Part shown: piece by piece, positions 1-64,000 of the stretch
Numbering within the stretch: the first letter of the stretch is position 1
Layout of the letters: every line of letters begins with the position of its first letter
DNA from: a virus
Virus record (IMG/VR): IMGVR_UViG_3300033233_000010
Coordinates: 32,001-96,000 of that record
Reading direction: 5' to 3' (one strand)
DNA length: 64,000 nucleotides
The notes under the pieces: model-generated
Told to the model about the DNA's origin: nothing
Seen by the model: only the letters and a program-made list of their open reading frames with translations
The model's database searches: none
Made by a program: the position numbers and the translations under genes

Positions 1-204
1 GGCCTACCGCGCGAACCGTTCGTCGACACGCTGCTCAACGAAACCAGCCGGCCAACTCCGTGCTCACGCCGCGACCAGCAGGTCGCCTGCACGCTCGCCC
101 AGTGGCTCGGTTCGCCTGTCGGCATCGAGTGGGTGATGCGTGTGCTCGCCAAGAACAAGAACAAGATCGGAAGACCGATCCCGGAGGAGTTGACGAGTGG
201 CTGA
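1..204 (+). CDS. Hypothetical phage protein, 5'-truncated by window edge
   Basis: Frame 1 is open from base 1 to TGA at 202-204 (…RDQQVACTLAQWLGSPVGIEWV…), with GC3-rich codons; overlaps the start of the next gene. Confidence 0.7.
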   Translation, partial: GLPREPFVDTLLNETSRPTPCSRRDQQVACTLAQWLGSPVGIEWVMRVLAKNKNKIGRPIPEELTSG

Positions 205-514
205 GACGACGAACGACGACAAGACGGAGGAGGAGAAATTCGCCGCGCTCCAGTGGTTCGACCTCGGACGCGGGGCGGGCAAGGACGAGTTCCTGCGCTG
301 CCGCCTCCTCCAGCCCGGCTCGACCGGACCGTGGGTCATCGCCACGGTCTGCGAGCGTCGTAACTACTCGACCAAGGCAAAGACGGAGGCGACCAACGAG
401 ACGGTTGTCGTCGACGCCATCACGCGGTCCATGGTCATCGTCCCGAACGACCCGCGGATGTCGCCTCCGGTCCACCGCCGCGATGCGCGTGTGCTCACCG
501 AAGGCAAGCCGTGA
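197..514 (+). CDS. Hypothetical protein
   Basis: GTG start after GGAGGAG; GC3-rich codons; GTGA overlap with next gene. Confidence 0.75.
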   Translation: MAETTNDDKTEEEKFAALQWFDLGRGAGKDEFLRCRLLQPGSTGPWVIATVCERRNYSTKAKTEATNETVVVDAITRSMVIVPNDPRMSPPVHRRDARVLTEGKP

Positions 515-1051
515 GCGAGCAGGTCAACATCCACGGCAACATCACGTTCTCCGACAACTACGGCAAGCAGTACGAAGTGGTCGCTGAGATCAAAAAGCTC
601 CGCGCTTCGGTCGAGCTTCTCCTCAAGCTGTCCACTGTCCGACTCGGTTCGGTGAACGTCGATGCGCTGGATGCGCTCAAACTCCACTGGTTCCAGAGCG
701 TCTTCGGTAACTTCGGCGTCGGATGGAGCGCGTCGCGCGTCATCCTCGGCGCAGCCCGGCTACGACATAGAGCACTTGGAGTCCGGGGTCAAGACGGGGC
801 TCCCGAACGACCTCACGACACCCGACAACCGGTGGAACTTCGTCAACACGCTCAAGCTCATCATCGCGTCCAAGGTGTTCGAGCCGGCCCCCTTGTCGGT
901 CGAGAGCCTGATCCGCGCCGTCATCAGTAACACAGCCACGCTCGATCCCATCTCACAGGTAGGCGCGTTGGCAGCTATCTGCCCGGAGATCAAGCCGGAC
1001 GGCGTGCGCCCGGCGGAGTCCCTTGCTCTGGCGTCCCAACTAGCTTCATGA
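511..1051 (+). pseudogene. Hypothetical gene with an apparent +1 frameshift near 750
   Basis: Coding-like codons run in the 511 frame to …VILG (750), then switch to the 662 frame (QPGYDIEHLE…) to the stop at 1051; no good start for the second part. Confidence 0.55.
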
Positions 1052-1835
1052 GCCACGGGGCCTTCATCGAGCGTTCGGGGCCGCGGGCGAGTCGCTTGTT
1101 GTGCCACCGGGTTCCGGTCCCGGCGACCGCGTCTCTGGGGTTCATGTTCCCCGGGAGGTCGTTCTTCATCGGCAGCGCGTAGCCCTGGCCGTCTGAGCCG
1201 GGGATCATAGCCGCGTTGGCTCCGATCGCCCGATCGTAGAGGCTCTCCGCCTTGGGCTCGCGTCCGGTTCGTACCTTGACCGCCTGGATCGCCGCCTTCT
1301 TCCCGAGTCCCTTGGCGCCGCGGATGGCGACGGCGAGTCCACGGATGCCGTCGGCGTCGATCCACGCTCGCTTGAAGGTCTCGATCGGAACATGCCCGTA
1401 CTTTGGCGCACGAACCCGCGGGTCCATGAAGTAGACGCTTCCGTTGTCGACCGTGACCACGACGACATAGTGCCCGTAGGCGTGTTTGTCGATGCGCGCG
1501 TTGGCCGAGGGCCTGGCCTGAAATTCGACGATCACCGTCTCGCCGCCCCTGACCCTTCGCCGGAGGTCGTCGATGGTCATGCGCCTGACGAGGTCGGCAC
1601 GAAGCCCGAGGTGTCGCGCCAGAGCAGCCATCGTGGGAGCCTCGGTCCCGCGCTTCCAGTTGGTCCCGAGCGGCTTCATGATCTGGCGCTCGGATTCGGC
1701 GGGAAGCCGCCAGTAGCGGAAGATCGAGAGAAGCGCCGCGGCGCCGCACGAGTAGCTCGTCGACTGGAAGACGTGAGGAACCGAGAGAGCTTCGAGCCCG
1801 CCCGACGCCTCCAACAGTCGATCGAAGAGACTCAC
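990..1835 (-). CDS. C39-like (papain-fold) cysteine peptidase
   Basis: QSTSYSCGAAAL (Q…C), GHYVVV (H) and YFMDP (D) match the C39 peptidase layout; start taken at GTG 1835 (MSLFDRLLEA). Confidence 0.8.
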   Translation of the reverse strand: MSLFDRLLEASGGLEALSVPHVFQSTSYSCGAAALLSIFRYWRLPAESERQIMKPLGTNWKRGTEAPTMAALARHLGLRADLVRRMTIDDLRRRVRGGETVIVEFQARPSANARIDKHAYGHYVVVVTVDNGSVYFMDPRVRAPKYGHVPIETFKRAWIDADGIRGLAVAIRGAKGLGKKAAIQAVKVRTGREPKAESLYDRAIGANAAMIPGSDGQGYALPMKNDLPGNMNPRDAVAGTGTRWHNKRLARGPERSMKAPWLMKLVGTPEQGTPPGARRPA

Positions 1836-1865
1836 GGGTTCGAGTTTAACGTTTGTCGGCTTTTC

Positions 1866-1875
1866 GGGGTAGAAC
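1866..1875 (+). promoter_or_regulatory. Putative extended -10 element GGGGTAGAAC
   Basis: Intergenic, upstream of the 1897 gene; identical 10-mer at 3138-3147 and variants upstream of several - strand genes. Confidence 0.45.
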
Positions 1876-1896
1876 GGAGCGCTTAGAGGAGAAACC

Positions 1897-2280
1897 GTGG
1901 CCGACAAGATGGCGAAGTCCGCGTCAGTAACGACGACAACGACGAAGGTGATCGACACCAAGCCGGCGATGTCCGACGCCGACGCGAAGTGGTTCGAGAG
2001 CCTGAAGGGCGTCCTCCGGCTCTACGAGAACACGCTCGCTTCGAGCGGGGTCATCCGCGCGAAGGCGACCGACGGGTCGGAGCTGACGCGCGTCTCGCGG
2101 CTCGGTCACGCGAGATGGATGCTCGACCAGCTCCTCCAAGGGGTCGAGCCGCGGCACCGCGATCCGCTCGTCGCGCTCGCCCACTTCGGCATGATCCAGG
2201 GGCTCCTCTGGGGCGAGAACGTCTTCCCGATGTCGGCCCTTCACGACCACGCTCGCCAGCTCTACCCCGAAACCAGGTGA
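1897..2280 (+). CDS. Hypothetical protein
   Basis: GAGGAG RBS before GTG; GC3-rich codons. Confidence 0.8.
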   Translation: MADKMAKSASVTTTTTKVIDTKPAMSDADAKWFESLKGVLRLYENTLASSGVIRAKATDGSELTRVSRLGHARWMLDQLLQGVEPRHRDPLVALAHFGMIQGLLWGENVFPMSALHDHARQLYPETR

Positions 2281-2687
2281 ACGCGCATCTCGTTGGGTCA
2301 CGCCCGGTTGTGGGGGCTTCGACGGAGTTCTACATCCGGCTGGACGACGATGACACCGGACGCATCTTCGTCTGCGACGGAAACAAGCAGCGCCTCCCCA
2401 TCGTTCGGGCGGCTGTTGTCGATGGGAATCGCCCGGTGTCGAGCATCGTGCAGAAGCCGCCTGGCGCCCTGGAGACGCGAGCCAACGCCGTCTACGTGAA
2501 CGCCCCGATGGGCGGGGAGACCCTCGTCGTGGTGGTTGGACGCGCACTCTACGATCAGTTCGGGGAAAGTAACGACCCCGACAAGACTTCCGTGTATCTT
2601 ATCTGCCAGTCGATGACCGTCATCGACAGGGTCGGCGAGTTGGCCGAGGGCATGGATCGTCAGCCCGATGCCGAGAGGAAACCGTAG
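2277..2687 (+). CDS. Hypothetical protein
   Basis: GTG overlapping the previous TGA, in the frame of ORF 1989..2687; coding-like from 2277. Confidence 0.75.
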   Translation: MNAHLVGSRPVVGASTEFYIRLDDDDTGRIFVCDGNKQRLPIVRAAVVDGNRPVSSIVQKPPGALETRANAVYVNAPMGGETLVVVVGRALYDQFGESNDPDKTSVYLICQSMTVIDRVGELAEGMDRQPDAERKP

Positions 2688-3135
2688 GGACGCCGCAAGG
2701 CCGACCGATCAACCTGATTGGGATGTCTGCATCGCATGGCGACGGATGCTCGTCGCCATGATGAATTCTTCGTGGGACATCGATGTCGCTGTCGAGCCGT
2801 TCCTGCGCAGCACGAGACGGCTCGTCGAGGCGCACTCCGATCCCGATGTCCAGACGGCAGCGCGCAAGCCTCTTCGCGCCGCCTGGATGCTGCTCAAGGC
2901 GAAGCGCTACTACGAGTGCTGCACGGCGGCGCTGGAGTGTCGAGTCCGCATCTTTGGCATCGAGGGGCCCGGTCGCATCGAGGTGGTCGGCCAAGCCCTG
3001 TGTCGAGCCATCCGAGGCGCTTACCCGGCTTCGCCGCCGGGGTTCGAGCGCGTGGGTCGGATGCGGCAGACCGACCGACCCAAGCTCGGCGGCTTCGACT
3101 GGAGTTCCATGCCGACGCCCGATGGAAACGACTGA
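2668..3135 (+). CDS. Hypothetical protein
   Basis: Best GC3 bias among the overlapping frames. Confidence 0.65.
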   Translation: MPRGNRRDAARPTDQPDWDVCIAWRRMLVAMMNSSWDIDVAVEPFLRSTRRLVEAHSDPDVQTAARKPLRAAWMLLKAKRYYECCTAALECRVRIFGIEGPGRIEVVGQALCRAIRGAYPASPPGFERVGRMRQTDRPKLGGFDWSSMPTPDGND

Positions 3136-3153
3136 TCGGGGTAGAACCCTGGC

Positions 3154-4008
3154 GTGACGGACGCGAAACGACCGCTGCCCTATCTCATCGCGCGCATCGC
3201 CCACGACGGCAGGCCGTGGCCGGATGACGGCACCTTCGATAAGATCGCGGCGTCCAAGGGGGCCATCCTCGGCGATGACGGTTGGTTCACGCGCGGTCGA
3301 CGCCGAGGCCGGTGGTATCTCGACGTGTCGCTGGCGAACTACGCGCCGATCATCGTGGCGCGCGAAAGGCTCAACGACATCCGCGCGCTCGAAGACCTGC
3401 GTTACCGCGCACAAGTCCACGTCGAGAGGGTACTGGAGCCGCTCTATCAGAAGTCCATCGCTCGGCTCCGGGCAGCTGACGACCCGCGGATCGTCCGCGG
3501 CGACAGGATCATGCGGATCGAGTTCACCAAGGACCACGTCTACTCGTCGGAGAGCTTTCCTACCGAGCGGGAGATCAAGGCCCCGGAGAACGCCGGAATC
3601 GTCGACAGGATCAGCGCAATCCCCACCCCGGACCACGAAGACTTCAAGGCCGGAGAGAACTGGCTGTTTCATCAGCGCGGAATCCACGCGGGTCTGTTCC
3701 GCGTGGGTCGCGCGGAGGCGGCGCTTCGCAAGGCGCTCGACCTCTACCGCCTCAAGCACCACCCGAAGGAGATGAGACTCCACTCGGACAGGCGTCCGAC
3801 CTTCGTCTTCATCATCAACGGGCGCTACTACCCGATCGGGCGCGAGGAGTACCAGAAGAACATCGTCATCTGGCCGCAGCTGTCCGACATCGTGGTCAAC
3901 TTAGACAAGGAGAACACGCGTGGCGAAGATCAAAGTAGTGGACGAGCTTCCGCCCGAGGTAGTGGCGATGCTCGCAGCTCTGTACTCGCGAAGCCCGAAG
4001 AGCGTTGA
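3154..4008 (+). CDS. Hypothetical protein
   Basis: 284-aa ORF with strong codon bias; GTG 6 nt after a TAGAAC element. Confidence 0.8.
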   Translation: MTDAKRPLPYLIARIAHDGRPWPDDGTFDKIAASKGAILGDDGWFTRGRRRGRWYLDVSLANYAPIIVARERLNDIRALEDLRYRAQVHVERVLEPLYQKSIARLRAADDPRIVRGDRIMRIEFTKDHVYSSESFPTEREIKAPENAGIVDRISAIPTPDHEDFKAGENWLFHQRGIHAGLFRVGRAEAALRKALDLYRLKHHPKEMRLHSDRRPTFVFIINGRYYPIGREEYQKNIVIWPQLSDIVVNLDKENTRGEDQSSGRASARGSGDARSSVLAKPEER

Positions 4009-4075
4009 CGAGCATCTGGAGCAGGTTCTCAAGCGTGGCCCCGACAAGTTCATGGACGACTACTACGTCGGCTAG
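3920..4075 (+). pseudogene. thyX: Orphaned 5' fragment (51 aa) of thyX
   Basis: AAGGAG RBS then GTG; MAKIKVVDELPPEVVAMLAALYSRSPKSVDEHLEQVLKRGPDKFMDDYYVG* aligns with residues 1-54 of the ThyX at 4915; not in the ORF track (<60 aa). Confidence 0.85.
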
Positions 4076-4112
4076 GCTGGCAGTAGATCGCCTACGCTGT
4101 TAGCCTGTCAAC

Positions 4113-4955
4113 GTGGCCCATCGGATCTTGCCGCAAGAACACGTCCGTCGCGTCATCGAGATACACGGCACGCGTCTTCGTGTCGTAGACCACTACGTCG
4201 ATGCCCACACGAAGATCCGCTACGAGTGCCCGAGGCACGGACGGTTCTGGGCAGCGCCGAAGAACGTAGTCACCAGGCGCTCGGGTTGCCGTCGGTGCTA
4301 CGAAGCGACGGTTGGTCCACGGTGCCGAAAGACCCACGCGGTCTACACCGCGGAGGCGCGTGCCGTCGGGATTCGAGTAATCGACCGCTACGTCACCGCT
4401 CTGACGCCGATCCGACATCGATGCGCTAAGGGTCACACCTGGAGCACGTCACCGAACCAGTTGCTCTCGGGCTATGGATGTCCGCTCTGCGACCGATCTC
4501 AATTCAGGCGCCGCCCAGTTCGAGTCGGGAACCGGGAAGTGATGCTCCAAGGTTCCGAGGGAGTAGCTGTTGCACTCATGCTTGCCGCCGGTGTCGATCC
4601 TGACGACCTGGCGTTCACAACCGCAGAGGGCCGCCCGACGTTCCGATACAGATTCGACGGTCGGGTTCGCGTCTACGTGCCCGATGCCTTTCAGCTTTCG
4701 GTGCGTCAGGTCATCGAGGTAAAAAGCGCGGTAACGCTCGGGCTCTACGACTCGACACTGTTTGCGCAAGTGAAAGCCAAGGCCCGAGCCGTCGTAGCTG
4801 CCGGACTCTCGTATCGGCTGATGGTCATCCACCGGAAGCAAAACATCGACATCGGTTCGAGCTGGTTTCGGTGGTCGTGGCGAACACTTAACACGCGATT
4901 CAGGAGGAAGACCCATGCCCAAGATCGTCGTTCTCGACGGAAACGACGTTCCTAG
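4113..4955 (+). mobile_element. Free-standing putative homing endonuclease (Zn-ribbon repeats plus PD-(D/E)XK-like domain)
   Basis: Two C-x2-H/G…GCxxC repeats (CPRHG…GCRRC, CAKGH…GCPLC) and YVPDAF…VIEVKS; lower GC3; lies between two thyX 5' ends. Confidence 0.7.
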
Positions 4956-6246
4956 CCCGGAAGACGTGGCGATGCTCGCAGCCATGTACTCACGAGATCC
5001 GCGATCGGTGCTCGACCATCTCGTCCAAGTGAAGCAACGCGGCTCGGCGAAGTTCCACGAGCAGTTTTATGTGGGCTACGGTCACAAGAGCATCGGCGAC
5101 TGCGGCTCGACGACGGTCTTCTTCGAGGGTGTCTCGATGTTGGCGGCGAAGGCCGTGCAGGACACCCCGCTGTACAACGGCCAGGAAGCCTCGACACGCT
5201 ACATCGACTTCTCCACACAGCTGATTCTCAACCCGCTCGCAACGCCGGGTGGGAAGGCTGTGCAGGACGCCTGGATGGCGCTCTACGCAGACACCATCGC
5301 GGCGCTCAAACCGCTTCTCGCCGAGCGCTACCCCCGGCAACCAGACCAGAAAGAGTCGGTGTGGACGAAGGCGATCGCCGCCAAAGCGTTCGACATCGGG
5401 CGGTCCCTGATACCAGCCGGCGGAACCACCAACGTCGCGTGGCACGTCAACCTGCGCCAAGCGTACGACCACAGCCGGGAGATGCGGAATCACCCGCTCC
5501 CCGAGATCGCCGGCCTTGGCGTGGGCGGAATCGAATGCCTGAAGGAGAAGTACCCGTCGAGCTTCTCCCACGAGGCGAAGCTCAAGGACGACAAGGCGCG
5601 CGAGAATTACAAGGCGGAGGAGCACTACATCGCGAAGAGCATGACGCGCTTCGCTTACTTCGCCGACACCGACGCCGTAGACGGGTTCTACGCCGACTTC
5701 GGCAAGCTCGACCTCCGCGCGATGGAGCCGCTCGGCGACCTCCTCGCCTCGCGACCGCCGCGGACCGAGCTGCACCAGCGCTTCCGCCAGTACGGGGTGA
5801 TCACGTTCAAGTTTCTCCTCGACTTCGGCAGTTACCGCGACCTCCAGCGGCAGCGGAGCGCTGTGCAGGAGATGCCGCTCCTCTCAATGCGCCACGGCTT
5901 CCACCCGTGGTACATCGAGCAGATGCCGCTCGGAACCGAAGCGCAGATCGCAGCGATCGGCAAGCTGGTCGAGCGGCTCCCAGCCGACGACTTCACCCGC
6001 CAGTACTACGTGCCCATGGGCTTCCGCTGCCCGGTCGTGATGACGTGTCCGCTCCCCTCGGCGGTCTACATCGCCGAGTTGCGAAGCGGGAACACCGTCC
6101 ATCCCACCCTCCGCGTGATCGCGCAGAAGATGGGCGAAGTGCTCAAGAAGACGATCCCCGAGCTGGCGATGCACCACGATATGTCGCCCGACTCGTGGAA
6201 CGTGAGGCGCGGAACGCAGGACATCGTAAAGAAAGCATCGGCGTAG
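4915..6246 (+). CDS. thyX: Flavin-dependent thymidylate synthase, two-domain type
   Basis: GHKSIGD, QEASTRY and RDLQRQR motifs; AGGAGG RBS. Confidence 0.85.
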   Translation: MPKIVVLDGNDVPSPEDVAMLAAMYSRDPRSVLDHLVQVKQRGSAKFHEQFYVGYGHKSIGDCGSTTVFFEGVSMLAAKAVQDTPLYNGQEASTRYIDFSTQLILNPLATPGGKAVQDAWMALYADTIAALKPLLAERYPRQPDQKESVWTKAIAAKAFDIGRSLIPAGGTTNVAWHVNLRQAYDHSREMRNHPLPEIAGLGVGGIECLKEKYPSSFSHEAKLKDDKARENYKAEEHYIAKSMTRFAYFADTDAVDGFYADFGKLDLRAMEPLGDLLASRPPRTELHQRFRQYGVITFKFLLDFGSYRDLQRQRSAVQEMPLLSMRHGFHPWYIEQMPLGTEAQIAAIGKLVERLPADDFTRQYYVPMGFRCPVVMTCPLPSAVYIAELRSGNTVHPTLRVIAQKMGEVLKKTIPELAMHHDMSPDSWNVRRGTQDIVKKASA

Positions 6247-6248
6247 CG

Positions 6249-6554
6249 ATGGCGCCGAAGGTGACTCCCGGCGTCTACCGCCACTACAAGGGGGGCCTCT
6301 ATCGCGTGTTCGGCGTTGCGGACTACACCGGCGAGCACGGCGATGTGTTCCCGAGCGCGCACCACCCGAAGACGGAAGGGTTTCCCGAGGGCGAGAAGCT
6401 CGTGGTCTACATCGGCCTCTACGACAACCCGCGCGGCAACCGCCTTTGCACAAGGCCGGTGCGTGAGTGGGTCGCGAAGCTCGTGCTCACCGCGAAGGAC
6501 GGCTACCCGGGAGGCCGAGTCGTCGAGCAGCGCTACGAGCGGATCGGAGACTAG
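6249..6554 (+). CDS. DUF1653-like protein
   Basis: GVYRHYKGGLYRV…VVYIGLY…TRP signature. Confidence 0.8.
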   Translation: MAPKVTPGVYRHYKGGLYRVFGVADYTGEHGDVFPSAHHPKTEGFPEGEKLVVYIGLYDNPRGNRLCTRPVREWVAKLVLTAKDGYPGGRVVEQRYERIGD

Positions 6555-7045
6555 GTCTTCGTCAGCGACTTGATCGCGCCCCGCCGGGCAGCTTCCACGC
6601 TCGGCGGGGCCTTGCAGATCGTCTTGGCGAGCGCCGTGTTGGGCATGGGGAAGCGCGGACCCGGCACGAAGACCGGGTTCGGCTCGACCTTCGAGTCGAG
6701 CATGAGGTCGATCTGCACCTCGCGCGGCGGCGTCCCGACCCGTTGAATGAGCCCGGCGCGCTGCAAGCCGGTGAGGATGCCGCCCAGGTCACGCGGGTCG
6801 ACCGTTACGCCAGCGTGCGCGATCACCTCAGCCGAAGTCCAGCCGAACCGCACGAGCTGTGTGTAGGTGACGACAAGCGTCTTCGTGTACTCGCTCTCCT
6901 CGGCCTTGGCGAAGAGGAAGTCACTAGTGACTTGCCACTTGCATTCGGAGCAGGAGAGCTTGGCGCGACGCGCCCACGCCGTCCACAGAGCGACGGGCGG
7001 AATGGTGCGACCGCAGCCCTCACAAGCGAGATTCTTGCCTGACAT
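6551..7045 (-). CDS. Zn-finger plus winged-helix-like hypothetical protein
   Basis: CEGC…CSEC; LGGILTGLQRAGLI resembles a wHTH recognition helix. Confidence 0.65.
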   Translation of the reverse strand: MSGKNLACEGCGRTIPPVALWTAWARRAKLSCSECKWQVTSDFLFAKAEESEYTKTLVVTYTQLVRFGWTSAEVIAHAGVTVDPRDLGGILTGLQRAGLIQRVGTPPREVQIDLMLDSKVEPNPVFVPGPRFPMPNTALAKTICKAPPSVEAARRGAIKSLTKT

Positions 7046-7098
7046 CTCAGGGAGTTATACCCGAGGCGCTTTGCATCGGCGAGCTGCCGGCACGGATT

Positions 7099-7512
7099 CT
7101 ACTTCCCGAGCGTGTCGACCATTTTGTCGACGATGGAGCGCGCTTGGAACTTCTCCACGTCGGCGACGACTCGCTGCATCGACCTCACGTAGTTCCCCGA
7201 AGGTGGCCCACCCTGCCACGGATGCAGCCCTTGGCAGACGATGCGGAGTTGTCGCTTGAATGCTTCCAAGAGATCCCTCTGGTCGGGCAAGAGGAGCAAG
7301 GTGCGCGTCTTGCCGATCTTCATCCCGAGGTCGATTGCCTTGGCGAGATCGCGTTCGAGAGGGGTCGCCGGCTTCTCCCCCGGGGTACGCGCTCCGATGC
7401 CGTAGGCGTAGTCAACGAGATACTCCTCGATCACTCGGGCCGTGGGCGTTCGCATCTTGAGCGTGACGCCGTGGGCCTTGGTCGGTCGATCGTCCACCGT
7501 CATCGTCATCAT
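7099..7512 (-). CDS. Hypothetical protein
   Basis: Coding-like from ATG 7512/7509; start uncertain. Confidence 0.7.
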   Translation of the reverse strand: MMTMTVDDRPTKAHGVTLKMRTPTARVIEEYLVDYAYGIGARTPGEKPATPLERDLAKAIDLGMKIGKTRTLLLLPDQRDLLEAFKRQLRIVCQGLHPWQGGPPSGNYVRSMQRVVADVEKFQARSIVDKMVDTLGK

Positions 7513-7584
7513 CCCTGTTCTACCTCTAACCTCGACAACACCGACGCGCGGTGGGAGTTGCACGGGTCGATGGCGGAGCGACTC

Positions 7585-7879
7585 CGTAAGTGCTTGTGAA
7601 AGCGCGGGAATGACGGATCTTCGCGATCGTTGGAGTCTGGTATACTAATCACCGTAAACGCTTGCCAAGTAATTACTTACGCTGGTCGACTTAAACGCGA
7701 GGAGGCCCAAACCGGTGTAACCACCTGGTCCGAGCCCCTTAGAACACGCGAGCAACGCAGAGTTGCAGCCGGTCAAACACTGCGATTTTGCGCGACTTAC
7801 GACTAGCCGCAGCCCGTCGTCGCACCACACGTCAAGCAGAACGCGCGTGTCAGACTTACGCGCCCCGTTCCACCACACG
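7585..7879. repeat. Intergenic cluster of ACTTACG/CGTAAGT and CACCACACG repeats
   Basis: ACTTACG at 7675, 7795, 7854; inverse CGTAAGT at 7585; CACCACACG at 7823 and 7871. Confidence 0.55.
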
Positions 7880-7908
7880 CCGGGCACTCGTGCTCTGAGC
7901 CCACGATG

Positions 7909-10893
7909 CTAGCCGCAACCTGTGGTGGCCCCACAAGTTAGACAAAACGCGCAGGTTGCGGCTCTGATCGTGGGATTGCCGCAGACCCCACACGGCTGGT
8001 CAGCGGAGAGGGAGAGGCGCGCTCCAGGCTTCTCCGCGAGGAGCTGCCGCAGGTTCTCCCGCACCGTGTCGTTCGCGGCCAGGTCCAGCACGTTCGCCAC
8101 CGTGTTGGCGGGGGCGTGATCGCCGTTCTTCGCGGCGAGGCCCACCGGAAGCTCGTAGCGGTCGGTCTTGGGCTTGGCCTCGTCGACCGGGGCGGGCTTG
8201 TGAGCGAGGTCGTCGCGGTTGAGGTAAGTGACGGCGAGCGTACGGAAGATGTAGTCGATGACGCTGAACGATGACTTGATGCGAGCATCGCCTTGGACCG
8301 GCCCCGACGGCTCGAACTTGGTGAAGGTGAACGCCTCGACGTACTCGTCGAGGGGAACGCCGTGCTGGAGCCCGAGCGAAGTGAGGATGGCAACGGTGTC
8401 GAGAAGGCCCTGGATCGTCGACCCGGCCTTCGCCATGTCGATGAACAGCTCGCCGATCTTCCCGTCGTCGTACTCGCCGGTACGAACGTAGACCTTCTGG
8501 CCGCTGATCGTCGCCTCTTGCGTGAAGCCGCGACGGCGCTTGGGGAGCCGCTTGCGCTCGGAGAGAAGCGGCGGGGCGAGGATGGGCGCGGTCGAGCCTG
8601 GAGCCGGCGTGGGCCGGAGGTCAATGGCAATCGCCTTGGTCTTCTCCTTCTTGGAGGTGAGCACCTGGCATCCCTTGGAGCCGTCGCGGTAGACCGCGAG
8701 CGCTTTGACGCCGAGCTTCCACGACTCGATGTAGACCTGTTCGATCTCGTCGACGGTCGCGCTCTCGGGCATGTTGACCGTCTTGCTGATGGCTCCACAG
8801 AGGAAGGGTTGGGCCGCCGCCATCATCTTGACATGCGCCATAGGCGCGATGAAGCGCTGGCCGCGCTCGCCGCACTGAGTCGCGCAGTCGAAGACGGGGA
8901 GGTGCTCGCGCTTGAGCGTACCCGAGCCTTCGATCGTCTCGTGCGCCGCGATGTGGGCTTCGAGCAGCAGGCGCTCGCTGGGCGCGTAGCCCAGCCGCTC
9001 CAGTGCCGGACCAACCGACTGGTTCACGAGCTTCATCGCACCGCCACCGGCCATCGCCTTGTTCTTCACGAGCGCGAAGTCGGGCTCGATACCCGTCGTA
9101 TCGCAGTCCATGAGAAGGCCGATCGTGCCTGTCGGGGCGAGGAGAGTGAGCTGGGCGTTGCGATAGCCCCACATCTCACCCGCCGTGATCGCGCTCTCCC
9201 ACGAACCCTTGGCCGCAGCGGCGATGTGGATGTCGAAGCGGCTCGGCTTCGATTTCTTCCCCTCGGCGGCGTGCATGCGAGCGACGTTGAGCATGTGCGC
9301 CCGGTTGCGCTCGAAAGCCGAGAAGGAGCCCCTCACCGATGCGATCTCAGCCGAACGGTCCCACGCCGTTGCGGCCATGAGCGACGTGATCGACGCGCAG
9401 ATGCCACGACCCTCGTCCGAGTCGTAGGAAACGCCGAGGCGCATGAGCAGCGCGCCGAGGTTCGCGTAGCCGAGCCCGAGCGGACGTAGCTGGTGGCTAT
9501 TCTCGGCGAACGCCTTGGTGGGGTAGCTGGCGTGATCGACGAGGATGTCCATCGCGAGGATGAGCACGCGACAGACGTGCTCGAATCCTGCGATGTCGAA
9601 GGTGCCGTCGGGGAGCAGGAACTTGACGAGGTTGATCGACGACAGGTTGCACGCGCTGTCGTTGACGAAGTGGAACTCGTTACATGGGTTAGCCGCATCG
9701 ATGCGAGCGAAGTCGGGAACGGTGTTCCAGCGGTTGATCGTCGTGTCGAACATCATCCCGGGGTCGGCGCATCGGTGCGCCGCCTCGGCGATCTTCCGCA
9801 TGAGCTTCTTCGCCTTGAGCGTCTTGGCGACCTTGCCCGTGGTACGGTACTTCGTCTGCCAGTCGCCATCGTTGAGGACAGCGTGCATGAAGTCATCGGT
9901 GACGCGAACCGAGTTGTTGGCGTTCTGGCCCGAAACGGTCGCATACGCCTCGCCGTTGAAGTCGGGCGAGTAGCCGGCCTTCACGAGCACGGCGACCTTG
10001 TCCTCCTCGCGCGCCTTCCACTCGATGAATTCCTCGATGTCCGGGTGGTCGGCGTCGAGGCACACCAGCTTGGCCGCGCGGCGTGTCGTACCTCCCGACT
10101 TCACTGAGCCTGCCGCCGCGTCGTAGACCTTGAGGAACGACATGAGGCCCGATGAGGACCCGCCGCCGGACAGCTTCTCGTTCTTGGCGCGGAGCGTGGA
10201 GAAGTTGGCTCCAGCACCCGAACCGTACTTGAAGATCCGCATCTCCTCGGCGATGCCGAGGCCGATCTGCGTGAGGTCGTCCTTCACCGTACGGATGAAG
10301 CACGCGCTCACCTGGGGGCGCGAGAATCCGTCCAGCGTCTCGCTGGCGACGCCGGTCTTGAGGTCAACGGCCCAGTTGCCGGCGGGATCGCCCTTGATGC
10401 CGTAGCTCTCGTGGAGTCCGAGGTTGAACCACACCGGCGAGTTGAAGGCAACGAATTGACGGACGAGGATGTAGCGCAGCTCATCGCGCAGCGCCCTCAC
10501 GTCTTCGTCGGAGACGAGGTAGCCTTGGCTTCTTCCGGCGTTGGCGATCGCGTTGGCGATCCGGTCGATGACCTGTCGTACGCTCCTCTCGGAGCCGGTG
10601 GCAACCGGCTTTCCGCCGTTCAGGTTGGCGAGCCCGTCGACGACCGACTGCGGGACGCCGCCTTTGCGGAAGTACTTGGAGACGAGGATGTCTCCGGCGA
10701 CCTTCGACCAGGCCACCGGGATCTCCACGTCGTCCATCTGGAAGACGACCGACCCGTCGGGGTTGGCGATCTTCGCCGTGCGACGCTCGAACTTGACTTC
10801 CGCGTAAGGGTCGTGCTCGGAAGCGGTGAAGTGACGCTCAACCGAGATGTGACCGCCGACGCGCGTGGCCGGGCCAACCGCCGCGATGCTCAT
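7909..10893 (-). CDS. nrdJ: Class II (B12-dependent) ribonucleotide reductase with C-terminal TSCPD-like domain
   Basis: FNSPVWFN, SACFI, ANPCNEF, APTGTIG and GAISKTVN motifs; ORF open to 10965, start ATG 10893 preferred. Confidence 0.95.
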   Translation of the reverse strand: MSIAAVGPATRVGGHISVERHFTASEHDPYAEVKFERRTAKIANPDGSVVFQMDDVEIPVAWSKVAGDILVSKYFRKGGVPQSVVDGLANLNGGKPVATGSERSVRQVIDRIANAIANAGRSQGYLVSDEDVRALRDELRYILVRQFVAFNSPVWFNLGLHESYGIKGDPAGNWAVDLKTGVASETLDGFSRPQVSACFIRTVKDDLTQIGLGIAEEMRIFKYGSGAGANFSTLRAKNEKLSGGGSSSGLMSFLKVYDAAAGSVKSGGTTRRAAKLVCLDADHPDIEEFIEWKAREEDKVAVLVKAGYSPDFNGEAYATVSGQNANNSVRVTDDFMHAVLNDGDWQTKYRTTGKVAKTLKAKKLMRKIAEAAHRCADPGMMFDTTINRWNTVPDFARIDAANPCNEFHFVNDSACNLSSINLVKFLLPDGTFDIAGFEHVCRVLILAMDILVDHASYPTKAFAENSHQLRPLGLGYANLGALLMRLGVSYDSDEGRGICASITSLMAATAWDRSAEIASVRGSFSAFERNRAHMLNVARMHAAEGKKSKPSRFDIHIAAAAKGSWESAITAGEMWGYRNAQLTLLAPTGTIGLLMDCDTTGIEPDFALVKNKAMAGGGAMKLVNQSVGPALERLGYAPSERLLLEAHIAAHETIEGSGTLKREHLPVFDCATQCGERGQRFIAPMAHVKMMAAAQPFLCGAISKTVNMPESATVDEIEQVYIESWKLGVKALAVYRDGSKGCQVLTSKKEKTKAIAIDLRPTPAPGSTAPILAPPLLSERKRLPKRRRGFTQEATISGQKVYVRTGEYDDGKIGELFIDMAKAGSTIQGLLDTVAILTSLGLQHGVPLDEYVEAFTFTKFEPSGPVQGDARIKSSFSVIDYIFRTLAVTYLNRDDLAHKPAPVDEAKPKTDRYELPVGLAAKNGDHAPANTVANVLDLAANDTVRENLRQLLAEKPGARLSLSADQPCGVCGNPTIRAATCAFCLTCGATTGCG

Positions 10894-11096
10894 CCTCTGC
10901 TGCCTCTCGTGCGCTGGGTCTTCTACAGGAAATGCGAGGCCCATCCTACCGCGATCATCTGACACGGCCTAGCCCATCTTCGACCGGTTTTCGCTTTTAG
11001 ATTGAGAACATCGCTGATCGAAATGACGCCGTGCGTTTTCCTGCACGGATCACGGGTTAGCGCGATGTTCCAGGGTGCGACGTGAAGCTAGTTGCC

Positions 11097-11876
11097 TCAC
11101 CCGGAAGTGAGCAAACCGTCGAAGCGCGCGGCTTCGACCTTGTGCTCCGACATCGTGGCGCAGTCCAGGCACGGCGACATGAGCTGATGCGCGAGCATCT
11201 GGGCGTCGGTCTTGCCCGCGTGGGACCATCGTTGCCGACCACCGCTCGGGCACCGCACGATCCAGCCGTCCTGCGGACGCTTCTCAGTGAGCGCCCAGAG
11301 GTAGATGTAGTCGGCGAGCTGCGGGATCTTCACAGTGAGGTAGTGCTCGCGCGTGCCGTCATTGAGCATGTTCACGTCGAACGTGGAGTCCGGCGCGTCG
11401 GCGATCTTGTCCTCACTCGGATGCCCGCGCTTGATCGGCACGCTCGGGCGCTTCACGCGGATCGCAACGACGAGGGTGTCCTTGGGGACTCGCTGCCGGA
11501 CGGCGACGATCTCCTGATCCGGGTGGCGCCCGTCGGAGATGATCGCGATACGCGCTTGGTTGAGCGCAAAGCGGTCGCAGAAGCGGTCCGACCACACGGT
11601 CGGCCCGAGGCGCTGCCGCGCCTCCTCGCCCTCTTCTTGCATGAGCAGCCGCGGCGTCTTGCTGTAGGCCCCGTTGGCGAGGTCTTCCTTCTCGGCCTGC
11701 GTTCCGTTCAAGATCCGCATGGGGATGCCGGTCTTGAGGTGGACGCACATCTTGAGCGGAGCGGCATAGGAGTCGCGGACCGCGTCGGGCAGCAGCTCCT
11801 TGAGCGCGTCGGCGGTCGTATCCTTTCCAGCGCCGAGGTTACCGCAGACGACGACGACAACGCGGCGGTAGCTCAT
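11097..11876 (-). CDS. Deoxynucleoside monophosphate kinase
   Basis: P-loop GNLGAGKDT, SYAAPLK, TPRLLMQ, IISDGRH, HPSE. Confidence 0.85.
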   Translation of the reverse strand: MSYRRVVVVVCGNLGAGKDTTADALKELLPDAVRDSYAAPLKMCVHLKTGIPMRILNGTQAEKEDLANGAYSKTPRLLMQEEGEEARQRLGPTVWSDRFCDRFALNQARIAIISDGRHPDQEIVAVRQRVPKDTLVVAIRVKRPSVPIKRGHPSEDKIADAPDSTFDVNMLNDGTREHYLTVKIPQLADYIYLWALTEKRPQDGWIVRCPSGGRQRWSHAGKTDAQMLAHQLMSPCLDCATMSEHKVEAARFDGLLTSG

Positions 11877-12163
11877 TTCAGGCTCCCGACACGCGAAGAC
11901 GGCTTGGCCTTGGGCTCCTCGGGTTTGGGCGTTTCCACCGGAGCGGACACCAAGCGTGGCGCTCCGTTGATGTACTCGACCCGAAAGCGACCGACGGCTT
12001 TGGGCAGCTTCGAGCCGCGGCAGGCCGGAACCTTCAGGTAGACGTAGAGCATGGGCGACTCGGCGGTGCCGCCGACACCGATGCACGCCACATCGACGAG
12101 CGGAATCATGGCGAGCTGCGCCCGGAGCTTCTCGATCGCCGCGCTCTCTTCTGTCTTGCTCAC
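11873..12163 (-). CDS. Hypothetical protein
   Basis: GGAGAG RBS; coupled to neighbours. Confidence 0.7.
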   Translation of the reverse strand: MSKTEESAAIEKLRAQLAMIPLVDVACIGVGGTAESPMLYVYLKVPACRGSKLPKAVGRFRVEYINGAPRLVSAPVETPKPEEPKAKPSSRVGSLK

Positions 12164-12543
12164 GCCGTAGCTCTCCTCTTCGGTGGATCTTCGCCTCGCG
12201 AGATCGCTCGGCCCTCGACCATACGCCGAATCTTCTCGGCCTTGGCCGCTTCGCGCTCGGCGTCACGCAGCTTGGACGTTTCGACGATCTTCTCGATGAA
12301 GCAGTTCCAGCTCGCTGGCTCGGCGGTGCCCCAGTTGACCGTGTCCGCGACGCGACCACAGCCGCACGAGCAGCGCAGTGGTCTTCCCTCAGCATCGACT
12401 CCTCGCGGCGCAAAGAGGGGAGGCTCGTTGAAGAACGGCAGGTCGGGCGGCGCCTGGGTGACGGGCTTGGGCCGTTTCGACGCCTTGACCGGCTTGTCGA
12501 GCTTGGCGGTGGCCTCCTTCGCCTTCTTCGGCTTCTGGGTCAT
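12160..12543 (-). CDS. Hypothetical protein (CSCGCG motif)
   Basis: ATG overlapping the upstream TGA; Lys-rich N-terminus. Confidence 0.7.
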   Translation of the reverse strand: MTQKPKKAKEATAKLDKPVKASKRPKPVTQAPPDLPFFNEPPLFAPRGVDAEGRPLRCSCGCGRVADTVNWGTAEPASWNCFIEKIVETSKLRDAEREAAKAEKIRRMVEGRAISRGEDPPKRRATA

Positions 12544-12782
12544 CACGAGCGTCCTCTCGCGAGGAATCCGACGATGAAGCCGACCGCGAGCGTAAGACCG
12601 ACGAGGCACCCGAGGGCGCCGATGACCAGTGAGCCGTTGCGCGGCGGCTCGGGGTGAGGGCCGGGGGCTGGCGGTGACGTGAGCTTGTGACCGAGCCTGT
12701 GGGCGCAGAACGGGCAGGACTCGCCGAAGCTCGCCACGGGCCGGTCGCTACAGGTCGCGCACCAGATACTCATGTGCGTCAT
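12543..12782 (-). CDS. Small Zn-ribbon membrane protein
   Basis: CATC…CPFC plus a C-terminal hydrophobic helix (LVIGALGCLVGLTLAVGFIVGFLA). Confidence 0.7.
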   Translation of the reverse strand: MTHMSIWCATCSDRPVASFGESCPFCAHRLGHKLTSPPAPGPHPEPPRNGSLVIGALGCLVGLTLAVGFIVGFLARGRS

Positions 12783-12783
12783 C

Positions 12784-13287
12784 CTACCCCTGGCGCGCGT
12801 CATCGGACCCGAGCGACTTGAGGGGCCGGCGCGTGAGCTTCTCCGTCGTCTCCTGGGCCAGTTGGCGAAGCCGCTCGCGCGTGCGCTTGCGCGTCTCGTC
12901 GGCCTGGTGCATGCGCTCGAACTTCTTCTGGGAGAGGTCGGTGATGGTCTGGAATGAGAGCGGAAAGAGCGTGCGCGCCCCCACGGCGCGACCGCCGACG
13001 CCACCCGAGTAGCTCGGGGGCGACTCGACGAGCGGCTTCGTGGCGGAGACCGCGCTGCTCGACTCCGTCTTGGGCTTCTCCTCGGACTGAGGCTTCTGCT
13101 CGATCGTGAAGCCGGTCTTGAGGTTGTACCGGAGATGGCCCTCGCGCATCAGTTCGCCGAGCACGTCGGCGGTCTTGTCGACTGCGCCGAGCGATGCTTC
13201 GGCCACGTCCTTGAGCCGCACGGCGGCGGGCTTCTTGGCCGCGATGGTGTGGACAGCGCGCAGGACGGCTTCTTGTTCCGCGTTCAC
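12784..13287 (-). CDS. Winged-helix-like protein
   Basis: VRLKDVAE…VLGELMREGHLRY; C-terminal LTRRPLKSL. Confidence 0.65.
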   Translation of the reverse strand: MNAEQEAVLRAVHTIAAKKPAAVRLKDVAEASLGAVDKTADVLGELMREGHLRYNLKTGFTIEQKPQSEEKPKTESSSAVSATKPLVESPPSYSGGVGGRAVGARTLFPLSFQTITDLSQKKFERMHQADETRKRTRERLRQLAQETTEKLTRRPLKSLGSDDARQG

Positions 13288-13610
13288 AGAGACCCCCGAG
13301 CTGCCTCCACGATGCCTTCGAGGAAGGCGAGGGCATGAAGCTGAACCGTACCGTGATCGAGACCGGCGTCTTTGGCGATGGCATCGCAGGCGACCATGAA
13401 CGCCTGCCCGATCGCCTCCGCGCCGTCTTCTTCCTTGAGCTGTGAGGAGACGTAGTCGAACGTCGCTCGCACGACCTCGTCGATCGACTTGCTGTCGGAC
13501 GCGTCGGTCTTGAGCGTACCGGGCTTGGTGGTCGTGACGGCGGGAGCGGGCTCAGCCTTGACCCCGGCGAGAAACGAGTCCAGGTCTTCCGCCAGTCGCT
13601 TGAGGCTCAC
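13284..13610 (-). CDS. Hypothetical acidic protein
   Basis: GTGA overlaps at both ends; GC3-rich codons. Confidence 0.75.
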   Translation of the reverse strand: MSLKRLAEDLDSFLAGVKAEPAPAVTTTKPGTLKTDASDSKSIDEVVRATFDYVSSQLKEEDGAEAIGQAFMVACDAIAKDAGLDHGTVQLHALAFLEGIVEAARGSL

Positions 13611-13843
13611 AGGGGCGAGCCTCCGGGATTGACGTTGGCATCCTTCGAGTCGACGTAGAAGACGCCGCCCTCGGACGACGGCTTGCCGCCGGTGCGCTTG
13701 ACGGCGAGCCTGCCGCCCGAGACGGACTGGACGTAGCCTTTGTCACCGCCGGTGGTCGTCACGTAGTCGCCGACCTTGGCCTCCGCCAGCGACCGGAACG
13801 TCTCGATCGCCTCACGGAGACCGGGCTTGAGCATCTTGTCCAC
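13607..13843 (-). CDS. Putative head-associated protein with LREAIETFRSLAE leader and small beta domain
   Basis: GGAGG RBS; motif shared with three other ORFs. Confidence 0.7.
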   Translation of the reverse strand: MDKMLKPGLREAIETFRSLAEAKVGDYVTTTGGDKGYVQSVSGGRLAVKRTGGKPSSEGGVFYVDSKDANVNPGGSPL

Positions 13844-13902
13844 GACGATCCTCCGCTGACGGGCCTCGACCTCGGTGAACGACGACTTCGCGTCGGCTTG
13901 GA

Positions 13903-14841
13903 CTACGCCAGGCCGTGCTGCCGGACGAACGCCTGGTCGGCGTCCTCGCCGGGACGGATGCCGTCTTCCTGCTCGAAGCGCACGTCGACCTTCTCGCGAC
14001 CCGACGCGTCGTAGCCGGGGCCGGAGACGCCAGCCGTCGAACGCGTGGCCGCGGCCTTGGCCTCGGCGTCGGCGGGGATCGACGCGGCGTCGCCCTTGTA
14101 GTCCTTGTCGGGCTTGACGTGGTCGTCGAACTTGGACTTCGACGCCGTCTGCGCCTTGCCGTCCGGGGTCTTCTGGTCGGGCGCCGGTGCGGGGATGCCG
14201 GCCTCGGCGACGGGTCGGCGACGCAGGTCACCGACTCGGTCTTGGAGCATCGCCGCGGCGAACTCCAGGTCTTCCTGGTCGTTCTTCGGCGTCGACCGGA
14301 AGTTGTCCTGGCCCTCGTCCTCGCGCTGCTTCCCGCGCTGCTCGTGACGCACGTCCACGCGCTCGCGCCCGGTCGCATCGTAGCCGGGACCCTTCACGCC
14401 AGCCGTCGAGCGAGTAGCCGCGGCCTTCGCCTCGGGATCGCTCGGCTCGCTGACCTTGTCGCGCTTGTAGTCCTGCTGGTCCTTGGGCTCGGTGCCCGTG
14501 AACTTGGACTTCGACGCGGTCTGCTTCCCGCTCGCGACCTGGCCTTGGGGGGCGGGCGCCGGGAGGGCCGCTTCGTTGACCGAGCGGAACCGCTGGATTG
14601 CGTCGTGGAGACTCATCGTGTTCAACTCCTCGCCGAGCGTTTCGCGCCCGTATTCTCGTGGCTTCGTCGGATGCTTGATGGGGACCGTCCGCATCGCACC
14701 CTTGAACCGTCCGTGCCGAGTGGGTTTCGCTCCGCGAATGACCTTCTTGCGGATCTCGCCGAGGAGGCGGTCGACATCGGGGTGGTCCATCTCGGAAAGC
14801 TCCACACGTTTATGGTAACTCGCGGACGGGGTTGGCGTCAC
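13903..14841 (-). CDS. Putative head-internal polyprotein with two tandem repeat units
   Basis: Duplicated ~85-aa unit (E|A.PAPAP…QTASKSKF…EAKAAATRSTAGV.GPGYDA.GRE.VDVR.EQ); possible in-frame second start ATG 14616 with GAGGAG RBS. Confidence 0.8.
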   Translation of the reverse strand: MTPTPSASYHKRVELSEMDHPDVDRLLGEIRKKVIRGAKPTRHGRFKGAMRTVPIKHPTKPREYGRETLGEELNTMSLHDAIQRFRSVNEAALPAPAPQGQVASGKQTASKSKFTGTEPKDQQDYKRDKVSEPSDPEAKAAATRSTAGVKGPGYDATGRERVDVRHEQRGKQREDEGQDNFRSTPKNDQEDLEFAAAMLQDRVGDLRRRPVAEAGIPAPAPDQKTPDGKAQTASKSKFDDHVKPDKDYKGDAASIPADAEAKAAATRSTAGVSGPGYDASGREKVDVRFEQEDGIRPGEDADQAFVRQHGLA

Positions 14842-15765
14842 CTACTCTCCTGTTCCGGCTGGGCCGGATCGGCGGATGAGCGGTGGAGCAGTCTTCTTGG
14901 ACCTGCGCTTGCCCCCCTCGCTTCGGACATCGACGGCGCGCTGTCCGTTGATGGACCCCATGAAGGGACCAACGGACAACGCGACCGTGGCTTCGGCGAG
15001 AGTGGCGCGAAAGGCTCGGATGACTTCGCGCAGCTGCTCGTAGGTGTGGAGGATCTTGTGCTGAGCGCTCGGCTTGGTTGTGATGAAGCGCTTCCCGGCG
15101 TGCTGGACGACGTGAACGGGTCGACCGATCTGACTGCGGATCTCCTTCGCCTGTCGGAACAGGTGGACCGTGTGGGCGAGCGTCCCAGGCTTGTGCCGTG
15201 TGGAGAGAACTCCGGCGGGTTCGGCGGGAGCGGGCGGCTTGGGCGTCGGCTCCGCGGGCGGTTGAGCGCCGAGCCACGCGAGCTTGGCTCCGAGCGCGGG
15301 CGAAGGCTTGGTCTCGCGAGCGCTCGCGTGCTGCGCGTCGGGTGCAGCGGTCGGGGTCGCCTGGGTGCTTCGTTTGGCGGGTAGCCACGAGTGTGAGGCG
15401 GGGCGCGCGGTCGCTGCCGGCGTAGCGGCGGGCTCGGCTTGGGGAGCATGGCGAGAAGCGGGTGCCCGCGATGTCGACGGCTTGAACGGAGTGTGAGCGT
15501 GGGGCTCCGTAGTCGCGTAGTGGGCGCGCGACTGGGTAGCCGCCTTCGGGTCAACAGCGGGACGTTGGGCGCGCTGCTTCCGCGCGGCGAGAGCCTGAAA
15601 GGCCGGGTGCCTCGGCTGGGGTCGCATCTGCGGTGTCGATGGCGGCGGTCCGCGACGACGCTTCCGCTCGATGGGGAAGTTCTTGGGCATCTCGCGCTGG
15701 GGCGAGACGAGGCCCTTGATGCGCGAGAGTAGGCCCTCGTCGACGATCCGTTCGGACAGGCTCAC
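14842..15765 (-). CDS. Basic Pro/Ala-rich putative head-internal protein
   Basis: MSLSERIVDE leader; internal LREVIRAFRATLAE motif. Confidence 0.75.
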   Translation of the reverse strand: MSLSERIVDEGLLSRIKGLVSPQREMPKNFPIERKRRRGPPPSTPQMRPQPRHPAFQALAARKQRAQRPAVDPKAATQSRAHYATTEPHAHTPFKPSTSRAPASRHAPQAEPAATPAATARPASHSWLPAKRSTQATPTAAPDAQHASARETKPSPALGAKLAWLGAQPPAEPTPKPPAPAEPAGVLSTRHKPGTLAHTVHLFRQAKEIRSQIGRPVHVVQHAGKRFITTKPSAQHKILHTYEQLREVIRAFRATLAEATVALSVGPFMGSINGQRAVDVRSEGGKRRSKKTAPPLIRRSGPAGTGE

Positions 15766-15780
15766 CTTGGCCGGCGTCTC

Positions 15781-16962
15781 CTACTTGTGGTGGAACTTCT
15801 TGAGGGTTTGCGCCAACCTCGCGCGCTTGCCTTCCTTGCCACCCTTCTCGGCGGCGGCGGCGAGCTTCCCGGCTGGGATCTTCTTGCCCTCGGGCACGCC
15901 CATCTGCTTGTGGAGCGCGCCCTTCTTCATGTGCATCGCGGCGATCCACTTCTTCGCCTCGTCGAGCTGCATGCCGGCGGTCCGATCTTCGGCGACCTCG
16001 GCCTGGGCAGACGCGTCGCGAAGCGAAGCGGCGCCGACACGCGCCTCGCGGAGCATGCTCGCGCTCGGCTGGCTCACGCCCTCCTTGACGGTGATGTCGT
16101 CCTTGGCGAGCGGTGCGGTGCCGCCGTTGGCCGAGTTGAACTGGCCGGGCTCGACCTCGGCGGGCGAGCGGAGCTTGCCGCCGAGACCCTTGAGCGCCTT
16201 GCCGATCTTCTCGCCCTTGGGCTTGGGCACCGACTCGCCCTCGACGGCGGGCTCGGCGTCGACGGGCGGAGTCGTCGTCTCGGTCGTCGGCTTCACTCCG
16301 AGGTCGGCTGCGTTGCGGAGCCTGGCCGCGTCGTCGGCGGCGAACTGCGCGATGTCGGCGATCGTGAACGCCGGCTTGTTGCTCACGCCGGTTCCGAGTT
16401 CGAGCGCCGGGTTCGACTCGTGCTGAGTCTTGAGCGACTTTTCCAGCGCAGCGCCGTCGACCAGCATCGGTCGTTCGAGGAACGCCGTGGGGAGGCGCAT
16501 CGCGGCTCCGGCGTTCCCGGACGTGGTCATCTCGGCGACCAGCTTGTCCTTCAGGGCCGGGAGATCCTCGATCGCGATGTTGAGGATCTCACCGGCGACG
16601 AACTGCTTGATCGCCTTGGCGTCATCACCACTGACACCGTACTGGCGCATGTCGGGCACGCGTCCCATGCGCATCGCCACCTCGGCGATGCCCATGACGA
16701 TCGTCGGGTTGAGCCCACGATCCTCGGCGAACTTGTCGATCTCGGTCTTCCGCGAGTGGAGGACCAGCTCGCGCGTGTCGGGCGACATGAGCTTGGCGTC
16801 GCGGCTGAACCCGCCCACCGGCGCTTCGAGCGGCGAGTCTTCGTCCATGCGCATCGCGGCGGGAGAGTTGAGCGCAGCGCCGGGACCGCCGCTACGAACC
16901 CGATGGTTCGCCGGATCGCTCGGGTCCCACTTGTTCTTGCCGTTCTTTCCGTTGGTACTCAT
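15781..16962 (-). CDS. Putative virion protein, paralog of 16959..18692, with a C-terminal basic peptide
   Basis: Shares three modules with the upstream paralog; ends in AKKWI…ARLAQTLKKFHHK. Confidence 0.8.
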   Translation of the reverse strand: MSTNGKNGKNKWDPSDPANHRVRSGGPGAALNSPAAMRMDEDSPLEAPVGGFSRDAKLMSPDTRELVLHSRKTEIDKFAEDRGLNPTIVMGIAEVAMRMGRVPDMRQYGVSGDDAKAIKQFVAGEILNIAIEDLPALKDKLVAEMTTSGNAGAAMRLPTAFLERPMLVDGAALEKSLKTQHESNPALELGTGVSNKPAFTIADIAQFAADDAARLRNAADLGVKPTTETTTPPVDAEPAVEGESVPKPKGEKIGKALKGLGGKLRSPAEVEPGQFNSANGGTAPLAKDDITVKEGVSQPSASMLREARVGAASLRDASAQAEVAEDRTAGMQLDEAKKWIAAMHMKKGALHKQMGVPEGKKIPAGKLAAAAEKGGKEGKRARLAQTLKKFHHK

Positions 16963-18692
16963 CGTTCTCCTCGTAGTACGGCAGCGCCGACGCCCGATCC
17001 GCGAAGCACCCTAGCGCTGGGGGTGTCCAGGTCTTCCTTCACCGAGATGTCGAAAGCCGGAAGCGTGGCGGTGCCATGCGAGGCGTTGTTGAACTGCCCC
17101 GGCTCCGCTTCGGCTGGCGACCGCAGCTTGTTGCCGAGCCCCCTGAGCACCCGACCGATGCGCTCACCCTTGGGCTTCGGGATTGTGTCCTCGGAGAACA
17201 CGTCGGCGAGCGTGTGGTGCTGCTCGGTGTGCTCCTCGGGGAGTCCGGCGAGCTTGCGACCGTGCTTATGCGCGGCGGCGAACGCCGCATCTCCCTTTGC
17301 CCTGTCGGGGTGCTGGAGGACACTCTTCCAGTCGCCAGCCGCCATGTGCTTGAAGAGGTCGCCGAAGTGGGGATCGTCGTGGGCTTGCTTGGCAAGCTCC
17401 GCGGCTCCGGCTTGGGCGTGCTCGGTGGAAGTACGGTTCTTCGGATCGGACTTCTCCGCCTTCACCTTCGCCATGATCTTGTCCATCATCCCCTGGATCG
17501 GCGACTTCGGCTTGGCCGCGGCCTGCGCCGCCATCTTCGCGTGTTGAGCGGCCAACTTCGCCTCGCGCTCAGCCGCGGCCTTTTCAGCGGCCTCCTTCTT
17601 CGCCTTCTCTTGCCCTTCCTTCTTCGCCTTCTCCTCCGGGGTATCGGGCTGGTCGAGATCGAGCTTGGAGAAGCGCTTCCAGATGTGCGAGTCGACGCCG
17701 GGGGGCACGGGCTTCTCACCGGACTTCGCCGGTTCGGCTGCGGCAGATGCAGCCTTGGGCGCGGGTCCTGCCGTGGGCTCCGGCTTGGCGTCCGCGTTGT
17801 GGATCGGGTGATCAGGCGCGTGCCCCATCGAGCGAGGCACGCCGAAGACCATCTTCCAGCCTTCGGGGAGATGCCCCTTCGTCTTGAGCTGCGCGAGCGC
17901 CGTCGACTGCTCCGACGTGAGCTTCTTGGTGGGGTCGATGTGGTCCGAGTGCGGCGAGCCGGAACCGTAGTGGATGTTCAGGCTGTGACCTGGCTTCACG
18001 TCGAGGTGCCCGATGCCCTTCATCGCGATGGAGTGAAGCACGGGGCCGGGCGTGACCTTGCCCCAGTCGGCCTCGTGCTTCTCCTTGTGGCCCTTCGTCT
18101 GTTGGCTGACCCAGGCTTCGAGATCCTTGTGGACCTTGTGCTGAGGGGACTTGACCGCGTGCTTCGTGTCAGGGTTGCTGCTGCTCGGCTTGCCATGCTT
18201 GACGACGTGATGCACAGCCGCCTTCACCGGCTCCGGCAGATCCTTGAAGTTCTGGTGCTTGGTGAGGTCGTGGATCGTCGGCGTGCCCTCGAAGTTCTCC
18301 ACGACTGGGCGCAGAGCGCGACGGGCGTCCTCGTCGGCGAGCTGGGCGATGTCGGCGATGGTAAGCGCCGGCTTGTCGGACACGCCCGTCCCGAGGGAGA
18401 GCGTGGGGCGCGTGTTCTCGCGCTCGGCGATCTGTCGCTCCAGCTGACCGATGTCGATCATCGCGGGACGGCTCATGATCGCGGAGGCGAGGCGCATCGC
18501 CTGGGGACACGCTGGAGCATCGGCGCCGGAGTCCTCTTGCAACGGGCGGGGCTCCGTCTCGGGCTCCGGCGTCGGCTCCTGCTCCAGCGCCGGGAACATG
18601 GCGGAGGTGAGAGAGGCGCCAGGCCCGCCGTTACGAACCCGGTGATTGGCGGGATCGTTCGGGTCCCACTTCTTCTTGCCGTCCTTGCTCAT
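16959..18692 (-). CDS. Putative virion protein, His/Lys-rich paralog
   Basis: Start ATG 18692 (MSKDGKKKWDPNDPANHRVR) after GAGGG; ATGA overlap with the paralog. Confidence 0.8.
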   Translation of the reverse strand: MSKDGKKKWDPNDPANHRVRNGGPGASLTSAMFPALEQEPTPEPETEPRPLQEDSGADAPACPQAMRLASAIMSRPAMIDIGQLERQIAERENTRPTLSLGTGVSDKPALTIADIAQLADEDARRALRPVVENFEGTPTIHDLTKHQNFKDLPEPVKAAVHHVVKHGKPSSSNPDTKHAVKSPQHKVHKDLEAWVSQQTKGHKEKHEADWGKVTPGPVLHSIAMKGIGHLDVKPGHSLNIHYGSGSPHSDHIDPTKKLTSEQSTALAQLKTKGHLPEGWKMVFGVPRSMGHAPDHPIHNADAKPEPTAGPAPKAASAAAEPAKSGEKPVPPGVDSHIWKRFSKLDLDQPDTPEEKAKKEGQEKAKKEAAEKAAAEREAKLAAQHAKMAAQAAAKPKSPIQGMMDKIMAKVKAEKSDPKNRTSTEHAQAGAAELAKQAHDDPHFGDLFKHMAAGDWKSVLQHPDRAKGDAAFAAAHKHGRKLAGLPEEHTEQHHTLADVFSEDTIPKPKGERIGRVLRGLGNKLRSPAEAEPGQFNNASHGTATLPAFDISVKEDLDTPSARVLRGSGVGAAVLRGER

Positions 18693-18809
18693 CGGGGTCC
18701 CTCGGTTGCCGTCTCGGGCTCTAGACGAACTGGAATAGGGTAGCACCTAAGAGTCTACCCCTAAAGCCCGTTCGATGCCTAGCGTCCGCCGACGACCCAT
18801 CGGCCCAGT

Positions 18810-19193
18810 TCAGTTCGGTCCGGTTCCGGCAACGGCCCGAGCCATGTCCTCGCGCGTTCGCTTGCTCGGGCCGAAGTAGAACGCCTTGGCGCCGAACAGA
18901 CGAACGGCGTAGTAGTACCGCCACGCCGCGAACCTGTAGAACAGGCGCTTGAACCAGGTGCTCTGCCTACGCGCGTGTTCAGCCATCGCCTTGTGGAACC
19001 GCCGGTCGGCATCGTAGCGATCACGCTTCGTGCAGCCGAGCCAGTAGTCGAAATCGTGAGTCTCACATGGACAACCGAAAACCAGATCTGGAATTATCCA
19101 TGAGATGCCTCTAGGTCCGCACCCGTTACATACCGCCTTCCGTTCGGCTGGCGTAAGGTCTTCAAACCGTAAGGGACGAGCCGGAGTGGTCAC
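18810..19193 (-). CDS. Phospholipase A2-like protein (chimeric: cassette-supplied N-terminus)
   Basis: CNGCG…CETHDFDY…DADRRF, a PLA2-type His-Asp layout; GTG overlaps the endonuclease TGA. Confidence 0.7.
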   Translation of the reverse strand: MTTPARPLRFEDLTPAERKAVCNGCGPRGISWIIPDLVFGCPCETHDFDYWLGCTKRDRYDADRRFHKAMAEHARRQSTWFKRLFYRFAAWRYYYAVRLFGAKAFYFGPSKRTREDMARAVAGTGPN

Positions 19194-20032
19194 TTGATTA
19201 CCCTTGCGATCTTCCAACCGTGATGAGCTATCTTACGCCCATGCACAACCTCGTAGAACCCCCATTCACCCATTCCGCGCTCGCGGCAAAAGACCTTGAG
19301 GTTGTCAGTCTCGAAGACAGTCCCGCTCGGATCGGTGATCGTGTAGCGAAACGTGCAGTGCGCCTCGCTGATCTTACGCCGATGTTCGGGCGTCTTTGGT
19401 TTTCCCGTGTGCAGGCAGCGTAGACGCTCGACTTCCTTTAGCGAAAGACGACGACCCAGGTGCGTCGCGCTAATCTTTGCCCGCGCCTCCGGCGAGTGTG
19501 TCTGGCCCCACATCGAGTTCTTCTTGCCGAGCTTGCACACCCGCATCTTCCTGATAGAGGCTGAGCGATGGCGTCTGCCGAAACCGCCGAGACCTCCCGG
19601 TGTGCAGTTGTAACCGTTCTGAATAGATGCCAGCCTGGCGATCCAGTGCCGCTCGGCGGTATCAAGTTCGGCTTGGTTAGAACACGCAGCCACCACTGAC
19701 ACTGTAAACGCGGTCCAACCATACTTGGCTATTGCGCACGCCAGCTTAGGCTGTCTTCGGCAATGACCTCTTCGGTAATTGTCCAGGCGATGCGCTAGAT
19801 CAACCGTCTGCCCGACATAGACACGACCACTCGGGCTACGAAGACAATAGACGACGCCGAAGTGGTCGCACGCAGACTCAAAGACGAAATTCGATACGCT
19901 GCTCTCGATACTCAAACACGGACACCCGAAGATCAGATCGGGGATGATCCACGAGACGCCCTTGGGACCGCAGCCGTTCGAGACAGCTGCGATCTCTTGC
20001 TTGGTCAGGACTTCCCAGGTGATCGAGGTCAC
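19190..20032 (-). mobile_element. GIY-YIG homing endonuclease with NUMOD3-like repeats, fused in-frame to the original 39-aa PLA2 N-terminus
   Basis: GVVYCL…VYVGQT, ERHWI, GYNCTPGG, HSPEARAKIS, KTPEHRRKIS; first 39 aa duplicate the PLA2-like N-terminus. Confidence 0.85.
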
Positions 20033-20035
20033 GCG

Positions 20036-20347
20036 CTAGTCCGTGAAGCGGTACGAGAAGCTCTGGTGCCCGGCGTCCTTGACCTTTACGGTGACGGACC
20101 CATCGCCCTTGGTGCCGAAGCTCGGTCCGAGCGTGAGGACGAGTTTGCCGTTGGCGTCGAGCACCCCATCCACCGGAGAAATGTACATGGGCGCTGTGGT
20201 CTCCAGCGTGACCTTCTTGCCCGCCCCCGCCGTGCCGTTCTTGTGCTCGATGGTGAGCTTCTGCAACGAGGACTGATCGCCCTTGACGAGAACGGGTGCG
20301 CCGCTCTCGATGGCGGTGTTGTCTTTCTTGACGACGAAGCCAGCCAT
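20036..20347 (-). CDS. Ig-like structural protein
   Basis: All-beta pattern, GVLDANGKLVLTL; similar to the C-terminus of 20360..20911. Confidence 0.65.
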   Translation of the reverse strand: MAGFVVKKDNTAIESGAPVLVKGDQSSLQKLTIEHKNGTAGAGKKVTLETTAPMYISPVDGVLDANGKLVLTLGPSFGTKGDGSVTVKVKDAGHQSFSYRFTD

Positions 20348-20359
20348 GATCGTTCCTTC

Positions 20360-20911
20360 CTAGTTCCAGTTCGCGGTGATGTGGCGCTGCGGGAGCTTGT
20401 CCGACGTGATGATGAGATCGCAAGTGCCACGTTCGAGCGAAGATCCGACCGTGAACTCCAGCTTGCCGTTCGCGTCGAACGCGCCACCCGTCTTGCTGAT
20501 CGGCATCCGGGGGGCGATGATCTTCACCACCTCGCCGTGGCCGTCCGAGTCGTTGCCGTTCCCGTCCTTGAACTTGAGCGTGATCGTCGTGGCCGAGTCC
20601 AGGCCCGCGTTCTTGTCGATCGTACCGGGCTCTCCGATGTCCGTGGTCCCGCCGTCGATGGTCACGATGAAGCTCTCCGCGACACGGTCCACGAGCCCAT
20701 CGAGCACGGCCTTCTCGTCCGTGTCGAGGTCACGAACGCCCGTGACGATGACGTTCGTCTCGTCGGAGTTGAAACCGCTCTGGTCCCAGAACGTCGGGAG
20801 CGCCGCTTCGACGAGGGCGGACAGGTGATCGCTCATCTGTCCGGTGAAACCGCCTCCGCAGCCCGGGATGTTGGCAACCGGGTAGACGTACGGTTGAGCG
20901 ACGGTGGTCAT
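20360..20911 (-). CDS. Structural protein with Ig-like C-terminal domain
   Basis: AGGAGG RBS; GAFDANGKLEFTV. Confidence 0.7.
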   Translation of the reverse strand: MTTVAQPYVYPVANIPGCGGGFTGQMSDHLSALVEAALPTFWDQSGFNSDETNVIVTGVRDLDTDEKAVLDGLVDRVAESFIVTIDGGTTDIGEPGTIDKNAGLDSATTITLKFKDGNGNDSDGHGEVVKIIAPRMPISKTGGAFDANGKLEFTVGSSLERGTCDLIITSDKLPQRHITANWN

Positions 20912-20928
20912 GGGTCCTCCTTTTCCTT

Positions 20929-21052
20929 CGAGCGCTCAGCTTGCGCTCGGGCAGAGTCATCTTCGGACCAAGGGTGTCAAACTGCCCATAGAAATCCGAA
21001 GCCAGACCGGTCTTGTCGCTCGCAAGACCTTACGTGGTTCCGAAGATACGAC
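20929..21052 (-). other. Candidate structured RNA leader (multi-stem)
   Basis: ~15-bp imperfect outer stem (21035-21052/20956-20970), 7-bp inner hairpin (21009-21029), 7-bp hairpin (20929-20949) just before the RBS. Confidence 0.45.
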
Positions 21053-21586
21053 CTAAGAAGTCATACCGCGCGCGTCGCGCAGCGTGGTGTCGGGAATCGA
21101 AGCGTCAAACTGCGCGAAGTCCCACGTCACCTTCGGGGGAGCGTCCGACGCGAGGATCTCATCCTTGGTCGTGTAGTAGTAAGCGAGGATCGAGTCGATC
21201 CAACCGAGTGCCTTCTCGATGTATGCGGCGCGGTCTGTGTAGCCCTTGGCGAGCGCCTGTGACCAGAGGGCGAGGAGGCTCGCCTGCGACCCCTCATCGT
21301 AGACGCCGAAAATGTACGCCTTGCACGCGGCACGTAGCTCGCCGATCCGGGCCTCGCGTGCTTCGGGGAGAACGTCATGGGCGTCGATGAGGCTTCCGAT
21401 GAGCGCAATCTCATCAGCGGTCGCGTCGTCTGGCAGATGGACGATTGTTCGTGCCTTGTCGTCCACGCCTTCCGGGTCGCCCGAAACGCCAAAGAAGCGA
21501 CCCTTGCCGCCCTTCGCGAGCTGCGCCGCGATCTCCGCGTCGAGCTTCCCCGTGTCGGTGATCTTGGCGAACTTGAGGTCGATCAT
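21053..21586 (-). CDS. Tail-fibre-associated (assembly/chaperone-like) protein
   Basis: Directly downstream of the fibre gene; helical C-terminal domain as in fibre-assembly proteins. Confidence 0.55.
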   Translation of the reverse strand: MIDLKFAKITDTGKLDAEIAAQLAKGGKGRFFGVSGDPEGVDDKARTIVHLPDDATADEIALIGSLIDAHDVLPEAREARIGELRAACKAYIFGVYDEGSQASLLALWSQALAKGYTDRAAYIEKALGWIDSILAYYYTTKDEILASDAPPKVTWDFAQFDASIPDTTLRDARGMTS

Positions 21587-21587
21587 C

Positions 21588-24500
21588 TTAGGCCACCAGC
21601 TTGAGCAGAATGAGAGACCGGTTAAGCATCGAGCCGGTGCCAGCCGATACGCGCCAGCGTCCTTCTACTGCACCGACTCCAGTTGTCGTAATGACCGCGC
21701 ACGTCATAAACGGGGTGCGGTAGTTCGCGTTGTGCTCGTCTGAGCCCGCTTCCGTTCCCGAAACCTGTGAGCCGTTGAACCAAATGCTCACCGTGCTCAG
21801 AGCCGTGGCTGTCGAGTTGCCGTAACCACCGCGGAAAATCGCCAGCCAGACCCCCGCCGTGGGGGTGTCGGTCATGCTCGTCGCGAGCACGTCCGTCGTG
21901 CTTGCCGTCGTGATCGTGCCTGTGGCAACGACCGGAGTACGGGCGCGAGGCGGAGTCGCCGTCCCTATGGCTCGCCAGCGCGAGGACGTGTTGTCGTAGA
22001 GAAGCACGACGCACGCCGAGGGGGCGAGGTTGATGTCCGCACTGTCGAACGTGAAACGGTTCGCCGCCGTGGACGACGCGCTCTCGTGCAGTAGTGAGAT
22101 GACGAAGCTCCCTGTGTTGACAATGACGAGCATGCGCCCGTCTGCGCCTGTCGCGATGCCCGTAATGTTTCGGGCCGCGTCGGTGTTGATTCGGAGCAGC
22201 ACGACGTTCGAGAGCCCAGTCGGGGAATAGTCGTTCTGGTTCGCCGTGATCTGCGCCGGGGAAAGCGTGCCGTTGAGCGAGAACGCCCCCGAGGCGCGTT
22301 CGACGGTGTTCGAGGCGTTGCGCCACCGCGACGACGTGCCGTCGTAGGCGAGCGTGATCGAGTGCCCAGGGCCGAGCACCACGTCAAGAGAGGCGAACGA
22401 GAAGCGGTTCGCCGCCGTGGACGAAGCCGACTCGTGCGAGAGCGTGATCGGGAATGAGCCCACGTTCTCGATGACGAGAATGCGACCTGTGGCGCCGCCC
22501 TGGAGGCCGGTGACCGTGCGCGCGGCGTCCGAGTTGATGCGCATGGTGTTCGCCGTCGAAAGGCTCGCAGGGTTGTAGTCGTTCTGGTCGGCGGTAATCT
22601 GCGCTGGACTGAGGATACCGGCAAGCGCGAAGGCGATGCTCGATTGTTTGACGGTCGGATTGGCGAATGTTCCCGACAGGTCTCCGCCCGCCGCGCCCGT
22701 TGGAGTGCGCGCGTCGGACAGACGCGCATCGTCACCCTGACAGAACGTGCCAGTAGCCGAGCCGAACGCCGCCAGCGCGTGTACGTGGTCTGCACGAGAC
22801 AGCGAAGTCGATGTTCCCTCAGCGTTAGCTGAGCCAGGCGGGTTTGCTGCCGCCGCTGCGGTAGTAATATCGTGCTTGTGGTCGGCTCTCGCAGGCTCCC
22901 CGCTTGTGCCGATAGCCGCAGCCGCTTTCGTGACGTTGGCTGGCGCGGTGTTCGACTGGTGGGCGTGATCGGATCGGGCAAGCGTCGTCGCGGTTCCTTC
23001 GGCGGATGCGGTAGCCACACCCGTCGCAGCCGGAGCCGCTGTGGTCACATCGTGCTTGTGATCGGCCCTGGCCGGCTCTCCGCTCGTACCAATGGCGGCA
23101 GCGGCCTTGGTTACGTTTGCGGGCGCGGTGTTGGACTGGTGGGCGTGGTCGCTGCGGGCAAGGGTCGAAGCCGTGCCCTCCGCAGAAGCGGTCGCGACGC
23201 CGGTAGCGCCGGGGGCAGCGGTCGCCTGGCGCGAGGCAGAAACAGCACGCCACCTAGTAGAAGTGCTGTCGTAGTGAAGTATGACGCACTCATCGGTCTG
23301 AAGTACTAGGTTGGCGGCGTCGGTAAGCGCGAATCGGTTTGCTGCGGTGGACCCAGCGCCCTCGTCGGTCAGAGTGATGGGAAACGAACCGACGTTATGG
23401 ATCGCGACGACGCGACCAGACGAACCGGTAGTCAGGCCGGTGATGCTGAATCCGGGTGTAGAAGCTGAGAGACGCAAGAACGAGGCGGTGGCAATCCCGG
23501 TGGGGGCGTAGTCGTTCGTGTTGGCTGCAATGGTCGTCGGCGTGATGACTCCGTCGATCGCCAACGTTGCCGCGAAGACGCCTCTGTTGTTGTCCGCGAC
23601 GAGCGCGCCAGCGACACGATAGCCGCCGAACTGCGTGTTGTAGTCCTGCTGCCTGAGACCGCTCGCGGCCCATTGGTTGTCCATGCCATGAACAAAACCT
23701 CTGGCGGCGAGCGTAGCTGCGTAGGTCGCGCCGAGAGACCACTGACCGTCGTCGGCGTGGACCTCCGCGAAAGTGAGCGTCCCATCCTGGTCCTCGATGT
23801 GAAGCAGGATGTCGCCCTCGGCTTCACCAGCCGAAATGAAGACGCCGTTGCCGGATGGGCCGCCTCGAAAGGCCGCAAAGTAACCGGCTGGAATCGGACG
23901 CGTAGCGTCTGCCGGCCCCACACGGAGCCGCGAGCATGCCGAGATGGTGGAGGCTCCGAAAACTCGCCATCGGCTCGACGTGGAGTCGTAACGGATGATG
24001 CAGCCGTCTTCGGGGTTGAGCGTCAGGTCCGTCCCGTCTTGGAGCGAGAAGCGGTTTGCTGCGGTAGATCCCGCACCCTCGTCGGTCAACGTGATGGGAA
24101 ACGAGCCGACGTTGGTCAGAACGAGCAATCGACCGTCTGCGCCGCCCGTGATCCCCGTGATGCTGAACCCAGGTGTCGAGGCGCTAAGACGTAGCGTGTT
24201 CGCCGTGCTCAGGCCAGTCGGGGTGTAGTCGTTCTGGTCAGCGCCGATGGTCGTGGGGGAGATGATGCCGGTGAGCGCGAACGTGGTCGAAGACTGGAGC
24301 ACGAGAGGGCCGGGGTACGTTCCGCCGAGATCCTGCGAGGCTGGTCCCGATGGCGATCCGCCGCTCCCGCCACCTGAGATCGCACGCCAGCGCGAAGTAG
24401 TGCTGTCGTACTGAAGGAGCGCAACCGAATCGGGAGACATGCTCATGTCGGCGGTGAGCGCAAAGCGGTTTGCCGCCGTCGAGCCCGCATCCTCATCCTT

Positions 24501-25424
24501 GAGCGTGATCGCGAACGAGCCGATGTTGTGAACGACCAGAATTCGACCGCTTGCCCCTCCCGCCAGTCCGGTGATATTGAACGCACCCGATGACGTGAGC
24601 CGCAGGACGGCGGCGGTCGAGAGGCTGGCCGGGTTGTAGTCGTTCTGATTCGCACCGATAGAAGCCGGACTGAGCACACCGGTAAGCGCAAAAGCGATAC
24701 TGCTTTGTGCAACTGTGGGGTTAGCGAAGGTTCCGCTGAGATCACCGCCCGCCGCTCCCGTCGGAGTACGCGCATCCGAAAGCCGAGAGTCGGTACCCTG
24801 ACAGACCGTGCTCGTCGTCGTCCCGTATGGGTCGTCTGCTCCGATCGCCCGCCACCGAGCCGACGTGGCGTCGTACTGGAGTGAGATCGTCTTGTTCGGC
24901 GTGAGGATGAAGCTCGCCGCTCCGCGGAGCGAGAATCTATTCGCCGCTGTGCTGTTCGTGTCCGAGTCAGTCAGCGTGATGTTGAACGATCCGACGTTGT
25001 GGACTTGGACCAGCCGTCCGGTTGCGCCTGCCGCGAGGCCCGTAACGTTTACCGCCGTCGAAGCTGCGATGCGGAGAAGCCCGGCGTTGCCGAAGCCAGT
25101 CGGGTTGTAGTTGTTCTGGCTGCTGCCGATCGTGGGCGGCGTGAGCACCACGTTGCCGGCGTTGTTGGCCGCCTCCGTGGGCGGGGTCGGATTGTGCGCG
25201 GCGATAAGACCACCGGCGGGGTTGCTCGTGTCGTTATCGAGCGTCGTCTTATCCCCGGCGGAGAGGGCGCTGACGAAGGTGATCGAGAGCACGTCGCCGT
25301 TGCGCGAGATGTCCTGAAGCGCCGTTGCGATGGAAGACGCTCTGATCTCGATGACGAGATTGTCCTCGAAACATCCGCCGGACGGGAAGTCGGTCGTGAT
25401 CTGATAGGTATAGCTCTGGGCCAC
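21588..25424 (-). CDS. Long tail fibre / receptor-binding protein with repeated domains
   Basis: Six copies of a ~95-aa domain (QNDY.P…LRL…ITG..GG..GR…NxGSF.ITL..E…S.AANRF…YD.TSSRWR) and DH.H motifs; GTG overlaps the upstream TAG. Confidence 0.85.
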   Translation of the reverse strand: MAQSYTYQITTDFPSGGCFEDNLVIEIRASSIATALQDISRNGDVLSITFVSALSAGDKTTLDNDTSNPAGGLIAAHNPTPPTEAANNAGNVVLTPPTIGSSQNNYNPTGFGNAGLLRIAASTAVNVTGLAAGATGRLVQVHNVGSFNITLTDSDTNSTAANRFSLRGAASFILTPNKTISLQYDATSARWRAIGADDPYGTTTSTVCQGTDSRLSDARTPTGAAGGDLSGTFANPTVAQSSIAFALTGVLSPASIGANQNDYNPASLSTAAVLRLTSSGAFNITGLAGGASGRILVVHNIGSFAITLKDEDAGSTAANRFALTADMSMSPDSVALLQYDSTTSRWRAISGGGSGGSPSGPASQDLGGTYPGPLVLQSSTTFALTGIISPTTIGADQNDYTPTGLSTANTLRLSASTPGFSITGITGGADGRLLVLTNVGSFPITLTDEGAGSTAANRFSLQDGTDLTLNPEDGCIIRYDSTSSRWRVFGASTISACSRLRVGPADATRPIPAGYFAAFRGGPSGNGVFISAGEAEGDILLHIEDQDGTLTFAEVHADDGQWSLGATYAATLAARGFVHGMDNQWAASGLRQQDYNTQFGGYRVAGALVADNNRGVFAATLAIDGVITPTTIAANTNDYAPTGIATASFLRLSASTPGFSITGLTTGSSGRVVAIHNVGSFPITLTDEGAGSTAANRFALTDAANLVLQTDECVILHYDSTSTRWRAVSASRQATAAPGATGVATASAEGTASTLARSDHAHQSNTAPANVTKAAAAIGTSGEPARADHKHDVTTAAPAATGVATASAEGTATTLARSDHAHQSNTAPANVTKAAAAIGTSGEPARADHKHDITTAAAAANPPGSANAEGTSTSLSRADHVHALAAFGSATGTFCQGDDARLSDARTPTGAAGGDLSGTFANPTVKQSSIAFALAGILSPAQITADQNDYNPASLSTANTMRINSDAARTVTGLQGGATGRILVIENVGSFPITLSHESASSTAANRFSFASLDVVLGPGHSITLAYDGTSSRWRNASNTVERASGAFSLNGTLSPAQITANQNDYSPTGLSNVVLLRINTDAARNITGIATGADGRMLVIVNTGSFVISLLHESASSTAANRFTFDSADINLAPSACVVLLYDNTSSRWRAIGTATPPRARTPVVATGTITTASTTDVLATSMTDTPTAGVWLAIFRGGYGNSTATALSTVSIWFNGSQVSGTEAGSDEHNANYRTPFMTCAVITTTGVGAVEGRWRVSAGTGSMLNRSLILLKLVA
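22860..23219 (-). repeat. Tandem 180-nt (60-aa) repeat in the tail fibre
   Basis: Units 23040-23219 and 22860-23039 are 57/60 aa identical. Confidence 0.9.
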
Positions 25425-26758
25425 TAGGCTGTGACCTCTTCGACGAGCAGGCTCGCGCTTTCGTCTTCGCGCGTGATCGGCCTTACTTGCCCCGTCCCGG
25501 AACTGACGCGCCATTGAACGACAACGACGTGAGCGCCAGCTGTGAGTCCTGTGAGCTTGAGGCTTACGGCCATGGCCGTGACGCCCGAGCCACCGTTGGA
25601 TTTCGTGCTGCCACCGCGCCGAACGATGCCATCCACGACCACGCGGAAGAAGACGACAGCGTTATTCGTTCCGTTCGATGCGCTTCCAAGCGACTGAACG
25701 ATGAGCGCACCGCCGGTGGTCGTGATGTCGATTCTGAGCACATCCTGCGTCGTCGCAGTAACGTCGGCGACGAGACCGCCGGTGCTCATGGTTCCGGTGC
25801 CACCCGTACAGCCAGTGAATTGATTGCCTCCGCTCGTCCCGGTGTAGGACACGAGTTGCGGGCCGTTACTGGTCGTTATCAGAAGCGTGCCGGCGGCGGC
25901 GAAGCCCGTCGTCGAGGCGACGTTGATGGTTCCAGTAGGCAGCGAGACGCCGTTGGAACCGGCTGCGATCGTCGTTCGGAGTCGGAAGAATACGAGGCCG
26001 CCGGTGCTCATGGTGCCGGTGCCGCCGGTACAACCGGTGAAGGTCGTGGCGCCTGTGCCCGTGTAGGTAACGATCTGCGGACCCGCGCTCGTCAAGACGA
26101 CGATCTGTCCGGCAGCGGCGAAGCCCGTCGTCGAGGCGACGTTGATGGTTCCAGTCGGCAGCGAGACGCCGTTTGAGGCCGCAGCGATGGTTGTGTTCGC
26201 CGCAGGCCACGTCGTCGCGGTCGTGGTCTGATTCGACGTGACTTCCGTCCACTGCGTCTGAACGATTCCACCAGCGCCGGAGGCGCCGCCAGCCGCGCCC
26301 TGAATACGCCAGCGAGATGACGTAGCGTCGTAGGCGAGGGTAACGATGGCACCGCCGACGAGCGTGACGTTGCCACCAGCAAGCGTGAAGCGGTTGGCCG
26401 CGGTCGAGGAAGCAGACTCACTGATGAGCGTGATCGTGTTCGAGTCGATGTTGATGAGCGTGAGAAGGCGCCCGCTCGTTCCTCCAGCGATGCCGGTGAT
26501 GTTGACGGCGACCGAAGACGTGAGTCGAAGTGTTGACGCGGTCGCAAGCCCGGTCGGGCTGTAGTTGTCCTGGTTGGCCGCGAGCGAAGTCGGCGAAATG
26601 ACGCCGGTCAGCGCGAACGTCTCGGAACCGGCAATCGCTTTGAGGAGAGTAGCCCGAACAGCGGGAAGCGTGGGAGTGCCGCCATCGTCCACGAGGGCAA
26701 CGATGTCTCCGATGAAGGTGTTGATCTCTCGGATCTGGTCGGCGGCGATCCCACTCAT
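25424..26758 (-). CDS. Second fibre-like structural protein
   Basis: One copy of the fibre domain plus two TTIAA.SNGVSLPTGTINVASTTGFAAAG repeats; C-terminal domain resembles that of the main fibre. Confidence 0.8.
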   Translation of the reverse strand: MSGIAADQIREINTFIGDIVALVDDGGTPTLPAVRATLLKAIAGSETFALTGVISPTSLAANQDNYSPTGLATASTLRLTSSVAVNITGIAGGTSGRLLTLINIDSNTITLISESASSTAANRFTLAGGNVTLVGGAIVTLAYDATSSRWRIQGAAGGASGAGGIVQTQWTEVTSNQTTTATTWPAANTTIAAASNGVSLPTGTINVASTTGFAAAGQIVVLTSAGPQIVTYTGTGATTFTGCTGGTGTMSTGGLVFFRLRTTIAAGSNGVSLPTGTINVASTTGFAAAGTLLITTSNGPQLVSYTGTSGGNQFTGCTGGTGTMSTGGLVADVTATTQDVLRIDITTTGGALIVQSLGSASNGTNNAVVFFRVVVDGIVRRGGSTKSNGGSGVTAMAVSLKLTGLTAGAHVVVVQWRVSSGTGQVRPITREDESASLLVEEVTA

Positions 26759-26781
26759 GGACTAATCTCTACGTCTCCGCT

Positions 26782-27879
26782 TTAGGTGAAGGATGCCGGG
26801 CTCTCGATCTGGATGCGGTCGCCCGACTTGACCTTCGTCGTGAAGCTGACCTGCGTCGTGGAGACCCAGGTTACATCCTCACCGGCGCCCTTGGCTTGGA
26901 GAACCCCGTTCCGCCAGATTTTGCAGCGCGAGTCGTCGCGGAACTCGGCAGCTGTGCTTGGTGTGATGGGCGTACCGAAGCTGGCGAACGTCGTGGTGGT
27001 TCCGGTGCCCGAGAACACGCCCGTCTGGACGTTGAACGTCTCTGCCGCCGCCGCCTGGGCTGTGACGTTGAACTGCCGGAAGGGGAGGCGCGTGACGACC
27101 GAAGTGGGGTCGATGATGTCGGGGAGCTGACCACCCGAGAGGAAGGCGCCGCGATCGAGGCCGTAGAAGCTCTGCTGGAACGGAAGTTGGAACTGGTAAG
27201 TTCCGGCGGGCAACGTGACCGCGACGATCGCGTCCGTCGTCGGGTTGATCTTGACGAAGCTGATCTGGAGGTTCTCGCTGGCCGCGGCGGCGATGGCCGT
27301 ACCGTCCGACGTGCCCGTGAGCACCTGGAGCAGACCGAACACGCGCGTGCCACCGTCGAGCGGCGGATCGTTCGTGCTCCCGATGAAGATGTCCACCTCG
27401 TTGAGCACCACAGCTGCCGCCGAAGCAGCCGTGGAGAGTCCGACGCCGAGCGTACCGGCGACGGTGAAGTTGGCCTCGGTCGCGGCGAGGTAGGCGTTGT
27501 TCTGGGTGCTCGACGGCCCGACCGCGATGATGCCCGAACCGCCAGCGACCATCGCGGACGAAACGAGCTTGCCGAGCGCGCCCGCGCCGAGCGTGAAGAC
27601 GTTGTTCGTGTCGCGCGGCGACTTGAACACGAACTTTTTGTCGTGAATTTGGCGCAAACCGAAGTTGTCGAGAGCCGTAGCGATGCTCACGAACCAGTCG
27701 GCGGTCCCAACCTGTGTCTGCGGGTCGATGATGCGCCGGACCTGCGATCGGAGCCCGTTCAGGTCGAACAGGATGTTCTGGTCTGCGGCGGCGGGCGTCT
27801 CCAGACCGGCACCGGGAGGAACGGTGTCGTCGTAGACATCCGAGTTGCGGATCTGTGTTTCTTGGTCGAGAGTGCTCAT
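26782..27879 (-). CDS. Putative tail/structural protein
   Basis: Thr/Gly/Ala-rich; C-terminus (WRNGVLQAKG…WVSTTQV) shared with 27892..28794. Confidence 0.7.
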   Translation of the reverse strand: MSTLDQETQIRNSDVYDDTVPPGAGLETPAAADQNILFDLNGLRSQVRRIIDPQTQVGTADWFVSIATALDNFGLRQIHDKKFVFKSPRDTNNVFTLGAGALGKLVSSAMVAGGSGIIAVGPSSTQNNAYLAATEANFTVAGTLGVGLSTAASAAAVVLNEVDIFIGSTNDPPLDGGTRVFGLLQVLTGTSDGTAIAAAASENLQISFVKINPTTDAIVAVTLPAGTYQFQLPFQQSFYGLDRGAFLSGGQLPDIIDPTSVVTRLPFRQFNVTAQAAAAETFNVQTGVFSGTGTTTTFASFGTPITPSTAAEFRDDSRCKIWRNGVLQAKGAGEDVTWVSTTQVSFTTKVKSGDRIQIESPASFT

Positions 27880-27891
27880 TCAGAGGGCTCC

Positions 27892-28794
27892 TTACGCGGT
27901 CGGGAACGGCGCCCGAACCATGATGGTATCCTTATTCTTGACCTTGACACGCATCTTGATCTGCGTCGCAGAGACCCATTCCGCGATGCCGTTGCCAGAG
28001 CCGTCGCCCTTCGGAAGATCCTGCCCGTTCAGGTGAACTTCGATTCGCCCATCGTCCTTGAAAGCGGCACCCGACGCCGGGAGTGTAACATTCAGATCGC
28101 CAGACACCGGGGCGGGCGAGAACAGACCGCCGCCATAGGCCCCCGTCCGAATGTTGATGGCGGTGTCCGGGACGACCGTCTCGACGAACGGCCCGATGAC
28201 GACTTCGCGCAGCTCGAAGGAGTTGAAGTCGAGAATCGCCTCGTCCGGTCCACCGAGCGTGAGCGTGTTGTTGGGCACGATGATGGTCTTCGTCGGGTCG
28301 ACGACCGGGAAGCCGTCCACTTCGCGCACTTTGACGCCACTGCCGATGACCTCGCCCTCCTCGTCGAGTTCGAGCTGATGAACCCGCGTCTCCAGGTCGT
28401 CGATGATCGGCCCGAGATCGGGGAAGGGCGGCGGCGGGGGCGCGGGAGCTGGGAAGACCTGACCCGACGGCAGGACTGTGCTGCCCTGGCTCTCGAAAGT
28501 CACCTTCTGAACGACCAGCTCAACCGGAGTCGAGGAGAGAACAGCGTCGAGCGCCTGCTGCCGCTGCGCCGGATCGTGGAAGCGGAAGACGACGTGGTCC
28601 TCGCGAACGACCGAGACCTGCCAGTCCTCCACGTCGGGCAGGACGCGTTGAATCGTTTGGGCGAGGATCGTCTTGGGCTTGTCGGCGGCGAACCTATCCG
28701 CACGCTCGAAGTAGATGAACATCGCGTAAATGTAGAATGCCGGACACTCCGCGATGTCCCTCCCGAAAGGCAGGTTATCGTAGAGGTAGCCCAA
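27892..28794 (-). CDS. Putative tail/structural protein
   Basis: C-terminus HLNGQDLPKG…WVSATQI is paralogous to the downstream gene. Confidence 0.7.
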   Translation of the reverse strand: MGYLYDNLPFGRDIAECPAFYIYAMFIYFERADRFAADKPKTILAQTIQRVLPDVEDWQVSVVREDHVVFRFHDPAQRQQALDAVLSSTPVELVVQKVTFESQGSTVLPSGQVFPAPAPPPPPFPDLGPIIDDLETRVHQLELDEEGEVIGSGVKVREVDGFPVVDPTKTIIVPNNTLTLGGPDEAILDFNSFELREVVIGPFVETVVPDTAINIRTGAYGGGLFSPAPVSGDLNVTLPASGAAFKDDGRIEVHLNGQDLPKGDGSGNGIAEWVSATQIKMRVKVKNKDTIMVRAPFPTA

Positions 28795-28805
28795 GGGAGC
28801 CCATC

Positions 28806-29015
28806 CTACAGTCGCTTGGCGATGCCGTTCATTTCTCCGATGACCTTGTCGAGCTGGCCGACAACGTCACGGAGGTCGGACGGCGTGCCCGTGCTCGCCG
28901 CCCGCTTGAGGTGGGACAGGTGAGTGTTCGCCAACTGTCCGAGGTCGCGGAGACGGACTCCGAGCATCGGGCTGTGCGATTCCGCGAGTCCCGCGATCTC
29001 GTCAAACCGGCTCAT
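28806..29015 (-). CDS. Small helical hypothetical protein
   Basis: AGGAG-like RBS; MSRFDEIAGLAE leader. Confidence 0.7.
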   Translation of the reverse strand: MSRFDEIAGLAESHSPMLGVRLRDLGQLANTHLSHLKRAASTGTPSDLRDVVGQLDKVIGEMNGIAKRL

Positions 29016-29024
29016 GTCGGACTC

Positions 29025-29297
29025 CTACTTGGTGTTGTGCTGAGCGGGCTTGCCCGTGCGCAGCTGCGCCGCCGAGACCTTGGCCGTGGTCTGGTCGTTG
29101 TCGCCGTACTTCGGGTCCGGCTTCGGACGGTAGCGCGTGTTGGGGTCGTGCTTGCCCGTCGTCGAGGTCGTCTCGGGCGGCGTCTTGCCGTACCACGAGA
29201 CGGTCTCGGGCGTCGACTTGTCCTCCTCGCCGAGCGACAGAAGGGGGCGCCGCGTGAGCGTGATCCCGAGTCCGGCCATCTGGTCGAATGCACCCAT
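29025..29297 (-). CDS. Small hydrophilic hypothetical protein
   Basis: AGGAG RBS; LTRRPLLSL motif. Confidence 0.7.
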   Translation of the reverse strand: MGAFDQMAGLGITLTRRPLLSLGEEDKSTPETVSWYGKTPPETTSTTGKHDPNTRYRPKPDPKYGDNDQTTAKVSAAQLRTGKPAQHNTK

Positions 29298-29306
29298 GTC
29301 GATCTC

Positions 29307-29669
29307 CTACCCGTTCGGAACGGTGACTTGCCTGAAGTGGGCGTCGAACTCGTTGAACGACGCGATGCCGACGAAGATCGAGCCCCTGGTGAGGATGATC
29401 TTCGAGACGATGTTCAGAACGTCGACCCCATCGTAGAGGTCGATCTTCTTCTTCTCACCGCCGTTCATCGAGGTCGTGTTCCACGGCGATGCGGTCTCGA
29501 CCGCCAGGCTGGTTCGCGCGCTGCGGATCGTGAACGTCGTGTCCTCGTGGCACCCGATATAGAGGACCGGGATGACGGCGAGCGCATCGCGATGCACGAT
29601 CACCAGCTCGTCGTTGGAGGAAACGAGCGGCCAGAAGTCCGTCTTGACTCGGAAGTCGCTCAGTCTCAT
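29307..29669 (-). CDS. Hypothetical beta-rich protein
   Basis: AGGAG RBS; GC3-rich codons. Confidence 0.7.
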   Translation of the reverse strand: MRLSDFRVKTDFWPLVSSNDELVIVHRDALAVIPVLYIGCHEDTTFTIRSARTSLAVETASPWNTTSMNGGEKKKIDLYDGVDVLNIVSKIILTRGSIFVGIASFNEFDAHFRQVTVPNG

Positions 29670-29735
29670 CGACCGCTCCTACCCATCGGACCCATCTTCG
29701 CAGACGGAGCCCGAGAACGCACGCCAGTTTCGCAC

Positions 29736-30473
29736 CTACACCGCTACCTTACCAGACACTCGGGCGCTTCCGCCCTTCCGTTTGCGGTGCCTGGCGAGCA
29801 GTGCCGAGTACCGATCGTGCGGGGCTCCGGTGATGGGGTGGGCGCCTACCGGCTTGCGATTGGCCGCTTTGCGCGTCGGAGCCACGAACGCCATCTTGGC
29901 CTTCTTGGCGCCGCCGACGCGACTGATGCTCCCGACGCTCGCGAGCGGACGACGGGAGAGGGTCCGGTGACCGCCGGAGGCAACCTTCGGTATGACGGCC
30001 TTCGGCTTGGCGGCTCCCGGCGTGGCGGTTTTCGGCTGGGCGGCCTGGGCGAAGGGATCGACGAGCTTGCGCGTGACGCCCATGGGAGCCGCGGGCGCGG
30101 CGGTCGCTACCGGCTTCTTCGCCTTCGGCTTGCGCGGTTTCCGCAGCTTCTTGGTACGCCCGGTGTCGCCGTGGCAGTGCGCGCCGATGCGTGTCGTGCC
30201 TTTCGGGCACGGCGCGCTGGCGAGCGGACGGCGAGCGAGGCTGGTGACTGGATGGGCGGGAGCCTTCGGAACGGCGAGTGGAGCGGCCTTGGGAGCGGTC
30301 TTCGGAGTGCCCTTCGGCGCTGCTGTGGGAGCCGCTGTGGGAGCCTTTGGAGCGGCCTTCCCACCGACCGGCTTGGCGTACTTCTTGACGATGGCCTGGA
30401 TTCCCTCTCGGGCCCTGGTACCCCACTCGTCGAGCGACCGGAAGGCCGCGATGGCTTCGCTCAGCTCGTCCAA
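29736..30473 (-). CDS. Highly basic Lys/Ala/Pro-rich (histone-H1-like) putative DNA-condensing head protein
   Basis: MDELSEAIAAFRSLDE leader; APKAAP repeats; two RRPLAS motifs. Confidence 0.7.
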   Translation of the reverse strand: MDELSEAIAAFRSLDEWGTRAREGIQAIVKKYAKPVGGKAAPKAPTAAPTAAPKGTPKTAPKAAPLAVPKAPAHPVTSLARRPLASAPCPKGTTRIGAHCHGDTGRTKKLRKPRKPKAKKPVATAAPAAPMGVTRKLVDPFAQAAQPKTATPGAAKPKAVIPKVASGGHRTLSRRPLASVGSISRVGGAKKAKMAFVAPTRKAANRKPVGAHPITGAPHDRYSALLARHRKRKGGSARVSGKVAV

Positions 30474-30476
30474 GGC

Positions 30477-30842
30477 TCAGTCTCCAGCGATGACCGATTC
30501 GACCGATGTCGCGTTGGGTCCGGTGGTGATGAAGATCCCGGGGATACCGGAAGTGCTCGACCACTGGCCGTCGCCGGGGCCGAACTTGAAGCCGGCATCG
30601 GTGCTGACACCGATCTTGAGCGTGACCTCTTGGTCGGTCCGAAGGAAGACCCGCTTGGCGAGCGTGACGCCACCCATCGGGAGGGGCACGTTCGTCTGGA
30701 GCCCGGCGATGACCTGCGGCGAGGTCGTGGTGACCTCGGTCACGTCCTTCGAGTCCTGGGTCGTCTTCTTGGTCTCCGAGACGTTCGCGGCGTTGATGAC
30801 CTCGAAGGTCCCCTGCATCTTGACGGTTCTCGTAGCAGCCAT
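30477..30842 (-). CDS. Putative structural beta protein
   Basis: Thr/Gly-rich; GGGAG RBS. Confidence 0.7.
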   Translation of the reverse strand: MAATRTVKMQGTFEVINAANVSETKKTTQDSKDVTEVTTTSPQVIAGLQTNVPLPMGGVTLAKRVFLRTDQEVTLKIGVSTDAGFKFGPGDGQWSSTSGIPGIFITTGPNATSVESVIAGD

Positions 30843-30899
30843 CGGGCCTCGCTCCCTGCCTTGGGATTCTACTCGTTCGGGTCGAAACTCGAAATGAGC

Positions 30900-31916
30900 T
30901 TACTTGCTCCCGCGTCGGCCCGGCTTCTTGGGCTCGATGGGCGGCTCCGGCTCCGGCTCCAGGGGTTCGTCGAGGATCACGACCACATCGTTGTCCGAAT
31001 CCTCGGCTGCGACCGGCGGCGGCTGCGGCGGCGCTGGCGGAGCCGGAGGCGCTCCGATGCGGTGAACGGTCCTCGGAGCGGGGTCGCGTGGGAAAACAGG
31101 TAGCCCGGTCGCGGGGGCGGCCTCGGCGACGACCACCGGCGCCTTTGGATCTCGGGGGAAGGCGGGGAGCGTCGACGGCGCGGCCTGGATCGCCGGGATC
31201 TTCGGCTCGAACGCCTCGATGATGTAGAGGAGCTTGTTTCCAGCGCGGCCTGGCATCGACGCGGAAACGGCCTTGCCGTTGACCCGGAGCACGAGCTTCT
31301 CGAACGCCTCAGCCGTCGGGAGCCACGAGTTGATACGACCCGCGGGGATGTGCTCGTTCTGCCCGAGCTTCACCTCGATGGCGAGCTGGCCGCCCGGCTT
31401 GAGGAGCTTGAGCGCCACGACGAGCGCCTCAACGGGGAAGACGGCCTCCTCGAAGCACTCCGGCCAGATGACGAGGTCGAAGACCCCGAGCGATTCGAGG
31501 TGCCCTTCGGTGGGCCATCCGCCGAAGCAGCGGGTTCGGTGCTGGTCCGGGATCTCCTCGCTCTCGTTCTTGCGGACGGGGTGGACCTCGTTGAGCACCC
31601 CCGTAACGAGATCGAGACCTGCGCGGAAGCGGGCGCGGGGCTCGATGGAGACGACCTCGGCGACGCCCAAGTCGAGCGCAGCTGCGGGGAGCCCGCCCAG
31701 CCCGGCCCCGATAACAGCCACACGGTGTTCTTCGGCGAAGTCGGCGAGCCCGAGCTTGGCCTTGAGGAGCGCGATGTAGTCGTAGGGGTCGCACGGCCCA
31801 GGCAGCTCCAGCTCGTGCCGGAGGACCGGGATCTTGAACGTCGTCGGATCGCCCGGCGCGAATGCCGATGAGTGCCGGATGCGATCGACAGCCGCGACCA
31901 ACTCGTCGTGTTTCAT
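30900..31916 (-). CDS. Class I SAM-dependent methyltransferase-like (CmoB/DUF1698-like) with a Pro-rich tail
   Basis: VAVIGAGLGG…VVSIEP; FDLVIW…LLKPGGQLAIE; WLPT. Confidence 0.6.
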   Translation of the reverse strand: MKHDELVAAVDRIRHSSAFAPGDPTTFKIPVLRHELELPGPCDPYDYIALLKAKLGLADFAEEHRVAVIGAGLGGLPAAALDLGVAEVVSIEPRARFRAGLDLVTGVLNEVHPVRKNESEEIPDQHRTRCFGGWPTEGHLESLGVFDLVIWPECFEEAVFPVEALVVALKLLKPGGQLAIEVKLGQNEHIPAGRINSWLPTAEAFEKLVLRVNGKAVSASMPGRAGNKLLYIIEAFEPKIPAIQAAPSTLPAFPRDPKAPVVVAEAAPATGLPVFPRDPAPRTVHRIGAPPAPPAPPQPPPVAAEDSDNDVVVILDEPLEPEPEPPIEPKKPGRRGSK

Positions 31917-31937
31917 GCGTCCTCCAACCGGCCTATC

Positions 31938-32675
31938 TTACGGGAAAAGCGTCTCGCCGGTCTCGTGGTAGTAGTCGGCGCCGAATCTGTGAAGGGCGCG
32001 CTCTGGGGCGTCCTCCCACTCGACCGCCTTGATCGTCTCTGGGGTGGAGATGTGAGTGGTGCGCCCGACGAGTCCTGGGAGCCGTTCCAGCATGTCCTCC
32101 GGTACGGAGGAGAACCGCTGGCTCCACGCGTTCGCCGCCGCTTCCCGACCAGGGAACCCGACAGCGCGAAGCAGCTTCTCTGGGGAGACGAGGATAACGC
32201 CGTAGGGCGCGAGTCCACCGGCATCCCGATCAAACTCTCCCCACCGGACGAACTTGACGTGCATCGTCGGTTTGGGATCGTCTGGCGGAGACGCAGCGTT
32301 GAGCTTCTCCTCAATCATCGCAGCTACCGGCGGATCGTCCTCGTCAAAAGAGGCCGATCCGGTCCTCCATCTTTCGAGCATCGACTCATCGGTGGAGCTG
32401 ATCTTTTCCAGGTCGATCGCTTCCTCTGGGAAGGAGCCGCCGACGACGATCCGAAACTTGTCCTGCCCGGCGACGATGTCGCGCACGTAATCCGCGACGA
32501 CCGCATAGCTCCCTTCGGCGATGTAGGCGCCGCAGACGACGAGCGCGATCTTGGCATCGACCGCCTTGGCGAAGACGACGGGATGAAATGGCGCGATGTG
32601 CCCCACGTCCGGCCACACGAGTCGACTCCGAACCTTGTTGTCCAGAACGAAGCGAACGACCGCGTCGAGGTTCAC
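31938..32675 (-). CDS. Hypothetical protein
   Basis: GTG overlapping the TGA of the giant gene; coding-like only from 32675. Confidence 0.7.
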   Translation of the reverse strand: MNLDAVVRFVLDNKVRSRLVWPDVGHIAPFHPVVFAKAVDAKIALVVCGAYIAEGSYAVVADYVRDIVAGQDKFRIVVGGSFPEEAIDLEKISSTDESMLERWRTGSASFDEDDPPVAAMIEEKLNAASPPDDPKPTMHVKFVRWGEFDRDAGGLAPYGVILVSPEKLLRAVGFPGREAAANAWSQRFSSVPEDMLERLPGLVGRTTHISTPETIKAVEWEDAPERALHRFGADYYHETGETLFP

Positions 32676-35600
32676 TTGATCACCTCTTCGAGAGGCCGCT
32701 TGTCGGGTCCGGCATGGGTGATGCCCGCCGCTTTGAGCTTCTCGATCACCGGCTTCGGGTCGATGTCGTACTTTGAGAGGTTGAGCTGCGCGAGCCACTT
32801 CCAGAAGGAGATGCGATCGCCGACCATCACCTCCTTCGAGGGACCGCTGGCGCTGGCAGCAGCAACGGCTTCTGCGACACAGACCATTCGGTTCTCCTGC
32901 ACGGAGCCGGTGCGATTCGACACTTGGCCGTGGCTGTAGTCGACCTTTGTGCCGTAGTTGTCGCCCTTGTGGTGCCACGCCGACGTTTCGAGGAGAAGCC
33001 GGGGATCGAACTGGGCCCACCCGCTGTCGTGCTTGACCTTGGAGATGAAGAGGAAGATGTCGTTCGCGCCGCCGCTTTGCACGTCGGCACCGGGCGAGAT
33101 ACCGCCCAGCGCCTTGCCGTAGACGCCGAGGCCGATGTGGGCTCGCTTCTCGGTCGCGTAGATGCCGCCCATGTTGATCATGGATAGGAGACTCTCCTTC
33201 TCCTTTCCGTAGGTGAGGCTCGCTTTGGAGAGCGTGAGCCCATCGTCCATCCACTTCTTCATTTCCTCGCCTGTAACATCGAAGCGGTTGAACGCGGCTC
33301 GCCCCTCACCCGAGTCGTGGGCGAGCGGCTGATAGTTGGCGTTGCGCTTGTTGCTCCCGTCGGCGTTCTTCTTGTAGACAGCCTGGCCCGCCGCCGTCTT
33401 GAGTTTGCCGTTGGCGGTACGCTCGGGTTCGTAGCGCGGATCGTAGCCGAGTGGCCCGCGACCAGCGGCGGTCGGCGTCTGCTTGAACTTGTCGACCCAC
33501 CACTCGATCTTCTTCTCAGCCGAACCACTCGGCTCATCGGCGAGCTTGACCGAGCCCACTCCGTAGCCTTCGATGCGCCTGAGCCACGCCATGCGCCGGA
33601 GGTAGGTCAGTTCGTGGTCCTTCTCATCGGCTGGTCGTATGTCAGTGCCGAGAATGTGCGCGACCTTCTTGGTGTAGTCGGCGATCTGTTCCTTTGTTGC
33701 CCCTTCGGGAAATTGGACGCGGACGGTTCCGCCGCGCGCCGGGTACTTTCGTTTGGAGCCGTGCCCCATGTGCCCAGGAACGTAATGGACCAGCAGGCGC
33801 TTGGTCGGAGCCAGCTTGCCGCCAGCGACCGCTACGCCAGTGACGGCGTCGGTAAGATCCAGCTGGTAAGTGTCCATCTCATTTTCGTCTTTATCGAACG
33901 GCTTCCCGAAGGTCCCGTCCCACGTCGCCTCCTTGGAGACGAGATTGTCTCCTGCCGGATTGCTCTTCAACTTGGCCTCGGGGACCGGGTAGTAGCTGAG
34001 CTTGGTCGCGGCCAGCTTTCCAGCCTTGACCGCGTCGGCGTCGGCTGCTTTCGTGTCATCCTCGTACTTCTTGAGGCTCTTCTGGTAGTCGGCTTCCGCC
34101 TTGGTCTTCTTCTCCTCCCACGCGGCTTTGGCCGTCTCGACGGCCTGCGCGTGAGCGGCTTCGACGTTCGCCTTGGCCTTCTTCTGGGCAGCGAGGTGTG
34201 CTTTCGCCGGCTCGAAGCGCTTGATTTCCTGCTCGTCGGTGGGGATCTCGCTGGCCGCCTTGAGCGCATAGGACCCGTCGGGAGCGAGGTGTCCGAGTCG
34301 ATTGAACTCGGACAGGTAGTGCTCGCCCGCCGCCTTCTCGACCGGATCGGCAGACTGGGCGGCGGCGCTGGCGGCGTCGATGCCCTGCTTCAAGTAGTGG
34401 TACTTGACGCCGCCCGCGCCTTCCTTGAAGTGCTTGTAGACGTACTTCTCGATCTTGGTGACGGGGACGACGGTCCCGTCGGGGAGAGTTTTCGTAGCGG
34501 AACTCGTGTCACCGGCTGCGCCGATGATCTTCTTGTGGAAGTCGCCACCCTTCGCACTGAACGTCGGCTTGGGCGGCGGCTCGAAGGGCTGGATGTCGGG
34601 CGGTTCCGGCGCAGCGATGGCCGAAGCACCACCGGCTGCACCCGGCAGTCGAGATTCGAGCTTCGTTCGCGCTCCGGTGTCGAGAATGAACGTCGCCATC
34701 GTGTTGTTGCCCAGATGGAACATCTGGAGACGGCCATCCTTCACGTCTTGGCCGCCGACCATGAGATCGACACCGGCGTGTCCCTGCTTCACGCGAACGT
34801 GATCATCAGGGATCTGCGACATAGTCGGCAACTTGGGATCGAGCCAGTTGTGCGGCGGTCCGGGCTCGGTCGCGGCAGCGAGCGCCTTCTTGTCGACCTT
34901 CGCAACGACGGGCTTCCCTTGGAGGAATTCGTCGATGCCCATCTGGTCGCGGACCTCGGACTCGATTGCCGAGATGGGACGCGCGTCGCCCTTCGCCTTG
35001 AGCGAAGCGGCGCGCTGCTTGGCGAGCTGCGCGTAGAAGTCTCCGACCTCGGAGCGGATCTTCTTTCGGCGCGCGTCCATTCCATCGAGGAACCCGTCGA
35101 CGGTCTGATCGGACTTGACAGCCGAGTAGCCGGCGACGGCTCCGAACTTCTGCACGCTCCCTTCGGCGTAAGGCTTCCACATCTTCTTGTAAGTGTCTGA
35201 CGGGATCGACTCGGCGCGAGCGATGACGCTCTCGAACTCGGGGCTCGTGAGCGGCATGAGCGCAATGTCCTCACCGTCCGACCAGTCGCGAAGCATCCTT
35301 CCAGGGAAACCCTTACCCTGGTCTTGGCTGACAGACTGGAAGCCCTTGACCGTAGGACTCGGGGCTTCCCACTTGAGCTTCTTCGTGAGCGTCATCGACG
35401 AGTCGAAGAACCGCGCGGCCTGCCCATGATCGACCGGCGTGACGTTGCCTTTGTCGTCGGCGACGAAATTTCCGTTGTGATCGTCGTAGTCGTCGTTGAG
35501 CCAGTTGGCGATCACCGCCTTCTGGAGCTGCTTCGCGATCTTGTCCTTGTGGACGTGCGTCTTCCACGGCTCGTGCTCGCCGTTGTCACGGAACGAGGGG

Positions 35601-38600
35601 TTGGCCTCGAAGTGCTGCATCACACCGGTCACGCCGTTGTGGTCGGTCTCGACCCAGATGTGATCGGTCGCCCCGATGCCGAGGAGCTTCTGCAAGCGAC
35701 CCGCTGCGGCTTCTCCGTGCGCGACGAACGGAGCCCCGGCATCCCCCTTGAACATCCAGGCGTGCGTCGCACCGGTCTTGAACGTCTTGCCGGTCGGGTG
35801 GAAGTTCTTGTCTGTCGCGAGGAACGACTTGTCGTGGGCGCCGCCGCCGCCGAAGGCGCCCTTCTTCTTCCAGCCAGGATGCGTGAGCGGCGGGGGCGTC
35901 GGCCCCGAAGTCGGCTTGTCAGTGCTGATGAACTTGTCGAGCTGCTCCTTGGTCATCCCGATCGGATTCGACTCGGGCGTCTCGTCGGTGATCTCCGGTT
36001 CCGGTGCCGGAGTGGGCTCCGGCGCGATCGTCGGCGGCGGTGCGGTGGGCGTCGCCGGGAGGGCGGCCTTGACCTTCTTGAGCATCGACTCGAAGAACTT
36101 CTTCTGCTTGGGCGAGGCGAAGTCGCCGCCCCACTTCTTCTGGACGAAGACCTTGTGGGCGATGTCGACGAACGAGGCGTGGTGCTCAGCGTTGAGCGTC
36201 CCGGCTGGAGCCGCCTTGATCATCGCGAGGTAGTCGTCGGGTTGGGCGGCTGGCGGATCGTGCGTCGTCGGCGATGGAGCAACTCCCTCGGGCGCATGAG
36301 GTTTGGCGGCGGCGTCTTGGACCAGTTTCTTGATGAGGTCTTTGCTGACTCCGGTGACGCCAGCAGCGCCCCAGTCGTTCTTGAACTCGGCGTGGATCTT
36401 CGCCGCGACGCCAGCGAGCTTCCAATCGCTCGGCTCACCGCCCGCCGTCAGGTGCGCGCCTCCGGCCAGAGCTTCGGCAATCTTGTGGTCGAGGTGCTCC
36501 TTCTGCTGAGGTGTGAAGTGATGCGCACTCATGATCTTCTGGTGCTTCGTGTAGGCGAAGTGCGTGGGCGAGGCGGTCGTTGGAGGCGGAGCCGGCCCCT
36601 CGGCGGCTGGGTGCGGAGCTGGCGGCGCAGCGGGAGCCGGTTCGCTCGCAGCCTTTGCCGCGTGGGACGTGTGCCACACGGCCCAGAGGTCGTGGAGCCA
36701 GTGGTTCTGGTTGGTCCCGTAGAGCGTCGAGAACGGCTTGTGTGCTTCGAGCGCCGGCTTGATCACCGACTCGGCGGCTCCGGGAACGAACGTCCACTCG
36801 TCAGGAGTCTCCTTTTTGGCGCGCTCGTCCCAGTAGTTGAAGACCTGTGTCTTGAGCGCGCCGAGTGAAGGCACGGGCTTCTCGTCTTCCGGCGGCGTGG
36901 TCTCCTTCGCGACCTCGTCGGCCAGCCCCTTGAAGCCCTCCGGCGAGAGGTGCGCGATCCCCGAGTTTGCGATCGCAGCCACGAGATCGCCCTTGGAGGT
37001 GAACGCCTTCTTGGCGATCGCCTTGAGCATCTCCTTCTTGTCGGCGGAGAGTGCATCCCACGACTGATTCGTGTGGTTGGCCCAGGCGTTTCCGGCCACC
37101 ATGTCAACGGCGGCCTGAGAGAGCGGCTTGCCGTTCTGGGCGAGGTGCTGCGCGAGGGCCGACTTGAACTCGTGCTGGTCCTTGTTGAGCGTCGCGTACT
37201 TGACCGCGAGCTGCTTCGCCGCCTGGTGAATCTCCTCCTTCTCCTGGTTCGAGTAGTCGGCGTAAGGCTTGGGCTTCTCCTTCGCGTTCTCGATCGACGA
37301 GTTGACGATGTCGAGCGTGGTCGAGGCGTCGGGGATCTTGCCGTACTTGTCGGCAGCGATCTTCTGGAGATCGTGGATCAGCTCGCCCTTGTCGACCGGC
37401 TCCTCGGCGTCGGACTTCCCCTTGATGAAGGTATCGGCCATCTTGGCAAGATGGGCGACGTGCTCTGGTTCGAGCTTGCCCATCTCCTTCAGGTGCTCTT
37501 TGGCGATGTCGTGCGGGATCGCGTGGACCTCGTGCGCCGCGTTCTCGATACCCACATCCTTGAGCAGCTGCTTCGAGTGGGACGGGAGCATTCCGTGAGC
37601 GGCTTCGCCCGCGTGCTTGAGAAGGTGCTCCTTCACCTTCTCCTTGAGCTTTTCGTGTTGGTCGGCTGAGAGTTGGGTCGACGGGCCCGGAGGAGGGGGC
37701 GGGGGCGGCGTCGGCTTGACCGTCGCAGCTTTGAACTTCTCCAGCGCTCCGGTCATCAGGGCGTGCGCATCGGCGTGCTTGAGCGGGATGCCGGCCTTGT
37801 CCAGTTCGAGCTTGAACTTGTCCAGTAGCTCCGGGCTCGGCTCGGCGGACTTGGCGTGGGTGACTGGCTTCTCAGCGATCACCTCGTTGGCGATCTTGCC
37901 GATCTTGTCCTTCTCCGTCGGTGTGTAGTCGGAGATGGCCCACGGATGGTGTCCGCTTGGGCCGGGCGCATCGGGGTCGACCTCCGGCTCGGGCGCCTTC
38001 GCCGGCTCCGCCGCTGCACCGAGCTTCGACGCCTTCATCGCGGCGTGCAGTTCGTGATCCACGTCGCCTGGGTGGAGCGGCAGACCGGCCTTGGCGAGCT
38101 GCTTGTCGATCTCGTCCTTGGCCGCCAGGTAGGCTTGTTCCTTGCCGGCGACGCCGAGCCCGGCGTGCCCACCGGCGTCCATGACGACCTTGTTCACGAT
38201 GTCGGCGATCTTGTCCTGCGAGTCGGGGTTGTAGTCGCCGAGGCTTTGGGGCATCTTGGCCGGTTGGGCGACCTTCTCGGGCACTTTCGCCGTTTGGGTC
38301 TTCTGAGAGGCGGCGTGCGCCACGTCTCCAGCGACTTGGCTCGAAATGTGGAGGCCGAGGGCATCGGCGGCGTATTGCTTGAGCTTGCCGATCGCTTCGA
38401 CACCGAAGTGGGTGGTGTGCGCGATCGACGCGGCATAGGCGTCGAGAGCTTCCTTCTCGTGCGTGGTGAGCCCGCCGACGGTCGCAACCGACTCTGGCTC
38501 GTCCTTGGGGCCTTGGGGCTTCTCGGGCTCCTTCTCAGGCTTTGTCTCCGGCTTGGCCGGCGGCTTGGAGACGTGTTTCAACACCTCACTCGCCGCGCCG

Positions 38601-39361
38601 CCAGCAATGGAGATGCCCTTCTTCGAGAGGGCGTCCATGAAGCCGTGGTGGTCGCTCGGATGAAACGCCGCGGCGGTGTCGATAACCGTCTTCTTCTGAC
38701 CGATGGTGAGTCCTTCCAGACCGGCGGCAGAGATAGCCTTGTGGTAGTAGACGAGCTGCTCAGGTTCCTTGGGCTTCTCGGGCGCCTTCTCGGGCTCTTG
38801 CTCCGGCTCCTCCTCGGGTTCCTCCTCGGGTTCCTTCCCAGGCGCCTTGCCCGCGGCGTGCCCAGGATGCTTCACCTCGGCGTGCGGGTCGTGCGGAACC
38901 TCGAAGTGGTGCTCGGTCCCGGCGTGAACGAGGTGGCCCTTCTCGTGGTGGAACTCGATGTCGGCAAGTGGCGGGTGAGCCTCGTTCGAGCCCGAGTGGA
39001 CGATCTGGTGATGCTTCTCGGCGTGTCCGGCGTGAACGTCGCCAAAGGCGGTGAGCTTGTCGGTGTCGGGGTGCTTCTTGCCGTACTTCTTGGAGAACTC
39101 CGACAGCATCTTCCAGCGCGTAGTGGTGAAGTTGAGCCACGCGGTCGCAGTCTGGACGCGAAGTTTCTGACACTCGTGCGCGTACGTGCCCGGCGTCAGC
39201 TGGCTGAGCTTCGCGATGGCGGCGTTGAGGTTCTTGCGACGCGTCGTGATCGCGGCGAGAGCGCGCTTCAGCTCGATCGGGTTCGCCTGTTTCGGCGGAA
39301 CGTTGGCCGGCGGACCTTTCGCCGGAGGGCAGTTGATCTCCATCAAGAGACGGTTCAACAC
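32672..39361 (-). CDS. Giant 2229-aa protein: helical repeats plus HipA/PI3-PI4-kinase-like domain
   Basis: About ten L/Y-S/T-xx-E/Q-K helical repeats; GGGG loop, WMFK, HGEAAA, DDHNGN and VDHG motifs. Confidence 0.85.
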   Translation of the reverse strand: MLNRLLMEINCPPAKGPPANVPPKQANPIELKRALAAITTRRKNLNAAIAKLSQLTPGTYAHECQKLRVQTATAWLNFTTTRWKMLSEFSKKYGKKHPDTDKLTAFGDVHAGHAEKHHQIVHSGSNEAHPPLADIEFHHEKGHLVHAGTEHHFEVPHDPHAEVKHPGHAAGKAPGKEPEEEPEEEPEQEPEKAPEKPKEPEQLVYYHKAISAAGLEGLTIGQKKTVIDTAAAFHPSDHHGFMDALSKKGISIAGGAASEVLKHVSKPPAKPETKPEKEPEKPQGPKDEPESVATVGGLTTHEKEALDAYAASIAHTTHFGVEAIGKLKQYAADALGLHISSQVAGDVAHAASQKTQTAKVPEKVAQPAKMPQSLGDYNPDSQDKIADIVNKVVMDAGGHAGLGVAGKEQAYLAAKDEIDKQLAKAGLPLHPGDVDHELHAAMKASKLGAAAEPAKAPEPEVDPDAPGPSGHHPWAISDYTPTEKDKIGKIANEVIAEKPVTHAKSAEPSPELLDKFKLELDKAGIPLKHADAHALMTGALEKFKAATVKPTPPPPPPPGPSTQLSADQHEKLKEKVKEHLLKHAGEAAHGMLPSHSKQLLKDVGIENAAHEVHAIPHDIAKEHLKEMGKLEPEHVAHLAKMADTFIKGKSDAEEPVDKGELIHDLQKIAADKYGKIPDASTTLDIVNSSIENAKEKPKPYADYSNQEKEEIHQAAKQLAVKYATLNKDQHEFKSALAQHLAQNGKPLSQAAVDMVAGNAWANHTNQSWDALSADKKEMLKAIAKKAFTSKGDLVAAIANSGIAHLSPEGFKGLADEVAKETTPPEDEKPVPSLGALKTQVFNYWDERAKKETPDEWTFVPGAAESVIKPALEAHKPFSTLYGTNQNHWLHDLWAVWHTSHAAKAASEPAPAAPPAPHPAAEGPAPPPTTASPTHFAYTKHQKIMSAHHFTPQQKEHLDHKIAEALAGGAHLTAGGEPSDWKLAGVAAKIHAEFKNDWGAAGVTGVSKDLIKKLVQDAAAKPHAPEGVAPSPTTHDPPAAQPDDYLAMIKAAPAGTLNAEHHASFVDIAHKVFVQKKWGGDFASPKQKKFFESMLKKVKAALPATPTAPPPTIAPEPTPAPEPEITDETPESNPIGMTKEQLDKFISTDKPTSGPTPPPLTHPGWKKKGAFGGGGAHDKSFLATDKNFHPTGKTFKTGATHAWMFKGDAGAPFVAHGEAAAGRLQKLLGIGATDHIWVETDHNGVTGVMQHFEANPSFRDNGEHEPWKTHVHKDKIAKQLQKAVIANWLNDDYDDHNGNFVADDKGNVTPVDHGQAARFFDSSMTLTKKLKWEAPSPTVKGFQSVSQDQGKGFPGRMLRDWSDGEDIALMPLTSPEFESVIARAESIPSDTYKKMWKPYAEGSVQKFGAVAGYSAVKSDQTVDGFLDGMDARRKKIRSEVGDFYAQLAKQRAASLKAKGDARPISAIESEVRDQMGIDEFLQGKPVVAKVDKKALAAATEPGPPHNWLDPKLPTMSQIPDDHVRVKQGHAGVDLMVGGQDVKDGRLQMFHLGNNTMATFILDTGARTKLESRLPGAAGGASAIAAPEPPDIQPFEPPPKPTFSAKGGDFHKKIIGAAGDTSSATKTLPDGTVVPVTKIEKYVYKHFKEGAGGVKYHYLKQGIDAASAAAQSADPVEKAAGEHYLSEFNRLGHLAPDGSYALKAASEIPTDEQEIKRFEPAKAHLAAQKKAKANVEAAHAQAVETAKAAWEEKKTKAEADYQKSLKKYEDDTKAADADAVKAGKLAATKLSYYPVPEAKLKSNPAGDNLVSKEATWDGTFGKPFDKDENEMDTYQLDLTDAVTGVAVAGGKLAPTKRLLVHYVPGHMGHGSKRKYPARGGTVRVQFPEGATKEQIADYTKKVAHILGTDIRPADEKDHELTYLRRMAWLRRIEGYGVGSVKLADEPSGSAEKKIEWWVDKFKQTPTAAGRGPLGYDPRYEPERTANGKLKTAAGQAVYKKNADGSNKRNANYQPLAHDSGEGRAAFNRFDVTGEEMKKWMDDGLTLSKASLTYGKEKESLLSMINMGGIYATEKRAHIGLGVYGKALGGISPGADVQSGGANDIFLFISKVKHDSGWAQFDPRLLLETSAWHHKGDNYGTKVDYSHGQVSNRTGSVQENRMVCVAEAVAAASASGPSKEVMVGDRISFWKWLAQLNLSKYDIDPKPVIEKLKAAGITHAGPDKRPLEEVIK

Positions 39362-39370
39362 GAGAGGCTC

Positions 39371-39676
39371 CTAGTCGTCATCGAGAGAACGCCGGAGATC
39401 GAGCGGAAGCTGCGTCTTGAGGGGTCGTCTTGTCGGAGTCGAAGGTTCGCGCCTCGCCTTCGCCTCGCCCATCGGCTTCGCCTTCACGATCCGAGCAAAG
39501 ACCGACCGATGGCACTCGAACGTCTCGAACTGCCGCCCACAAGTCAAGCACTCTCGGATGCGCATCTTGAGGTCGCCGAAGTCAAAGCCAGGCGGGCCAC
39601 CCATCTGCTCCATCTGGATCAGAGTCTTCTTGACGCGCGACTCGACGGTTCCACAGCTGGGATTAGGACACTTCAT
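39371..39676 (-). CDS. NrdR-like Zn-ribbon protein lacking the ATP-cone
   Basis: MKCPNPSCG..ESRV…RIRECLTCGRQFETFE mirrors the NrdR N-terminus. Confidence 0.65.
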   Translation of the reverse strand: MKCPNPSCGTVESRVKKTLIQMEQMGGPPGFDFGDLKMRIRECLTCGRQFETFECHRSVFARIVKAKPMGEAKARREPSTPTRRPLKTQLPLDLRRSLDDD

Positions 39677-40011
39677 CGGCTGCGCAGCCTTCCCACTCCG
39701 AAGCGCTTCTCCGGTGCGGTACGATGCACTGGACGCGGGCCGGTCTGGGGGCGATGGTCCTTCAACGACTGGGCGACACGCCCGTGGTAGAGATGGCGCT
39801 GACGCCGGTTGTACTTGGCGCGCTCGAAGCGTCGCCCGGAGAAGCGGTCGACGATCTTGCGGAGTCGGTTCGTGATCGCATCCGCCTTGTGCGGCTCGAC
39901 CACGCTCTCGGCCACATCATCGCCCACGCCATCGGTAACGATGACCCCGCCGGAGGGCGATGCCTCGATGGTGAGGAGCGGGCGTCTGGCGAGTTTCAGC
40001 GGATAATGCAC
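39673..40011 (-). CDS. Hypothetical basic protein
   Basis: Fills the gap between terL and the NrdR-like gene; carries LARRPLLTI; start uncertain. Confidence 0.5.
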   Translation of the reverse strand: MHYPLKLARRPLLTIEASPSGGVIVTDGVGDDVAESVVEPHKADAITNRLRKIVDRFSGRRFERAKYNRRQRHLYHGRVAQSLKDHRPQTGPRPVHRTAPEKRFGVGRLRSR

Positions 40012-42014
40012 GCCGGGTAGTCCTCTCCGTCGTTTGTGGGCTTCTTCGGAGCCGCGGGAAGCTCGTCGAAGCCGTCGTCCTCGTCGTGCCACTCAACGTG
40101 TCCGCCGCTGGACCACTGCGCGGTGCCAGTCACCTTCCGATCGGCGACCGACGTTCCGAGCTGCGGCCCAAGGGGGCCGCCTCCTCGCATGTGCTCGGTG
40201 ATGTAGTAGACCACGCCGGCAAGCCCATCAGCGAGATCCTTGCTTCCCTTGGGACCGTGCCGCACCTTGTTCGCGCCGGTGTCGAACTCTAGTTCGCGCA
40301 GCTCCTTGTCGAGCCCTTCGTGCCACGGGCAGACGATGCGCTGTTCGTAGATCGCTTGCCGAAGCATGAGGTAGGGCCGAAGCCGCGCCACGCGCTCCCC
40401 AACCTCCTCGACCCTGAGCCCTCGGCGCTTGAACATCTGGAGGTTCGGCGGTCCGCAGAACTGGTCCATCGACATCGACCGGATCGGGTAGCCTTCCGAG
40501 ATCATGCGAAGGACGACACCGCGAACCTCGCCCTGGTCGATGTCGCCGCCGTCTGGCGAGCAGATACGGAGCACGCCGTCGACGTGGATGACCGGTGCCT
40601 CCTCGGGGATCTTCTCGCCAGTCTCGGGGTCCGTGCGATGGACCGGAACTGAGCCGGCCTGGTGTGCAACGACGAGACCGGTAGCGTAGCCGTTCACGCT
40701 CATGTCGATGTGCCCGTGGCGGATCGCGCCCGCGCAACAGACGGGAACCGAATCGCCGCGGGCGTTCTTCGTCATCACGTCGTTCCACCGGATGCTGAGA
40801 ATCTGACCGGTAATCCACTCCGGGGCTTTGAACGGGTTGGGCTTCTGCTTGTCGAAGATCAGGTCGATCGCCGAGCGACGCGTGATGAAGAGGCGCCCAA
40901 CGAAATCGGTCGCGATACCGGCGATGTCGCGCGTGGCGCCGTCGGGGTCATTACGAAACTCGTCGATGTAGTCCTGGGGGAACTCGAAGACGAGTGAGCC
41001 GGGCGGAGCGACAGCGGTCGGGTCTTCGAGAACCTTGCAGCGCCCCTCCTTCGGGGAAACCGCGCACCGGTACCACTGCTGCTCCTTGAAGGGCTCGGGG
41101 TGGACGTTCCAGATGGCGTAGTCGCGGACGAAGACGCCCTTGTTGTTCTCTTTGATCGCCGTCTTGATCCGGTGCTCGGTGAAGTCGGCTGTAGCTCGCT
41201 TCGACGAGACGAGCATGACCATGCCCTTGACGCCGTGCCGCTTGTAGCGCGCCTTCACGCGGCGGGCGAGGGCGTTGTAGATCATTGTCGCCTTATCCTC
41301 GGCCTTGGACGAGGCCGAGCCGGTCGTAACCTTCCCTTCGCCGAGGAAGTTCGTCTCGTCCACGATCGCAAAGATCACGTTAAGTCCAAGCGCTGCTGCG
41401 TCTTGCGAAGCTCCACCGACGATGTAGATACCCTTCTTCTTGAAGCGCACCTCCTCCATCGTCTCCTCGTACTTGCCCTTGAACCACGGGGCGAGTGCGA
41501 GCTTCTTGCAGATACCACCGAAGACGACTCGCCGGGCCGAGGCGACGGTACGCGAAATCGGAACGATGTGGATGGGCTCGCCCGCGGCGAGACCGAGCGT
41601 GTGCTGCGGGTTCCGCAGGCAGCTCAGCTCGTAGATCATCCGCATGCACGCGGTCGTGGCGAAGAAGTCCTTACCCCAACCTATTGCACCAGTTAGGATC
41701 GCTTCGTGGTAGTCGCCCTCGAACAGCTCCGTGAGGTCTTCGCGGAGCTGCGGGTACATATCGGTGCCCGTCTCGCCGATCAGATCCTCATTGAGAATCC
41801 AGTCGCGAACGGGCATCGGCTGTTCTTCCCAGTCGACTGAGGCGACATCTTCGACGAGCATCGACTTGCCCGTCGTCTGCCACTCGACGATCGCCTTCTG
41901 GAGAAGAAGCCTTTCGGCTGGCGAGAGGGCAGCAACGCGTTCGTCGGTCGACTCACGCCGCTCCTGCGCCGACCGGACGCTGCGCCAGCGACCGCCGTCT
42001 TGGATGATCGGCAT
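39996..42014 (-). CDS. terL: Terminase large subunit
   Basis: Walker A TGAIGWGKD, Walker B IFAIVDE, RNase-H-like nuclease HIDMS…SMDQF…KDLADG. Confidence 0.9.
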   Translation of the reverse strand: MPIIQDGGRWRSVRSAQERRESTDERVAALSPAERLLLQKAIVEWQTTGKSMLVEDVASVDWEEQPMPVRDWILNEDLIGETGTDMYPQLREDLTELFEGDYHEAILTGAIGWGKDFFATTACMRMIYELSCLRNPQHTLGLAAGEPIHIVPISRTVASARRVVFGGICKKLALAPWFKGKYEETMEEVRFKKKGIYIVGGASQDAAALGLNVIFAIVDETNFLGEGKVTTGSASSKAEDKATMIYNALARRVKARYKRHGVKGMVMLVSSKRATADFTEHRIKTAIKENNKGVFVRDYAIWNVHPEPFKEQQWYRCAVSPKEGRCKVLEDPTAVAPPGSLVFEFPQDYIDEFRNDPDGATRDIAGIATDFVGRLFITRRSAIDLIFDKQKPNPFKAPEWITGQILSIRWNDVMTKNARGDSVPVCCAGAIRHGHIDMSVNGYATGLVVAHQAGSVPVHRTDPETGEKIPEEAPVIHVDGVLRICSPDGGDIDQGEVRGVVLRMISEGYPIRSMSMDQFCGPPNLQMFKRRGLRVEEVGERVARLRPYLMLRQAIYEQRIVCPWHEGLDKELRELEFDTGANKVRHGPKGSKDLADGLAGVVYYITEHMRGGGPLGPQLGTSVADRKVTGTAQWSSGGHVEWHDEDDGFDELPAAPKKPTNDGEDYPACIIR

Positions 42015-42017
42015 TGG

Positions 42018-42722
42018 TTACTCCGCGACGATGTCGGCGCTGTCGTCGAGGTCGGCGAGTTGCAGCGCCTCGTCACTCGTCGGCGCGGGGGCGTCGACGT
42101 GACTCGGGTTCATCGGGAGTCCGAGCGTCTCCTTGTCGGCAAGCCCTTCGGTCTTGATCATCGAGAGAAACGCATCGGTGACTCGGCGGCGCGACTTCGG
42201 GTCCTCGAAGACGGCGGCCTCGGGGCCGTAGCGCGCGGCGAAGTTGATCGTGACCTTGGGCGCGCTCTCCTTCTCGTGACCGACCTTCGGAAGATAGCCG
42301 GCGTCGGCGAGCACCTTGTGGCGGTAGACGAGCATGTTGCCCGACACCTGGAGGAAGCGCGCCTTGAAGGCTCCGTTGGAGCAGGCGACGTGTTCGACGT
42401 AGGCATCTTCGGCCAGCTTCATCAGCCGCTTGGCCGTCATGCCCACATCCATCGCGGCTTGCTTCGGGTCTCGCTTGAGATCCTCGGTGTCCTGCCCGAG
42501 CCGCTTCTCCCACCAGTCGAGATCGCGCTGGATCGTCTTGGTGGAGACCTTGAAGCGGTTGGCGATGTCGTCGACCGACTGGCCGCAGCAGAGCATCTCC
42601 CAGACACCGTTGCGCCGCTGTTCGATGGCTCGACGGTACCAACGCGGCTTGCCGCCGCTCGTCGGTGTGATCGAGGTCGGCGTGATGGGAGTTGTGGAAG
42701 CGTTCGCGGTCGGATTGGACAC
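42018..42722 (-). CDS. terS: Terminase small subunit (N-terminal HTH)
   Basis: GQSVDDIANRFKVSTKTIQRD HTH, directly upstream of terL. Confidence 0.7.
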   Translation of the reverse strand: MSNPTANASTTPITPTSITPTSGGKPRWYRRAIEQRRNGVWEMLCCGQSVDDIANRFKVSTKTIQRDLDWWEKRLGQDTEDLKRDPKQAAMDVGMTAKRLMKLAEDAYVEHVACSNGAFKARFLQVSGNMLVYRHKVLADAGYLPKVGHEKESAPKVTINFAARYGPEAAVFEDPKSRRRVTDAFLSMIKTEGLADKETLGLPMNPSHVDAPAPTSDEALQLADLDDSADIVAE

Positions 42723-42785
42723 GGCTGAACCCTTATCCGGCGCTCAGGCGCCGTCCCTCAGCCTAACACCGACCCGTAAGTCTTG

Positions 42786-43769
42786 TCAGCTCCTAGCTCC
42801 CATCGCCAGTGTTCCACGACGCGACCCGGCTCGGTGGATCAGGTCTTCGGCCAGCAGAAACGCCTTGTCGAAGACCCCGGACTGGATCGCTTCGTCGCAG
42901 GCCGACTTGAACTGCCCGAGGGTCGTGTGGAACGCGGAAGATGCCGTCTCGCGTGAGTGGCCGGTCGGGATCAGCGCGTTCAGGGCCTTGTCGCCGCAGA
43001 ACTGCTTGAGGAACCGATCGCGGATGCGCTTGGCGTGGACTTGCCTCGACTTGTCCTGCATCTCCGGCCAGACCTCCGCCGCAAGTTTGGCCGCGCGTCC
43101 GGCGCCCGCGCCGGTGCCAGTGATGTCACGAAGATCCTCTCCGCTGCCGATGAGCCTCTGGAGGAAATCGCGCTCCTTGTCGCCGAGCTTGGCACTCGTC
43201 ATCGCCTGGTCGAGCGCCATGTGGACGATCTTCTTCTCGTCGTCGTTGAGCCCGGTCGTCTTGCCGGTCGGTTCGCCGAACCGCTGACCAGCGCTGGCCG
43301 CCGTGGGATCGACCTCGCCGGCTTCCGGGTCGGCTCCGATCGACTTCGCCTTCAGCTTGTAGCGCTTCTGCTTGACCTCGCCCGTCTCGGGGTCAACGAC
43401 GGTACCTTTGGCCGATGGCCCGGCCTTGGCTGCACGAGACTTGTTGCTCACGGCATTCCGCACGGCTCGCATGAGGTAGCCGGTCAAGCCCTGCGGCGTC
43501 GTGACGTTGGCGTGCCCCATCTCGCCCGACATGATCTTGACGAGCACGTCGTGGACGGCTTCCTCCGCGTCTTCGGGCGACTTCGTACGCGAGTTGGCGA
43601 CGCGCAGGAGCGACGGCATGTAGTGGGTGTAGAGCTTGGCGAACGCGTTGCGGTCACCGGCGAGCGCGGACTGGAAGGCGGCATGAAGCTCGGGATTGTC
43701 TTCGAGGAGCTTCTGGCTCGGTCCCCGCAGAAGATCGAGCGCCGCCCAGACAGCTTCGACGATGAGCAC
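42786..43769 (-). CDS. ECF-like sigma-70 family factor
   Basis: GDRNAFAKLYTHYMPSLLRVA…EDAEEAVHDVLVKI (region 2) and a C-terminal helix-turn-helix; start GTG 43769 just after the parB stop. Confidence 0.8.
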   Translation of the reverse strand: MLIVEAVWAALDLLRGPSQKLLEDNPELHAAFQSALAGDRNAFAKLYTHYMPSLLRVANSRTKSPEDAEEAVHDVLVKIMSGEMGHANVTTPQGLTGYLMRAVRNAVSNKSRAAKAGPSAKGTVVDPETGEVKQKRYKLKAKSIGADPEAGEVDPTAASAGQRFGEPTGKTTGLNDDEKKIVHMALDQAMTSAKLGDKERDFLQRLIGSGEDLRDITGTGAGAGRAAKLAAEVWPEMQDKSRQVHAKRIRDRFLKQFCGDKALNALIPTGHSRETASSAFHTTLGQFKSACDEAIQSGVFDKAFLLAEDLIHRAGSRRGTLAMGARS

Positions 43770-43771
43770 GA

Positions 43772-44764
43772 CTACTTCGCCTCCCACTTGGGGAGTTCGG
43801 CGGCGAGGGCGGAACACAGGATCTCGTCGATCTTCATCGACTCGCCCTTGCACGCCGCGACGGCGCGCTTGATGAAGGACGCCAGCTCGGGCGACTCGTT
43901 GACGACGAGGTGGAGCTTCTCGTTTTGGTTGAAGAACAGGTACCCGTGCTCGACGGTGTCCGCCGACTGGAGGAGCACTTCCTCCTCAGCCGTCTTGAGC
44001 GCAGTGAGGAGGTTCTTGCGGTCCCTCACCTCCTTCTTTTTGTCCTTCTCGCCGTCGGTCGCCGGCCCGTCGTAGTCGCCGTTGCCGCCGCCCTCGCCAT
44101 CGGCACCAGCACCGTCGCTCCTCCCGGCGACGCCCTCGTTGTCCTTCACCGCCTCGTTCTTGCGGAGGGACTTGAGGAGGTCGCCCTTGATGAGCATCTT
44201 GTTGCGCGCCGCTTCGAGCTGGATGTTGTGCTTCTCGGTGAGCGAGCGCTCCAGGTCGGCGTACTTCTGCGCGTTCACCCGACCTCGGATGTGGTTGCGC
44301 TTCACCGACCACATCTTGAGCGTGGCCTCGTCAGCACCGATGAGGTGTTTCTTGACAACGCACGGCACTTCCTTCCACGCGAGCGAGTGGCAGGCGCGAA
44401 CGCGGTGCTCGCCGCCGAGGACGAGGAAGCTGCCGGGGTCGTCGAGCGACGGAACGATGTCGCAGGGCTCATCGAAGCCGCCGTCTTCGATCTCCGCGAC
44501 CAGCTCGGAGAACTCGGCATCGGTCATCTCGTTCACGTTCCAGCTCGTGAAGAGGAGCTTCTCGATCGGAACGAGGATGGCACCTTCCCACTTTTTGAAG
44601 TCGGCGCCGGGAGCCGCCGTGGCGGCGGCTTCGGGGGTAGGCGGCACGGTCTCGGCGCTTTCGGAGACCGAGGCGGGCGCCAGCTCGGTCGCCGTCGCGG
44701 TCTGTGCCAACTCAGCGCCGTCGACGTGATCGACCGACTCCGTCTTCGCCTTCTTCTTCGCCAT
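43772..44764 (-). CDS. parB: ParB/Srx-like N-terminal domain protein
   Basis: WNVNEM…FSELVAEIEDGGFDEP…VLGGEHRVRA. Confidence 0.8.
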   Translation of the reverse strand: MAKKKAKTESVDHVDGAELAQTATATELAPASVSESAETVPPTPEAAATAAPGADFKKWEGAILVPIEKLLFTSWNVNEMTDAEFSELVAEIEDGGFDEPCDIVPSLDDPGSFLVLGGEHRVRACHSLAWKEVPCVVKKHLIGADEATLKMWSVKRNHIRGRVNAQKYADLERSLTEKHNIQLEAARNKMLIKGDLLKSLRKNEAVKDNEGVAGRSDGAGADGEGGGNGDYDGPATDGEKDKKKEVRDRKNLLTALKTAEEEVLLQSADTVEHGYLFFNQNEKLHLVVNESPELASFIKRAVAACKGESMKIDEILCSALAAELPKWEAK

Positions 44765-44815
44765 CTGGGCCTCCGGTAAGCCGGAGACCAAGTTACCACA
44801 GGCGGATAACCCGGC

Positions 44816-45382
44816 CTAGTCGGGCTTCAAGCTCGCGATGGCCCCGACAACTCCTTCGGCCTCCTCGAAGGAGATGATGCGCTCACGGCCTTCGAGGCAC
44901 GCGCGCTCCTCACCGAGAACAGCCCTTGGACAGCCAGCGCCGAGATAAGCGCCGTAGATGATGAGCGAGCTTCGCCGCTCGGGCAGATAGACCTCCACCT
45001 TGCGATCGAGGAGCGTCGAGAAGAGATCGACCGAGCCGCAGGCCGTACCGTCGGTGTTCTTGCCGACGTAGACGACCGTGTTGGCCTGCCCGCACAGGTA
45101 CGCGAGACCGGGAGCCCTGTAGTTTTGCGGCCAACATACGAACGCCACGTCGAGCTTGGGCTCGATGGGCGTCAGGTCGGCGAAGTAGCAGCGCCGCTGC
45201 TCGATGCGCGCAGCGGCGACCATCGGCATCCGTTCCTTGTCGACGGCGACAACTCGGGCGGCGCCGAGTCGGGCGAGCATGCGCGTCTCGATGCACATCC
45301 CCGCTCCCAGGTCGTGAACCCTTCGCCCTTTGACGTAGGGCCAAAGCGCTTTGACCTGCGCCTTGGAGAGTCGGCTGGACAC
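44816..45382 (-). CDS. Class I SAM-dependent methyltransferase-like
   Basis: RRVHDLGAG…VVAVDK. Confidence 0.7.
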   Translation of the reverse strand: MSSRLSKAQVKALWPYVKGRRVHDLGAGMCIETRMLARLGAARVVAVDKERMPMVAAARIEQRRCYFADLTPIEPKLDVAFVCWPQNYRAPGLAYLCGQANTVVYVGKNTDGTACGSVDLFSTLLDRKVEVYLPERRSSLIIYGAYLGAGCPRAVLGEERACLEGRERIISFEEAEGVVGAIASLKPD

Positions 45383-45392
45383 GTCGATCTCC

Positions 45393-45806
45393 TCACGCGA
45401 GCGGCTCGCTTGGACCCTCCGGCTTCGGAACTTCGAGCCTCTCGTACGACTTCTTCGTCGCCGCCCACACCTTTTCGGCGTCGGCGGCTGAGAGGTTGGC
45501 CTTGAGGACGCCCTGCGACGGCGCGGAGCACGCCTCGCCGGTTTCGACCGTGATGGGCTTCCGGTCCGACATGGGGATCGCGTTGATCCCCTCGACTTTC
45601 ATAGCGATGAGCAGCTCTTGTCGGAGCGCCTTCGCCTTGATGTCAGCCTCGCGGAAGGCGTCGACGGCCTGCGCCGTCTCGACCGCCTTCTGCAAGAGGA
45701 TAGGGCTCGGTCCCTTGGGCTTGGCCGCGACGGGCGCCTGCGATACGCCAGCCGTGGCCGCGGCGACGATGTTGCTGAGATCGAGTTTCGGGGCCTTCTC
45801 GCTCAC
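45393..45806 (-). CDS. Hypothetical protein
   Basis: GTGA overlap; GC3-rich codons. Confidence 0.75.
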   Translation of the reverse strand: MSEKAPKLDLSNIVAAATAGVSQAPVAAKPKGPSPILLQKAVETAQAVDAFREADIKAKALRQELLIAMKVEGINAIPMSDRKPITVETGEACSAPSQGVLKANLSAADAEKVWAATKKSYERLEVPKPEGPSEPLA

Positions 45807-47272
45807 TCGTCGCTCCCATCACTCCACCCGAAGGACTCGTAGCTCACGAGCTGGTCGCGGAGCGCGTCGAGGACCACCTGAATCCGCGTGTTGAGAGCTG
45901 TGCCGGAGAGATGGAGCGCCTTGCCGACCGCCTTCCGACCGAGGCCCTCGATCAGAAGCAGGCGTGCGATCGTGCGGTCGTCGTCGGAGCCGAGGGTTGT
46001 GAGCGCGTTGCCCACGTCGAGCGCGATCGCCTCGCGGCGAGCGGCGTCCTGCGTCGCGGCCCCGCACTTCTGCGGAGCCTTGGTCGCGTAGGTTGTCGCG
46101 TAGGGCTCGTAGGACTCCTGTCCCGTGCTGGGCTCTCCCACGAGATCGAGCGAGGTAGCGCCCGACCGCCACCCGTCGGGGCCCTTGAGCACCCCCTCGG
46201 CGCGATCCGCCTTCGTACGGACCTGGAGGGCGCGCATCACCGACCACCCACAGTGAGTCGAGAGAGCGGCTTGCTCCTTGTGGTCGGGGTCCCATGTGGT
46301 CACGGCGCGGAAGATCGCGGCGTCGCGAGCCGCGCGCGCGGCCTCCTCGGCGTGCTGCTTGCCGCCGCGCATCGTTTCGTGCCGGACGCGCTTCGCCACC
46401 CACACGCCGTAGTGGGGCGCGACCCGGGCCATGATCCGAGTAAGGGCCTCAGACGAGCCGTCGCCGTTGGCCTGGACGTAGGCCGAGTCGACGATGTCGT
46501 CGACTCTACGAAGAAGCGCCTCGAAGCGACCGAAGCCGAACCGGGTCTTGACGACCTGACTCGTGAGGGTACGTGCCTTCAACTCCGTGACGAGCTGGTC
46601 GACGTTCAGCCGCGTGAAGCTCCGCGCCACGAGCGCGGCGGAGAGTTTCGCCTGCGCCGCGGCAAGGCGCTCCTGAGTCTGCCCGAGCTTGCCGTCGTCC
46701 CGCTCTTGGGCCGCGGCAAGACGCTCCTTGGCAACGCCGACCGCGTTCTCCCAAGCCGCTACACGCTTGCAGCGGTTTCGGAGCGCCTTCAACCCGCGCC
46801 GGAGGTGGACCGCGATGCCGCGCTTCGGCACGAACGGGGCTCGCGTGAGCGGTCCGTGGGCGTCGACCGCGACCGCGGTGCCGCTCGGAATCAGCGCCGC
46901 CGTCGGCTCCTTGGTCGCCGTCGCTTCGGGCTCGGGCGTCTTCTCGGGAGCCTCGTGGGCCTCGGAGGTTTCGGAGGTTTCGGAGGTTTCGGCCTTGGCG
47001 GCATCCTTGCCCTTGCCCTTGCCCTTGCCGGGCTTCTTGGGCGCCTTGGGCGTCTTGGGCGTCTTCCGCCGCTTGTCCCGCACCTTGTCGCACTCGTAGC
47101 ACCGGGGCTGACGAGTGGGGAGCGCGCGGAGCGTTTGGCACTTGTCGCAGGTCTCGTCCCACGGCTTGTGCTTCTTGCAGTGGCCCCACCGCGGGGCGAA
47201 GTCGGAGTAGCGGTCCTTTTCTTGGCCGCAGACTCCGGCGCACGTCTTGTTCGGTCCCACCTTGATCGGCAC
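45803..47272 (-). CDS. Divergent sigma-70-like factor with N-terminal Cys-rich finger
   Basis: AIFRAVTTWDPD…LSTHCGWSVMRAL resembles region 2 (GLIKAVEKFDP…FSTYA.WWIRQAI); region-4 HTH GLGRKAVGKALHLS. Confidence 0.65.
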   Translation of the reverse strand: MPIKVGPNKTCAGVCGQEKDRYSDFAPRWGHCKKHKPWDETCDKCQTLRALPTRQPRCYECDKVRDKRRKTPKTPKAPKKPGKGKGKGKDAAKAETSETSETSEAHEAPEKTPEPEATATKEPTAALIPSGTAVAVDAHGPLTRAPFVPKRGIAVHLRRGLKALRNRCKRVAAWENAVGVAKERLAAAQERDDGKLGQTQERLAAAQAKLSAALVARSFTRLNVDQLVTELKARTLTSQVVKTRFGFGRFEALLRRVDDIVDSAYVQANGDGSSEALTRIMARVAPHYGVWVAKRVRHETMRGGKQHAEEAARAARDAAIFRAVTTWDPDHKEQAALSTHCGWSVMRALQVRTKADRAEGVLKGPDGWRSGATSLDLVGEPSTGQESYEPYATTYATKAPQKCGAATQDAARREAIALDVGNALTTLGSDDDRTIARLLLIEGLGRKAVGKALHLSGTALNTRIQVVLDALRDQLVSYESFGWSDGSDE

Positions 47273-47316
47273 GCGGCGCTCTCCCTTCGTTGGTCGTGGT
47301 ATGGACTGGCAGCTAC

Positions 47317-47345
47317 TTTATACCTCGACGTGGGGAGCTTGTCTA
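47317..47345 (-). promoter_or_regulatory. Sigma-70-type promoter TAGACA-N17-TATAAA
   Basis: Exact 17-nt spacer, A-tract upstream, leads to the RBS of the 47272 gene. Confidence 0.65.
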
Positions 47346-47396
47346 TCCGCTTTCTGTTTTTCCTCAACACGCTACAAGATGCGCGTGTTACACAGC

Positions 47397-47663
47397 TTAC
47401 GTTACTGACTCCGGTTTATCCGCATCGTCTTCCCCGAAGAGCCTGAGCTGACGCGGGTCGTCCGCCGCTTCCGAGTCTCCTCCGAGGGCTTCGACGGCAA
47501 GGCCGAGGAGAAGGCTGACGCCGGTACCCATGAGCCGGAGGACGCGGTCCTTGCTGAGTGGCGTCTCTCCGGTCGCTTCGTGCAGGAGTCCATTCACGGT
47601 GTTCAGCGCCGCCACGTAGTCGATACGGCGAGCGTCGTCGTCGCCGAAGATGCCGCGGATCAC
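47397..47663 (-). CDS. Hypothetical protein with C-terminal QLRLF motif
   Basis: GTG overlapping the UDG stop, in the frame of ORF 47397..48170. Confidence 0.65.
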   Translation of the reverse strand: MIRGIFGDDDARRIDYVAALNTVNGLLHEATGETPLSKDRVLRLMGTGVSLLLGLAVEALGGDSEAADDPRQLRLFGEDDADKPESVT

Positions 47664-48382
47664 CCGGTGGACTCGCCGAAGAGCCTGAGCTTCTGCTGGA
47701 AGGTCGGCGGAGCTACTGGCCGGACTTCGTGCAGGTCGAGGAGTGGGGCCGGCTCCCCCTGGAGTTTCGCCGCCGCGTACGTCTTGATCGTCTTGAGCAG
47801 CTGGACGCACAGAGCTTCCTCCCGTGGATTCTTCGACCGGAGAATGTACGCGGGGTGGAACATGACCCCGATCCGCGCCTCGCCGAAGAGGTCCCGGCGC
47901 CGACACACTCGTCCTACCCACGGCTCGAAGGGCGAGGCCATTTCGGCAGTTCCGGGCAGGAGAACATGCTGGAGCGCCTGCTTCCCGGCGAGCAAGATGA
48001 CGAGAGGGTTCACGATCTTGAGCTGCTCGTGGAGGAAGGGGCGGCACTTCTCGACCGGAAGCGGCGTACCGCCCCTCGCACCCTCGGGGAACTTGTTGTC
48101 CTCGGGCCGGCATTTCAACAGGTTGGAGATATAGATGTGCTCGCGGTCGATCCCGGCGGCGCGAAGCCACTCATTCAGCTTGCGACCGGCGTTGCCGACG
48201 AACGGCTCGCCCTCGCGGTCCTCGTGCTGACCGGGTGCCTCACCGATCAGGAAGATCGACGCGTTCGCGCTGCCCACTCCAGGGACCGCGTTCGTGCGGT
48301 AGCCCGAGAGCGGGCAGCGCGTACACATCTTGATGTCCCGCTCCAGCTCGTAGAGCGGGTTCTTCCCGACCGGCGTGACCAC
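47660..48382 (-). CDS. udg: Uracil-DNA glycosylase family 4
   Basis: CTRCPL, IGEAPG, PFVG, SNLLKCRP and HPAYILR motifs. Confidence 0.92.
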   Translation of the reverse strand: MVTPVGKNPLYELERDIKMCTRCPLSGYRTNAVPGVGSANASIFLIGEAPGQHEDREGEPFVGNAGRKLNEWLRAAGIDREHIYISNLLKCRPEDNKFPEGARGGTPLPVEKCRPFLHEQLKIVNPLVILLAGKQALQHVLLPGTAEMASPFEPWVGRVCRRRDLFGEARIGVMFHPAYILRSKNPREEALCVQLLKTIKTYAAAKLQGEPAPLLDLHEVRPVAPPTFQQKLRLFGESTG

Positions 48383-48777
48383 TACGCCTCCGTGATGTTG
48401 ACGCGGGTCTGCTCGACCTTCTCGATCTTCGCGTTGAACTGGAACTCGTCGCTGATCGCGATGACGGCGAGCCGCTTGTTGTTGTAGTCGTTCGCGTTCT
48501 TACCCTTCTGGAGCGCCGCCTTCACAGCCGGCTTGTAGGCGGTCTTCACACGATCGTTCTTGCCGGGCTCGATGCCTTCGGGCTTCGGCAGCTCGTTCCA
48601 CACGCGGAGCCCGGTCTTCGGGTCCTTCGTGACGGAGACGAGCGTGATCTCAGCCTGCTTGGGCGGCTTCTTGGTCCTCTTCGGCGCCGTCGCCGTGCCC
48701 GTCGCGGGGGCTCCCGTGGGCGCCGGGCTGGTCGGCGTCGTCGTCGCTTCCTTGGGATTCGTCGTCGGGGTGCTCAT
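48382..48777 (-). CDS. Hypothetical protein
   Basis: GAAGGAG-like RBS before ATG 48777. Confidence 0.7.
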   Translation of the reverse strand: MSTPTTNPKEATTTPTSPAPTGAPATGTATAPKRTKKPPKQAEITLVSVTKDPKTGLRVWNELPKPEGIEPGKNDRVKTAYKPAVKAALQKGKNANDYNNKRLAVIAISDEFQFNAKIEKVEQTRVNITEA

Positions 48778-49792
48778 GATCGTCTTCTTCCTTCTCGGTG
48801 GTGGTGGTTGGAACAGCGGCTCCGTTGAACAGCGACGGATGCTCCTCGATCGCCCGAGTGAGCACATCCGCCGCCTCCTTGGACTTGATCCAGACGAACT
48901 TGCCGCCGAAGACCTTCTCGTACATCGCGAGGTAGAACTCGACGCGCGAGCTGGCCTTCTGCTCCTTCGTGAGCCTGGCGTTCAGGAACTCCAGAGCGAT
49001 GTAGTTGAGGCAGCGCCCGTCGGACATCTCTCGCGGGTCGGCGCGGCGCACCTCGTCCACGGCCTGCTTGAAGAAAGTCGCCTGCTCCTTCGTGACCTTG
49101 TAGTAGAGGGTCACCATCTCGGGGGGCAGCACCTCCGCGGAGCGTGGCTCATGGTCGTCCCTCGGGGGGCGGCGCCGGTCAGGCGAGTGGCCGCTTGCAC
49201 TCAGCCCACTCCGTTCGCTCGGAAGCGCACCGCCGCCGCCCCCCGGGATGTCATCGAAGCCGCCCTCGCCGGAGAGGTCGTCGTTGTCCTCTTGGACCTC
49301 GCGCTTTTCGGTCGGCACACCGGCGTCGGTGAGCGACTGGAGCGCCTCGGGTGTCGGGTTCTTCGCCACGGCGATCTGGACGAGGAAGTCGCGCTGCGAG
49401 AGAGTCCGCGCCTTGGTGAGCCAGTCCTGCGCGTTCGACTCGTTGATCACTCCGAGCATCTCGAACGCCCGCGTGTATCCGACGCCTTCGAGCTGTTCGG
49501 TGCGGAGGTTCAGCTCCTTCACGAACTTCGTCCAGATGCGCCTGACGCGGTAGCCGCGGACGATCGAGATGCCGAGTCCGTTCTCGCACCAGTCGTCGAA
49601 CGTGTTGAAGCCCTTCTCGACGAAGAGCCGCCGGTGGAATATCTGGTACAGCTCGCGACCGAGCCCGATGTAGGCGGTGTCGATCACCTTCTTGAGCTGA
49701 TGAGCGCGCTCGAAGACCGCATCCGTCGAGTCGAAGGCGTTCGACTTCGGCGGCGTCGGTGGCGTGATCGTGAAGTCCTCCGGCTCGCTCAT
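48650..49792 (-). CDS. Hypothetical DNA-binding protein
   Basis: GRELYQI…GFNTFDDWCENGLGISIVRGYR, a helical HTH-like pattern. Confidence 0.7.
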   Translation of the reverse strand: MSEPEDFTITPPTPPKSNAFDSTDAVFERAHQLKKVIDTAYIGLGRELYQIFHRRLFVEKGFNTFDDWCENGLGISIVRGYRVRRIWTKFVKELNLRTEQLEGVGYTRAFEMLGVINESNAQDWLTKARTLSQRDFLVQIAVAKNPTPEALQSLTDAGVPTEKREVQEDNDDLSGEGGFDDIPGGGGGALPSERSGLSASGHSPDRRRPPRDDHEPRSAEVLPPEMVTLYYKVTKEQATFFKQAVDEVRRADPREMSDGRCLNYIALEFLNARLTKEQKASSRVEFYLAMYEKVFGGKFVWIKSKEAADVLTRAIEEHPSLFNGAAVPTTTTEKEEDDHEHPDDESQGSDDDADQPGAHGSPRDGHGDGAEEDQEAAQAG

Positions 49793-49813
49793 GCCCTACG
49801 TCTTACCACGCAC

Positions 49814-50440
49814 TCACGTCGGCGACCCCGACTGCGGAAGAACGACCTCGGTAACCGTGACCCGGAGCGGGTGCTGGTCGAGGAGAGCATCGAGATCGAG
49901 CTTGCTGGCGAGGATCGCAGCACCTCCGGCATCGACGACGTGCGTGATCATCGAGTAGCCGCCGTGCTTTGTGGTCGTGGCCTTCTTCTTCGCCTTCGGC
50001 CAATCGGAGAAGGTCGGAAAGATGCCCTTGAGCGCCTTGGCGAGCTTGGGCTTCTTCGCCTTCCGGCTCCCGCACAGCTCGAACTTGATGTCCTCGGGGT
50101 GGAAGATGAGGAATGGGAGACCGCGCCTGCGCGAGATCGCGTGCATGGCCCCGAAGGCACACGCGATCTGGCGCGTCGCCTGCGCGTTGCGAAGGCTCGG
50201 CGTGCGCTCTGACGCGACCACATCCGGCTTGAAGTCGTCGAGCGCGAGTACGAACTCGGCCTCGATCAGCTCCAGCCGCCGAAGATCGTCTTCGTACTGG
50301 CCCTCCGACCCTTCGTTCCCCTTCTCGGTGAGGATGAGCCGGGAGAACTCGGCCTTCACCCCGGGCGACAGCCGGGTGATCCCGAAGAGCCCGATGTTGG
50401 CGAACCCGGGGTCGACTCCCAGGACACGGATGCGGCTCAT
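49814..50440 (-). CDS. ruvC: RuvC-like Holliday junction resolvase
   Basis: VLGVDPG, VVASE, EDIK…GSRKAKK and HVVDA motifs. Confidence 0.85.
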   Translation of the reverse strand: MSRIRVLGVDPGFANIGLFGITRLSPGVKAEFSRLILTEKGNEGSEGQYEDDLRRLELIEAEFVLALDDFKPDVVASERTPSLRNAQATRQIACAFGAMHAISRRRGLPFLIFHPEDIKFELCGSRKAKKPKLAKALKGIFPTFSDWPKAKKKATTTKHGGYSMITHVVDAGGAAILASKLDLDALLDQHPLRVTVTEVVLPQSGSPT

Positions 50441-50544
50441 GGGTGGAAAGCCCATCCGAGCAGGAAGCCGACGAACACGAGCAGGAGCGTGAAGATCCAC
50501 GCCCCGACCGGGTCGTTCTTGTAGGCGCCGAGGAGCCGGTTCAC
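50437..50544 (-). CDS. 35-aa single-pass membrane microprotein
   Basis: MNRLLGAYKNDPVGAWIFTLLLVFVGFLLGWAFHP; GTGA and ATGA overlaps at both ends; absent from the ORF track. Confidence 0.75.
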   Translation of the reverse strand: MNRLLGAYKNDPVGAWIFTLLLVFVGFLLGWAFHP

Positions 50545-51407
50545 GCGACCGCCAGCGCGTCGTAGATGGCCCAGAAATCGACGAGCTTCTCTTTGATGCC
50601 AGCCCACCGCTTGTCATCGAACTCGGCGTGGTAGACTTTCACGCGCGGAAGCCCGGTTGGCCTGAGCCGGCCATCGGACCACTTCCACTTCGTCTGCTTG
50701 CCCTTGTCGACGTAGATGAACATCACTTCGCGCAGGCCGCTGCCGTGCATGTAGACGTGCGTCTGGTCGAGGTGGTCTCCGTCGGGAGCGGTGAGCTTGT
50801 CCCACGAGTCGGAGGATGCCGACTTGATTTCGAGGATTGCCTTCGGCGGAGCGTGCGGGTCGCTCCCGGCGAGGAGACCATCGGAGTGCCCGCGGATGCG
50901 CAGTTCTCGGTCGATGTAGAGCGTCTCCTCGAACTCGAATCGGGTCTGACCGCAGCCTGCGCATGTCCACGGCATCACACCGTCGCGGTCCCAGTCGCAT
51001 CGCACGCAGCGCCACGTCCCCCAGAGCCGGCGCATCGGCCCGAGGTAGTTGTCGCGCCATAGCTGGTGGATCGCGTGCCCGAGGTCGTAGGTCATCAGCT
51101 CAGCGGCCACCGGCTTCTCGGTGAAGGCGATGTCGAACTCGGCGCGCGTGCGCAGCTCGCCGAGCTTGAACGTCGCGGCGAGCACCTTGGAGAGCGCGCT
51201 CGCGCGAAGGCACCCGTCCTCGATCGGCGGTTTGCGCTCGTCGCCGCGGCTGCGCCCGACGTAGGCGCAGACCTCGTCGTAGAAGGTCTCGGCCTTGTCC
51301 TTCGGCTTGGGAGCCGTCGCCGTCGTTACCAGCGGTGGGATCGCCGACGGTGATGAGTCGAGAGACTTGATCACCGTCTTCATCACGTCGGAGAGATCCA
51401 CGCGCAA
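50541..51407 (-). CDS. Cas4-like PD-(D/E)XK exonuclease
   Basis: GHAIH, CVRC…CAGC, GHSDG, LEIKS and QTHVYM motifs. Confidence 0.85.
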   Translation of the reverse strand: MRVDLSDVMKTVIKSLDSSPSAIPPLVTTATAPKPKDKAETFYDEVCAYVGRSRGDERKPPIEDGCLRASALSKVLAATFKLGELRTRAEFDIAFTEKPVAAELMTYDLGHAIHQLWRDNYLGPMRRLWGTWRCVRCDWDRDGVMPWTCAGCGQTRFEFEETLYIDRELRIRGHSDGLLAGSDPHAPPKAILEIKSASSDSWDKLTAPDGDHLDQTHVYMHGSGLREVMFIYVDKGKQTKWKWSDGRLRPTGLPRVKVYHAEFDDKRWAGIKEKLVDFWAIYDALAVA

Positions 51408-51422
51408 GGCTCCTCTTGGTGG

Positions 51423-51806
51423 TCAGCCGTCCTCCACGAGTTCTTGGAAGTCGACCGCCGGAATCAAGACCCAGTCAGTAGGCACAGGGATCTCAGCCCC
51501 TTCGAGCCGGATCTCGAACACGGGTGTTCTACCCATCCTAAGCGACTGCACGATGAGCTTCTTCATCCACTTGGAGGATATGGAGATGCTCGCTCGTTTC
51601 GTCGACTTTCCCTCGCGGATGAAGCGGTTGCCCATCGCGTCGCCGGGCCGACCAGGCTTATTCCCCGAGCCGGTAACCTGCCGATCACCCGAGCGCTTCG
51701 AGATGTCGCGCTCGTGCTTCTTCCAGTCGGCCTTCCTCGGCTTGTCGTTGTCCTTGAAGTAGTCGGGGCCGCGCGGGGTGACGGGCGGGCCATCGAGCGC
51801 GCTCAC
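51423..51806 (-). CDS. Hjc-like PD-(D/E)XK resolvase
   Basis: HERD, GSGN…GD…EGKST…SISI. Confidence 0.65.
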   Translation of the reverse strand: MSALDGPPVTPRGPDYFKDNDKPRKADWKKHERDISKRSGDRQVTGSGNKPGRPGDAMGNRFIREGKSTKRASISISSKWMKKLIVQSLRMGRTPVFEIRLEGAEIPVPTDWVLIPAVDFQELVEDG

Positions 51807-51988
51807 GGCTCGCCCCCTTTCTCCAGCGCGAGCTTGGAGCACGGCGGCGCGCTGTCGTGCGTGGCGAGGTAGCCGAGCTGGTCGACCCCGTTCATGCCGT
51901 CAAAGAGCACAGTTTCAAGGATCTCGCGGTCGATCTCGTGGTGAACGGCCTTCCAAGCGGCGTGGAGGATGTCGCGTTCGAGATTCAC
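51803..51988 (-). CDS. Small hypothetical protein
   Basis: GTGA overlaps at both ends. Confidence 0.6.
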   Translation of the reverse strand: MNLERDILHAAWKAVHHEIDREILETVLFDGMNGVDQLGYLATHDSAPPCSKLALEKGGEP

Positions 51989-52314
51989 GCGTTCACCAGC
52001 CTGAGTACGCCGATAGCCGTTCCGTCGCCATCGCGCACGAAGATGAGCCCCATTGGCGATTCCGGGACCACATCGAGTAACAGGCGCTCGCGCCAACCGC
52101 CTCCGTCGAGAAGCGAGGCGAGGCGCGTAATGATGTCGGGAGCGGCCAGCTCCAAGTACGAGGCGCTGACGGTGTCGACGGTGAGATGTCTCGCTCCGGG
52201 ACACGCTTTTACCAGCTCGTCCACGTAGCGGTCGAGAAGACGAACGTGACTCGCCATGTAGACATCGGCGGGGGGCTGGCAGTCGAAGTAAGTGGTAGGC
52301 GCGGCGTCGCTCAC
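51985..52314 (-). CDS. Hypothetical protein
   Basis: GTG overlapping the recA stop. Confidence 0.65.
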   Translation of the reverse strand: MSDAAPTTYFDCQPPADVYMASHVRLLDRYVDELVKACPGARHLTVDTVSASYLELAAPDIITRLASLLDGGGWRERLLLDVVPESPMGLIFVRDGDGTAIGVLRLVNA

Positions 52315-53663
52315 TCGGTCGCGATGAGCCTCGTGACGATGACATCCCACGCCTTCTTCTGGGCCGCCTTGTCGTCATGGAAGGCGGTCTTGAGAGCTTC
52401 GAGGTTCGATGCCTCGGTCCCGAAGAGCTTGTGCGTGCGACCGTCCCGCTCGATGTAGTCGTAGCGCTTCGAGTACTCCCAGAGGCGGTCGGCGTTGTCG
52501 GGATCGCCGAGCTTTCGTCCGAACTTGCTCTTGACCCAGTAGTTGAACTGACCATAGCGCCCCATCGGGCACACGCCGGACGAGGTCACGCGGTAGTTGA
52601 TCTCCTGGTAGTCGGGCGCGTCGTCGGGGCCGGGCTTCCACTTCGCGCCGAAGGTCTGCACCTTGTCTTCCACCACGCCCGCCTCGTTAGGCACGAGGTA
52701 GTGGTACTTGCCGCCGGTGAAGCGGACTTCGATCGAGTGCGCGTAGCGGAGCCCCTTGCCGCCCGTCTGGATCTCCGGGTCGCCGAAGGAGTCGAGCGTC
52801 TGCCGCAGCTGATTGATGAGGATGATCGTCGGCTTCTTCTTCTCAGCGACGCCGAGCGAGTTCACCGCCGATGTCCACTTGCGAAGCGCCTTGTTGATGA
52901 GGAGCGCGTTCACCGGGGCCGTGCGCCCCTTCATCGTCTCCTTGTCGATCTCCTCTTGCGATGTGAAGTGCGCGGCGCTGTCGGCAACGATGAGCCCGAT
53001 CGACGCGCCCTTGTCCCGGATCGCCGCATCGACGAAGTCGACGATGTACTGTCCCGAGGGCGGAGCCTGGACAATGAGGTGGTCGAGGTCGACGCCGTGA
53101 CCTTTGACCCAGTACCACATCTTCTCAAGCCGGTTCTCGGCGTCGATCCAGAGCGCATCGGCGATGGGACGGTTCGCTTTGTCGCCGTAGTAATCACACT
53201 CTGGATCGCAGTCACGCCGGTAGCACTGGCCGCAGTAGTAGTGCTGCCACTCGGCGACCGTGTTGAGGCACGAGCCCGTCTTGCCGCTCTTCTCTTTCCC
53301 GAACGCGATCGAGAGACGACCGCCCGGCCACCCGCCGTACATGGCGATGTCGAGACCGACGTTGCCGGTCGTGATGCGCGGGACGTGCATGGTGGGAATG
53401 GTGGATGCCTTGGCGATGGTGCCGGGCCACTTCTTCTGGGCCGAGTTGAGAAAGTCGTCGAGCCCGGTCTCGATCGGTCGCTTCTTCTTGCCAGCCTTTC
53501 CCGACTTCTCCGGCTTCTCCGGCTTCTCGACCTTGTCGGGCTTCTCCGGTTTGGCGGCCTCCGCCGTCTTCGCCCCCTTCTTGGCCTTCTTCGACCTGGG
53601 AGCAGCTTCCTTCGGCGCGTCCGACTCAGCCTTCTCGGCCATCTCGGCGTCGGCTTCGGACAT
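52311..53663 (-). CDS. recA: RecA-like recombinase with a Cys-rich insert
   Basis: TGNVGLD, GKEKSGKT (Walker A), LIVADS, INQLR, TGGKGLRY. Confidence 0.9.
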   Translation of the reverse strand: MSEADAEMAEKAESDAPKEAAPRSKKAKKGAKTAEAAKPEKPDKVEKPEKPEKSGKAGKKKRPIETGLDDFLNSAQKKWPGTIAKASTIPTMHVPRITTGNVGLDIAMYGGWPGGRLSIAFGKEKSGKTGSCLNTVAEWQHYYCGQCYRRDCDPECDYYGDKANRPIADALWIDAENRLEKMWYWVKGHGVDLDHLIVQAPPSGQYIVDFVDAAIRDKGASIGLIVADSAAHFTSQEEIDKETMKGRTAPVNALLINKALRKWTSAVNSLGVAEKKKPTIILINQLRQTLDSFGDPEIQTGGKGLRYAHSIEVRFTGGKYHYLVPNEAGVVEDKVQTFGAKWKPGPDDAPDYQEINYRVTSSGVCPMGRYGQFNYWVKSKFGRKLGDPDNADRLWEYSKRYDYIERDGRTHKLFGTEASNLEALKTAFHDDKAAQKKAWDVIVTRLIATE

Positions 53664-53664
53664 C

Positions 53665-54192
53665 CTACGCCACGTCTCGCTCTCGCTCGGCGATTCGCGC
53701 ATCACGGAGGTCGTAGGCGGCTTGGATGATCTTCGGCAGCTCGACCTTGAGCCGCTCCATGACGAGGTTGTACGCCCGCTCCATGCCCTCGGCGATCTCC
53801 TCGGCGTAGCACGGAACGGTAGCACCGACCATGATCCCAGCCGAGTTGTAGTCCTTGACCTTCTTGAGATCGACGCCGACGTAGCAGGAGGCCGGCGTCG
53901 TGGCGAAGCGGTGAACTTCGATCGTCTCGGCGGGCTCTGAGGACGACGCCTCGTCAGCGGGCGTCGAGGCATCCTTCTTGAACTTCACCGATCGTGAGAC
54001 GCGGATCGTCGTCGGGACAAGGACCGTGTCACCCGGGGCCGGACCCACCTTGGGGAGCGGTGCCGGTGGAGTCGTGTGAACCCTGACCCCCACCGTCTCC
54101 GTCTTCTCCGGCGCTCCCGCCTCGGGTTGCGGGATCACCACTTCGGACACGGTGATCGACTCGCTCGCCGGGGGCGCTGTCTTCTTCGCCAT
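53665..54192 (-). CDS. Hypothetical protein
   Basis: GAGGAG RBS; GC3-rich codons. Confidence 0.75.
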   Translation of the reverse strand: MAKKTAPPASESITVSEVVIPQPEAGAPEKTETVGVRVHTTPPAPLPKVGPAPGDTVLVPTTIRVSRSVKFKKDASTPADEASSSEPAETIEVHRFATTPASCYVGVDLKKVKDYNSAGIMVGATVPCYAEEIAEGMERAYNLVMERLKVELPKIIQAAYDLRDARIAERERDVA

Positions 54193-54673
54193 GACTGGTC
54201 TCCTCTGAAAGCCGCGGGATACCCTCGGCCCTCGTCCACGCTTCTTCTACCTTCCGCTTGAGACACCAGAGCGGCAATCGCCGCCGGCCCTGCTCGGCGA
54301 GAAGCGGCCCCAGAAACGCGATGAACGGCTCGGGGTACCACCGGCGCCGTTGTCCATCGACGATCCGGTTCCTGGGGATGACGTGAGTCTCATCGTAGAC
54401 TCGGAGGGTTTGCTTGGTGATGCCGAGGCGCTTAGCCGACTCGCCGAGGCCAAGGAGCACGATGTCCATCCCATCGACCGAGATGACGCGTGGCCTGTTT
54501 GGACGGCGGTGTGGCTTCACGCCAGTCGGCACGTAACGCTCTCGTGCGGCTCGCTGCTTGGCCTCCTTTACGACCTCATCCGTGTGGTACTTCTCCTTCT
54601 GCCCGTCGAGGACGCGCCTTCGGAAGTCGGGGTTGCCGTTCCAGTACTGAATGAACCGCGAGAAGTCGCTCAT
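54029..54673 (-). CDS. MerR-like HTH protein
   Basis: GLGESAKRLGITKQTLRVYDETHVIP…RRRWY. Confidence 0.7.
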   Translation of the reverse strand: MSDFSRFIQYWNGNPDFRRRVLDGQKEKYHTDEVVKEAKQRAARERYVPTGVKPHRRPNRPRVISVDGMDIVLLGLGESAKRLGITKQTLRVYDETHVIPRNRIVDGQRRRWYPEPFIAFLGPLLAEQGRRRLPLWCLKRKVEEAWTRAEGIPRLSEETSHGEEDSAPGERVDHRVRSGDPATRGGSAGEDGDGGGQGSHDSTGTAPQGGSGPG

Positions 54674-56130
54674 GGCCTCGTCACTTCCAAGACCTCACAG
54701 CCCAGGCTCCTGTAGGCTTCGACGCGGCGAGTAGCTCGCCCTTTCGAGTAGCCGACGTGCGTCTCGTAGCAGTCGACCACCCGGAGCGGTCGCCGTTCGA
54801 TCCCCTCTACCTTCTCCCGCAGGCGCCCCACTGGTTGAAGCGGCTCGCCTGGCGGCGTGGCGAAGAACAGGGTGTCGAGCTTCGGGACGTTGAGCGCATC
54901 GCGCGCCATCACGAAGGTCGCGAAGATCACGTCGGCGCTGCCGACGACCTTCCGCTCCTCCGGCGTCATGCCGGCTTCGAGCGAGGCGGTCTGGATGAAG
55001 CGGTAGTCGGGCAAATAGGGCACGCCGTCAGCAACTCGCACAACCGGATGAACCGGATCGAGTCCGCGGATCGTTTCGAGCCGCAGCTCCTTGAGGTGGT
55101 CGACACGCGCCGAGAGCACAAGGATCTGGCGCCCCTTGAGCGCCGCTTTGACGATCTCCTCCGCGACCATCTTCGTGCGAGCCCGGTCGTTTTCGAGGAG
55201 CGTGTCGTACTTGCCGGGGTCGCACTTACCCATGCGCCACTCCTCACCGAGCTTCTTCCACCTGTGGTACTTGCTCTCCTCGTAGGCGCGTGCGAAGGCG
55301 ATAAGCCGAATCGCGGGCGCCTGGGCCAGCTCCGTGCGGACGCGCTTGGCGCGATGCCCCACGCCGCCGAAGCTCCACCGGACGATGTCGTCGAGCCCGT
55401 CCTTCCTTACTGGGTCGGCGCTGAGCCCGAGCCGGAGCTTGGCGGGGAACATGCGCACGATCTCTCGCCAGCGAGCCGCCCCGTGCTTGTGGACCTCGTC
55501 GCACACGAGAAAGCCGATCTGCTTCCTGAGCGCTTCGGGTACCTCGCCGCGCGAGAGAAGCGTCTGGATCGAGAAGAGCGTGACGGGTTTTCCCACATCG
55601 CAGCGATCGCCCTGCACGATGCCGATCTGATCATCCGTGAGCCCGAGAACGCGCTTCGCCTCGGCGACCCAGTTGTCCATCATGTGCCCGACGTAGACTG
55701 GCACGCCGATCTTGCGCCCGAAGGTGGCGCCGATCGCGTAGCCGCACATCGTTTTCCCGGTACCGGTCGGCGCCACGAGGATGCCGCCGTGGTGCGCCTT
55801 GAGATACTCGACCATCGCCGGGATTGACGTGTCCTGTCCTCGATCTTGGTCGGGTTTGGCGATCACGGTGAAGCGGTGGAACTCGCCCTCGACCCAGTCC
55901 CAGTGGTGGACGTTGCCCCAGAGTCCCTCGTCGTAGTGCCGCGGCACCCACAGGTGACAGTCCTCGTGGCGTGCGGCACACACACTCTCTGGCGCCTGAT
56001 CCTCGTCCCAGAGCTTCTTCTTGCGCGTAAGGGACGCGGCGAGCGCTTGGCGCTCGTGGTCGTCGAGGAGATGGATGGGGATTCCGAGGTCTCCTCGCAT
56101 GACGAAGCCGGTTGCGGTTGCTCGCAGCAT
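54670..56130 (-). CDS. Superfamily 2 helicase (UvsW/XPB-like)
   Basis: APTGTGKT, CDEVH, LGLSA, Q.VGRLR. Confidence 0.9.
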   Translation of the reverse strand: MLRATATGFVMRGDLGIPIHLLDDHERQALAASLTRKKKLWDEDQAPESVCAARHEDCHLWVPRHYDEGLWGNVHHWDWVEGEFHRFTVIAKPDQDRGQDTSIPAMVEYLKAHHGGILVAPTGTGKTMCGYAIGATFGRKIGVPVYVGHMMDNWVAEAKRVLGLTDDQIGIVQGDRCDVGKPVTLFSIQTLLSRGEVPEALRKQIGFLVCDEVHKHGAARWREIVRMFPAKLRLGLSADPVRKDGLDDIVRWSFGGVGHRAKRVRTELAQAPAIRLIAFARAYEESKYHRWKKLGEEWRMGKCDPGKYDTLLENDRARTKMVAEEIVKAALKGRQILVLSARVDHLKELRLETIRGLDPVHPVVRVADGVPYLPDYRFIQTASLEAGMTPEERKVVGSADVIFATFVMARDALNVPKLDTLFFATPPGEPLQPVGRLREKVEGIERRPLRVVDCYETHVGYSKGRATRRVEAYRSLGCEVLEVTRP

Positions 56131-56197
56131 AGTCTCTCGGTTCCCTACCCAGCGTTTTACCTACGCCACGCGGTTTCAGAACAGTGGAAAGCCAGTC

Positions 56198-56851
56198 TCA
56201 AGTCACGATGCCGGAGCGGATTGTTCCGATTACAGATGCCGGCGGCGGTTGAAAATCCGCGGCCAGCGTCGTGTGTCCGCACGCAGAACATCGTAGAGGC
56301 GACCCCTCCTCCGCGAAAGCCTTGTTCTCCCATATCGTTGGGGGGAAGGCGCGTCCGCAGATGCAGCTGTCTCGATGCTGGAGCACCAGCCGCATGACCG
56401 TGGTTACGTGATGCTCGATCCCACGAGCCTTGCTCTCGCGCGGGCCAGCCACGTTGAGGATCTCGAAGCGGTGATGCTCGATCCAGCTACGAATGAAGCG
56501 AGCTGCCCGCTTGTCGAGGCCGATGTCAGCCTTGCACATGAGCGTGAAGTACATCCCACGCTTGCCCAGCTCACCCACGAGGTCGAGAGTGAGCTTTGTG
56601 CCGCCGGTCGGCGCATCCTCGTAAGAAAGAAGCAGCGTGGCGTCAGCGTCCATCACGTTCAAGCGCGTACGTTCTCGATAATCTTCGCTCTCGGTCTCGA
56701 CGAGCGGAAACCCGAGTGGAATCACGCCGTCCTCGGCCTTGCGGCCTTTGGGACACCACCCGCCGACGAAGTAGCCGAGTCCTTGGGCAGCTATGAGCGC
56801 GCCGCGGTCGACGCCGCTTTGGCCTCCCGAGATGACGATCAGGTCATGCAC
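56198..56851 (-). CDS. SLOG-family (Mo-cofactor-carrier/YpsA-like) protein
   Basis: ISGGQSGVDRGAL, RTRLNV.DADATL, LNVAGPRES. Confidence 0.85.
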   Translation of the reverse strand: MHDLIVISGGQSGVDRGALIAAQGLGYFVGGWCPKGRKAEDGVIPLGFPLVETESEDYRERTRLNVMDADATLLLSYEDAPTGGTKLTLDLVGELGKRGMYFTLMCKADIGLDKRAARFIRSWIEHHRFEILNVAGPRESKARGIEHHVTTVMRLVLQHRDSCICGRAFPPTIWENKAFAEEGSPLRCSACGHTTLAADFQPPPASVIGTIRSGIVT

Positions 56852-56860
56852 GCGAAGGTT

Positions 56861-57274
56861 CTACCCTTGAAACGTGGTAGGGCTGTTCGGGTCGGCATCC
56901 GGCGGCTGAACGACAAGCGTCCCGTTGGAGAAGTACTCGACGAAGCGGGTGTTCGCTCCCGGCGCCTTGTCGATGTCGAGATCGAAGATGCCAGTAGTCA
57001 CGTCGATCGTCCCGACCGGCTTGTCGGAGAAGTTGAGGAGCGTCGTGAGGTCGTCATCGACACGGATGTCGCCCGAGATGAAGATCGGCCTGTTGGTGTC
57101 CACCGGCATGATCGGAAGCTGGTAGCTCAGGTGACGGGTTCCATCTGGGGCCTTCCGAATGCGGTCTTCGAGGGGCGAGCAGATGCGGAGCGGGGCTCCA
57201 CGCGGCCCACCGAACGCGCCGCCCGAGTAGTAGCCGGGCGGCGGCCACGGGTCTTCGTGGAACTCGAAGCTCAC
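56861..57274 (-). CDS. Hypothetical protein
   Basis: GTG overlapping the HNH stop. Confidence 0.7.
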   Translation of the reverse strand: MSFEFHEDPWPPPGYYSGGAFGGPRGAPLRICSPLEDRIRKAPDGTRHLSYQLPIMPVDTNRPIFISGDIRVDDDLTTLLNFSDKPVGTIDVTTGIFDLDIDKAPGANTRFVEYFSNGTLVVQPPDADPNSPTTFQG

Positions 57275-57912
57275 GCAAGGTCTCCAATCTTGTCGCGCCG
57301 CAGCGGCGCTGCCGCGATCGCATCTTCGGACGAACGCCCGACACGCATCCGATAGCGAATCGTGCTGTCAAGCACGCCCGTTCGTCTTGACCACTCGGCC
57401 ACGGTAAGCGTCTGCCCGCGAACAGTGAGCGGAGTATTGCTCCGCTGATTTTGGCTCTGCTCGCTTTTCGTCGCCCACCGCACGTTTCCATGCGCATAGC
57501 CAGCGGCGTTGTCGATGCGTTCAAGTGAGTAAGCTGCCCGCCTGCCGTTCATCCCGGCTGGGCGCGATCCCACGTCAGCGAAGAACGCCTCGAAGCTGTC
57601 GCGCCACCGTTCGCAGACCTCGATGCCGCGACCGCCGTAGTCTTTCCACTTCCGGTGCTTCGGATCTTTGCAACGCCGGTTCATGTCCTGCCAGGCTTGA
57701 TACTCTGGAGTCCGAGCCATCCCGTGTGTTTGACATCTGCTCGCCGACAACTCGCGCCGCAAACATCCGCAGCTTCGCGTGTGACCGCCTGTCAAGCTAC
57801 CGTAGCGGACGACCATCTCGGTGCCACAGAGGCACCGGACGCGAACCAGTCGGCGCCCTCGCCGGGCGTCGCGACCAGCCTCTCCGATGATCATAAGGCG
57901 TCCGAAGCTCAT
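57271..57912 (-). mobile_element. Free-standing HNH homing endonuclease
   Basis: CLCG…SCGC, TPEYQAW.DM..RC, YGGRGIEVCERW, SLERIDN..GY..GNVRWAT. Confidence 0.85.
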
Positions 57913-58184
57913 TCTCCGCTCAACCAGGCAAGCCTCTCCACGATACCAGGGGGGCCTCGTCTCCGCTCCTGGGCGCACTGTGAGGACGCGCCGTCCTGGC
58001 CGTCGCAGAACATTCCGCAGACGTGCAACGGATGCCACCCCGGCAGGCTGCTCGTCGAGCAGGCGGTTCCCGAAGAGGCACACTGGGTCGCGTAGGGCGC
58101 GATCGCGTGTGCAACGTAGCGTCCGGTGTCGTCGTCGACCCACTGGTCGCTGCTGCACTGTCGGCAGTAGACCTTGGTCCTCAT
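57909..58184 (-). CDS. Cys-rich hypothetical protein
   Basis: ATGA overlaps at both ends; CRQC…CGMFC. Confidence 0.6.
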   Translation of the reverse strand: MRTKVYCRQCSSDQWVDDDTGRYVAHAIAPYATQCASSGTACSTSSLPGWHPLHVCGMFCDGQDGASSQCAQERRRGPPGIVERLAWLSGE

Positions 58185-58564
58185 GCCGTGACGGGAGCGC
58201 CCTCGCCTGACTCGTCGGCGGCCTTGCCGAACTCCTTCTGGAACTTCTTGGCGGCGGAGACGAGCGCCGCGTGAGTCTTCGGGCTGATCCCGGTGACGAG
58301 CCACTCGCCGGTCACGCCGACCGCCTTGGCGAGCATGTAGGCCCGCGGGATCGAGATGGACCGCCAGCCGTTCTCCAGCTGACCGATGTCCTGCTCGCTC
58401 GTCCCGGCCTTGGCGGCGAGATCCGCCTGGGTCATGCCCTTGGTGGTTCTCGCCTGCTGGAGCCGCTTGCCGACCCCCACCATCTCGGGGATCACCCTGT
58501 TCTTCCGGGCGGTCGCCTTGGCCTTACCCCTCGACCTTGCGCCCTTGGTCATCGTTGCCGTCAT
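58181..58564 (-). CDS. XRE/Cro-CI-type HTH regulator
   Basis: GKRLQQAR..KGMTQADLAAKAGTSEQDIGQLENG. Confidence 0.9.
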   Translation of the reverse strand: MTATMTKGARSRGKAKATARKNRVIPEMVGVGKRLQQARTTKGMTQADLAAKAGTSEQDIGQLENGWRSISIPRAYMLAKAVGVTGEWLVTGISPKTHAALVSAAKKFQKEFGKAADESGEGAPVTA

Positions 58565-58736
58565 GGTGCTTCTCCTCGCGCTTCTGTGCGTCGCGCATCT
58601 TGGCGATGGTTCGCGCGACCGTTCGGTCTGACACTCCGATTCGATCGGCGATCTGCCGGTTGTTGAGTCCTTGCTTGTGCAACTCCCACACCCTGCCCTT
58701 GGCCCGGTTGGAAATTGCGGATGCGTCGACTCTCAT
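58524..58736 (-). CDS. Small HTH protein
   Basis: GLNNRQIADRIGVSDRTVARTI. Confidence 0.8.
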   Translation of the reverse strand: MRVDASAISNRAKGRVWELHKQGLNNRQIADRIGVSDRTVARTIAKMRDAQKREEKHHDGNDDQGRKVEG

Positions 58737-58862
58737 CGTTTTACCCTCCGTCTACGCGTTCAAAGAGTTTGGACTAGGAATCCACACGATTCCCACATCG
58801 CGATGCGCAGCATCACTACTGGGTGGTTGGAACAGCTCGGCTTCGGGAACGGAGCTTCGCGC

Positions 58863-59132
58863 TCAGAGCCCCAGGATCTTCACGAGCCGATCATCGAGAT
58901 CGCGAAGGATGGCATCTTTGATCGCGGTCTTCCCATCCTCGTCGCCGTGCTCGGAAACCATCACCGCGAGGTGAGATTCGTCGATCTTCACAGCGAACGC
59001 GATCGTCTTCTCGAAGTTGGTGCTGATGATTACGGCGCCAGCCGGGCGCAGAAGAAGATCGAGCGTCGGACCGTCGACGGCGGCGAGGCGAATCGGCATG
59101 GCCGGCTCGTTCGGCTTGAAGGCATTGATCAT
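58863..59132 (-). CDS. Hypothetical protein
   Basis: GAGGAG RBS before ATG 59132. Confidence 0.7.
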   Translation of the reverse strand: MINAFKPNEPAMPIRLAAVDGPTLDLLLRPAGAVIISTNFEKTIAFAVKIDESHLAVMVSEHGDEDGKTAIKDAILRDLDDRLVKILGL

Positions 59133-59142
59133 CGTGGTCTCC

Positions 59143-59865
59143 TCAGACGTTGGCGATCGAGCAGGGGGCCGTTTTGACCCACTGAATGTCTTGCTCGATG
59201 CAGATGAAGCGGCGACCGCAGTCGCGCGCGGCCTTGGCGGTCGGGCAGTCACCGGCGAACGGGTCGACGATGAGGTCTCCCGGGTTCGTGAGGATCTCGA
59301 AGATTTCGCGGAAGAGCGCGGGCGGTTTCGCAGCGGGATGACGCTTGACGCCCTTCTTCGTGCGCACGACCGGGTAGTGGAAGACCCCGTTCTCGGAGCC
59401 CTTGCCAAAGCGCCGGTTGAAAACCCACTTCCCGCGCTTGCCCGGAGCCTTCTTGACGGCCCAGAGCGCGTCCTCGTGCGCCTGCGTGAACGAGCGCTCC
59501 TTGTTGCGGGGCATCGGGTTCGTCTTGATCCACATGAGCTTCCGCTTCACGTCGAAGCCGAGGGCGGTGAGCGCCTCCGCGACGAGACCGAGCTTTTTCC
59601 AGTCGTTCCACACGACGATGCTTCCACCGGGCACGAGAAGGTCGGCGGCTGGGGGAAGCCACCCGACCTGGTCGAAGTTCTTGTCCCAGTCGAAGTCGAT
59701 CCCGGTGCGTCCCATGGTCGTGAGGTTGTTCGGTCGCGACACCTCGTAGGGTGGGTCGCCCATGACGAGTCGGACGCTCTCCGGCTCGATCAGTGGGAAC
59801 ACGTCGAAGCAGTCCTCGACGTAGAGCTTGTCGCGGGCAAGCGTCGGGACGGCGGCGATCGTCAC
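59143..59865 (-). CDS. N6-adenine/N4-cytosine DNA methyltransferase, beta class
   Basis: DPPY before HPAAKP and IVDPFAG…FICIE; GTG coupled to the upstream stop. Confidence 0.85.
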   Translation of the reverse strand: MTIAAVPTLARDKLYVEDCFDVFPLIEPESVRLVMGDPPYEVSRPNNLTTMGRTGIDFDWDKNFDQVGWLPPAADLLVPGGSIVVWNDWKKLGLVAEALTALGFDVKRKLMWIKTNPMPRNKERSFTQAHEDALWAVKKAPGKRGKWVFNRRFGKGSENGVFHYPVVRTKKGVKRHPAAKPPALFREIFEILTNPGDLIVDPFAGDCPTAKAARDCGRRFICIEQDIQWVKTAPCSIANV

Positions 59866-60446
59866 TTGGCGTCTCCCTGTTTGGGCTCGAATCTGGTGCC
59901 ACACGTCGAGCAGCGACGCTCGCGTCCGTCGGAGACGAAGGTGCGCGGCAGCTCGCGCTCGACGCCGCCGGCCCAACACACCGGGCACAACATGAGCCTC
60001 TTGAGGCGGTCGATCTCGGCCTTGAGCCGGTCCACCTCGGACGGCGCCGGGTCGGCGAGCGGGACCTCCTCCACCACGATCGGCGGCGGTTCCGTCGCAG
60101 GCGAGTCGGGCGGCGTCGGATTCAACTCCCAAACCACCTCGCCGCGGTTCCTCCGATTGTCGCGCTCGTGCCCGCTCTGCCGTATCACGCCGTCGCGAGC
60201 AAGCTCCGTAAAGCGAGTTCGCGCGGACGACTCTCCGTGGCCGGTCGCCGCGATGAACTCGTCGCCGATCACTCCCCCAGTAACGGCGCCGCTCGGGCCT
60301 ACTACCGCGGGGCCAGCCGCCCGGATCATCGCCTCCACTTGCGCTCGAATGGCGGCTACGTGTGGAAGAATCGCAGCCGCGGCGGCAACCTCGGTCGCGG
60401 GTCCGTGGGCGTGGTGCATCAAGCGCAGCTCGTCGTCGGCGCTCAT
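59862..60446 (-). CDS. Winged-helix protein
   Basis: SSARTRFTELARDGVI; ATG overlapping the upstream TGA. Confidence 0.65.
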   Translation of the reverse strand: MSADDELRLMHHAHGPATEVAAAAAILPHVAAIRAQVEAMIRAAGPAVVGPSGAVTGGVIGDEFIAATGHGESSARTRFTELARDGVIRQSGHERDNRRNRGEVVWELNPTPPDSPATEPPPIVVEEVPLADPAPSEVDRLKAEIDRLKRLMLCPVCWAGGVERELPRTFVSDGRERRCSTCGTRFEPKQGDAK

Positions 60447-60892
60447 GTCGACACCCGGTAGACGCGGGCCTGCTTGCCCGTGCGGGTGGGTCGCCGCTTC
60501 CCGGTGTTGACGATGCGCTCCTCCTTCTGGAGATCCGTGAAGCGAGCGGAGCACGTCTGGTGCGCCATGTCGAGAGCGACCTCGGCCTCGTCGCACGTCG
60601 ACTCGGCGTGGGGCTGCTTCTTCATGTAGTCGATGATCTTCTGGCGGTCCATCGCCCGCTTCGATGCGGACGTGGTCGCGAACGCCTCGACGGACGTGTC
60701 GGCGCCGCCGTGGTAGGAGAGGCACGGGTCGCGCTCGGTGCTCGGCGGCGTGATGGAGAACTCCGGCGTCCCGGGCGACGTGGTTGCCCCACAGGAGCAC
60801 TTCAACACGCCCTTCTTCTTGACGGCTTCGTCCCACTTCGTCTCGGGGATCGCCTTGCCGCAGCTCGCGCACGCCCTCGTCATGGTCGTCAT
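60443..60892 (-). CDS. Zn-finger plus winged-helix protein (paralog of the downstream gene)
   Basis: CASC…CSC; QTCSARFTDLQKEERI. Confidence 0.65.
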   Translation of the reverse strand: MTTMTRACASCGKAIPETKWDEAVKKKGVLKCSCGATTSPGTPEFSITPPSTERDPCLSYHGGADTSVEAFATTSASKRAMDRQKIIDYMKKQPHAESTCDEAEVALDMAHQTCSARFTDLQKEERIVNTGKRRPTRTGKQARVYRVST

Positions 60893-61221
60893 GGTGTCTC
60901 CGTCCCGATGAGAAAGATGCCCTTCTTGAAGCCGCCCTTCGCCCGGCGCTTCGCCGTGGCAACCTTCCTCACACCAGCCATGCCGGCCCCGCAGCGCAGC
61001 GCCAGCTCGTTGAGCACCTCGTAGACATCGGCCAGCTCTTCGAGCTGATGCCGGTTTCCGTTGGCGTTGCGGACCTCAATCGCCTCCTCGACGAGCTTCT
61101 CGCGCAGCGCCAGTTTCACCCGAAGCGGCGAGAGGACCGCGGTGATCGGCCTTTGGCCGGCGCGCATGATGCGCTCGGGGATCTTGTCTCGAACGAGCTT
61201 GTTGAAGATCGCGCGGATCAC
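60889..61221 (-). CDS. MazG/PRA-PH-like nucleoside triphosphate pyrophosphohydrolase
   Basis: NKLVRDKIP, KLVEEA.E, EELADVYEV. Confidence 0.85.
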   Translation of the reverse strand: MIRAIFNKLVRDKIPERIMRAGQRPITAVLSPLRVKLALREKLVEEAIEVRNANGNRHQLEELADVYEVLNELALRCGAGMAGVRKVATAKRRAKGGFKKGIFLIGTETP

Positions 61222-61637
61222 GCCACACCCTTGGCCCGAGCGGCGTTGGCGCGGATCTCCGAGATAGAGCGCATGAGCGCTTCTGGGATAACCTCAGCGC
61301 CCCAGAGGTTGTGCAGGTCGAAGATCGGTCGAAGCTCGACCACGCGCGTCGCCGGATACGGGCCACACGCGCTGCACACGAGGCTGACCACGATGCGACT
61401 CCCGTCGACGATACTCGCCAGCTGCGCGACGGCGTCGAGGTTTGGGTTGGCCGGCGGCTCGCCGAACGTAATGGTCATGTCGCGCTCGCAGCCGCAGCGC
61501 ACGCACGTAAGCGGAACAGACTCCTTCGGCTCAAGGAGCGTCGCCTTCAGCTCGGCGAGCGTCTTGTAGTGCCTGAACGGGAGCTTGCTCGCCGGCTCCT
61601 TGCCTGTTCCGTCGCAGTGCTTGCACGTATCGCTCAC
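61218..61637 (-). CDS. Cys-rich hypothetical protein
   Basis: CKHCDGTG, CVRC, CSAC. Confidence 0.7.
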   Translation of the reverse strand: MSDTCKHCDGTGKEPASKLPFRHYKTLAELKATLLEPKESVPLTCVRCGCERDMTITFGEPPANPNLDAVAQLASIVDGSRIVVSLVCSACGPYPATRVVELRPIFDLHNLWGAEVIPEALMRSISEIRANAARAKGVA

Positions 61638-61666
61638 GCCGCCTTAACTCCTTTGAGCCACTAGAC

Positions 61667-63982
61667 TTAGTGTACGTCGTCCCACGTACGCCCAAACTTC
61701 GTCGAAGCATCGAGCGGGACTCGCAGCGTGGCCGCGCTCTTCATGTGCCGGTCGACCATCTCTTTGACTTCGGACCTGAGCACGGCGGGGCATTCTCCCA
61801 ACAGCTCGTCGTGGACCTGAACGAGAATGCGGACCTTTCGCCAGAGACGCGCCTCGGCAGAACCGACTTTGGCCGCACGCCGGTTGCGGTCCTCGATGAT
61901 GCGGGTCATCGCGACTTTGATGATGTCCTGAGCGGTGCCGCAAACCTGGAAGTGAATCCCTTCGGAGACGGCCTTGAACTCGCTGAGCGACCTCTCTTGC
62001 GAGAGCCGGCGTCGACGCCCGGTGAGTGTCTGAGCGATCCACCCGTTGCTCCGCAGGACGCGCTCGGTGAGCGCATGGAATGGCTTGATGGACTCGTAGT
62101 TCGAGAACCACGCGTCGATGACCTGGGCCGCGTATTCGACGCGCGGCTCGCCGTTCTCATCGTAGAGATCGGCGTACTGACAGAAGCGGTCGGGACCGAT
62201 GCGATAGCACACGCCGAAGTTGAGATTTTTGCTCAAAGGGTCGCGCTCAACCCTCACGTCCTCAGCCGTGCGTTGGTGCAGGTCGACGTGACGGCAACGC
62301 TTCTGGTGCTTAACCTTCTTGCCGCCGCATCGCGGGCACTGTTTGCCGTCCTCGGGAACAGCGGGAAGGTAGATGGACGCGGTTCGGTCCTTGGTCTTGT
62401 CCTTCTTGTCGCAGTCGTCGCAGACCCAGTGCTGATAGCGGAGACACGGACCGCCGCTCTCCGCGTGACAGCCGCCGACTGAGGAGTAGACCTCGGTCAT
62501 ATTCTTGTCGCCGGAGAGATGACAGATGACCCTCAACTCTACCTGGGAATAGTCCACGCCCCATAGCAGGAGCAGTTCGTCCTCGCGGACTTTTCGTTCG
62601 GTCGCGTCCTGAATGAGCTTGATCAGCTCCGGCTCGTCCGGCTGGTGCGTGCAGAACGCCTTGCGGATCAGGTTGCGATCTCTGGGCTGGTTCTGAAAGT
62701 TAAAAGGGTCCGAACTGCTGAGTCTCGCGACCACGGTGGAGGTTTGGTTAAAATGGGAGTGGACGCGCCCGTCGTGTGCCCCTTGCGCGAGCTTGCCGAT
62801 CGTAACGGCGAAGTTGGTCCGCACGGTGTCGAGCGACCGCCAGTCGAGGATGTCGGCGACGAGGCTGTGCTGGATGATCTTCCCCGCCTCGTCCTTCACC
62901 TCGCCCGCGCGCCGGAGGTGGTTGATCTCCTTCGAGCCGGTCGAGTACTGTCCAGACTTCCCCTGCTTGATCGCCTTCGTCGAGAGCCCGAGGCCGCCCT
63001 GCTCCGGCGCACCGAAGAGAAGTTCCGAAACCTTCACCGACGACTTCGGGTTGAGGGTGTAACCCACTCGCTTCTCGATGCGAGCGAGGATCTCGTCTTT
63101 CTCGTTGGCGAGGTTCTCAGCGACCTGCCGGAGCCACCGCCAGTCGATGAGGACTCCCGCGCACTCCATCTCACCGAGGATGCGACATATCTTCATGTCG
63201 ATCCCCCAGAAGATCCGCTCAAGCTCGCCGCCGGGCGTCTCGGCGCGGAGCCTGTCCATGCTGTGCTCGTAGAGCTTCCAGGTCCAGTACACGTCCTCCA
63301 TGGCGTAGATGCCGAGCGGTTGCACCGAGTCGGCCATGAACGGAAGAACCTGCTGACGCTTGAGGCGCGCGGCGTCCTCGTACGTCACCATCTCGTGCCC
63401 GAAGATGGCCTTCACGCGCTGCTTGAGCCCGTAAGCGTAGTGGTTTTCGTCGCAGAGGAAGTCGGCCAGCATCGAGTCGGCGAGCTTCATGTTCATCGAG
63501 ATGCCGCGCTCGCACCCCGATGAGAAGTTGAGGAAGCCAACGTCGAACTTGACGTGGTGCCCGACTCCGATGATGTCGGGATATTTCTCGAAGGTCGGGC
63601 GGAGGGCCTCCATGATCTCGCGCTGGTTGAGCGCGGGCCGGAGGTTCTGGATCACCGGCTGCTGGCGATGCAGTTCCCAGACCCTCTTGTCGTCCGGGTC
63701 ACCGGTGCGCTCGTACTTGATGCGAGCGTGCTGTTCTTCTGGCGACTCGTCCGGCTGGACGTACTGGAGCATGGTGTCTTCGACGAACGGATACCAGGCC
63801 CGGAGCGGAGCGCTCCTCTCGCCGTCCGGCACGTAGAACGAGATTCCCTCGATCTTGTCTACAAGCGGGTCGAGTCCCGTAGTCTCAAGGTCGAAGACGA
63901 AGGTACCGCGGGCGAGGATGCGATCGAGAAGCTCCCCGGTGGGGACGTTTCCGATGTCGATCTCTTCGAGCATCCTAGCCAC
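61667..63982 (-). CDS. polA: Family A DNA polymerase with 3'-5' exonuclease
   Basis: DLETTG, HVKFD and YAMED exo motifs; DYSQVELR (A), KNLNFG (B), VHDE (C). Confidence 0.95.
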   Translation of the reverse strand: MARMLEEIDIGNVPTGELLDRILARGTFVFDLETTGLDPLVDKIEGISFYVPDGERSAPLRAWYPFVEDTMLQYVQPDESPEEQHARIKYERTGDPDDKRVWELHRQQPVIQNLRPALNQREIMEALRPTFEKYPDIIGVGHHVKFDVGFLNFSSGCERGISMNMKLADSMLADFLCDENHYAYGLKQRVKAIFGHEMVTYEDAARLKRQQVLPFMADSVQPLGIYAMEDVYWTWKLYEHSMDRLRAETPGGELERIFWGIDMKICRILGEMECAGVLIDWRWLRQVAENLANEKDEILARIEKRVGYTLNPKSSVKVSELLFGAPEQGGLGLSTKAIKQGKSGQYSTGSKEINHLRRAGEVKDEAGKIIQHSLVADILDWRSLDTVRTNFAVTIGKLAQGAHDGRVHSHFNQTSTVVARLSSSDPFNFQNQPRDRNLIRKAFCTHQPDEPELIKLIQDATERKVREDELLLLWGVDYSQVELRVICHLSGDKNMTEVYSSVGGCHAESGGPCLRYQHWVCDDCDKKDKTKDRTASIYLPAVPEDGKQCPRCGGKKVKHQKRCRHVDLHQRTAEDVRVERDPLSKNLNFGVCYRIGPDRFCQYADLYDENGEPRVEYAAQVIDAWFSNYESIKPFHALTERVLRSNGWIAQTLTGRRRRLSQERSLSEFKAVSEGIHFQVCGTAQDIIKVAMTRIIEDRNRRAAKVGSAEARLWRKVRILVQVHDELLGECPAVLRSEVKEMVDRHMKSAATLRVPLDASTKFGRTWDDVH

Positions 63983-64000
63983 GGTGAACCTCTACCGGCG

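Follow-up and report, generated by a model that had tools for sequence, protein, structure and literature searches.

A candidate homing endonuclease cassette with a substitute gene start in a phage thyX-like gene

Introduction

The locus described here poses the question of how an endonuclease gene can lie directly behind the severed start of a thyX gene and still be followed by a complete copy of that gene. The source of the window, i.e., the whole stretch of 64,000 nucleotides that was analysed, is an uncultured giant phage. Within the window, a 51-codon thyX stub (3920-4075) is followed by an endonuclease gene (4113-4955) and a complete thyX-like gene (4915-6246; Table 1). The endonuclease gene, a ribosome-binding site, and foreign thyX codons 1-54 probably constitute one mobile cassette that does without splicing.

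Organization of the locus

The stub closes with a stop codon at the junction, and the endonuclease ORF is read in another frame than the stub. Compared with all homologs, the downstream thyX ORF is complete in length, and it possesses its own ribosome-binding site and ATG. The tail RFRR/RFKR, which lies over the thyX ribosome-binding site, is conserved among the endonuclease homologs, and the tail motif [HRK]A.D[RL]R, kept in 14 of the 16 homologs, corresponds to thyX codons 1-6 read out of frame.

Table 1. Features of the thyX locus in the window (the dot in the third row stands for the junction)
Feature	Coordinates	Strand	Remarks
Ribosome-binding site AAGGAG of the stub	3907..3912	+	7 nt ahead of the GTG start; read from sequence
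Stranded native thyX 5' stub	3920..4075	+	GTG at 3920, 51 codons and TAG at 4073-4075; ends in KFMDDYYVG, stop
Left junction, GGCTA·GGCTGGCA	4070..4082	+	Last letter of the stub's TAG is the first base of the insert
Putative free-standing homing endonuclease gene, 280 aa	4113..4955	+	Two zinc-ribbon modules, then PD-(D/E)XK nuclease domain
Two predicted zinc-ribbon (treble-clef / CapR-like) DNA-binding modules, residues ~24-62 and 103-128	4182..4496	+	Pfam PF21817, PF14311; invariant Cys/His columns
Predicted restriction-endonuclease-like nuclease domain (DUF7487)	4494..4913	+	Invariant P190-D191 and E202-V203-K204; Pfam, homolog alignment
Ribosome-binding site AGGAGG of the working thyX	4902..4907	+	Within endonuclease codons for R-F-R-R
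41-nt dual-coding overlap of endonuclease 3' end and thyX start	4915..4955	+	Read from sequence
Substitute thyX 5' end, probably cassette-borne, 54 codons	4915..5078	+	Long type T1; ends in KFHEQFYVG, followed by Y
Body of the thyX-like gene, GYGHKSIGD motif to stop	5079..6246	+	Translation, Pfam, homolog alignments

The encoded proteins

The endonuclease ORF matches DUF7487 (2.9e-10), the DUF4379 treble-clef zinc finger, and a CapR domain in Pfam, as well as endonuclease families in PHROGs. Its closest homolog is P0122 (66%). The residues P190-D191 and E202-V203-K204 are invariant among the 16 homologs and are located on strands E192-194 and E199-204 of the structure model (pLDDT 88), so that the homolog alignment and the model strands both display the PD-(D/E)XK catalytic motif. 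The fold matches reported by VIA-align all have Z <8 (TnsA, Z 7.5; Vsr, Z 7.1; I-Bth0305I, Z 5.7; I-Ssp6803I, Z 4.7; and Hjc); the top rows span residues 123-267 and belong nearly all to the restriction-endonuclease-like superfamily, including two homing endonucleases. A Foldseek search of the PDB with the model gave no match at E <= 0.001, a sequence search of solved structures gave no match, and a genome-contig scan with the endonuclease alignment returned zinc-finger look-alikes only. Judged from its sequence, the protein is a putative homing endonuclease composed of zinc-ribbon modules and a PD-(D/E)XK domain.

The product of the complete thyX-like gene comprises 443 aa and belongs to the ThyX family (Thy1, PF02511) with an E-value of 7.5e-16 and 58.9 bits against a cut-off of 24.8, while no NCBIfam model matches it. 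It falls within a subfamily of ~430 aa named FAD-dependent thymidylate synthase by the sources and is a predicted thymidylate synthase. No close relative of the window was found in a DNA search of the phage collection or in single-protein scans of the viral contigs.

Two types of thyX start

The stub and residues 1-54 of the complete thyX share 31 of 54 residues (57%, E = 3e-15) and 67% identity at the DNA level, which is far beyond chance. The stub represents a short N-terminal type, T2 (DEL---PPEVV), and the substitute start a long type, T1 (DGNDVPSPED); the 3-aa indel that separates the two copies in the window also divides two N-terminus families. The N-termini nearest to the stub are those of the T2 homologs P0017 and P0103 (76%) and P0007 and P0012 (73%). 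As a short-protein search query, the stub matched only the window's own ORF.

A sequence-only reading of this DNA had already described a stub with its own ribosome-binding site that ends with TAG at 4073, a zinc-ribbon/PD-(D/E)XK endonuclease ORF, and a complete thyX whose first 54 residues are a diverged copy of the stub. The stub and its stop codon are indeed present, the domain and family matches together with the invariant motif agree with the second statement, and the identity given above bears out the third. The same reading called the second start recoded; it is instead a diverged foreign allele, since 57% amino acid identity is not synonymous recoding. It also took the GGCTA found at both junctions (followed by G at 4070-4075 and by C at 5074-5079) as pinpointing the insertion site. 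The pentamer is present, but it does not pinpoint the site by itself because it consists of homologous Gly-Tyr codons. The site is pinpointed by two further viral contigs, L003 and L004, because their stubs stop at the same codon and continue with the same bases: the stub ends are followed by GGCTA(G/A)GCTGG(C/T)A, with a stop codon at the junction in both, and the junction bases of the window recur unchanged in L003 (GGCTAGGCTGGCA) and almost unchanged in L004 (GGCTAAGCTGGTA).

The residues that precede the junction differ consistently between occupied genes and stubs. FHE[QKR]FY[VI]G is found in all four DNA-verified carriers, whereas KFMD.YY.G occurs in both full-length stubs (window and L003), this stretch being lost from the L004 stub. 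Codon usage changes at the same point: GC3 is 0.72 in the substitute start and 0.70 in the endonuclease gene but ~0.88-0.89 in the body, with the step right at the junction. An equal or larger drop over the first 54 codons is seen in 5 of 30 long ORFs, so the step is not exceptional and suggestive only.

Recurrence and chimeric genes

L003 and L004 contain a stub, an endonuclease of the same family (62-63% identity), and thyX. In all five loci with DNA, the endonuclease gene lies directly upstream of a thyX-family gene and overlaps it. Two of them (L005 and L007) carry the endonuclease gene immediately 5' of the thyX-family gene without a stub; therefore, a plain intergenic state also exists. 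The distribution is sporadic and tied to a single fixed position within or beside a conserved gene, as is characteristic of homing endonucleases: 16 close homologs of the endonuclease compare with more than 3,500 thyX homologs, and the endonuclease is present at 2 of 59 viral thyX loci. A scan of the viral contigs with the junction pattern retrieved L003 and two others (L072 and L073); with neither thyX nor endonuclease nearby, the latter were rejected as chance matches. In one DNA run (contigs, probably the source sample), no alternative joint was found and the same contig was recovered.

The clearest record of an exchanged gene start comes from L003. In trees built with FastTree (SH-like supports), P0022, a homolog known here at the protein level, comes out as the sister of the L003 thyX (P0006) in the gene body (support 0.996, 77% identity). 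The L003 stub agrees with the N-terminus of P0022 in 51 of 57 residues (89%). With P0022 the working N-terminus shares only 68% identity, as against 84% with P0009, a homolog whose body matches at 60% (p = 0.009 and p = 0.0008 in Fisher tests). Since stub and body match P0022 and the working N-terminus matches another lineage, the 5' end of the gene was truly replaced in L003: by these sequence comparisons, stub and body belong to the native gene, and the working N-terminus has a foreign source. Target sequence flanking the endonuclease gene has thus travelled with it, as in co-conversion, and a foreign joined copy stands beside a native stranded one, as in the gene hybrids discussed below.

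The same hybrid arrangement occurs with another ORF in L022, where a 419-aa ORF that is non-homologous to the endonuclease lies between stub and thyX. Compared with the related L025 at the DNA level, the L022 stub is 90% identical, the first 139 nt of the working gene 72%, and nucleotides 121-270 89%, which identifies an independent parallel of the replacement of the thyX start. On the body tree, the N-terminal type switches at least 8 times, with well-supported discordant sister pairs.

Proposed mechanism and alternative explanations

The cassette would be seated in thyX at the Gly-Tyr step of the conserved GYGHKSIGD, the resident start being left upstream as the 51-codon stub. During a mixed infection, the enzyme might cut cassette-free alleles near the boundary between KFMD.YYVG and YGHKS. 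Repair of the break would then copy from the genome that bears the cassette, the stub and the gene body acting as left and right homology, respectively. The start brought by the cassette, which ends with FHE.FYVG, may escape cutting; the consistent sequence difference described above would fit such a resistance. No intron or intein is needed because the working enzyme would be translated from the cassette's own start.

The main alternative, which we regard as unlikely, is that an intergenic endonuclease gene and an entire foreign thyX arrived together, by co-conversion over a long tract or by an illegitimate join, and that the stub is the sole remnant of the resident gene. The separate comparisons of N-terminus and body that the sequence-only reading had proposed are discordant for L003 (P0009 versus P0022), whereas in the window both parts group with P0002 and P0005 (support 0.92 for the body). 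As the body groups with relatives of the new N-terminus and no relative exceeds 66% identity, the body may be of foreign origin in the window, and the incoming tract may therefore span the whole gene. The closest endonuclease homolog (P0122, 66%), presumed to lie on the same contig as P0005, the stub-free arrangement in L005 and L007, and the difference between a T2 stub and a working gene of T1 type as a whole also favor the replacement of the entire gene. It leaves unexplained, however, why the last codon of the stub and the bases behind it are identical to those of L003, where the body is native. Furthermore, GC3 rises from 0.72 to 0.89 exactly at the junction, and a sliding-window comparison places the body at equal distance from T1 and T2 relatives, T1 being preferred by residues 1-60 only.

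The homology and proximity of the two starts could also result from a local tandem duplication followed by divergence, with the endonuclease gene as a later, unrelated insertion or a domesticated gene and no mobile unit at all. This origin is highly improbable: the two copies have different nearest relatives in L003 and L022, which already contradicts it, the 3-aa indel between the window copies divides two N-terminus families, and 14 of 16 homologs have the 3' end of the endonuclease gene interlocked with the ribosome-binding site and the start codons of thyX. Introns and inteins are frequent homes of homing endonucleases, and the stub, being an intact ORF behind a ribosome-binding site of its own, could be imagined as a first exon that RNA or protein splicing connects with the body. 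Such splicing is barely conceivable here, as the stub stops at the junction, the endonuclease is out of frame, and the downstream gene has its own ribosome-binding site and ATG and an N-terminus of full length in the alignment with all homologs; splicing is not needed because that gene is complete. No in-frame intein is present at the locus, and no Rfam family was detected in 3500-6500, even at E <= 1, a search that a novel intron class could escape. The splicing-free unit of nuclease, new ribosome-binding site, and substitute 5' end at YVG before Y, as originally suggested, is thus supported by the layout of L003 and L004, the chimerism of L003, and the lack of intron-like RNA in that search.

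Comparison with known systems

SegF, SegG, and MobE are free-standing endonucleases of phage T4 that perform intronless homing. Their genes lie between genes and are not known to leave a duplicated, stranded gene end, and they spread by double-strand-break repair in which the flanks are co-converted. The thyX cassette resembles them in that the endonuclease gene adjoins a conserved nucleotide-metabolism gene and probably spreads by co-conversion; it differs by its duplicated, stranded gene end. The stub-free loci L005 and L007 resemble the plain arrangement of these T4 genes.

In the T4-like phages, the MobA / gene 60 cassette (Bonocora et al. 2011, cited in bioRxiv 10.1101/2022.08.31.505936) is a close counterpart. 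As far as it is summarized in the citing preprint, it likewise comprises a phage homing endonuclease (putative in our case) that is always found at one site inside a conserved gene, and the element itself encodes a stretch that is homologous to the displaced target and travels along. The MobA insert protects against self-cleavage, as may the substitute start of thyX. In the MobA system alone, a topoisomerase gene is split into two expressed subunits and a 50-nt ribosomal bypass is needed. By comparison with that summary, thyX is not split: the stub (51 aa) would be dispensable, and the downstream ORF is full length, so that a complete protein can be made from the cassette's start.

The 'fractured genes' associated with split inteins and a Vsr-like homing endonuclease family (PMC2677866) share, in the available portion of that work, a free-standing enzyme of restriction-endonuclease-like fold inside a conserved gene of phage or metagenomic DNA. 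The I-Bth0305I structure 3r3p, which belongs to this comparison, is the fold match of the window endonuclease with Z 5.7. According to the same portion, fractured genes are rejoined by protein trans-splicing, whereas no intein exists at the thyX locus, and the catalytic motif differs from theirs in being the canonical D...ExK.

The closest design is that of the mORF 'gene hybrids' of fungal mitochondria, known for atp6, atp9, cox2, and nad3 of Glomus (PMC3630166) and for atp6 of Allomyces macrogynus (Paquin et al. 1994, as cited in PMC3630166). N-terminal duplications in Tremella fuciformis are reviewed in PMC8393795, a case that involves introns. In mORF hybrids as in the thyX cassette, a conserved gene harbors an endonuclease gene that brings along a foreign version of the displaced gene end; beside it lies the stranded native end, which is closest to the sequences of relatives, and the insert itself is unspliced. 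The two differ in the host (phage here, organelle there), in the end concerned (a 5' end with a new ribosome-binding site and start here, a 3' end in most mORF cases), and in the enzyme (zinc-ribbon and PD-(D/E)XK here, LAGLIDADG or GIY-YIG in mORFs). In the literature searched, no phage description of a homing cassette with its own gene start was found.

A homing endonuclease could thus occupy a conserved phage gene by means of a spare gene start, without intron, intein, or splitting of the gene, which might account for otherwise puzzling features of phage metabolic genes, namely short 'pseudogene' stubs and N-termini of chimeric origin. The two kinds of start also provide a predicted natural pair of cut-sensitive and cut-resistant targets for a new zinc-ribbon/PD-(D/E)XK endonuclease family. 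A bolder extension, possible but somewhat doubtful, is that the first ~54 codons of this thyX subfamily are a routinely exchanged module for which several unrelated endonuclease-type cassettes compete at GYGHKSIGD, each with a cut-resistant start, and that phages and bacteria of candidate phyla have been left with scar-free thyX chimeras as such cassettes were gained and lost. If so, splicing-free homing by carrying one's own gene end would be a general, so far undescribed form of phage gene mobility and of competition between phages. Candidates for competing cassettes are the zinc-ribbon/PD-(D/E)XK family, the 419-aa ORF of L022, and possibly HNH genes (L040 and L063). The design as such is known from the fungal mitochondrial mORF hybrids and the T4 MobA cassette, of which the thyX locus would represent a phage 5'-end variant.

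Organization of the thyX locus

Direct reading of positions 3700-6000, combined with an ORF listing, recovers all the features that the sequence-only reading had listed in the window (see the table).

Features of the thyX cassette (window coordinates)
Feature	Position	Description	Basis
Stub RBS	3907-3912	AAGGAG, ahead of GTG start	sequence reading
thyX stub	GTG 3920 to TAG 4073-4075	51 codons, 3' end ...KFMDDYYVG-TAG	sequence reading, ORF listing
Endonuclease ORF	4113-4955	280 aa	ORF listing
RBS of full thyX	4902-4907	AGGAGG	sequence reading
Full thyX ORF	4915-6246	443 aa	ORF listing

The 443-aa ORF matches the Pfam Thy1/ThyX family (58.9 bits vs a cut-off of 24.8), and its first 54 residues, the working start, are indeed a diverged copy of the stub (31/54 identities, E = 3e-15; 67% identity at the DNA level). 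The GGCTA pentamers, previously taken to pinpoint the insertion site, lie where they were reported, but they cannot place the junction alone, since they correspond to homologous Gly-Tyr codons in both copies. Just 5' of the stub, and overlapping it by 89 nt in a different frame, lies a 284-aa ORF (3154-4008) with a low-complexity tail and no family match; its sole homolog is weak and located upstream in the viral contig L003. The insertion may have altered the true end of this ORF. The IMG/VR virus record from which the window (bases 32001-96000; G+C ~64%) is taken is 121.8 kb long and has an estimated completeness of 42% (CheckV), so the source phage is probably very large.

Two types of thyX N-termini

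More than 3,500 proteins of ~430 aa match the 443-aa ORF (best identity 63%), many of them from large phages and Paceibacteria-type bacteria. Their N-termini fall into two types, T1 (...LDGxDVPxPED...) and T2 (...DDx---xPEV...), which differ in a 3-residue indel and in residues linked to it; the window stub belongs to T2 and the working start to T1. On the tree of the bodies, i.e., the part downstream of the start, this character changes at least 8 times in the homolog set P0001-P0120. Discordant cases include the sister pair P0103/P0067 (support 0.98), the pair P0010/P0019 (0.95), the group of P0004 with P0008 and P0020 (0.92), and P0028 within a T1 clade (0.96). The distribution suggests that the first ~54 codons may have been exchanged repeatedly as a module, with homoplasy of the indel as an alternative.

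The endonuclease

The 280-aa protein, encoded by a single-copy gene in the genome record, contains DUF7487, a treble-clef zinc finger and a CapR domain according to Pfam, and is assigned to endonucleases by PHROGs. Alignment with its 16 homologs (57-66% identity) reveals a PD-(D/E)XK catalytic motif: P190-D191 and E202-V203-K204 are invariant, and the zinc-ligand columns are likewise common to all. In a structure model built on this alignment (mean pLDDT 88), the best structural matches to residues 123-267 are TnsA (Z 7.5, rmsd 2.7, 113 residues) and Vsr (Z 7.1); Hjc and two homing endonucleases, I-Bth0305I (Z 5.7) and I-Ssp6803I (Z 4.7), can be aligned as well. Foldseek returns weak matches only, PD-(D/E)XK enzymes among them. 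The modeled fold is thus consistent with, though not diagnostic of, PD-(D/E)XK enzymes.

The last 13 endonuclease codons in the window are the thyX start read out of frame. As the tail motif and the RFRR-type codons spelling the ribosome-binding site are kept in 14 of the 16 homologs, the enzyme gene and the thyX start are locked together physically throughout the family. The window enzyme lacks the first zinc-ribbon module of L003, L004 and most homologs (280 aa vs 321-337 aa), and its gene opens at a GTG with no ribosome-binding site visible within 4076-4112; four further homologs are similarly short.

Recurrence of the cassette

Scanning contig collections with the endonuclease alignment retrieved the layout of stub, endonuclease of the same family and full thyX in two further viral contigs, L003 (73 kb) and L004 (82 kb), at the same junction codon. 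The L003 stub comprises 57 codons (3' end ...KFMDQYYTG-TAG), while that of L004 carries an internal deletion and ends in ...CVG-TAA. All three stubs share the terminal codon and the junction GGCTA(G/A)GCTGG(C/T)A, beyond which the sequences diverge; the stop codon of each is completed by the first base of the insert. Of 59 viral thyX loci, only L008 and L009 (the contigs of L003 and L004) contain the window-type endonuclease; a second thyX start occurs at one more locus, L022.

In L022 (2054-4892 of IMGVR_UViG_3300020180_000014), a stub ending ...GSGKFM precedes an unrelated 419-aa ORF, in which only a C-terminal helix-turn-helix, as known from HNH endonucleases, is recognizable, and a full thyX. 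Compared with the related contig L025 (flanks 84% identical in DNA), the stub is 90% identical, the first 139 nt of the working gene 72%, and the segment from nt 121 to nt 270 89%. The L022 junction lies six codons upstream of that in the window. L022 is thus a second, independent case, in which the same design has emerged or been employed with another ORF at almost the same position. A purely local duplication of the thyX start is contradicted by L003 and L022.

Stubs are absent from two other loci: in L005 (3.2-kb contig) the endonuclease overlaps a T1 thyX and an unrelated gene ends just upstream, and in L007 a 430-aa relative abuts a different Thy1-family gene, indicating that the enzyme family tracks thyX-type genes beyond one subfamily. 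In L007 (3989-6492 of Ga0334722_10006615), the Thy1-family gene (404 aa) is joined by an ATGA overlap, and the enzyme has extra zinc-ribbon repeats. More distant viral contigs carry other endonuclease-like genes, which terminate immediately ahead of thyX (L040, 2916-3473, matching HNH and endonuclease VII PHROGs; L063, 1486-3432, matching phrog_559 (8e-79) as well as a homing endonuclease PHROG); no stub was detected at either thyX locus. A hot spot for endonuclease-like genes seems to lie at the thyX start.

Origin of the working N-terminus

If the start was replaced, the stub and the body should share one ancestry and the working start another. Such a separation, predicted by the sequence-only reading, is found in L003. 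Its stub is 89% (51/57) identical to the homolog P0022 and 67% to P0009, and its body 77% and 60%, respectively, whereas the working N-terminus is closer to P0009 (84%) than to P0022 (68%); the contrasts are significant (Fisher tests, p = 0.009 and p = 0.0008). In the trees, P0022 is the sister of the L003 body (SH-like support 0.996), and the P0022 N-terminus that of the stub (0.80). The P0022 protein also reads through the site without a break (...KFMDQYYTG-YGHKSIG), the joined form anticipated by the sequence-only reading, and would be a candidate endonuclease-free allele.

FHE[QKR]FY[VI]G precedes the junction in the working gene of all four DNA-verified carriers, while KFMD.YY.G ends both full-length stubs (window and L003) and is lost from that of L004; the two motifs are what would be expected of a cut-resistant and a cut-sensitive sequence, respectively. 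DNA identity among the three carrier loci is 63-81% in every part, stubs included, the window and L003 stubs remain open reading frames, and in L003 the stub is nearer to P0022 than the body. These comparisons favor several insertions of rather recent date, each into a different allele, over one ancient, vertically inherited insertion.

Evidence for replacement is weaker for the window's own gene. Its stub groups with the T2 proteins P0103 and P0115 (0.74), and in sliding windows a T1 preference is limited to residues 1-60 (0.70 vs 0.57), the body being equidistant from both groups. In GC3, the endonuclease (0.70) and the new start (0.72) lie below the body (0.88, and never below 0.78 in any 54-codon stretch) and the upstream gene (0.86). 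Conversely, the body and the new N-terminus both group with P0002 and P0005 (body support 0.92), no relative of the body exceeds 66% identity, and an equal or larger GC3 drop occurs at the start of 5 of 30 other long ORFs. Co-conversion of the whole thyX together with the endonuclease is therefore kept as a live rival, if an improbable one. An intron or intein joining stub to body is very unlikely: Rfam gives no match in 3500-6500 even at E <= 1, the stub is terminated by a stop codon, the endonuclease lies in a different frame and the downstream thyX is complete, in agreement with the splicing-free arrangement proposed earlier.

Comparison with known systems

The observation behind the sequence-only reading is confirmed, and the interpretation of the cassette as a nuclease with a substitute gene start is supported by sequence comparison, with putative cleavage, immunity and homing. 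A literature search aimed at a phage description of this design found none. The nearest phage case is the MobA/gene 60 cassette, which likewise encodes its own short copy of the target sequence that it displaces (bioRxiv 10.1101/2022.08.31.505936); unlike the thyX cassette, it is described there as splitting the target gene and requiring ribosomal bypass. N-terminal duplications tied to intron mobility are reported for Tremella (PMC8393795). Closest among the described designs are the mORF 'gene hybrids' of fungal mitochondria: there, a gene of the LAGLIDADG or GIY-YIG type imports a foreign C-terminal gene end, leaving the native end stranded (PMC3630166).

Follow-up and report, generated by a model that had tools for sequence, protein, structure and literature searches.

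Six copies of a short peptide lie in five small proteins that have no likeness to one another outside it, and the question raised by this locus is what such a peptide does for its carriers. The window analyzed here is a stretch of 64,000 nt from virus record IMGVR_UViG_3300033233_000010. As reported in the first-pass annotation, the RRPL cores of the motif, hereafter the tag, were found at 12820–12831, 29241–29252, 29943–29954, 30222–30233, 39419–39430 and 39976–39987, all on the minus strand. The 27-nt spans given there correspond exactly to nine residues, L-x-R-R-P-L-x-[ST]-x, the Arg codons had been quoted correctly for the tag copies, and the six sites fall in five unrelated carriers, with two copies in one protein of 245 aa. 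All six sites lie within frames of high GC3 and low GC2. A 788-aa ORF on the plus strand (28737..31103) that runs over three of the sites is a shadow ORF and not a gene; the coding GC3 signature lies on the minus-strand frames.

The first carrier, a 167-aa protein (12784..13287, minus strand, GC3 0.90), was modeled by AF2 as an N-terminal winged-helix-like domain, a disordered linker and a long helix, with LTRRPLKSL (12811..12837, minus strand) placed 9 residues before the C-terminus, where it begins at the end of helix 112–153 and enters a low-pLDDT coil. Foldseek matched it to the winged helices of MntR/DtxR/LexA at E about 0.01, and the part that it has in common with its 367-aa positional counterpart in the complete 275-kb relative G001 is the C-terminal tail with the tag only. 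A 90-aa carrier (29025..29297, minus strand, GC3 0.94) has LTRRPLLSL near its N-terminus at residues 14–22 (29232..29258, minus strand) and also begins with an M-[SG]-x-F-D-x-Φ leader, so that leader and tag co-occur; its orthologues in G001, G002, G003 and L118 retain LTRRPL[KL]TL. The 245-aa protein (29736..30473, minus strand) is K/A/P-rich, with a pI of 11.8, and contains LARRPLASA (30213..30239, residue 79) and LSRRPLASV (29934..29960, residue 172), both internal and on the minus strand; it is an insertion relative to G001, where it is missing. Always just after the terminase lies a 101-aa NrdR-type zinc ribbon without an ATP-cone (39371..39676, minus strand; PF22811 and NrdR structure matches), the C-terminal tail of which holds PTRRPLKTQ (39410..39436, minus strand). 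The fifth carrier, a 112-aa protein of pI 11.5 (39673..40011, minus strand), starts at a GTG codon with a GGAGAGGA ribosome-binding site and overlaps the stop of the large terminase subunit (39996..42014, minus strand), the context gene used for finding relatives. Its tag, LARRPLLTI (39967..39993, minus strand), occupies residues 7–15 and is coil in the AF2 model, and its start was independently called (P0116). Two more carriers were found beyond the window, at 30229–30411 and 10847–11650 of the 121,783-bp record.

The proposed phage-wide occurrence was borne out when the motif was counted. Among the proteins called in G000, the 121,783-bp record (only 42% complete), [LP].RRPL.[ST] occurred 7 times; 1000 within-protein shuffles averaged 0.015 and in no case gave as many as 7. 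A PSSM scan of the whole called proteome returned 7 sites at 24.8 bits or more and one RRPI variant at 19 bits, with the background at 11 bits or less; it found no copy outside small basic carriers, and the large structural proteins were without the tag. RRPL.[ST] was likewise found 7 times in G001 against 0.24 expected, a count never reached in the shuffle test. In G001, G002 and G003, matches to the DNA pattern of the motif were strand-biased and exceeded those of a reversed-pattern control.

The codons of 21 distinct sites were then compared by position. Third positions carried 0.14–0.95 bits (0.23–0.73 within the RRPL core), positions 1 and 2 of the core codons carried 1.2–2.0 bits, and both Arg codon families (CGN and AGR) were used. 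The similarity of the DNA upstream of the carriers was no greater than in random gene sets. Because synonymous positions are free and the upstream DNA is unrelated, a DNA-level repeat or mobile leader cassette was ruled out; the constraint acts on protein, as the first-pass annotation had argued.

Across very diverged huge phages, strong purifying selection acts on the nine residues of the tag. G000 and G001 have only 54 of 173 proteins in common, mostly at 30–55% identity, and five syntenic carrier pairs or triples retain the tag, so that conservation in orthologues is established. Within the 112-aa family, the tag forms a conserved island preceding a linker of variable length. No close relative was found among reference phages (no megablast match; terminase identity of 30% or less). 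The nearest metagenomic relatives have 78–86% terminase identity. The tag is confined to the clade that includes the window, and pattern matches beyond the clade were in-domain or non-coding. A tag-less sister, G004, shared only 12 proteins in phylogenetic profiling. A literature search returned no publication in which both RRPL and phage occur.

We found that 12 of 16 sites lay within 20 residues of a terminus, nine of them N-terminal (P about 6e-6) and three C-terminal, with the other four internal; gene calls and start codons were heuristic, and P0116 and the C-terminal cases are independent of them. AF2 placed the tags in coil or low-pLDDT ends and the carriers had a pI of 9.3–11.9 in 14 of 15 cases, in keeping with the disordered, basic surroundings noted at first. 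The carriers are mutually non-alignable outside the tag and include a NUDIX hydrolase and a HAD phosphatase (HAD_SAK_1), both with the tag at the N-terminus. Their genes are spread over early-looking, nucleotide-metabolism and structural regions, beyond the late head genes. The tag thus has the features of a docking short linear motif: a short conserved island, a disordered or variable context, unrelated carrier proteins, and gain and loss between orthologues.

Among the carriers, the truncated NrdR-type zinc-ribbon protein next to the large terminase, whose C-terminal tail contains the motif, seems to be the oldest. Of 72 family members, 68 retained the tail core R-[RSKQ]-x-[LIM], PF22811 was found by Pfam in all 12 aligned members, and the family profile matched solved NrdR structures at E 1.7e-9. 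A P2 Ogr/Delta-type activator was considered and rejected, as the Pfam families listed (25 of 27) included zinc ribbons of the NrdR and general types but lacked Ogr_Delta.

On these grounds we read the motif as a portable short linear motif serving as a docking or address tag, a general reading in which we have good confidence. The full explanation that we favor, with a probability of about 0.7, is that the tag tethers unrelated carriers to a common partner, that the zinc ribbon was its oldest carrier, and that it was later grafted onto other proteins. The skeleton of the motif consists of L(-2), R(0), L(+3) and a hydrophobic residue at +6, with R(+1) and P(+2) in most copies. Displayed at a flexible N- or C-terminus, and now and then within a disordered internal segment, the tag would tie otherwise unrelated proteins to one partner, and we infer that one reader exists. 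In the window's clade, a dozen or more further families have acquired the peptide by grafting, most of them small, very basic and DNA-associated, the NUDIX and HAD enzymes included.

Our leading guess for this reader, a tentative one, is T4-type head-assembly or packaging machinery (terminase, portal or prohead core), which would recruit the carriers to the capsid or pack them inside it for delivery together with the DNA. G001 encodes a gp21-type protease (PF03420) and a gp23-type capsid protein (PF07068), both above cut-off; in G000, gp23 fragments only were found. Two carriers flank the gp21/gp23 module in G001, and two other carriers always follow the terminase. The tag also co-occurs with an M-S-x-[FY]-[DE]-x-Φ leader (p 0.004 and 0.011), which matches the determinants of the T4 capsid targeting sequence (CTS) (PMC9026906), and the internal proteins of T4 are diverse, with the targeting peptide as their sole shared element (PMC3012670). 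Counting against this guess, some copies are C-terminal or internal, carriers occur beyond the late head genes, and no large structural protein is tagged; the tag is basic, unlike the T4 CTS, an L/I-x-E cleavage context comes after it in about one third of families only, and the oldest carrier is the homologue of a DNA-binding regulator, for which a transcription or replication hub is no poorer a fit than head machinery.

More speculatively, the tag may be part of a modular peptide-address system, born on the truncated NrdR-type regulator and copied to at least a dozen unrelated proteins, which it would make clients of one reader, beside two orthogonal tags. G001 has a C-terminal tag, S-A-[VI]-[DE]-x-L-[AG]-x-L, on about 76 small proteins, and an M-S-L-[FY]-[DE]-R-Φ leader is a further tag within the same genomes. 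If this were true, the RRPL tag, the leader and the C-terminal tag would between them send much of the proteome to separate places.

A possible alternative, which we also hold tentatively, is that the tag docks its carriers on a DNA- or RNA-transaction hub such as host RNA polymerase, a phage sigma-like factor or the phage beta sliding clamp, with DNA binders using it for activation or tethering and enzymes for recruitment. Several carriers combine a DNA-binding domain (the NrdR-type zinc ribbon, the winged helix) with a flexible tail, NUDIX and RNA-repair-type HAD enzymes bear the tag, and carriers are present in early and metabolic regions. The phage encodes both a sigma-70 region-2 protein and a DNA_pol3_beta clamp, and a near-invariant tag among very diverged phages is as expected of a highly conserved reader. 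The C-terminal half of the tag, L-x-[T/S/L/I/V]-[L/I/V], loosely recalls clamp-binding pentapeptides, the consensus of which is QL[SD]LF or QLxLxL; however, the tag has no Gln and matches neither form. In the PSSM scan, which covered the whole called proteome, the carriers were the only proteins with a copy, so no phage polymerase or other replication enzyme is tagged, and docking on a hub leaves the co-occurrence with the CTS-like leader unexplained.

We consider it improbable that the motif serves proteolysis, whether as a degron or as a site bound or cut by a protease; a gp21-type prohead protease would then cleave it, or a host AAA+ protease (ClpX-type tether) would recognize it and so time carrier turnover. 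Its terminal, disordered placement would suit this role, and G001 encodes a protease of the gp21 type, which cleaves after L/I-x-E (PMC9026906). Glu is frequent at +9 or +10 and creates L-x-E in several families; however, this context (KTL[DSA]E or SLGE) is limited to about a third of families, the rest having TLE, TIE or none. Moreover, a cut would take off only 5–15 residues, and the capsid, scaffold and portal candidates have no copy. The tag may resemble ClpX-tethering peptides. A putative likeness to the HK97-type cleavage site K|SLGSDAD was also rejected, no capsid protein being tagged.

Far less likely is a modification site, such as a basophilic Ser/Thr phosphosite of a phage or host kinase; a site of this kind had first been suggested as a target of a kinase-like giant protein of 2223 aa (32672..39343, minus strand). 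All six window copies do have S or T at +5 with two Arg upstream, but in orthologues the acceptor position is V, L, I, P or N (RRPLLVL, RRPLQLL, RRTLSIL, RRPLPVL and RRPLLN), and it is the leucines and the first Arg that are conserved. No Pkinase (PF00069) match was found at E up to 1 in six-frame searches of G000 and complete G001; a host kinase would be conceivable. The giant protein lacks HRD..N and DFG motifs and matched nothing in Pfam, PHROG or the PDB sequences, and the Atlas cluster closest to it bears the automatic name 'phage head morphogenesis protein'. Strict tags were found at 8 of 8 loci with the giant gene and at 0 of about 10 without it. The giant protein was nevertheless rejected as the reader: its gene is dispensable for the tag, because the zinc-ribbon tails of relatives without it still read LVRRPLLNE or LERKPLLNE. 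A PARP-type modifier was set aside as well, the only WGR match being a stand-alone 96-aa protein. Among the signal types originally suggested, docking or targeting is what the motif looks like and packaging is possible, whereas the phosphosite and the kinase do not hold, which removes a tempting but wrong annotation of a kinase and its substrates.

Explanations by chance, by common ancestry of the carriers or by an element in the DNA itself (promoter, repeat or mobile cassette) can practically be dismissed: high-GC genomes abound in Arg, Pro and Leu codons, and the six-frame translation contains RRPL as such 22 times, but shuffles never reached the observed counts in two genomes, the PSSM gap is wide (24.8 against 11 bits), synonymous positions are free and upstream DNA is unrelated, pattern matches outside the clade are in-domain or non-coding, and the carriers cannot be aligned beyond the tag.

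Finding the reader of the tag would reveal the way in which large phages direct their small accessory proteins and would give a handle for assigning functions to many orphan genes. If the reader proved to be head machinery, the tag would offer a natural means of getting foreign proteins into capsids.

Among known systems, the CTS of T4 (IPI–III and Alt, processed by gp21), which takes up about the first 10 residues of the precursor, is like the tag in being a short peptide that is the sole common part of diverse small, often basic proteins and enzymes, in belonging to a lineage with gp21/gp23-type head genes, and in its N-terminal bias; in Alt, propeptides can occur at both ends (PMC9026906, PMC3012670). 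The tag differs in its unrelated sequence, with twin Arg-Pro-Leu, in its inconsistent L/I-x-E and its C-terminal or internal copies, in having carriers also in early-looking, metabolic regions, and in its oldest carrier, a zinc-ribbon regulator homologue; the separate M-S-x-[FY]-[DE]-x-Φ leader of these genomes is far more similar to the CTS. The n-region of Tat signals, [ST]-R-R-x-F-L-K, resembles the [TS]-R-R-x-L-[LK] that many carriers have close to their N-terminus, but the tag has C-terminal and internal copies too, no A-x-A site and no uncharged hydrophobic h-region of 12–20 residues, because charged residues stand within 3–8 positions after it in every N-terminal carrier. Clamp clients (QL[SD]LF, the gp45-binding tails of T4, PIP boxes) likewise display short motifs at flexible termini of unrelated DNA-transaction proteins and have them read by one conserved pocket, and the tagged phage encodes its own beta clamp; the consensus is unmatched, and no phage polymerase or repair enzyme is tagged. 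Compared with the NrdR repressor, the zinc-ribbon carrier is homologous to the N-terminal DNA-binding domain and has, instead of the ATP-cone, a short tagged tail, with its gene next to the terminase. To our knowledge, few phage systems have well-established docking motifs shared across the proteome, the T4 CTS and clamp clients being examples; here the spread of the tag is visible from one conserved family to unrelated cargo, enzymes included.

A six-frame scan recovered all six places in the window at which the first-pass annotation had reported an RRPL motif, every one on the minus strand; its 27-nt spans correspond to nine residues, L-x-R-R-P-L-x-[ST]-x (hereafter the tag), and the Arg codons that it quoted were correct. 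The G+C content of the window is 64%, so shadow frames abound in ORF lists. Codon-position GC showed the minus-strand motif frames to be the coding frames (GC3 0.71-0.94, low GC2) and rejected as a gene the 788-aa plus-strand ORF at 28737..31103 that overlies three of the sites. This frame shadows four minus-strand genes and is a typical trap in high-GC DNA.

Genes were called with our own codon-usage heuristic (173 genes in G000, the 121,783-bp virus record containing the window; 42% complete by CheckV). Five proteins of the window carry the tag, and all five are encoded on the minus strand. In a 167-aa protein (12784-13287) it lies 9 residues short of the C-terminus, and in a 90-aa protein (29025-29297) it spans residues 14-22. 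Two internal copies occur in a K/A/P-rich 245-aa protein (29736-30473). A 101-aa zinc-ribbon protein (39371-39676) bears it in its C-terminal tail. A 112-aa protein (39673-40011), whose gene follows the large terminase gene (39996-42014, minus strand; metagenomic relatives from 86% identity downwards), has it at residues 7-15. The GTG start of the 112-aa gene is preceded by GGAGAGGA, and the identical start was called independently in a protein collection (P0116). N-terminal tag positions hinge on the start codon chosen, whereas P0116 and the C-terminally tagged carriers are independent of it. The 245-aa protein shares an N-terminal leader, L-x-E-A-I-x-x-F-R-S-L-x-E, with the protein at 13607-13843 (minus strand), and therefore combines this leader with two RRPL tags; one protein of the related complete genome G001, at 76415, is similar to the pair.

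We found the motif to be far above chance when counted against shuffles, a check that the first-pass annotation had proposed. In the called proteome of G000 (173 genes), [LP].RRPL.[ST] occurs 7 times against 0.015 expected, a count reached by 0 of 1000 within-protein shuffles. A PSSM scored seven sites at 24.8 bits or more, an RRPI variant at 19 bits and the background at 11 bits or less; the seventh site and the RRPI variant both lie beyond the window. Complete G001 has 7 occurrences of RRPL.[ST] where 0.24 are expected; none of 400 shuffles gave as many. Across 21 distinct sites from G000 and related genomes, a pool in which orthologous sites are not all independent, the information at third codon positions of the tag is 0.14-0.95 bits (0.23-0.73 within the RRPL core), compared with 1.2-2.0 bits at the first two positions of the core codons, and Arg is encoded by both CGN and AGR codons. 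These data bear out the earlier proposal that the constraint is on protein, not DNA. The DNA 5' of N-terminally tagged genes was no more similar than in random gene sets.

The carriers have nothing in common except the tag. In G000 and G001 together, 12 of 16 sites lie within 20 residues of a terminus, 9 of them N-terminal (P ~6e-6), and in G001 and G003, another relative, often only 2-8 residues separate the start codon from the tag. The disordered, basic setting described at first pass was also seen here: in AF2 models the tags fall in coil or in ends of low confidence, and 14 of 15 carriers have a pI of 9.3-11.9 (Mann-Whitney p ~1e-5 in each genome). In these models the tag adjoins a winged-helix domain and a long helix in the 167-aa protein, and in the 112-aa family it is followed by a long basic helix. 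The carriers also include two enzymes tagged at the N-terminus, one a NUDIX hydrolase (G001), the other a HAD_SAK_1 phosphatase (G003). The G001 orthologue of this phosphatase is without a clear tag, and the tag has therefore been gained and lost. Compared with locus L087 (966-1547), the HAD phosphatase of G001 (94318-95037) has an internal SLYDRIIES in place of the RRPL tag; VRRRGLK, in frame and further upstream, could represent a degenerate tag if translation starts upstream of it.

Relatives were obtained by alignment as terminase-linked loci from IMG/VR and JGI metagenomes; the reference phages included no close relative. Many terminase homologues (among P0008, P0009, P0020, P0036, L006 and others) carry inteins or homing-endonuclease domains (PF14890, PF14528, PF13392). 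Identical terminase, 112-aa and zinc-ribbon proteins are found on a contig of 254,565 bp in the protein collection. Because of this contig and because our record is ~42% complete, the real genome is probably that of a jumbo phage of ~250-290 kb. In all relatives whose terminase is at least 56% identical, the gene directly after the terminase has kept its N-terminal tag, with LVRSPLKTI as one variant, and a second tag site ~9.4 kb downstream is likewise retained.

We also called genes in G001, a genome of 275,101 bp that is complete and bears terminal repeats. Only 54 of 173 proteins are common to G000 and G001, mostly at 30-55% identity, and despite this low overlap five syntenic carriers retain the tag, which answers the earlier question of conservation in orthologues. 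The tag is kept in the 112-aa and 90-aa proteins and, as RRSLRT in G001, in the zinc ribbon. Next to the RNR block lies a protein tagged at its C-terminus, of 167 aa in G000 and 367 aa in G001, whose two versions resemble each other in the tail only. The fifth carrier, a tiny gene 5' of a conserved 224-aa gene (60 aa in G000, 51 aa in G001 and 57 aa in G003), is otherwise unalignable. In full records, tag DNA-pattern matches exceeded those of a reversed-pattern control in G001 (7 versus 3), G003 (5 versus 0) and the further relative G002 (2 versus 0), with a strand bias in all three; the sister genome G004 (44% identity) gave zero matches in the same full-record search and no tag among its called proteins. 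When 2.9 million viral contigs were put through a codon-restricted scan, only this lineage returned terminal L-x-RRPLKTL. The tag is clade-specific.

Conservation in the 112-aa family forms an island at the tag, which is followed by a linker varying over ~5-30 residues, and an exhaustive profile search gave the variants LIRTPLKTV, LIRRPLQLL, LTRRTLSIL, LTRRALKTL, LMRRPLPVL and LTRRPLLPL. Among 72 zinc-ribbon members from a large protein collection, 68 have R-[RSKQ]-x-[LIM] in the tail (RSPL 28, RRPL 26, RKPL 7), the core usually preceding RT, LN or KT; a few proteins from this search have two copies. Counting from the first Arg, the variants of both families point to a skeleton of L(-2), R(0), L(+3) and Φ(+6); at the two intervening positions, R(+1) and P(+2) are favoured. 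Of the positions named, the 'Ser/Thr' one is under the weakest constraint. Judged by sequence, the 101-aa protein is homologous to the DNA-binding domain of NrdR but has no ATP-cone: Pfam PF22811 was matched by 12 of 12 aligned members, and the family profile matched solved NrdR structures at E 1.7e-9. Its gene lies directly downstream of the terminase in all relatives. It may act on NrdR boxes, because the phage also has a gene for a class II ribonucleotide reductase (7909-10965).

Other signals are shared in these genomes. A C-terminal ~[SP]-A-[VI]-[DE]-x-L-[AG]-x-L occurs in ~76 small proteins of G001 (L099-L112; mainly 96-177 kb) and ~13 of G000 (genome 3-23 kb, outside the window); in G001 the 4-mers with the strongest over-representation are SAID, SAVD, VDQL and DRLA. 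RRPL carriers are generally without it, and G004 has almost none. S-[L]-[FY]-[DE]-[RK]-Φ-Φ, usually directly behind the start Met, occurs in 6 proteins of G000 (including window 28806-29015 and 29025-29297, and genome 10847-11650), 14 of G001 (including 72102, 79474, 107837, 108641, 150585, 186053, 208607 and 208921) and 0 of G004. An acidic 416-aa protein encoded immediately before the prohead protease has an internal copy. This motif is similar to the capsid-targeting determinants of T4 and is found together with the RRPL tag.

The phosphosite kinase suggested at first pass is not borne out, as neither G000 nor complete G001 has a Pkinase domain and the giant protein called kinase-like (2223 aa; 32672-39343, minus strand) has zero kinase motifs. 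This A/K/P/E-rich protein had no match in Pfam, PHROG or PDB sequences and is conserved in G001 only over its C-terminal ~1300 residues (33% identity); its nearest Atlas cluster is auto-named 'phage head morphogenesis protein', a lead only. Strict tags were present in 8 of 8 loci with the giant gene and 0 of ~10 without it. The giant protein was rejected as a requirement for the tag, since relatives without its gene keep LVRRPLLNE or LERKPLLNE in the zinc-ribbon tail. Several relatives without it have a 338-aa gene directly after the zinc-ribbon gene.

A transcription or replication hub as the reader would fit equally well the carrier architecture of a DNA binder plus tail, and the phage encodes a sigma-like protein and its own beta clamp. 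Our leading guess is that the head and packaging machinery reads the tag. Two carriers always follow the terminase with overlapping stops and starts, and in G001 two tagged genes immediately precede genes for a gp21-type protease and a gp23-type capsid protein. The tag also turns up together with an M-S-x-[FY]-[DE]-x-Φ leader at the N-terminus, on 2 of 3 and 2 of 8 proteins with this leader (p 0.004 and 0.011). The leader agrees with the determinants of the T4 capsid-targeting sequence (CTS). In that sequence, residues 4 and 7 serve targeting and residues 8 and 10 processing, with the cut after L/I-x-E (PMC9026906). Against a head reader, however, carrier genes also lie in early-looking and metabolic regions, the L/I-x-E context around the tag is inconsistent, and a PSSM scan of the called G000 proteome found no tag in the big structural proteins.

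We found no description of an RRPL tag in the literature, and a Tat signal was rejected for lack of an h-region. T-even internal proteins are a diverse set with the CTS as their sole common feature (PMC3012670). By analogy, the tag would be alike in its working to the T4 CTS, although it falls outside the CTS sequence definition; it would likewise resemble clamp-client docking peptides in working, while lying outside the sequence definition of those peptides.

Follow-up and report, generated by a model that had tools for sequence, protein, structure and literature searches.

A putative splicing-free homing cassette that replaces the 5' end of a PLA2-like gene in an uncultured virus

Main finding

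We describe a PLA2-like gene of an uncultured virus that has probably been entered by a homing cassette requiring no splicing, in which an 851-bp foreign block, comprising a GIY-YIG nuclease gene and a diverged 43-codon allele of the target's own 5' end, was inserted into the gene and restored its reading frame from a new start codon. Homing endonucleases are usually said to persist in genes only within self-splicing introns or inteins, or to stay intergenic, and a cassette that rebuilds its target would be another route into coding DNA. The underlying principle is known from fungal mitochondria; what is new here is that a 5' end has been replaced, in a phage, with in-frame capture of the old start.

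The window analysed is a stretch of 64,000 nucleotides, bases 32001–96000 of the 121,783-bp uncultured-virus record IMGVR_UViG_3300033233_000010, which has an estimated completeness of 42% (CheckV) and a GC content of 64%. Coordinates are those of the window unless another sequence is named.

Organisation of the locus

The locus lies on the minus strand in a late virion-gene neighbourhood. Upstream of it, on the same strand, are a capsid-like gene (26782–27879), genes for tail-fibre-like proteins of 444 and 1308 aa, and genes for small Ig-like proteins; after it comes a low-complexity protein of 577–595 aa. Within the 444-aa tail-fibre-like protein, a segment of approximately 60 residues is repeated in tandem (25882–26230, minus strand), and the 1308-aa fibre protein downstream of it is likewise highly repetitive. 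An apparent duplication at 25848–26228, considered as a possible insertion scar, was rejected as being this internal repeat of the 444-aa protein.

Two overlapping ORFs make up the locus itself. The first (20032–19190, minus strand, 280 aa) begins with a GTG located 3 nt past the stop of the preceding Ig-like gene and encodes a PLA2-like stub followed by a GIY-YIG/NUMOD3 nuclease, while the second (19193–18810, minus strand, 127 aa, GTG start) is a complete PLA2-like gene. The TGA stop of the nuclease and the GTG start of the PLA2-like gene (19193) overlap as GTGA, and the sequence AAGGG is present 8 nt upstream of this GTG. No promoter or terminator was found in a scan of the coding strand of the locus.

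In coding order the locus divides into a resident 5' stub, the first 39 PLA2-like codons, in frame with the nuclease (19916..20032, minus strand); a nuclease core of 241 codons and a stop (19190..19915, minus strand; PF01541, PF07460, PHROG 314); a replacement 5' end, consisting of the first 43 codons of the complete PLA2-like gene (19065..19193, minus strand); and a resident 3' part of 84 codons and a stop (18810..19064, minus strand), which opens E-T-H-D-F-D-Y-W and thus contains the catalytic His-Asp. The nuclease gene and the replacement 5' end together form the presumed inserted block of 851 bp (19065..19915, minus strand), both edges of which correspond to a single point in the gene, just past G-C-P-C. 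The initial annotation of this DNA had recognised the same layout (39-codon stub, GIY-YIG ORF, GTGA overlap, complete PLA2-like gene) and had delimited the element at 19065–19915; the layout was reproduced and the anatomy of the element borne out as the 851-bp block of nuclease plus replacement end. One detail required correction, as the insertion had been placed three codons before the His-Asp and the junction is in fact two codons (E, T) before His46.

The nuclease

The 280-aa ORF contains a GIY-YIG domain at residues 59–142 (PF01541, 34.5 bits compared to a Pfam cut-off of 22.6) and NUMOD3 at residues 152–188 (PF07460, 45.7 bits in two stretches, above the Pfam cut-off), and its residues 58–277 match PHROG 314, annotated as homing endonuclease (E 3e-31). 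The catalytic columns G59, Y62, Y72, G74, R82, E127 and N142 are invariant in an alignment with nine relatives. By these matches the C-terminal part of the ORF is assigned to the GIY-YIG homing endonucleases of the I-TevI or Seg type, with a predicted catalytic site that is intact.

Relatives of the nuclease (at most 36% identity) have no counterpart to the first 39 residues, as they start at approximately residue 40–57 of the 280-aa ORF. An in-frame TTG is located right at the junction (19915–19913) and there is no other in-frame ATG, GTG or TTG in the nuclease core before the GIY motif; the left boundary of the block coincides with the sole possible position of a nuclease start codon.

The target gene and the site of insertion

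Taken alone, the 127-aa protein scores 17.8 bits against PF09056, below the Pfam cut-off of 29.4, whereas its closest homologues carry this domain. A profile built from 12 family members matches the Streptomyces PLA2 1FAZ (E 1.8e-7) and the Tuber PLA2 4AUP (E 7e-6), with the HD dyad aligned in both cases. Searching Foldseek with an AF2 model of the protein (pLDDT 82) gave microbial PLA2 throughout the top five matches (TM approximately 0.5, E 0.1–2). On this family-level match we place the protein with the prokaryotic and fungal secreted PLA2 (PF09056, group XIII/XIV). The gene sits in a virion/tail-fibre module (neighbours 16959–27879, minus strand), and its product could be a virion-associated lipase.

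The PLA2-like family is large (3162 clusters at E ≤ 0.001), and its 150 best members are without exception stand-alone proteins of about 90–190 aa; a search for longer or fused family forms gave one unrelated 225-aa extension. The gene is uninterrupted in the five closest homologues and in 10 viral loci, from genomes of 28–65% GC, and the closest homologue is only 53% identical. The G-C-P-C|E-T-H-D junction adjoins the most conserved block of the family, and homing sites usually abut highly conserved motifs. The AF2 model places the junction within helix 36–52, which bears His46 and Asp47; a protein split at this point is thus unlikely to be functional, and continuity of the gene must be restored.

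Splicing would provide such continuity if the nuclease were carried by a self-splicing group I intron or an intein, in which case the stub would be exon 1, joined to E-T-H-D and what follows. The summed length of the stub and the 3' part, 123 aa, is what is seen in homologues (120–123 aa), and a related GIY-YIG gene is found in an annotated terminase intron of Staphylococcus phage PH15. However, Rfam detected no family in the window at the gathering score, nor in the locus at E ≤ 10, and outside the nuclease ORF the block comprises approximately 50 nt and a translatable second N-terminus with its own start, which leaves no room for a ribozyme core. Furthermore, wherever the junctions are placed, the usual U ahead of the 5' splice site and the terminal G are never obtained together. 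An intein, or a split-intein 'fractured gene', is contradicted by the TGA that ends the nuclease ORF before the second copy and by the lack of a Hint domain in the Pfam search. A spliced transcript, which the initial annotation had named as an alternative, is therefore very unlikely.

Two 5' ends with similar proteins and dissimilar DNA

The stub aligns with residues 8–43 of the complete PLA2-like gene. Across NGCGP...GCPC the stub and the replacement end share 18 of 21 amino acids, and the codons for nine of these 18 identical residues differ, eight of the nine being A/T-ending in the downstream copy. These counts, first given in the initial annotation, were all reproduced in a codon-by-codon comparison. 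Over all 36 aligned codons there are 24 identical amino acids and 14 synonymous changes, and at 16 of the 24 third positions that differ, a G/C of the stub corresponds to an A/T of the replacement copy. The DNA of the two ends is 62% identical and their longest common run is 7 nt. Divergence has reached saturation at synonymous sites (pS 0.83), whereas nonsynonymous divergence is low in the last 22 codons (pN 0.09) and strong in the first 20 residues (pN 0.48).

The two ends are each other's closest known relatives. Both contain residues that are rare in the family, at positions which otherwise vary freely (S-W-I-I, G-C-P), and the signature WIIPDL[IV]FGCPC, common to both, is rare in approximately 150 family representatives and had no match elsewhere in the viral and metagenome contigs when searched as a back-translated pattern. 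The replacement end is thus closely related to the resident end in protein sequence, although the underlying DNA is thoroughly different. The stub retains all of the family-invariant residues (N, G, C, G, P, F, C). The Ser at the position of Cys22 was considered as a sign of stub decay and dismissed, as it is found in 18% of 155 family members. At residues 8–27 the downstream copy is nearer than the stub to both the family consensus and a distant phage contig, L003.

The record is a contig from an uncultured virus and the two copies could in principle be strain variants joined into a chimera during metagenome assembly. We regard this as extremely unlikely, since common runs of at most 7 nt offer no k-mer overlap by which the copies could be joined, the reading frames are exact at both junctions, and a second case of the same design is present 15 kb away.

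The composition changes along the locus: GC3 is 0.80 in the stub, falls to 0.65 in the nuclease core and to 0.44 across the 43 replacement codons, and returns to 0.82 over the remainder of the gene, compared to 0.75–0.88 in neighbouring genes. A GC3 of 0.44 or below is uncommon in the record, being reached by 0.5% of the 43-codon windows taken from its long GC3-rich ORFs. The GC content of the block 19065–19915 is continuously low at 0.55–0.57 (0.57 in the nuclease core), compared to 0.64 for the window. As the nuclease and the replacement end are both low in GC and are flanked by a stub and a 3' part with values typical of the genome, 19065–19915 looks like one imported unit, the labels of native and foreign being assigned to the two 5' ends by composition alone. 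The initial annotation had codon usage revert to GC-rich exactly after GCPC; the return to high GC3 is real, but it can be placed, and with it the right boundary of the block, only to within approximately 5 codons.

It had also been proposed that the N-terminus of the rebuilt gene was recoded. The A/T-biased synonymous divergence behind this wording is present, but a diverged allele that came in with the nuclease from a related phage of lower GC content fits it at least as well. Recoding in place would mean that the resident 5' end was duplicated and that its synonymous sites were then selected away from the recognition sequence of the nuclease. Selection acting on the DNA is indeed suggested by two observations: both copies have the rare residues in spite of saturation at synonymous sites, and there is an extra A/T bias, seen in the 16 of 24 third-position differences and in a GC3 for the new copy (0.44) that is below even that of the nuclease core (0.65; binomial p 0.005). 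On the other hand, low GC spans the whole block, the first 20 residues differ strongly in protein, and the replacement end at thyX (see below) has diverged in the ordinary way with little A/T bias. The rebuilt gene must moreover have been uncuttable when the cassette was formed, and with immunity needed from the outset a later, gradual recoding is hard to picture. Because of the low GC of the whole block and the absence of comparable A/T bias at thyX, recoding is not established, and we consider it improbable as the origin of the replacement end, which was probably a diverged allele brought by the nuclease and not the resident gene recoded in place.

A parallel case at thyX

The initial annotation noted the same architecture at thyX with a different nuclease family, and this proved to be real by self-BLAST, Pfam and PHROG comparison. 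The thyX case lies 15 kb from the PLA2-like locus on the plus strand and the two nuclease types are unrelated. It consists of a thyX stub of 51 codons with a TAG stop exactly at the junction (3920–4075), a gene for a 280-aa zinc-ribbon/DUF7487 nuclease (4113–4955; CapR, DUF4379 and DUF7487 in Pfam), which matches the 'endonuclease' families PHROG 681 and 559, and a complete thyX (4915–6246). The stub is 58% identical over 52 aa to residues 2–54 of ThyX (self-BLAST). Unlike the PLA2-like stub it is not fused to the nuclease, and GC3 goes from 0.78 (stub) through 0.68 (nuclease) and 0.72 (new 5' end) to 0.88 over the remaining thyX codons. Two free-standing nuclease genes were found in the record, and both (2/2) display the layout of stub, nuclease and rebuilt gene. 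No flanking gene duplication was detected by self-BLAST around the HNH domain(s) inside a 492-aa ORF located outside the window (G000:C1:15217–15753).

Relatives and generality of the design

Comparison of the region with 50,697 phage records yielded no match (megablast, tblastn). Relatives of the nuclease were not found in a scan of viral contigs, and a scan of metagenome contigs with the nuclease protein gave 222 pattern matches with no relative among them. Neither a close relative of this phage region nor an empty allele, presence/absence polymorphism or second copy of the cassette was found in any of the collections searched. A search for related phages with the capsid-like gene identified two contigs, of which L020 (the same contig as L003) contains an uninterrupted PLA2-like gene with 49% identity, with no nuclease remnants found upstream of it, while no PLA2-like gene was found in L021.

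The 11-mer TTGGAAGATCG occurs at 19207–19217 and at L003:3696–3706, in both cases 20–24 nt upstream of the GTG and in the same frame; it could be a conserved leader or a chance match. A separate observation concerns contig L013 (IMGVR_UViG_3300032023_000002), where positions 3260–3720 include a 22-residue PLA2-like N-terminal fragment (...ICNGCGPKG) that is immediately followed by a repeat of the 9 C-terminal residues of the adjacent 149-aa ORF (2838–3287), with a second MGFDLTG gene start beyond that repeat. From its sequence this looks like an insertion of approximately 390 bp flanked by a direct repeat, without a nuclease.

We also examined 11 phage loci from GenBank and metagenomes that contain the nearest-relative GIY-YIG genes. 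None (0/11) has a protein-level duplication across the nuclease, in a flank-duplication test in which both window loci, as controls, score clearly. On these sequences the insert-and-rebuild design is thus not a property of this GIY-YIG nuclease family. The description of the design as a general strategy, made in the initial annotation, is accordingly supported by two of two free-standing nucleases in one record and opposed by the 0/11 related GIY-YIG phage loci. These relatives include the gene in the PH15 terminase intron and, in Bacillus phage vB_BsuS-Goe14 (OL580764.1, 52818–56615), a GIY-YIG gene that lies between yonO_2 and yonO_1; yonO is an RNA polymerase gene, the locus has no duplicated segment, and judging from this arrangement the Goe14 yonO is either a split gene or contains an unannotated intron.

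These comparisons bear on the possibility that the PLA2-like locus is a one-off repair scar, in which a Seg-like nuclease that normally occupies intergenic DNA immediately 5' of PLA2-like genes entered this genome once, through repair of a break that was homologous on the downstream side only and illegitimate upstream, so that the stub is debris, the fusion accidental and the block incapable of self-contained homing. The ordinary nature of the nuclease relatives, which are free-standing or intron-borne genes without duplications, is consistent with this, as is the fact that neither cassette turned up a second time in the collections searched. Fusion to the nuclease is not a constant feature, given that the thyX stub is closed by a stop at its junction. 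The presence of the 11-mer upstream of both the new start and the L003 gene hints at a retained native 5' leader; however, the sharing is not significant by itself (BLAST E 0.49) and the 11-mer lies within the conserved C-terminal coding region of the nuclease. Further, if scars of this kind form seldom and do not spread, it would be coincidental for two independent ones with identical layouts to occur in a single 122-kb record. The stub has also kept every invariant residue, and the unit is minimal, its left boundary being the only possible nuclease start codon. We consider a one-off scar to be fairly unlikely.

Proposed mechanism and implications

The imported 5' end continues without a break into the resident 3' part, giving a full-length gene without RNA or protein splicing, and the start of the rebuilt gene is coupled to the nuclease stop. 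As the resident 39 codons form an in-frame leader, the nuclease can use the translation start of the resident gene. We count as support for insert-and-rebuild that the PLA2-like family is unsplit, that the junction is next to the His-Asp, and that the layout is the same at thyX. In the mechanism that we propose, the nuclease would cut nuclease-free alleles near the junction and repair would then copy the block, with the stub and upstream DNA serving as one homology arm and the 3' part of the gene as the other. Synonymous saturation of the replacement end would make the rebuilt gene uncuttable, and the repeats may be too diverged to recombine, which would prevent deletion of the nuclease.

The first cassette probably arose from a free-standing Seg-like nuclease just 5' of its target gene, which would have been captured during repair of a break with homology only on the 3' (downstream) side. 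Repair that is homologous only downstream of the break would give rise to a 5' duplication by construction, and may thus explain both the PLA2-like and the thyX loci. Whether phage homing endonucleases have here a third, splicing-free route into coding sequence, with a replacement 5' end driven by selection to synonymous saturation and thereby immune to cleavage, protection from deletion by repeat recombination and a native start captured to express the nuclease, making the design a general strategy as opposed to repair debris, is a broader proposal that we put forward tentatively, as possible and not as probable.

Such cassettes could generate mosaic genes with foreign 5' ends, together with orphan gene stubs, in phage genomes, and annotation pipelines would call a stub of this kind a fused or hypothetical ORF. 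The proposal also provides a testable rule, namely that diverged synonymous sites beside a nuclease would mark its recognition site.

Comparison with known systems

The free-standing nucleases SegF, SegG and MobE of T4-like phages undergo 'intronless homing' with co-conversion of flanking markers (PMC2988022, PMC2790892). As in those cases, a nuclease of GIY-YIG/NUMOD type adjoins the gene that it is thought to cut, and the genome bearing the nuclease has a variant, presumably resistant target that is co-inherited with it. However, the seg and mob genes are intergenic and have no duplicated gene fragment, whereas the phage cassette described here lies within coding sequence and a stub remains.

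Other systems also allow a nuclease to occupy a coding region while host function survives, by means of an accessory sequence; these include T4 MobA with the gene 60 bypass ('hop') cassette, Aeh1 nrdA, and the split-intein 'fractured genes' (PMC2677866). They achieve this through bypass, two-piece proteins or trans-splicing inteins, in contrast to the single rebuilt ORF observed here. The intron-encoded nucleases of I-TevI type, as in the PH15 terminase, belong to the same family, have the same domain order and are likewise inserted next to a conserved, functionally critical motif; in the present case there is no ribozyme, and a duplicated 5' end takes the place of splicing.

The closest likeness is found outside phages. 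Mobile ORFs (mORFs) in fungal mitochondria carry a foreign C-terminus of atp6, atp9, cox2 or nad3 (PMC3630166), and the resulting gene hybrids have been described for atp6 in Allomyces macrogynus, for atp6, atp9 (with a GIY-YIG nuclease), cox2 and nad3 in Glomus, for atp9 in Rhizopus and for cox2 in Mortierella (PMC3630166 and work cited there). When compared at the DNA level with the closely related G. irregulare, the carried ends show 64–81% identity and the native ends 91–98% (PMC3630166). In the fungal and the phage case alike, the endonuclease ORF is accompanied by a diverged version of one end of the gene that it targets. The corresponding resident end has been displaced but persists as a duplicate, and the copy adjoining the ORF keeps the gene whole without splicing. 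[quoted passage not shown]

The two differ in that fungal mORFs replace the 3' end and leave the old end downstream, whereas the phage cassette replaces the 5' end and supplies a new start codon, with the old start serving as leader for the nuclease, which is not so in the fungal mORFs. They also differ in host, a phage as opposed to an organelle, and in that mobility has been shown biochemically for the Allomyces atp6 mORF (PMC3630166), whereas for the phage cassette it is proposed. A search of the literature revealed neither a case in phages nor any account of a replaced 5' end. By analogy, the PLA2-like cassette may be seen as the 5'-end mirror image of the mobile-ORF gene hybrids of fungal mitochondria, a reading that would extend their principle to phages and to the starts of genes.
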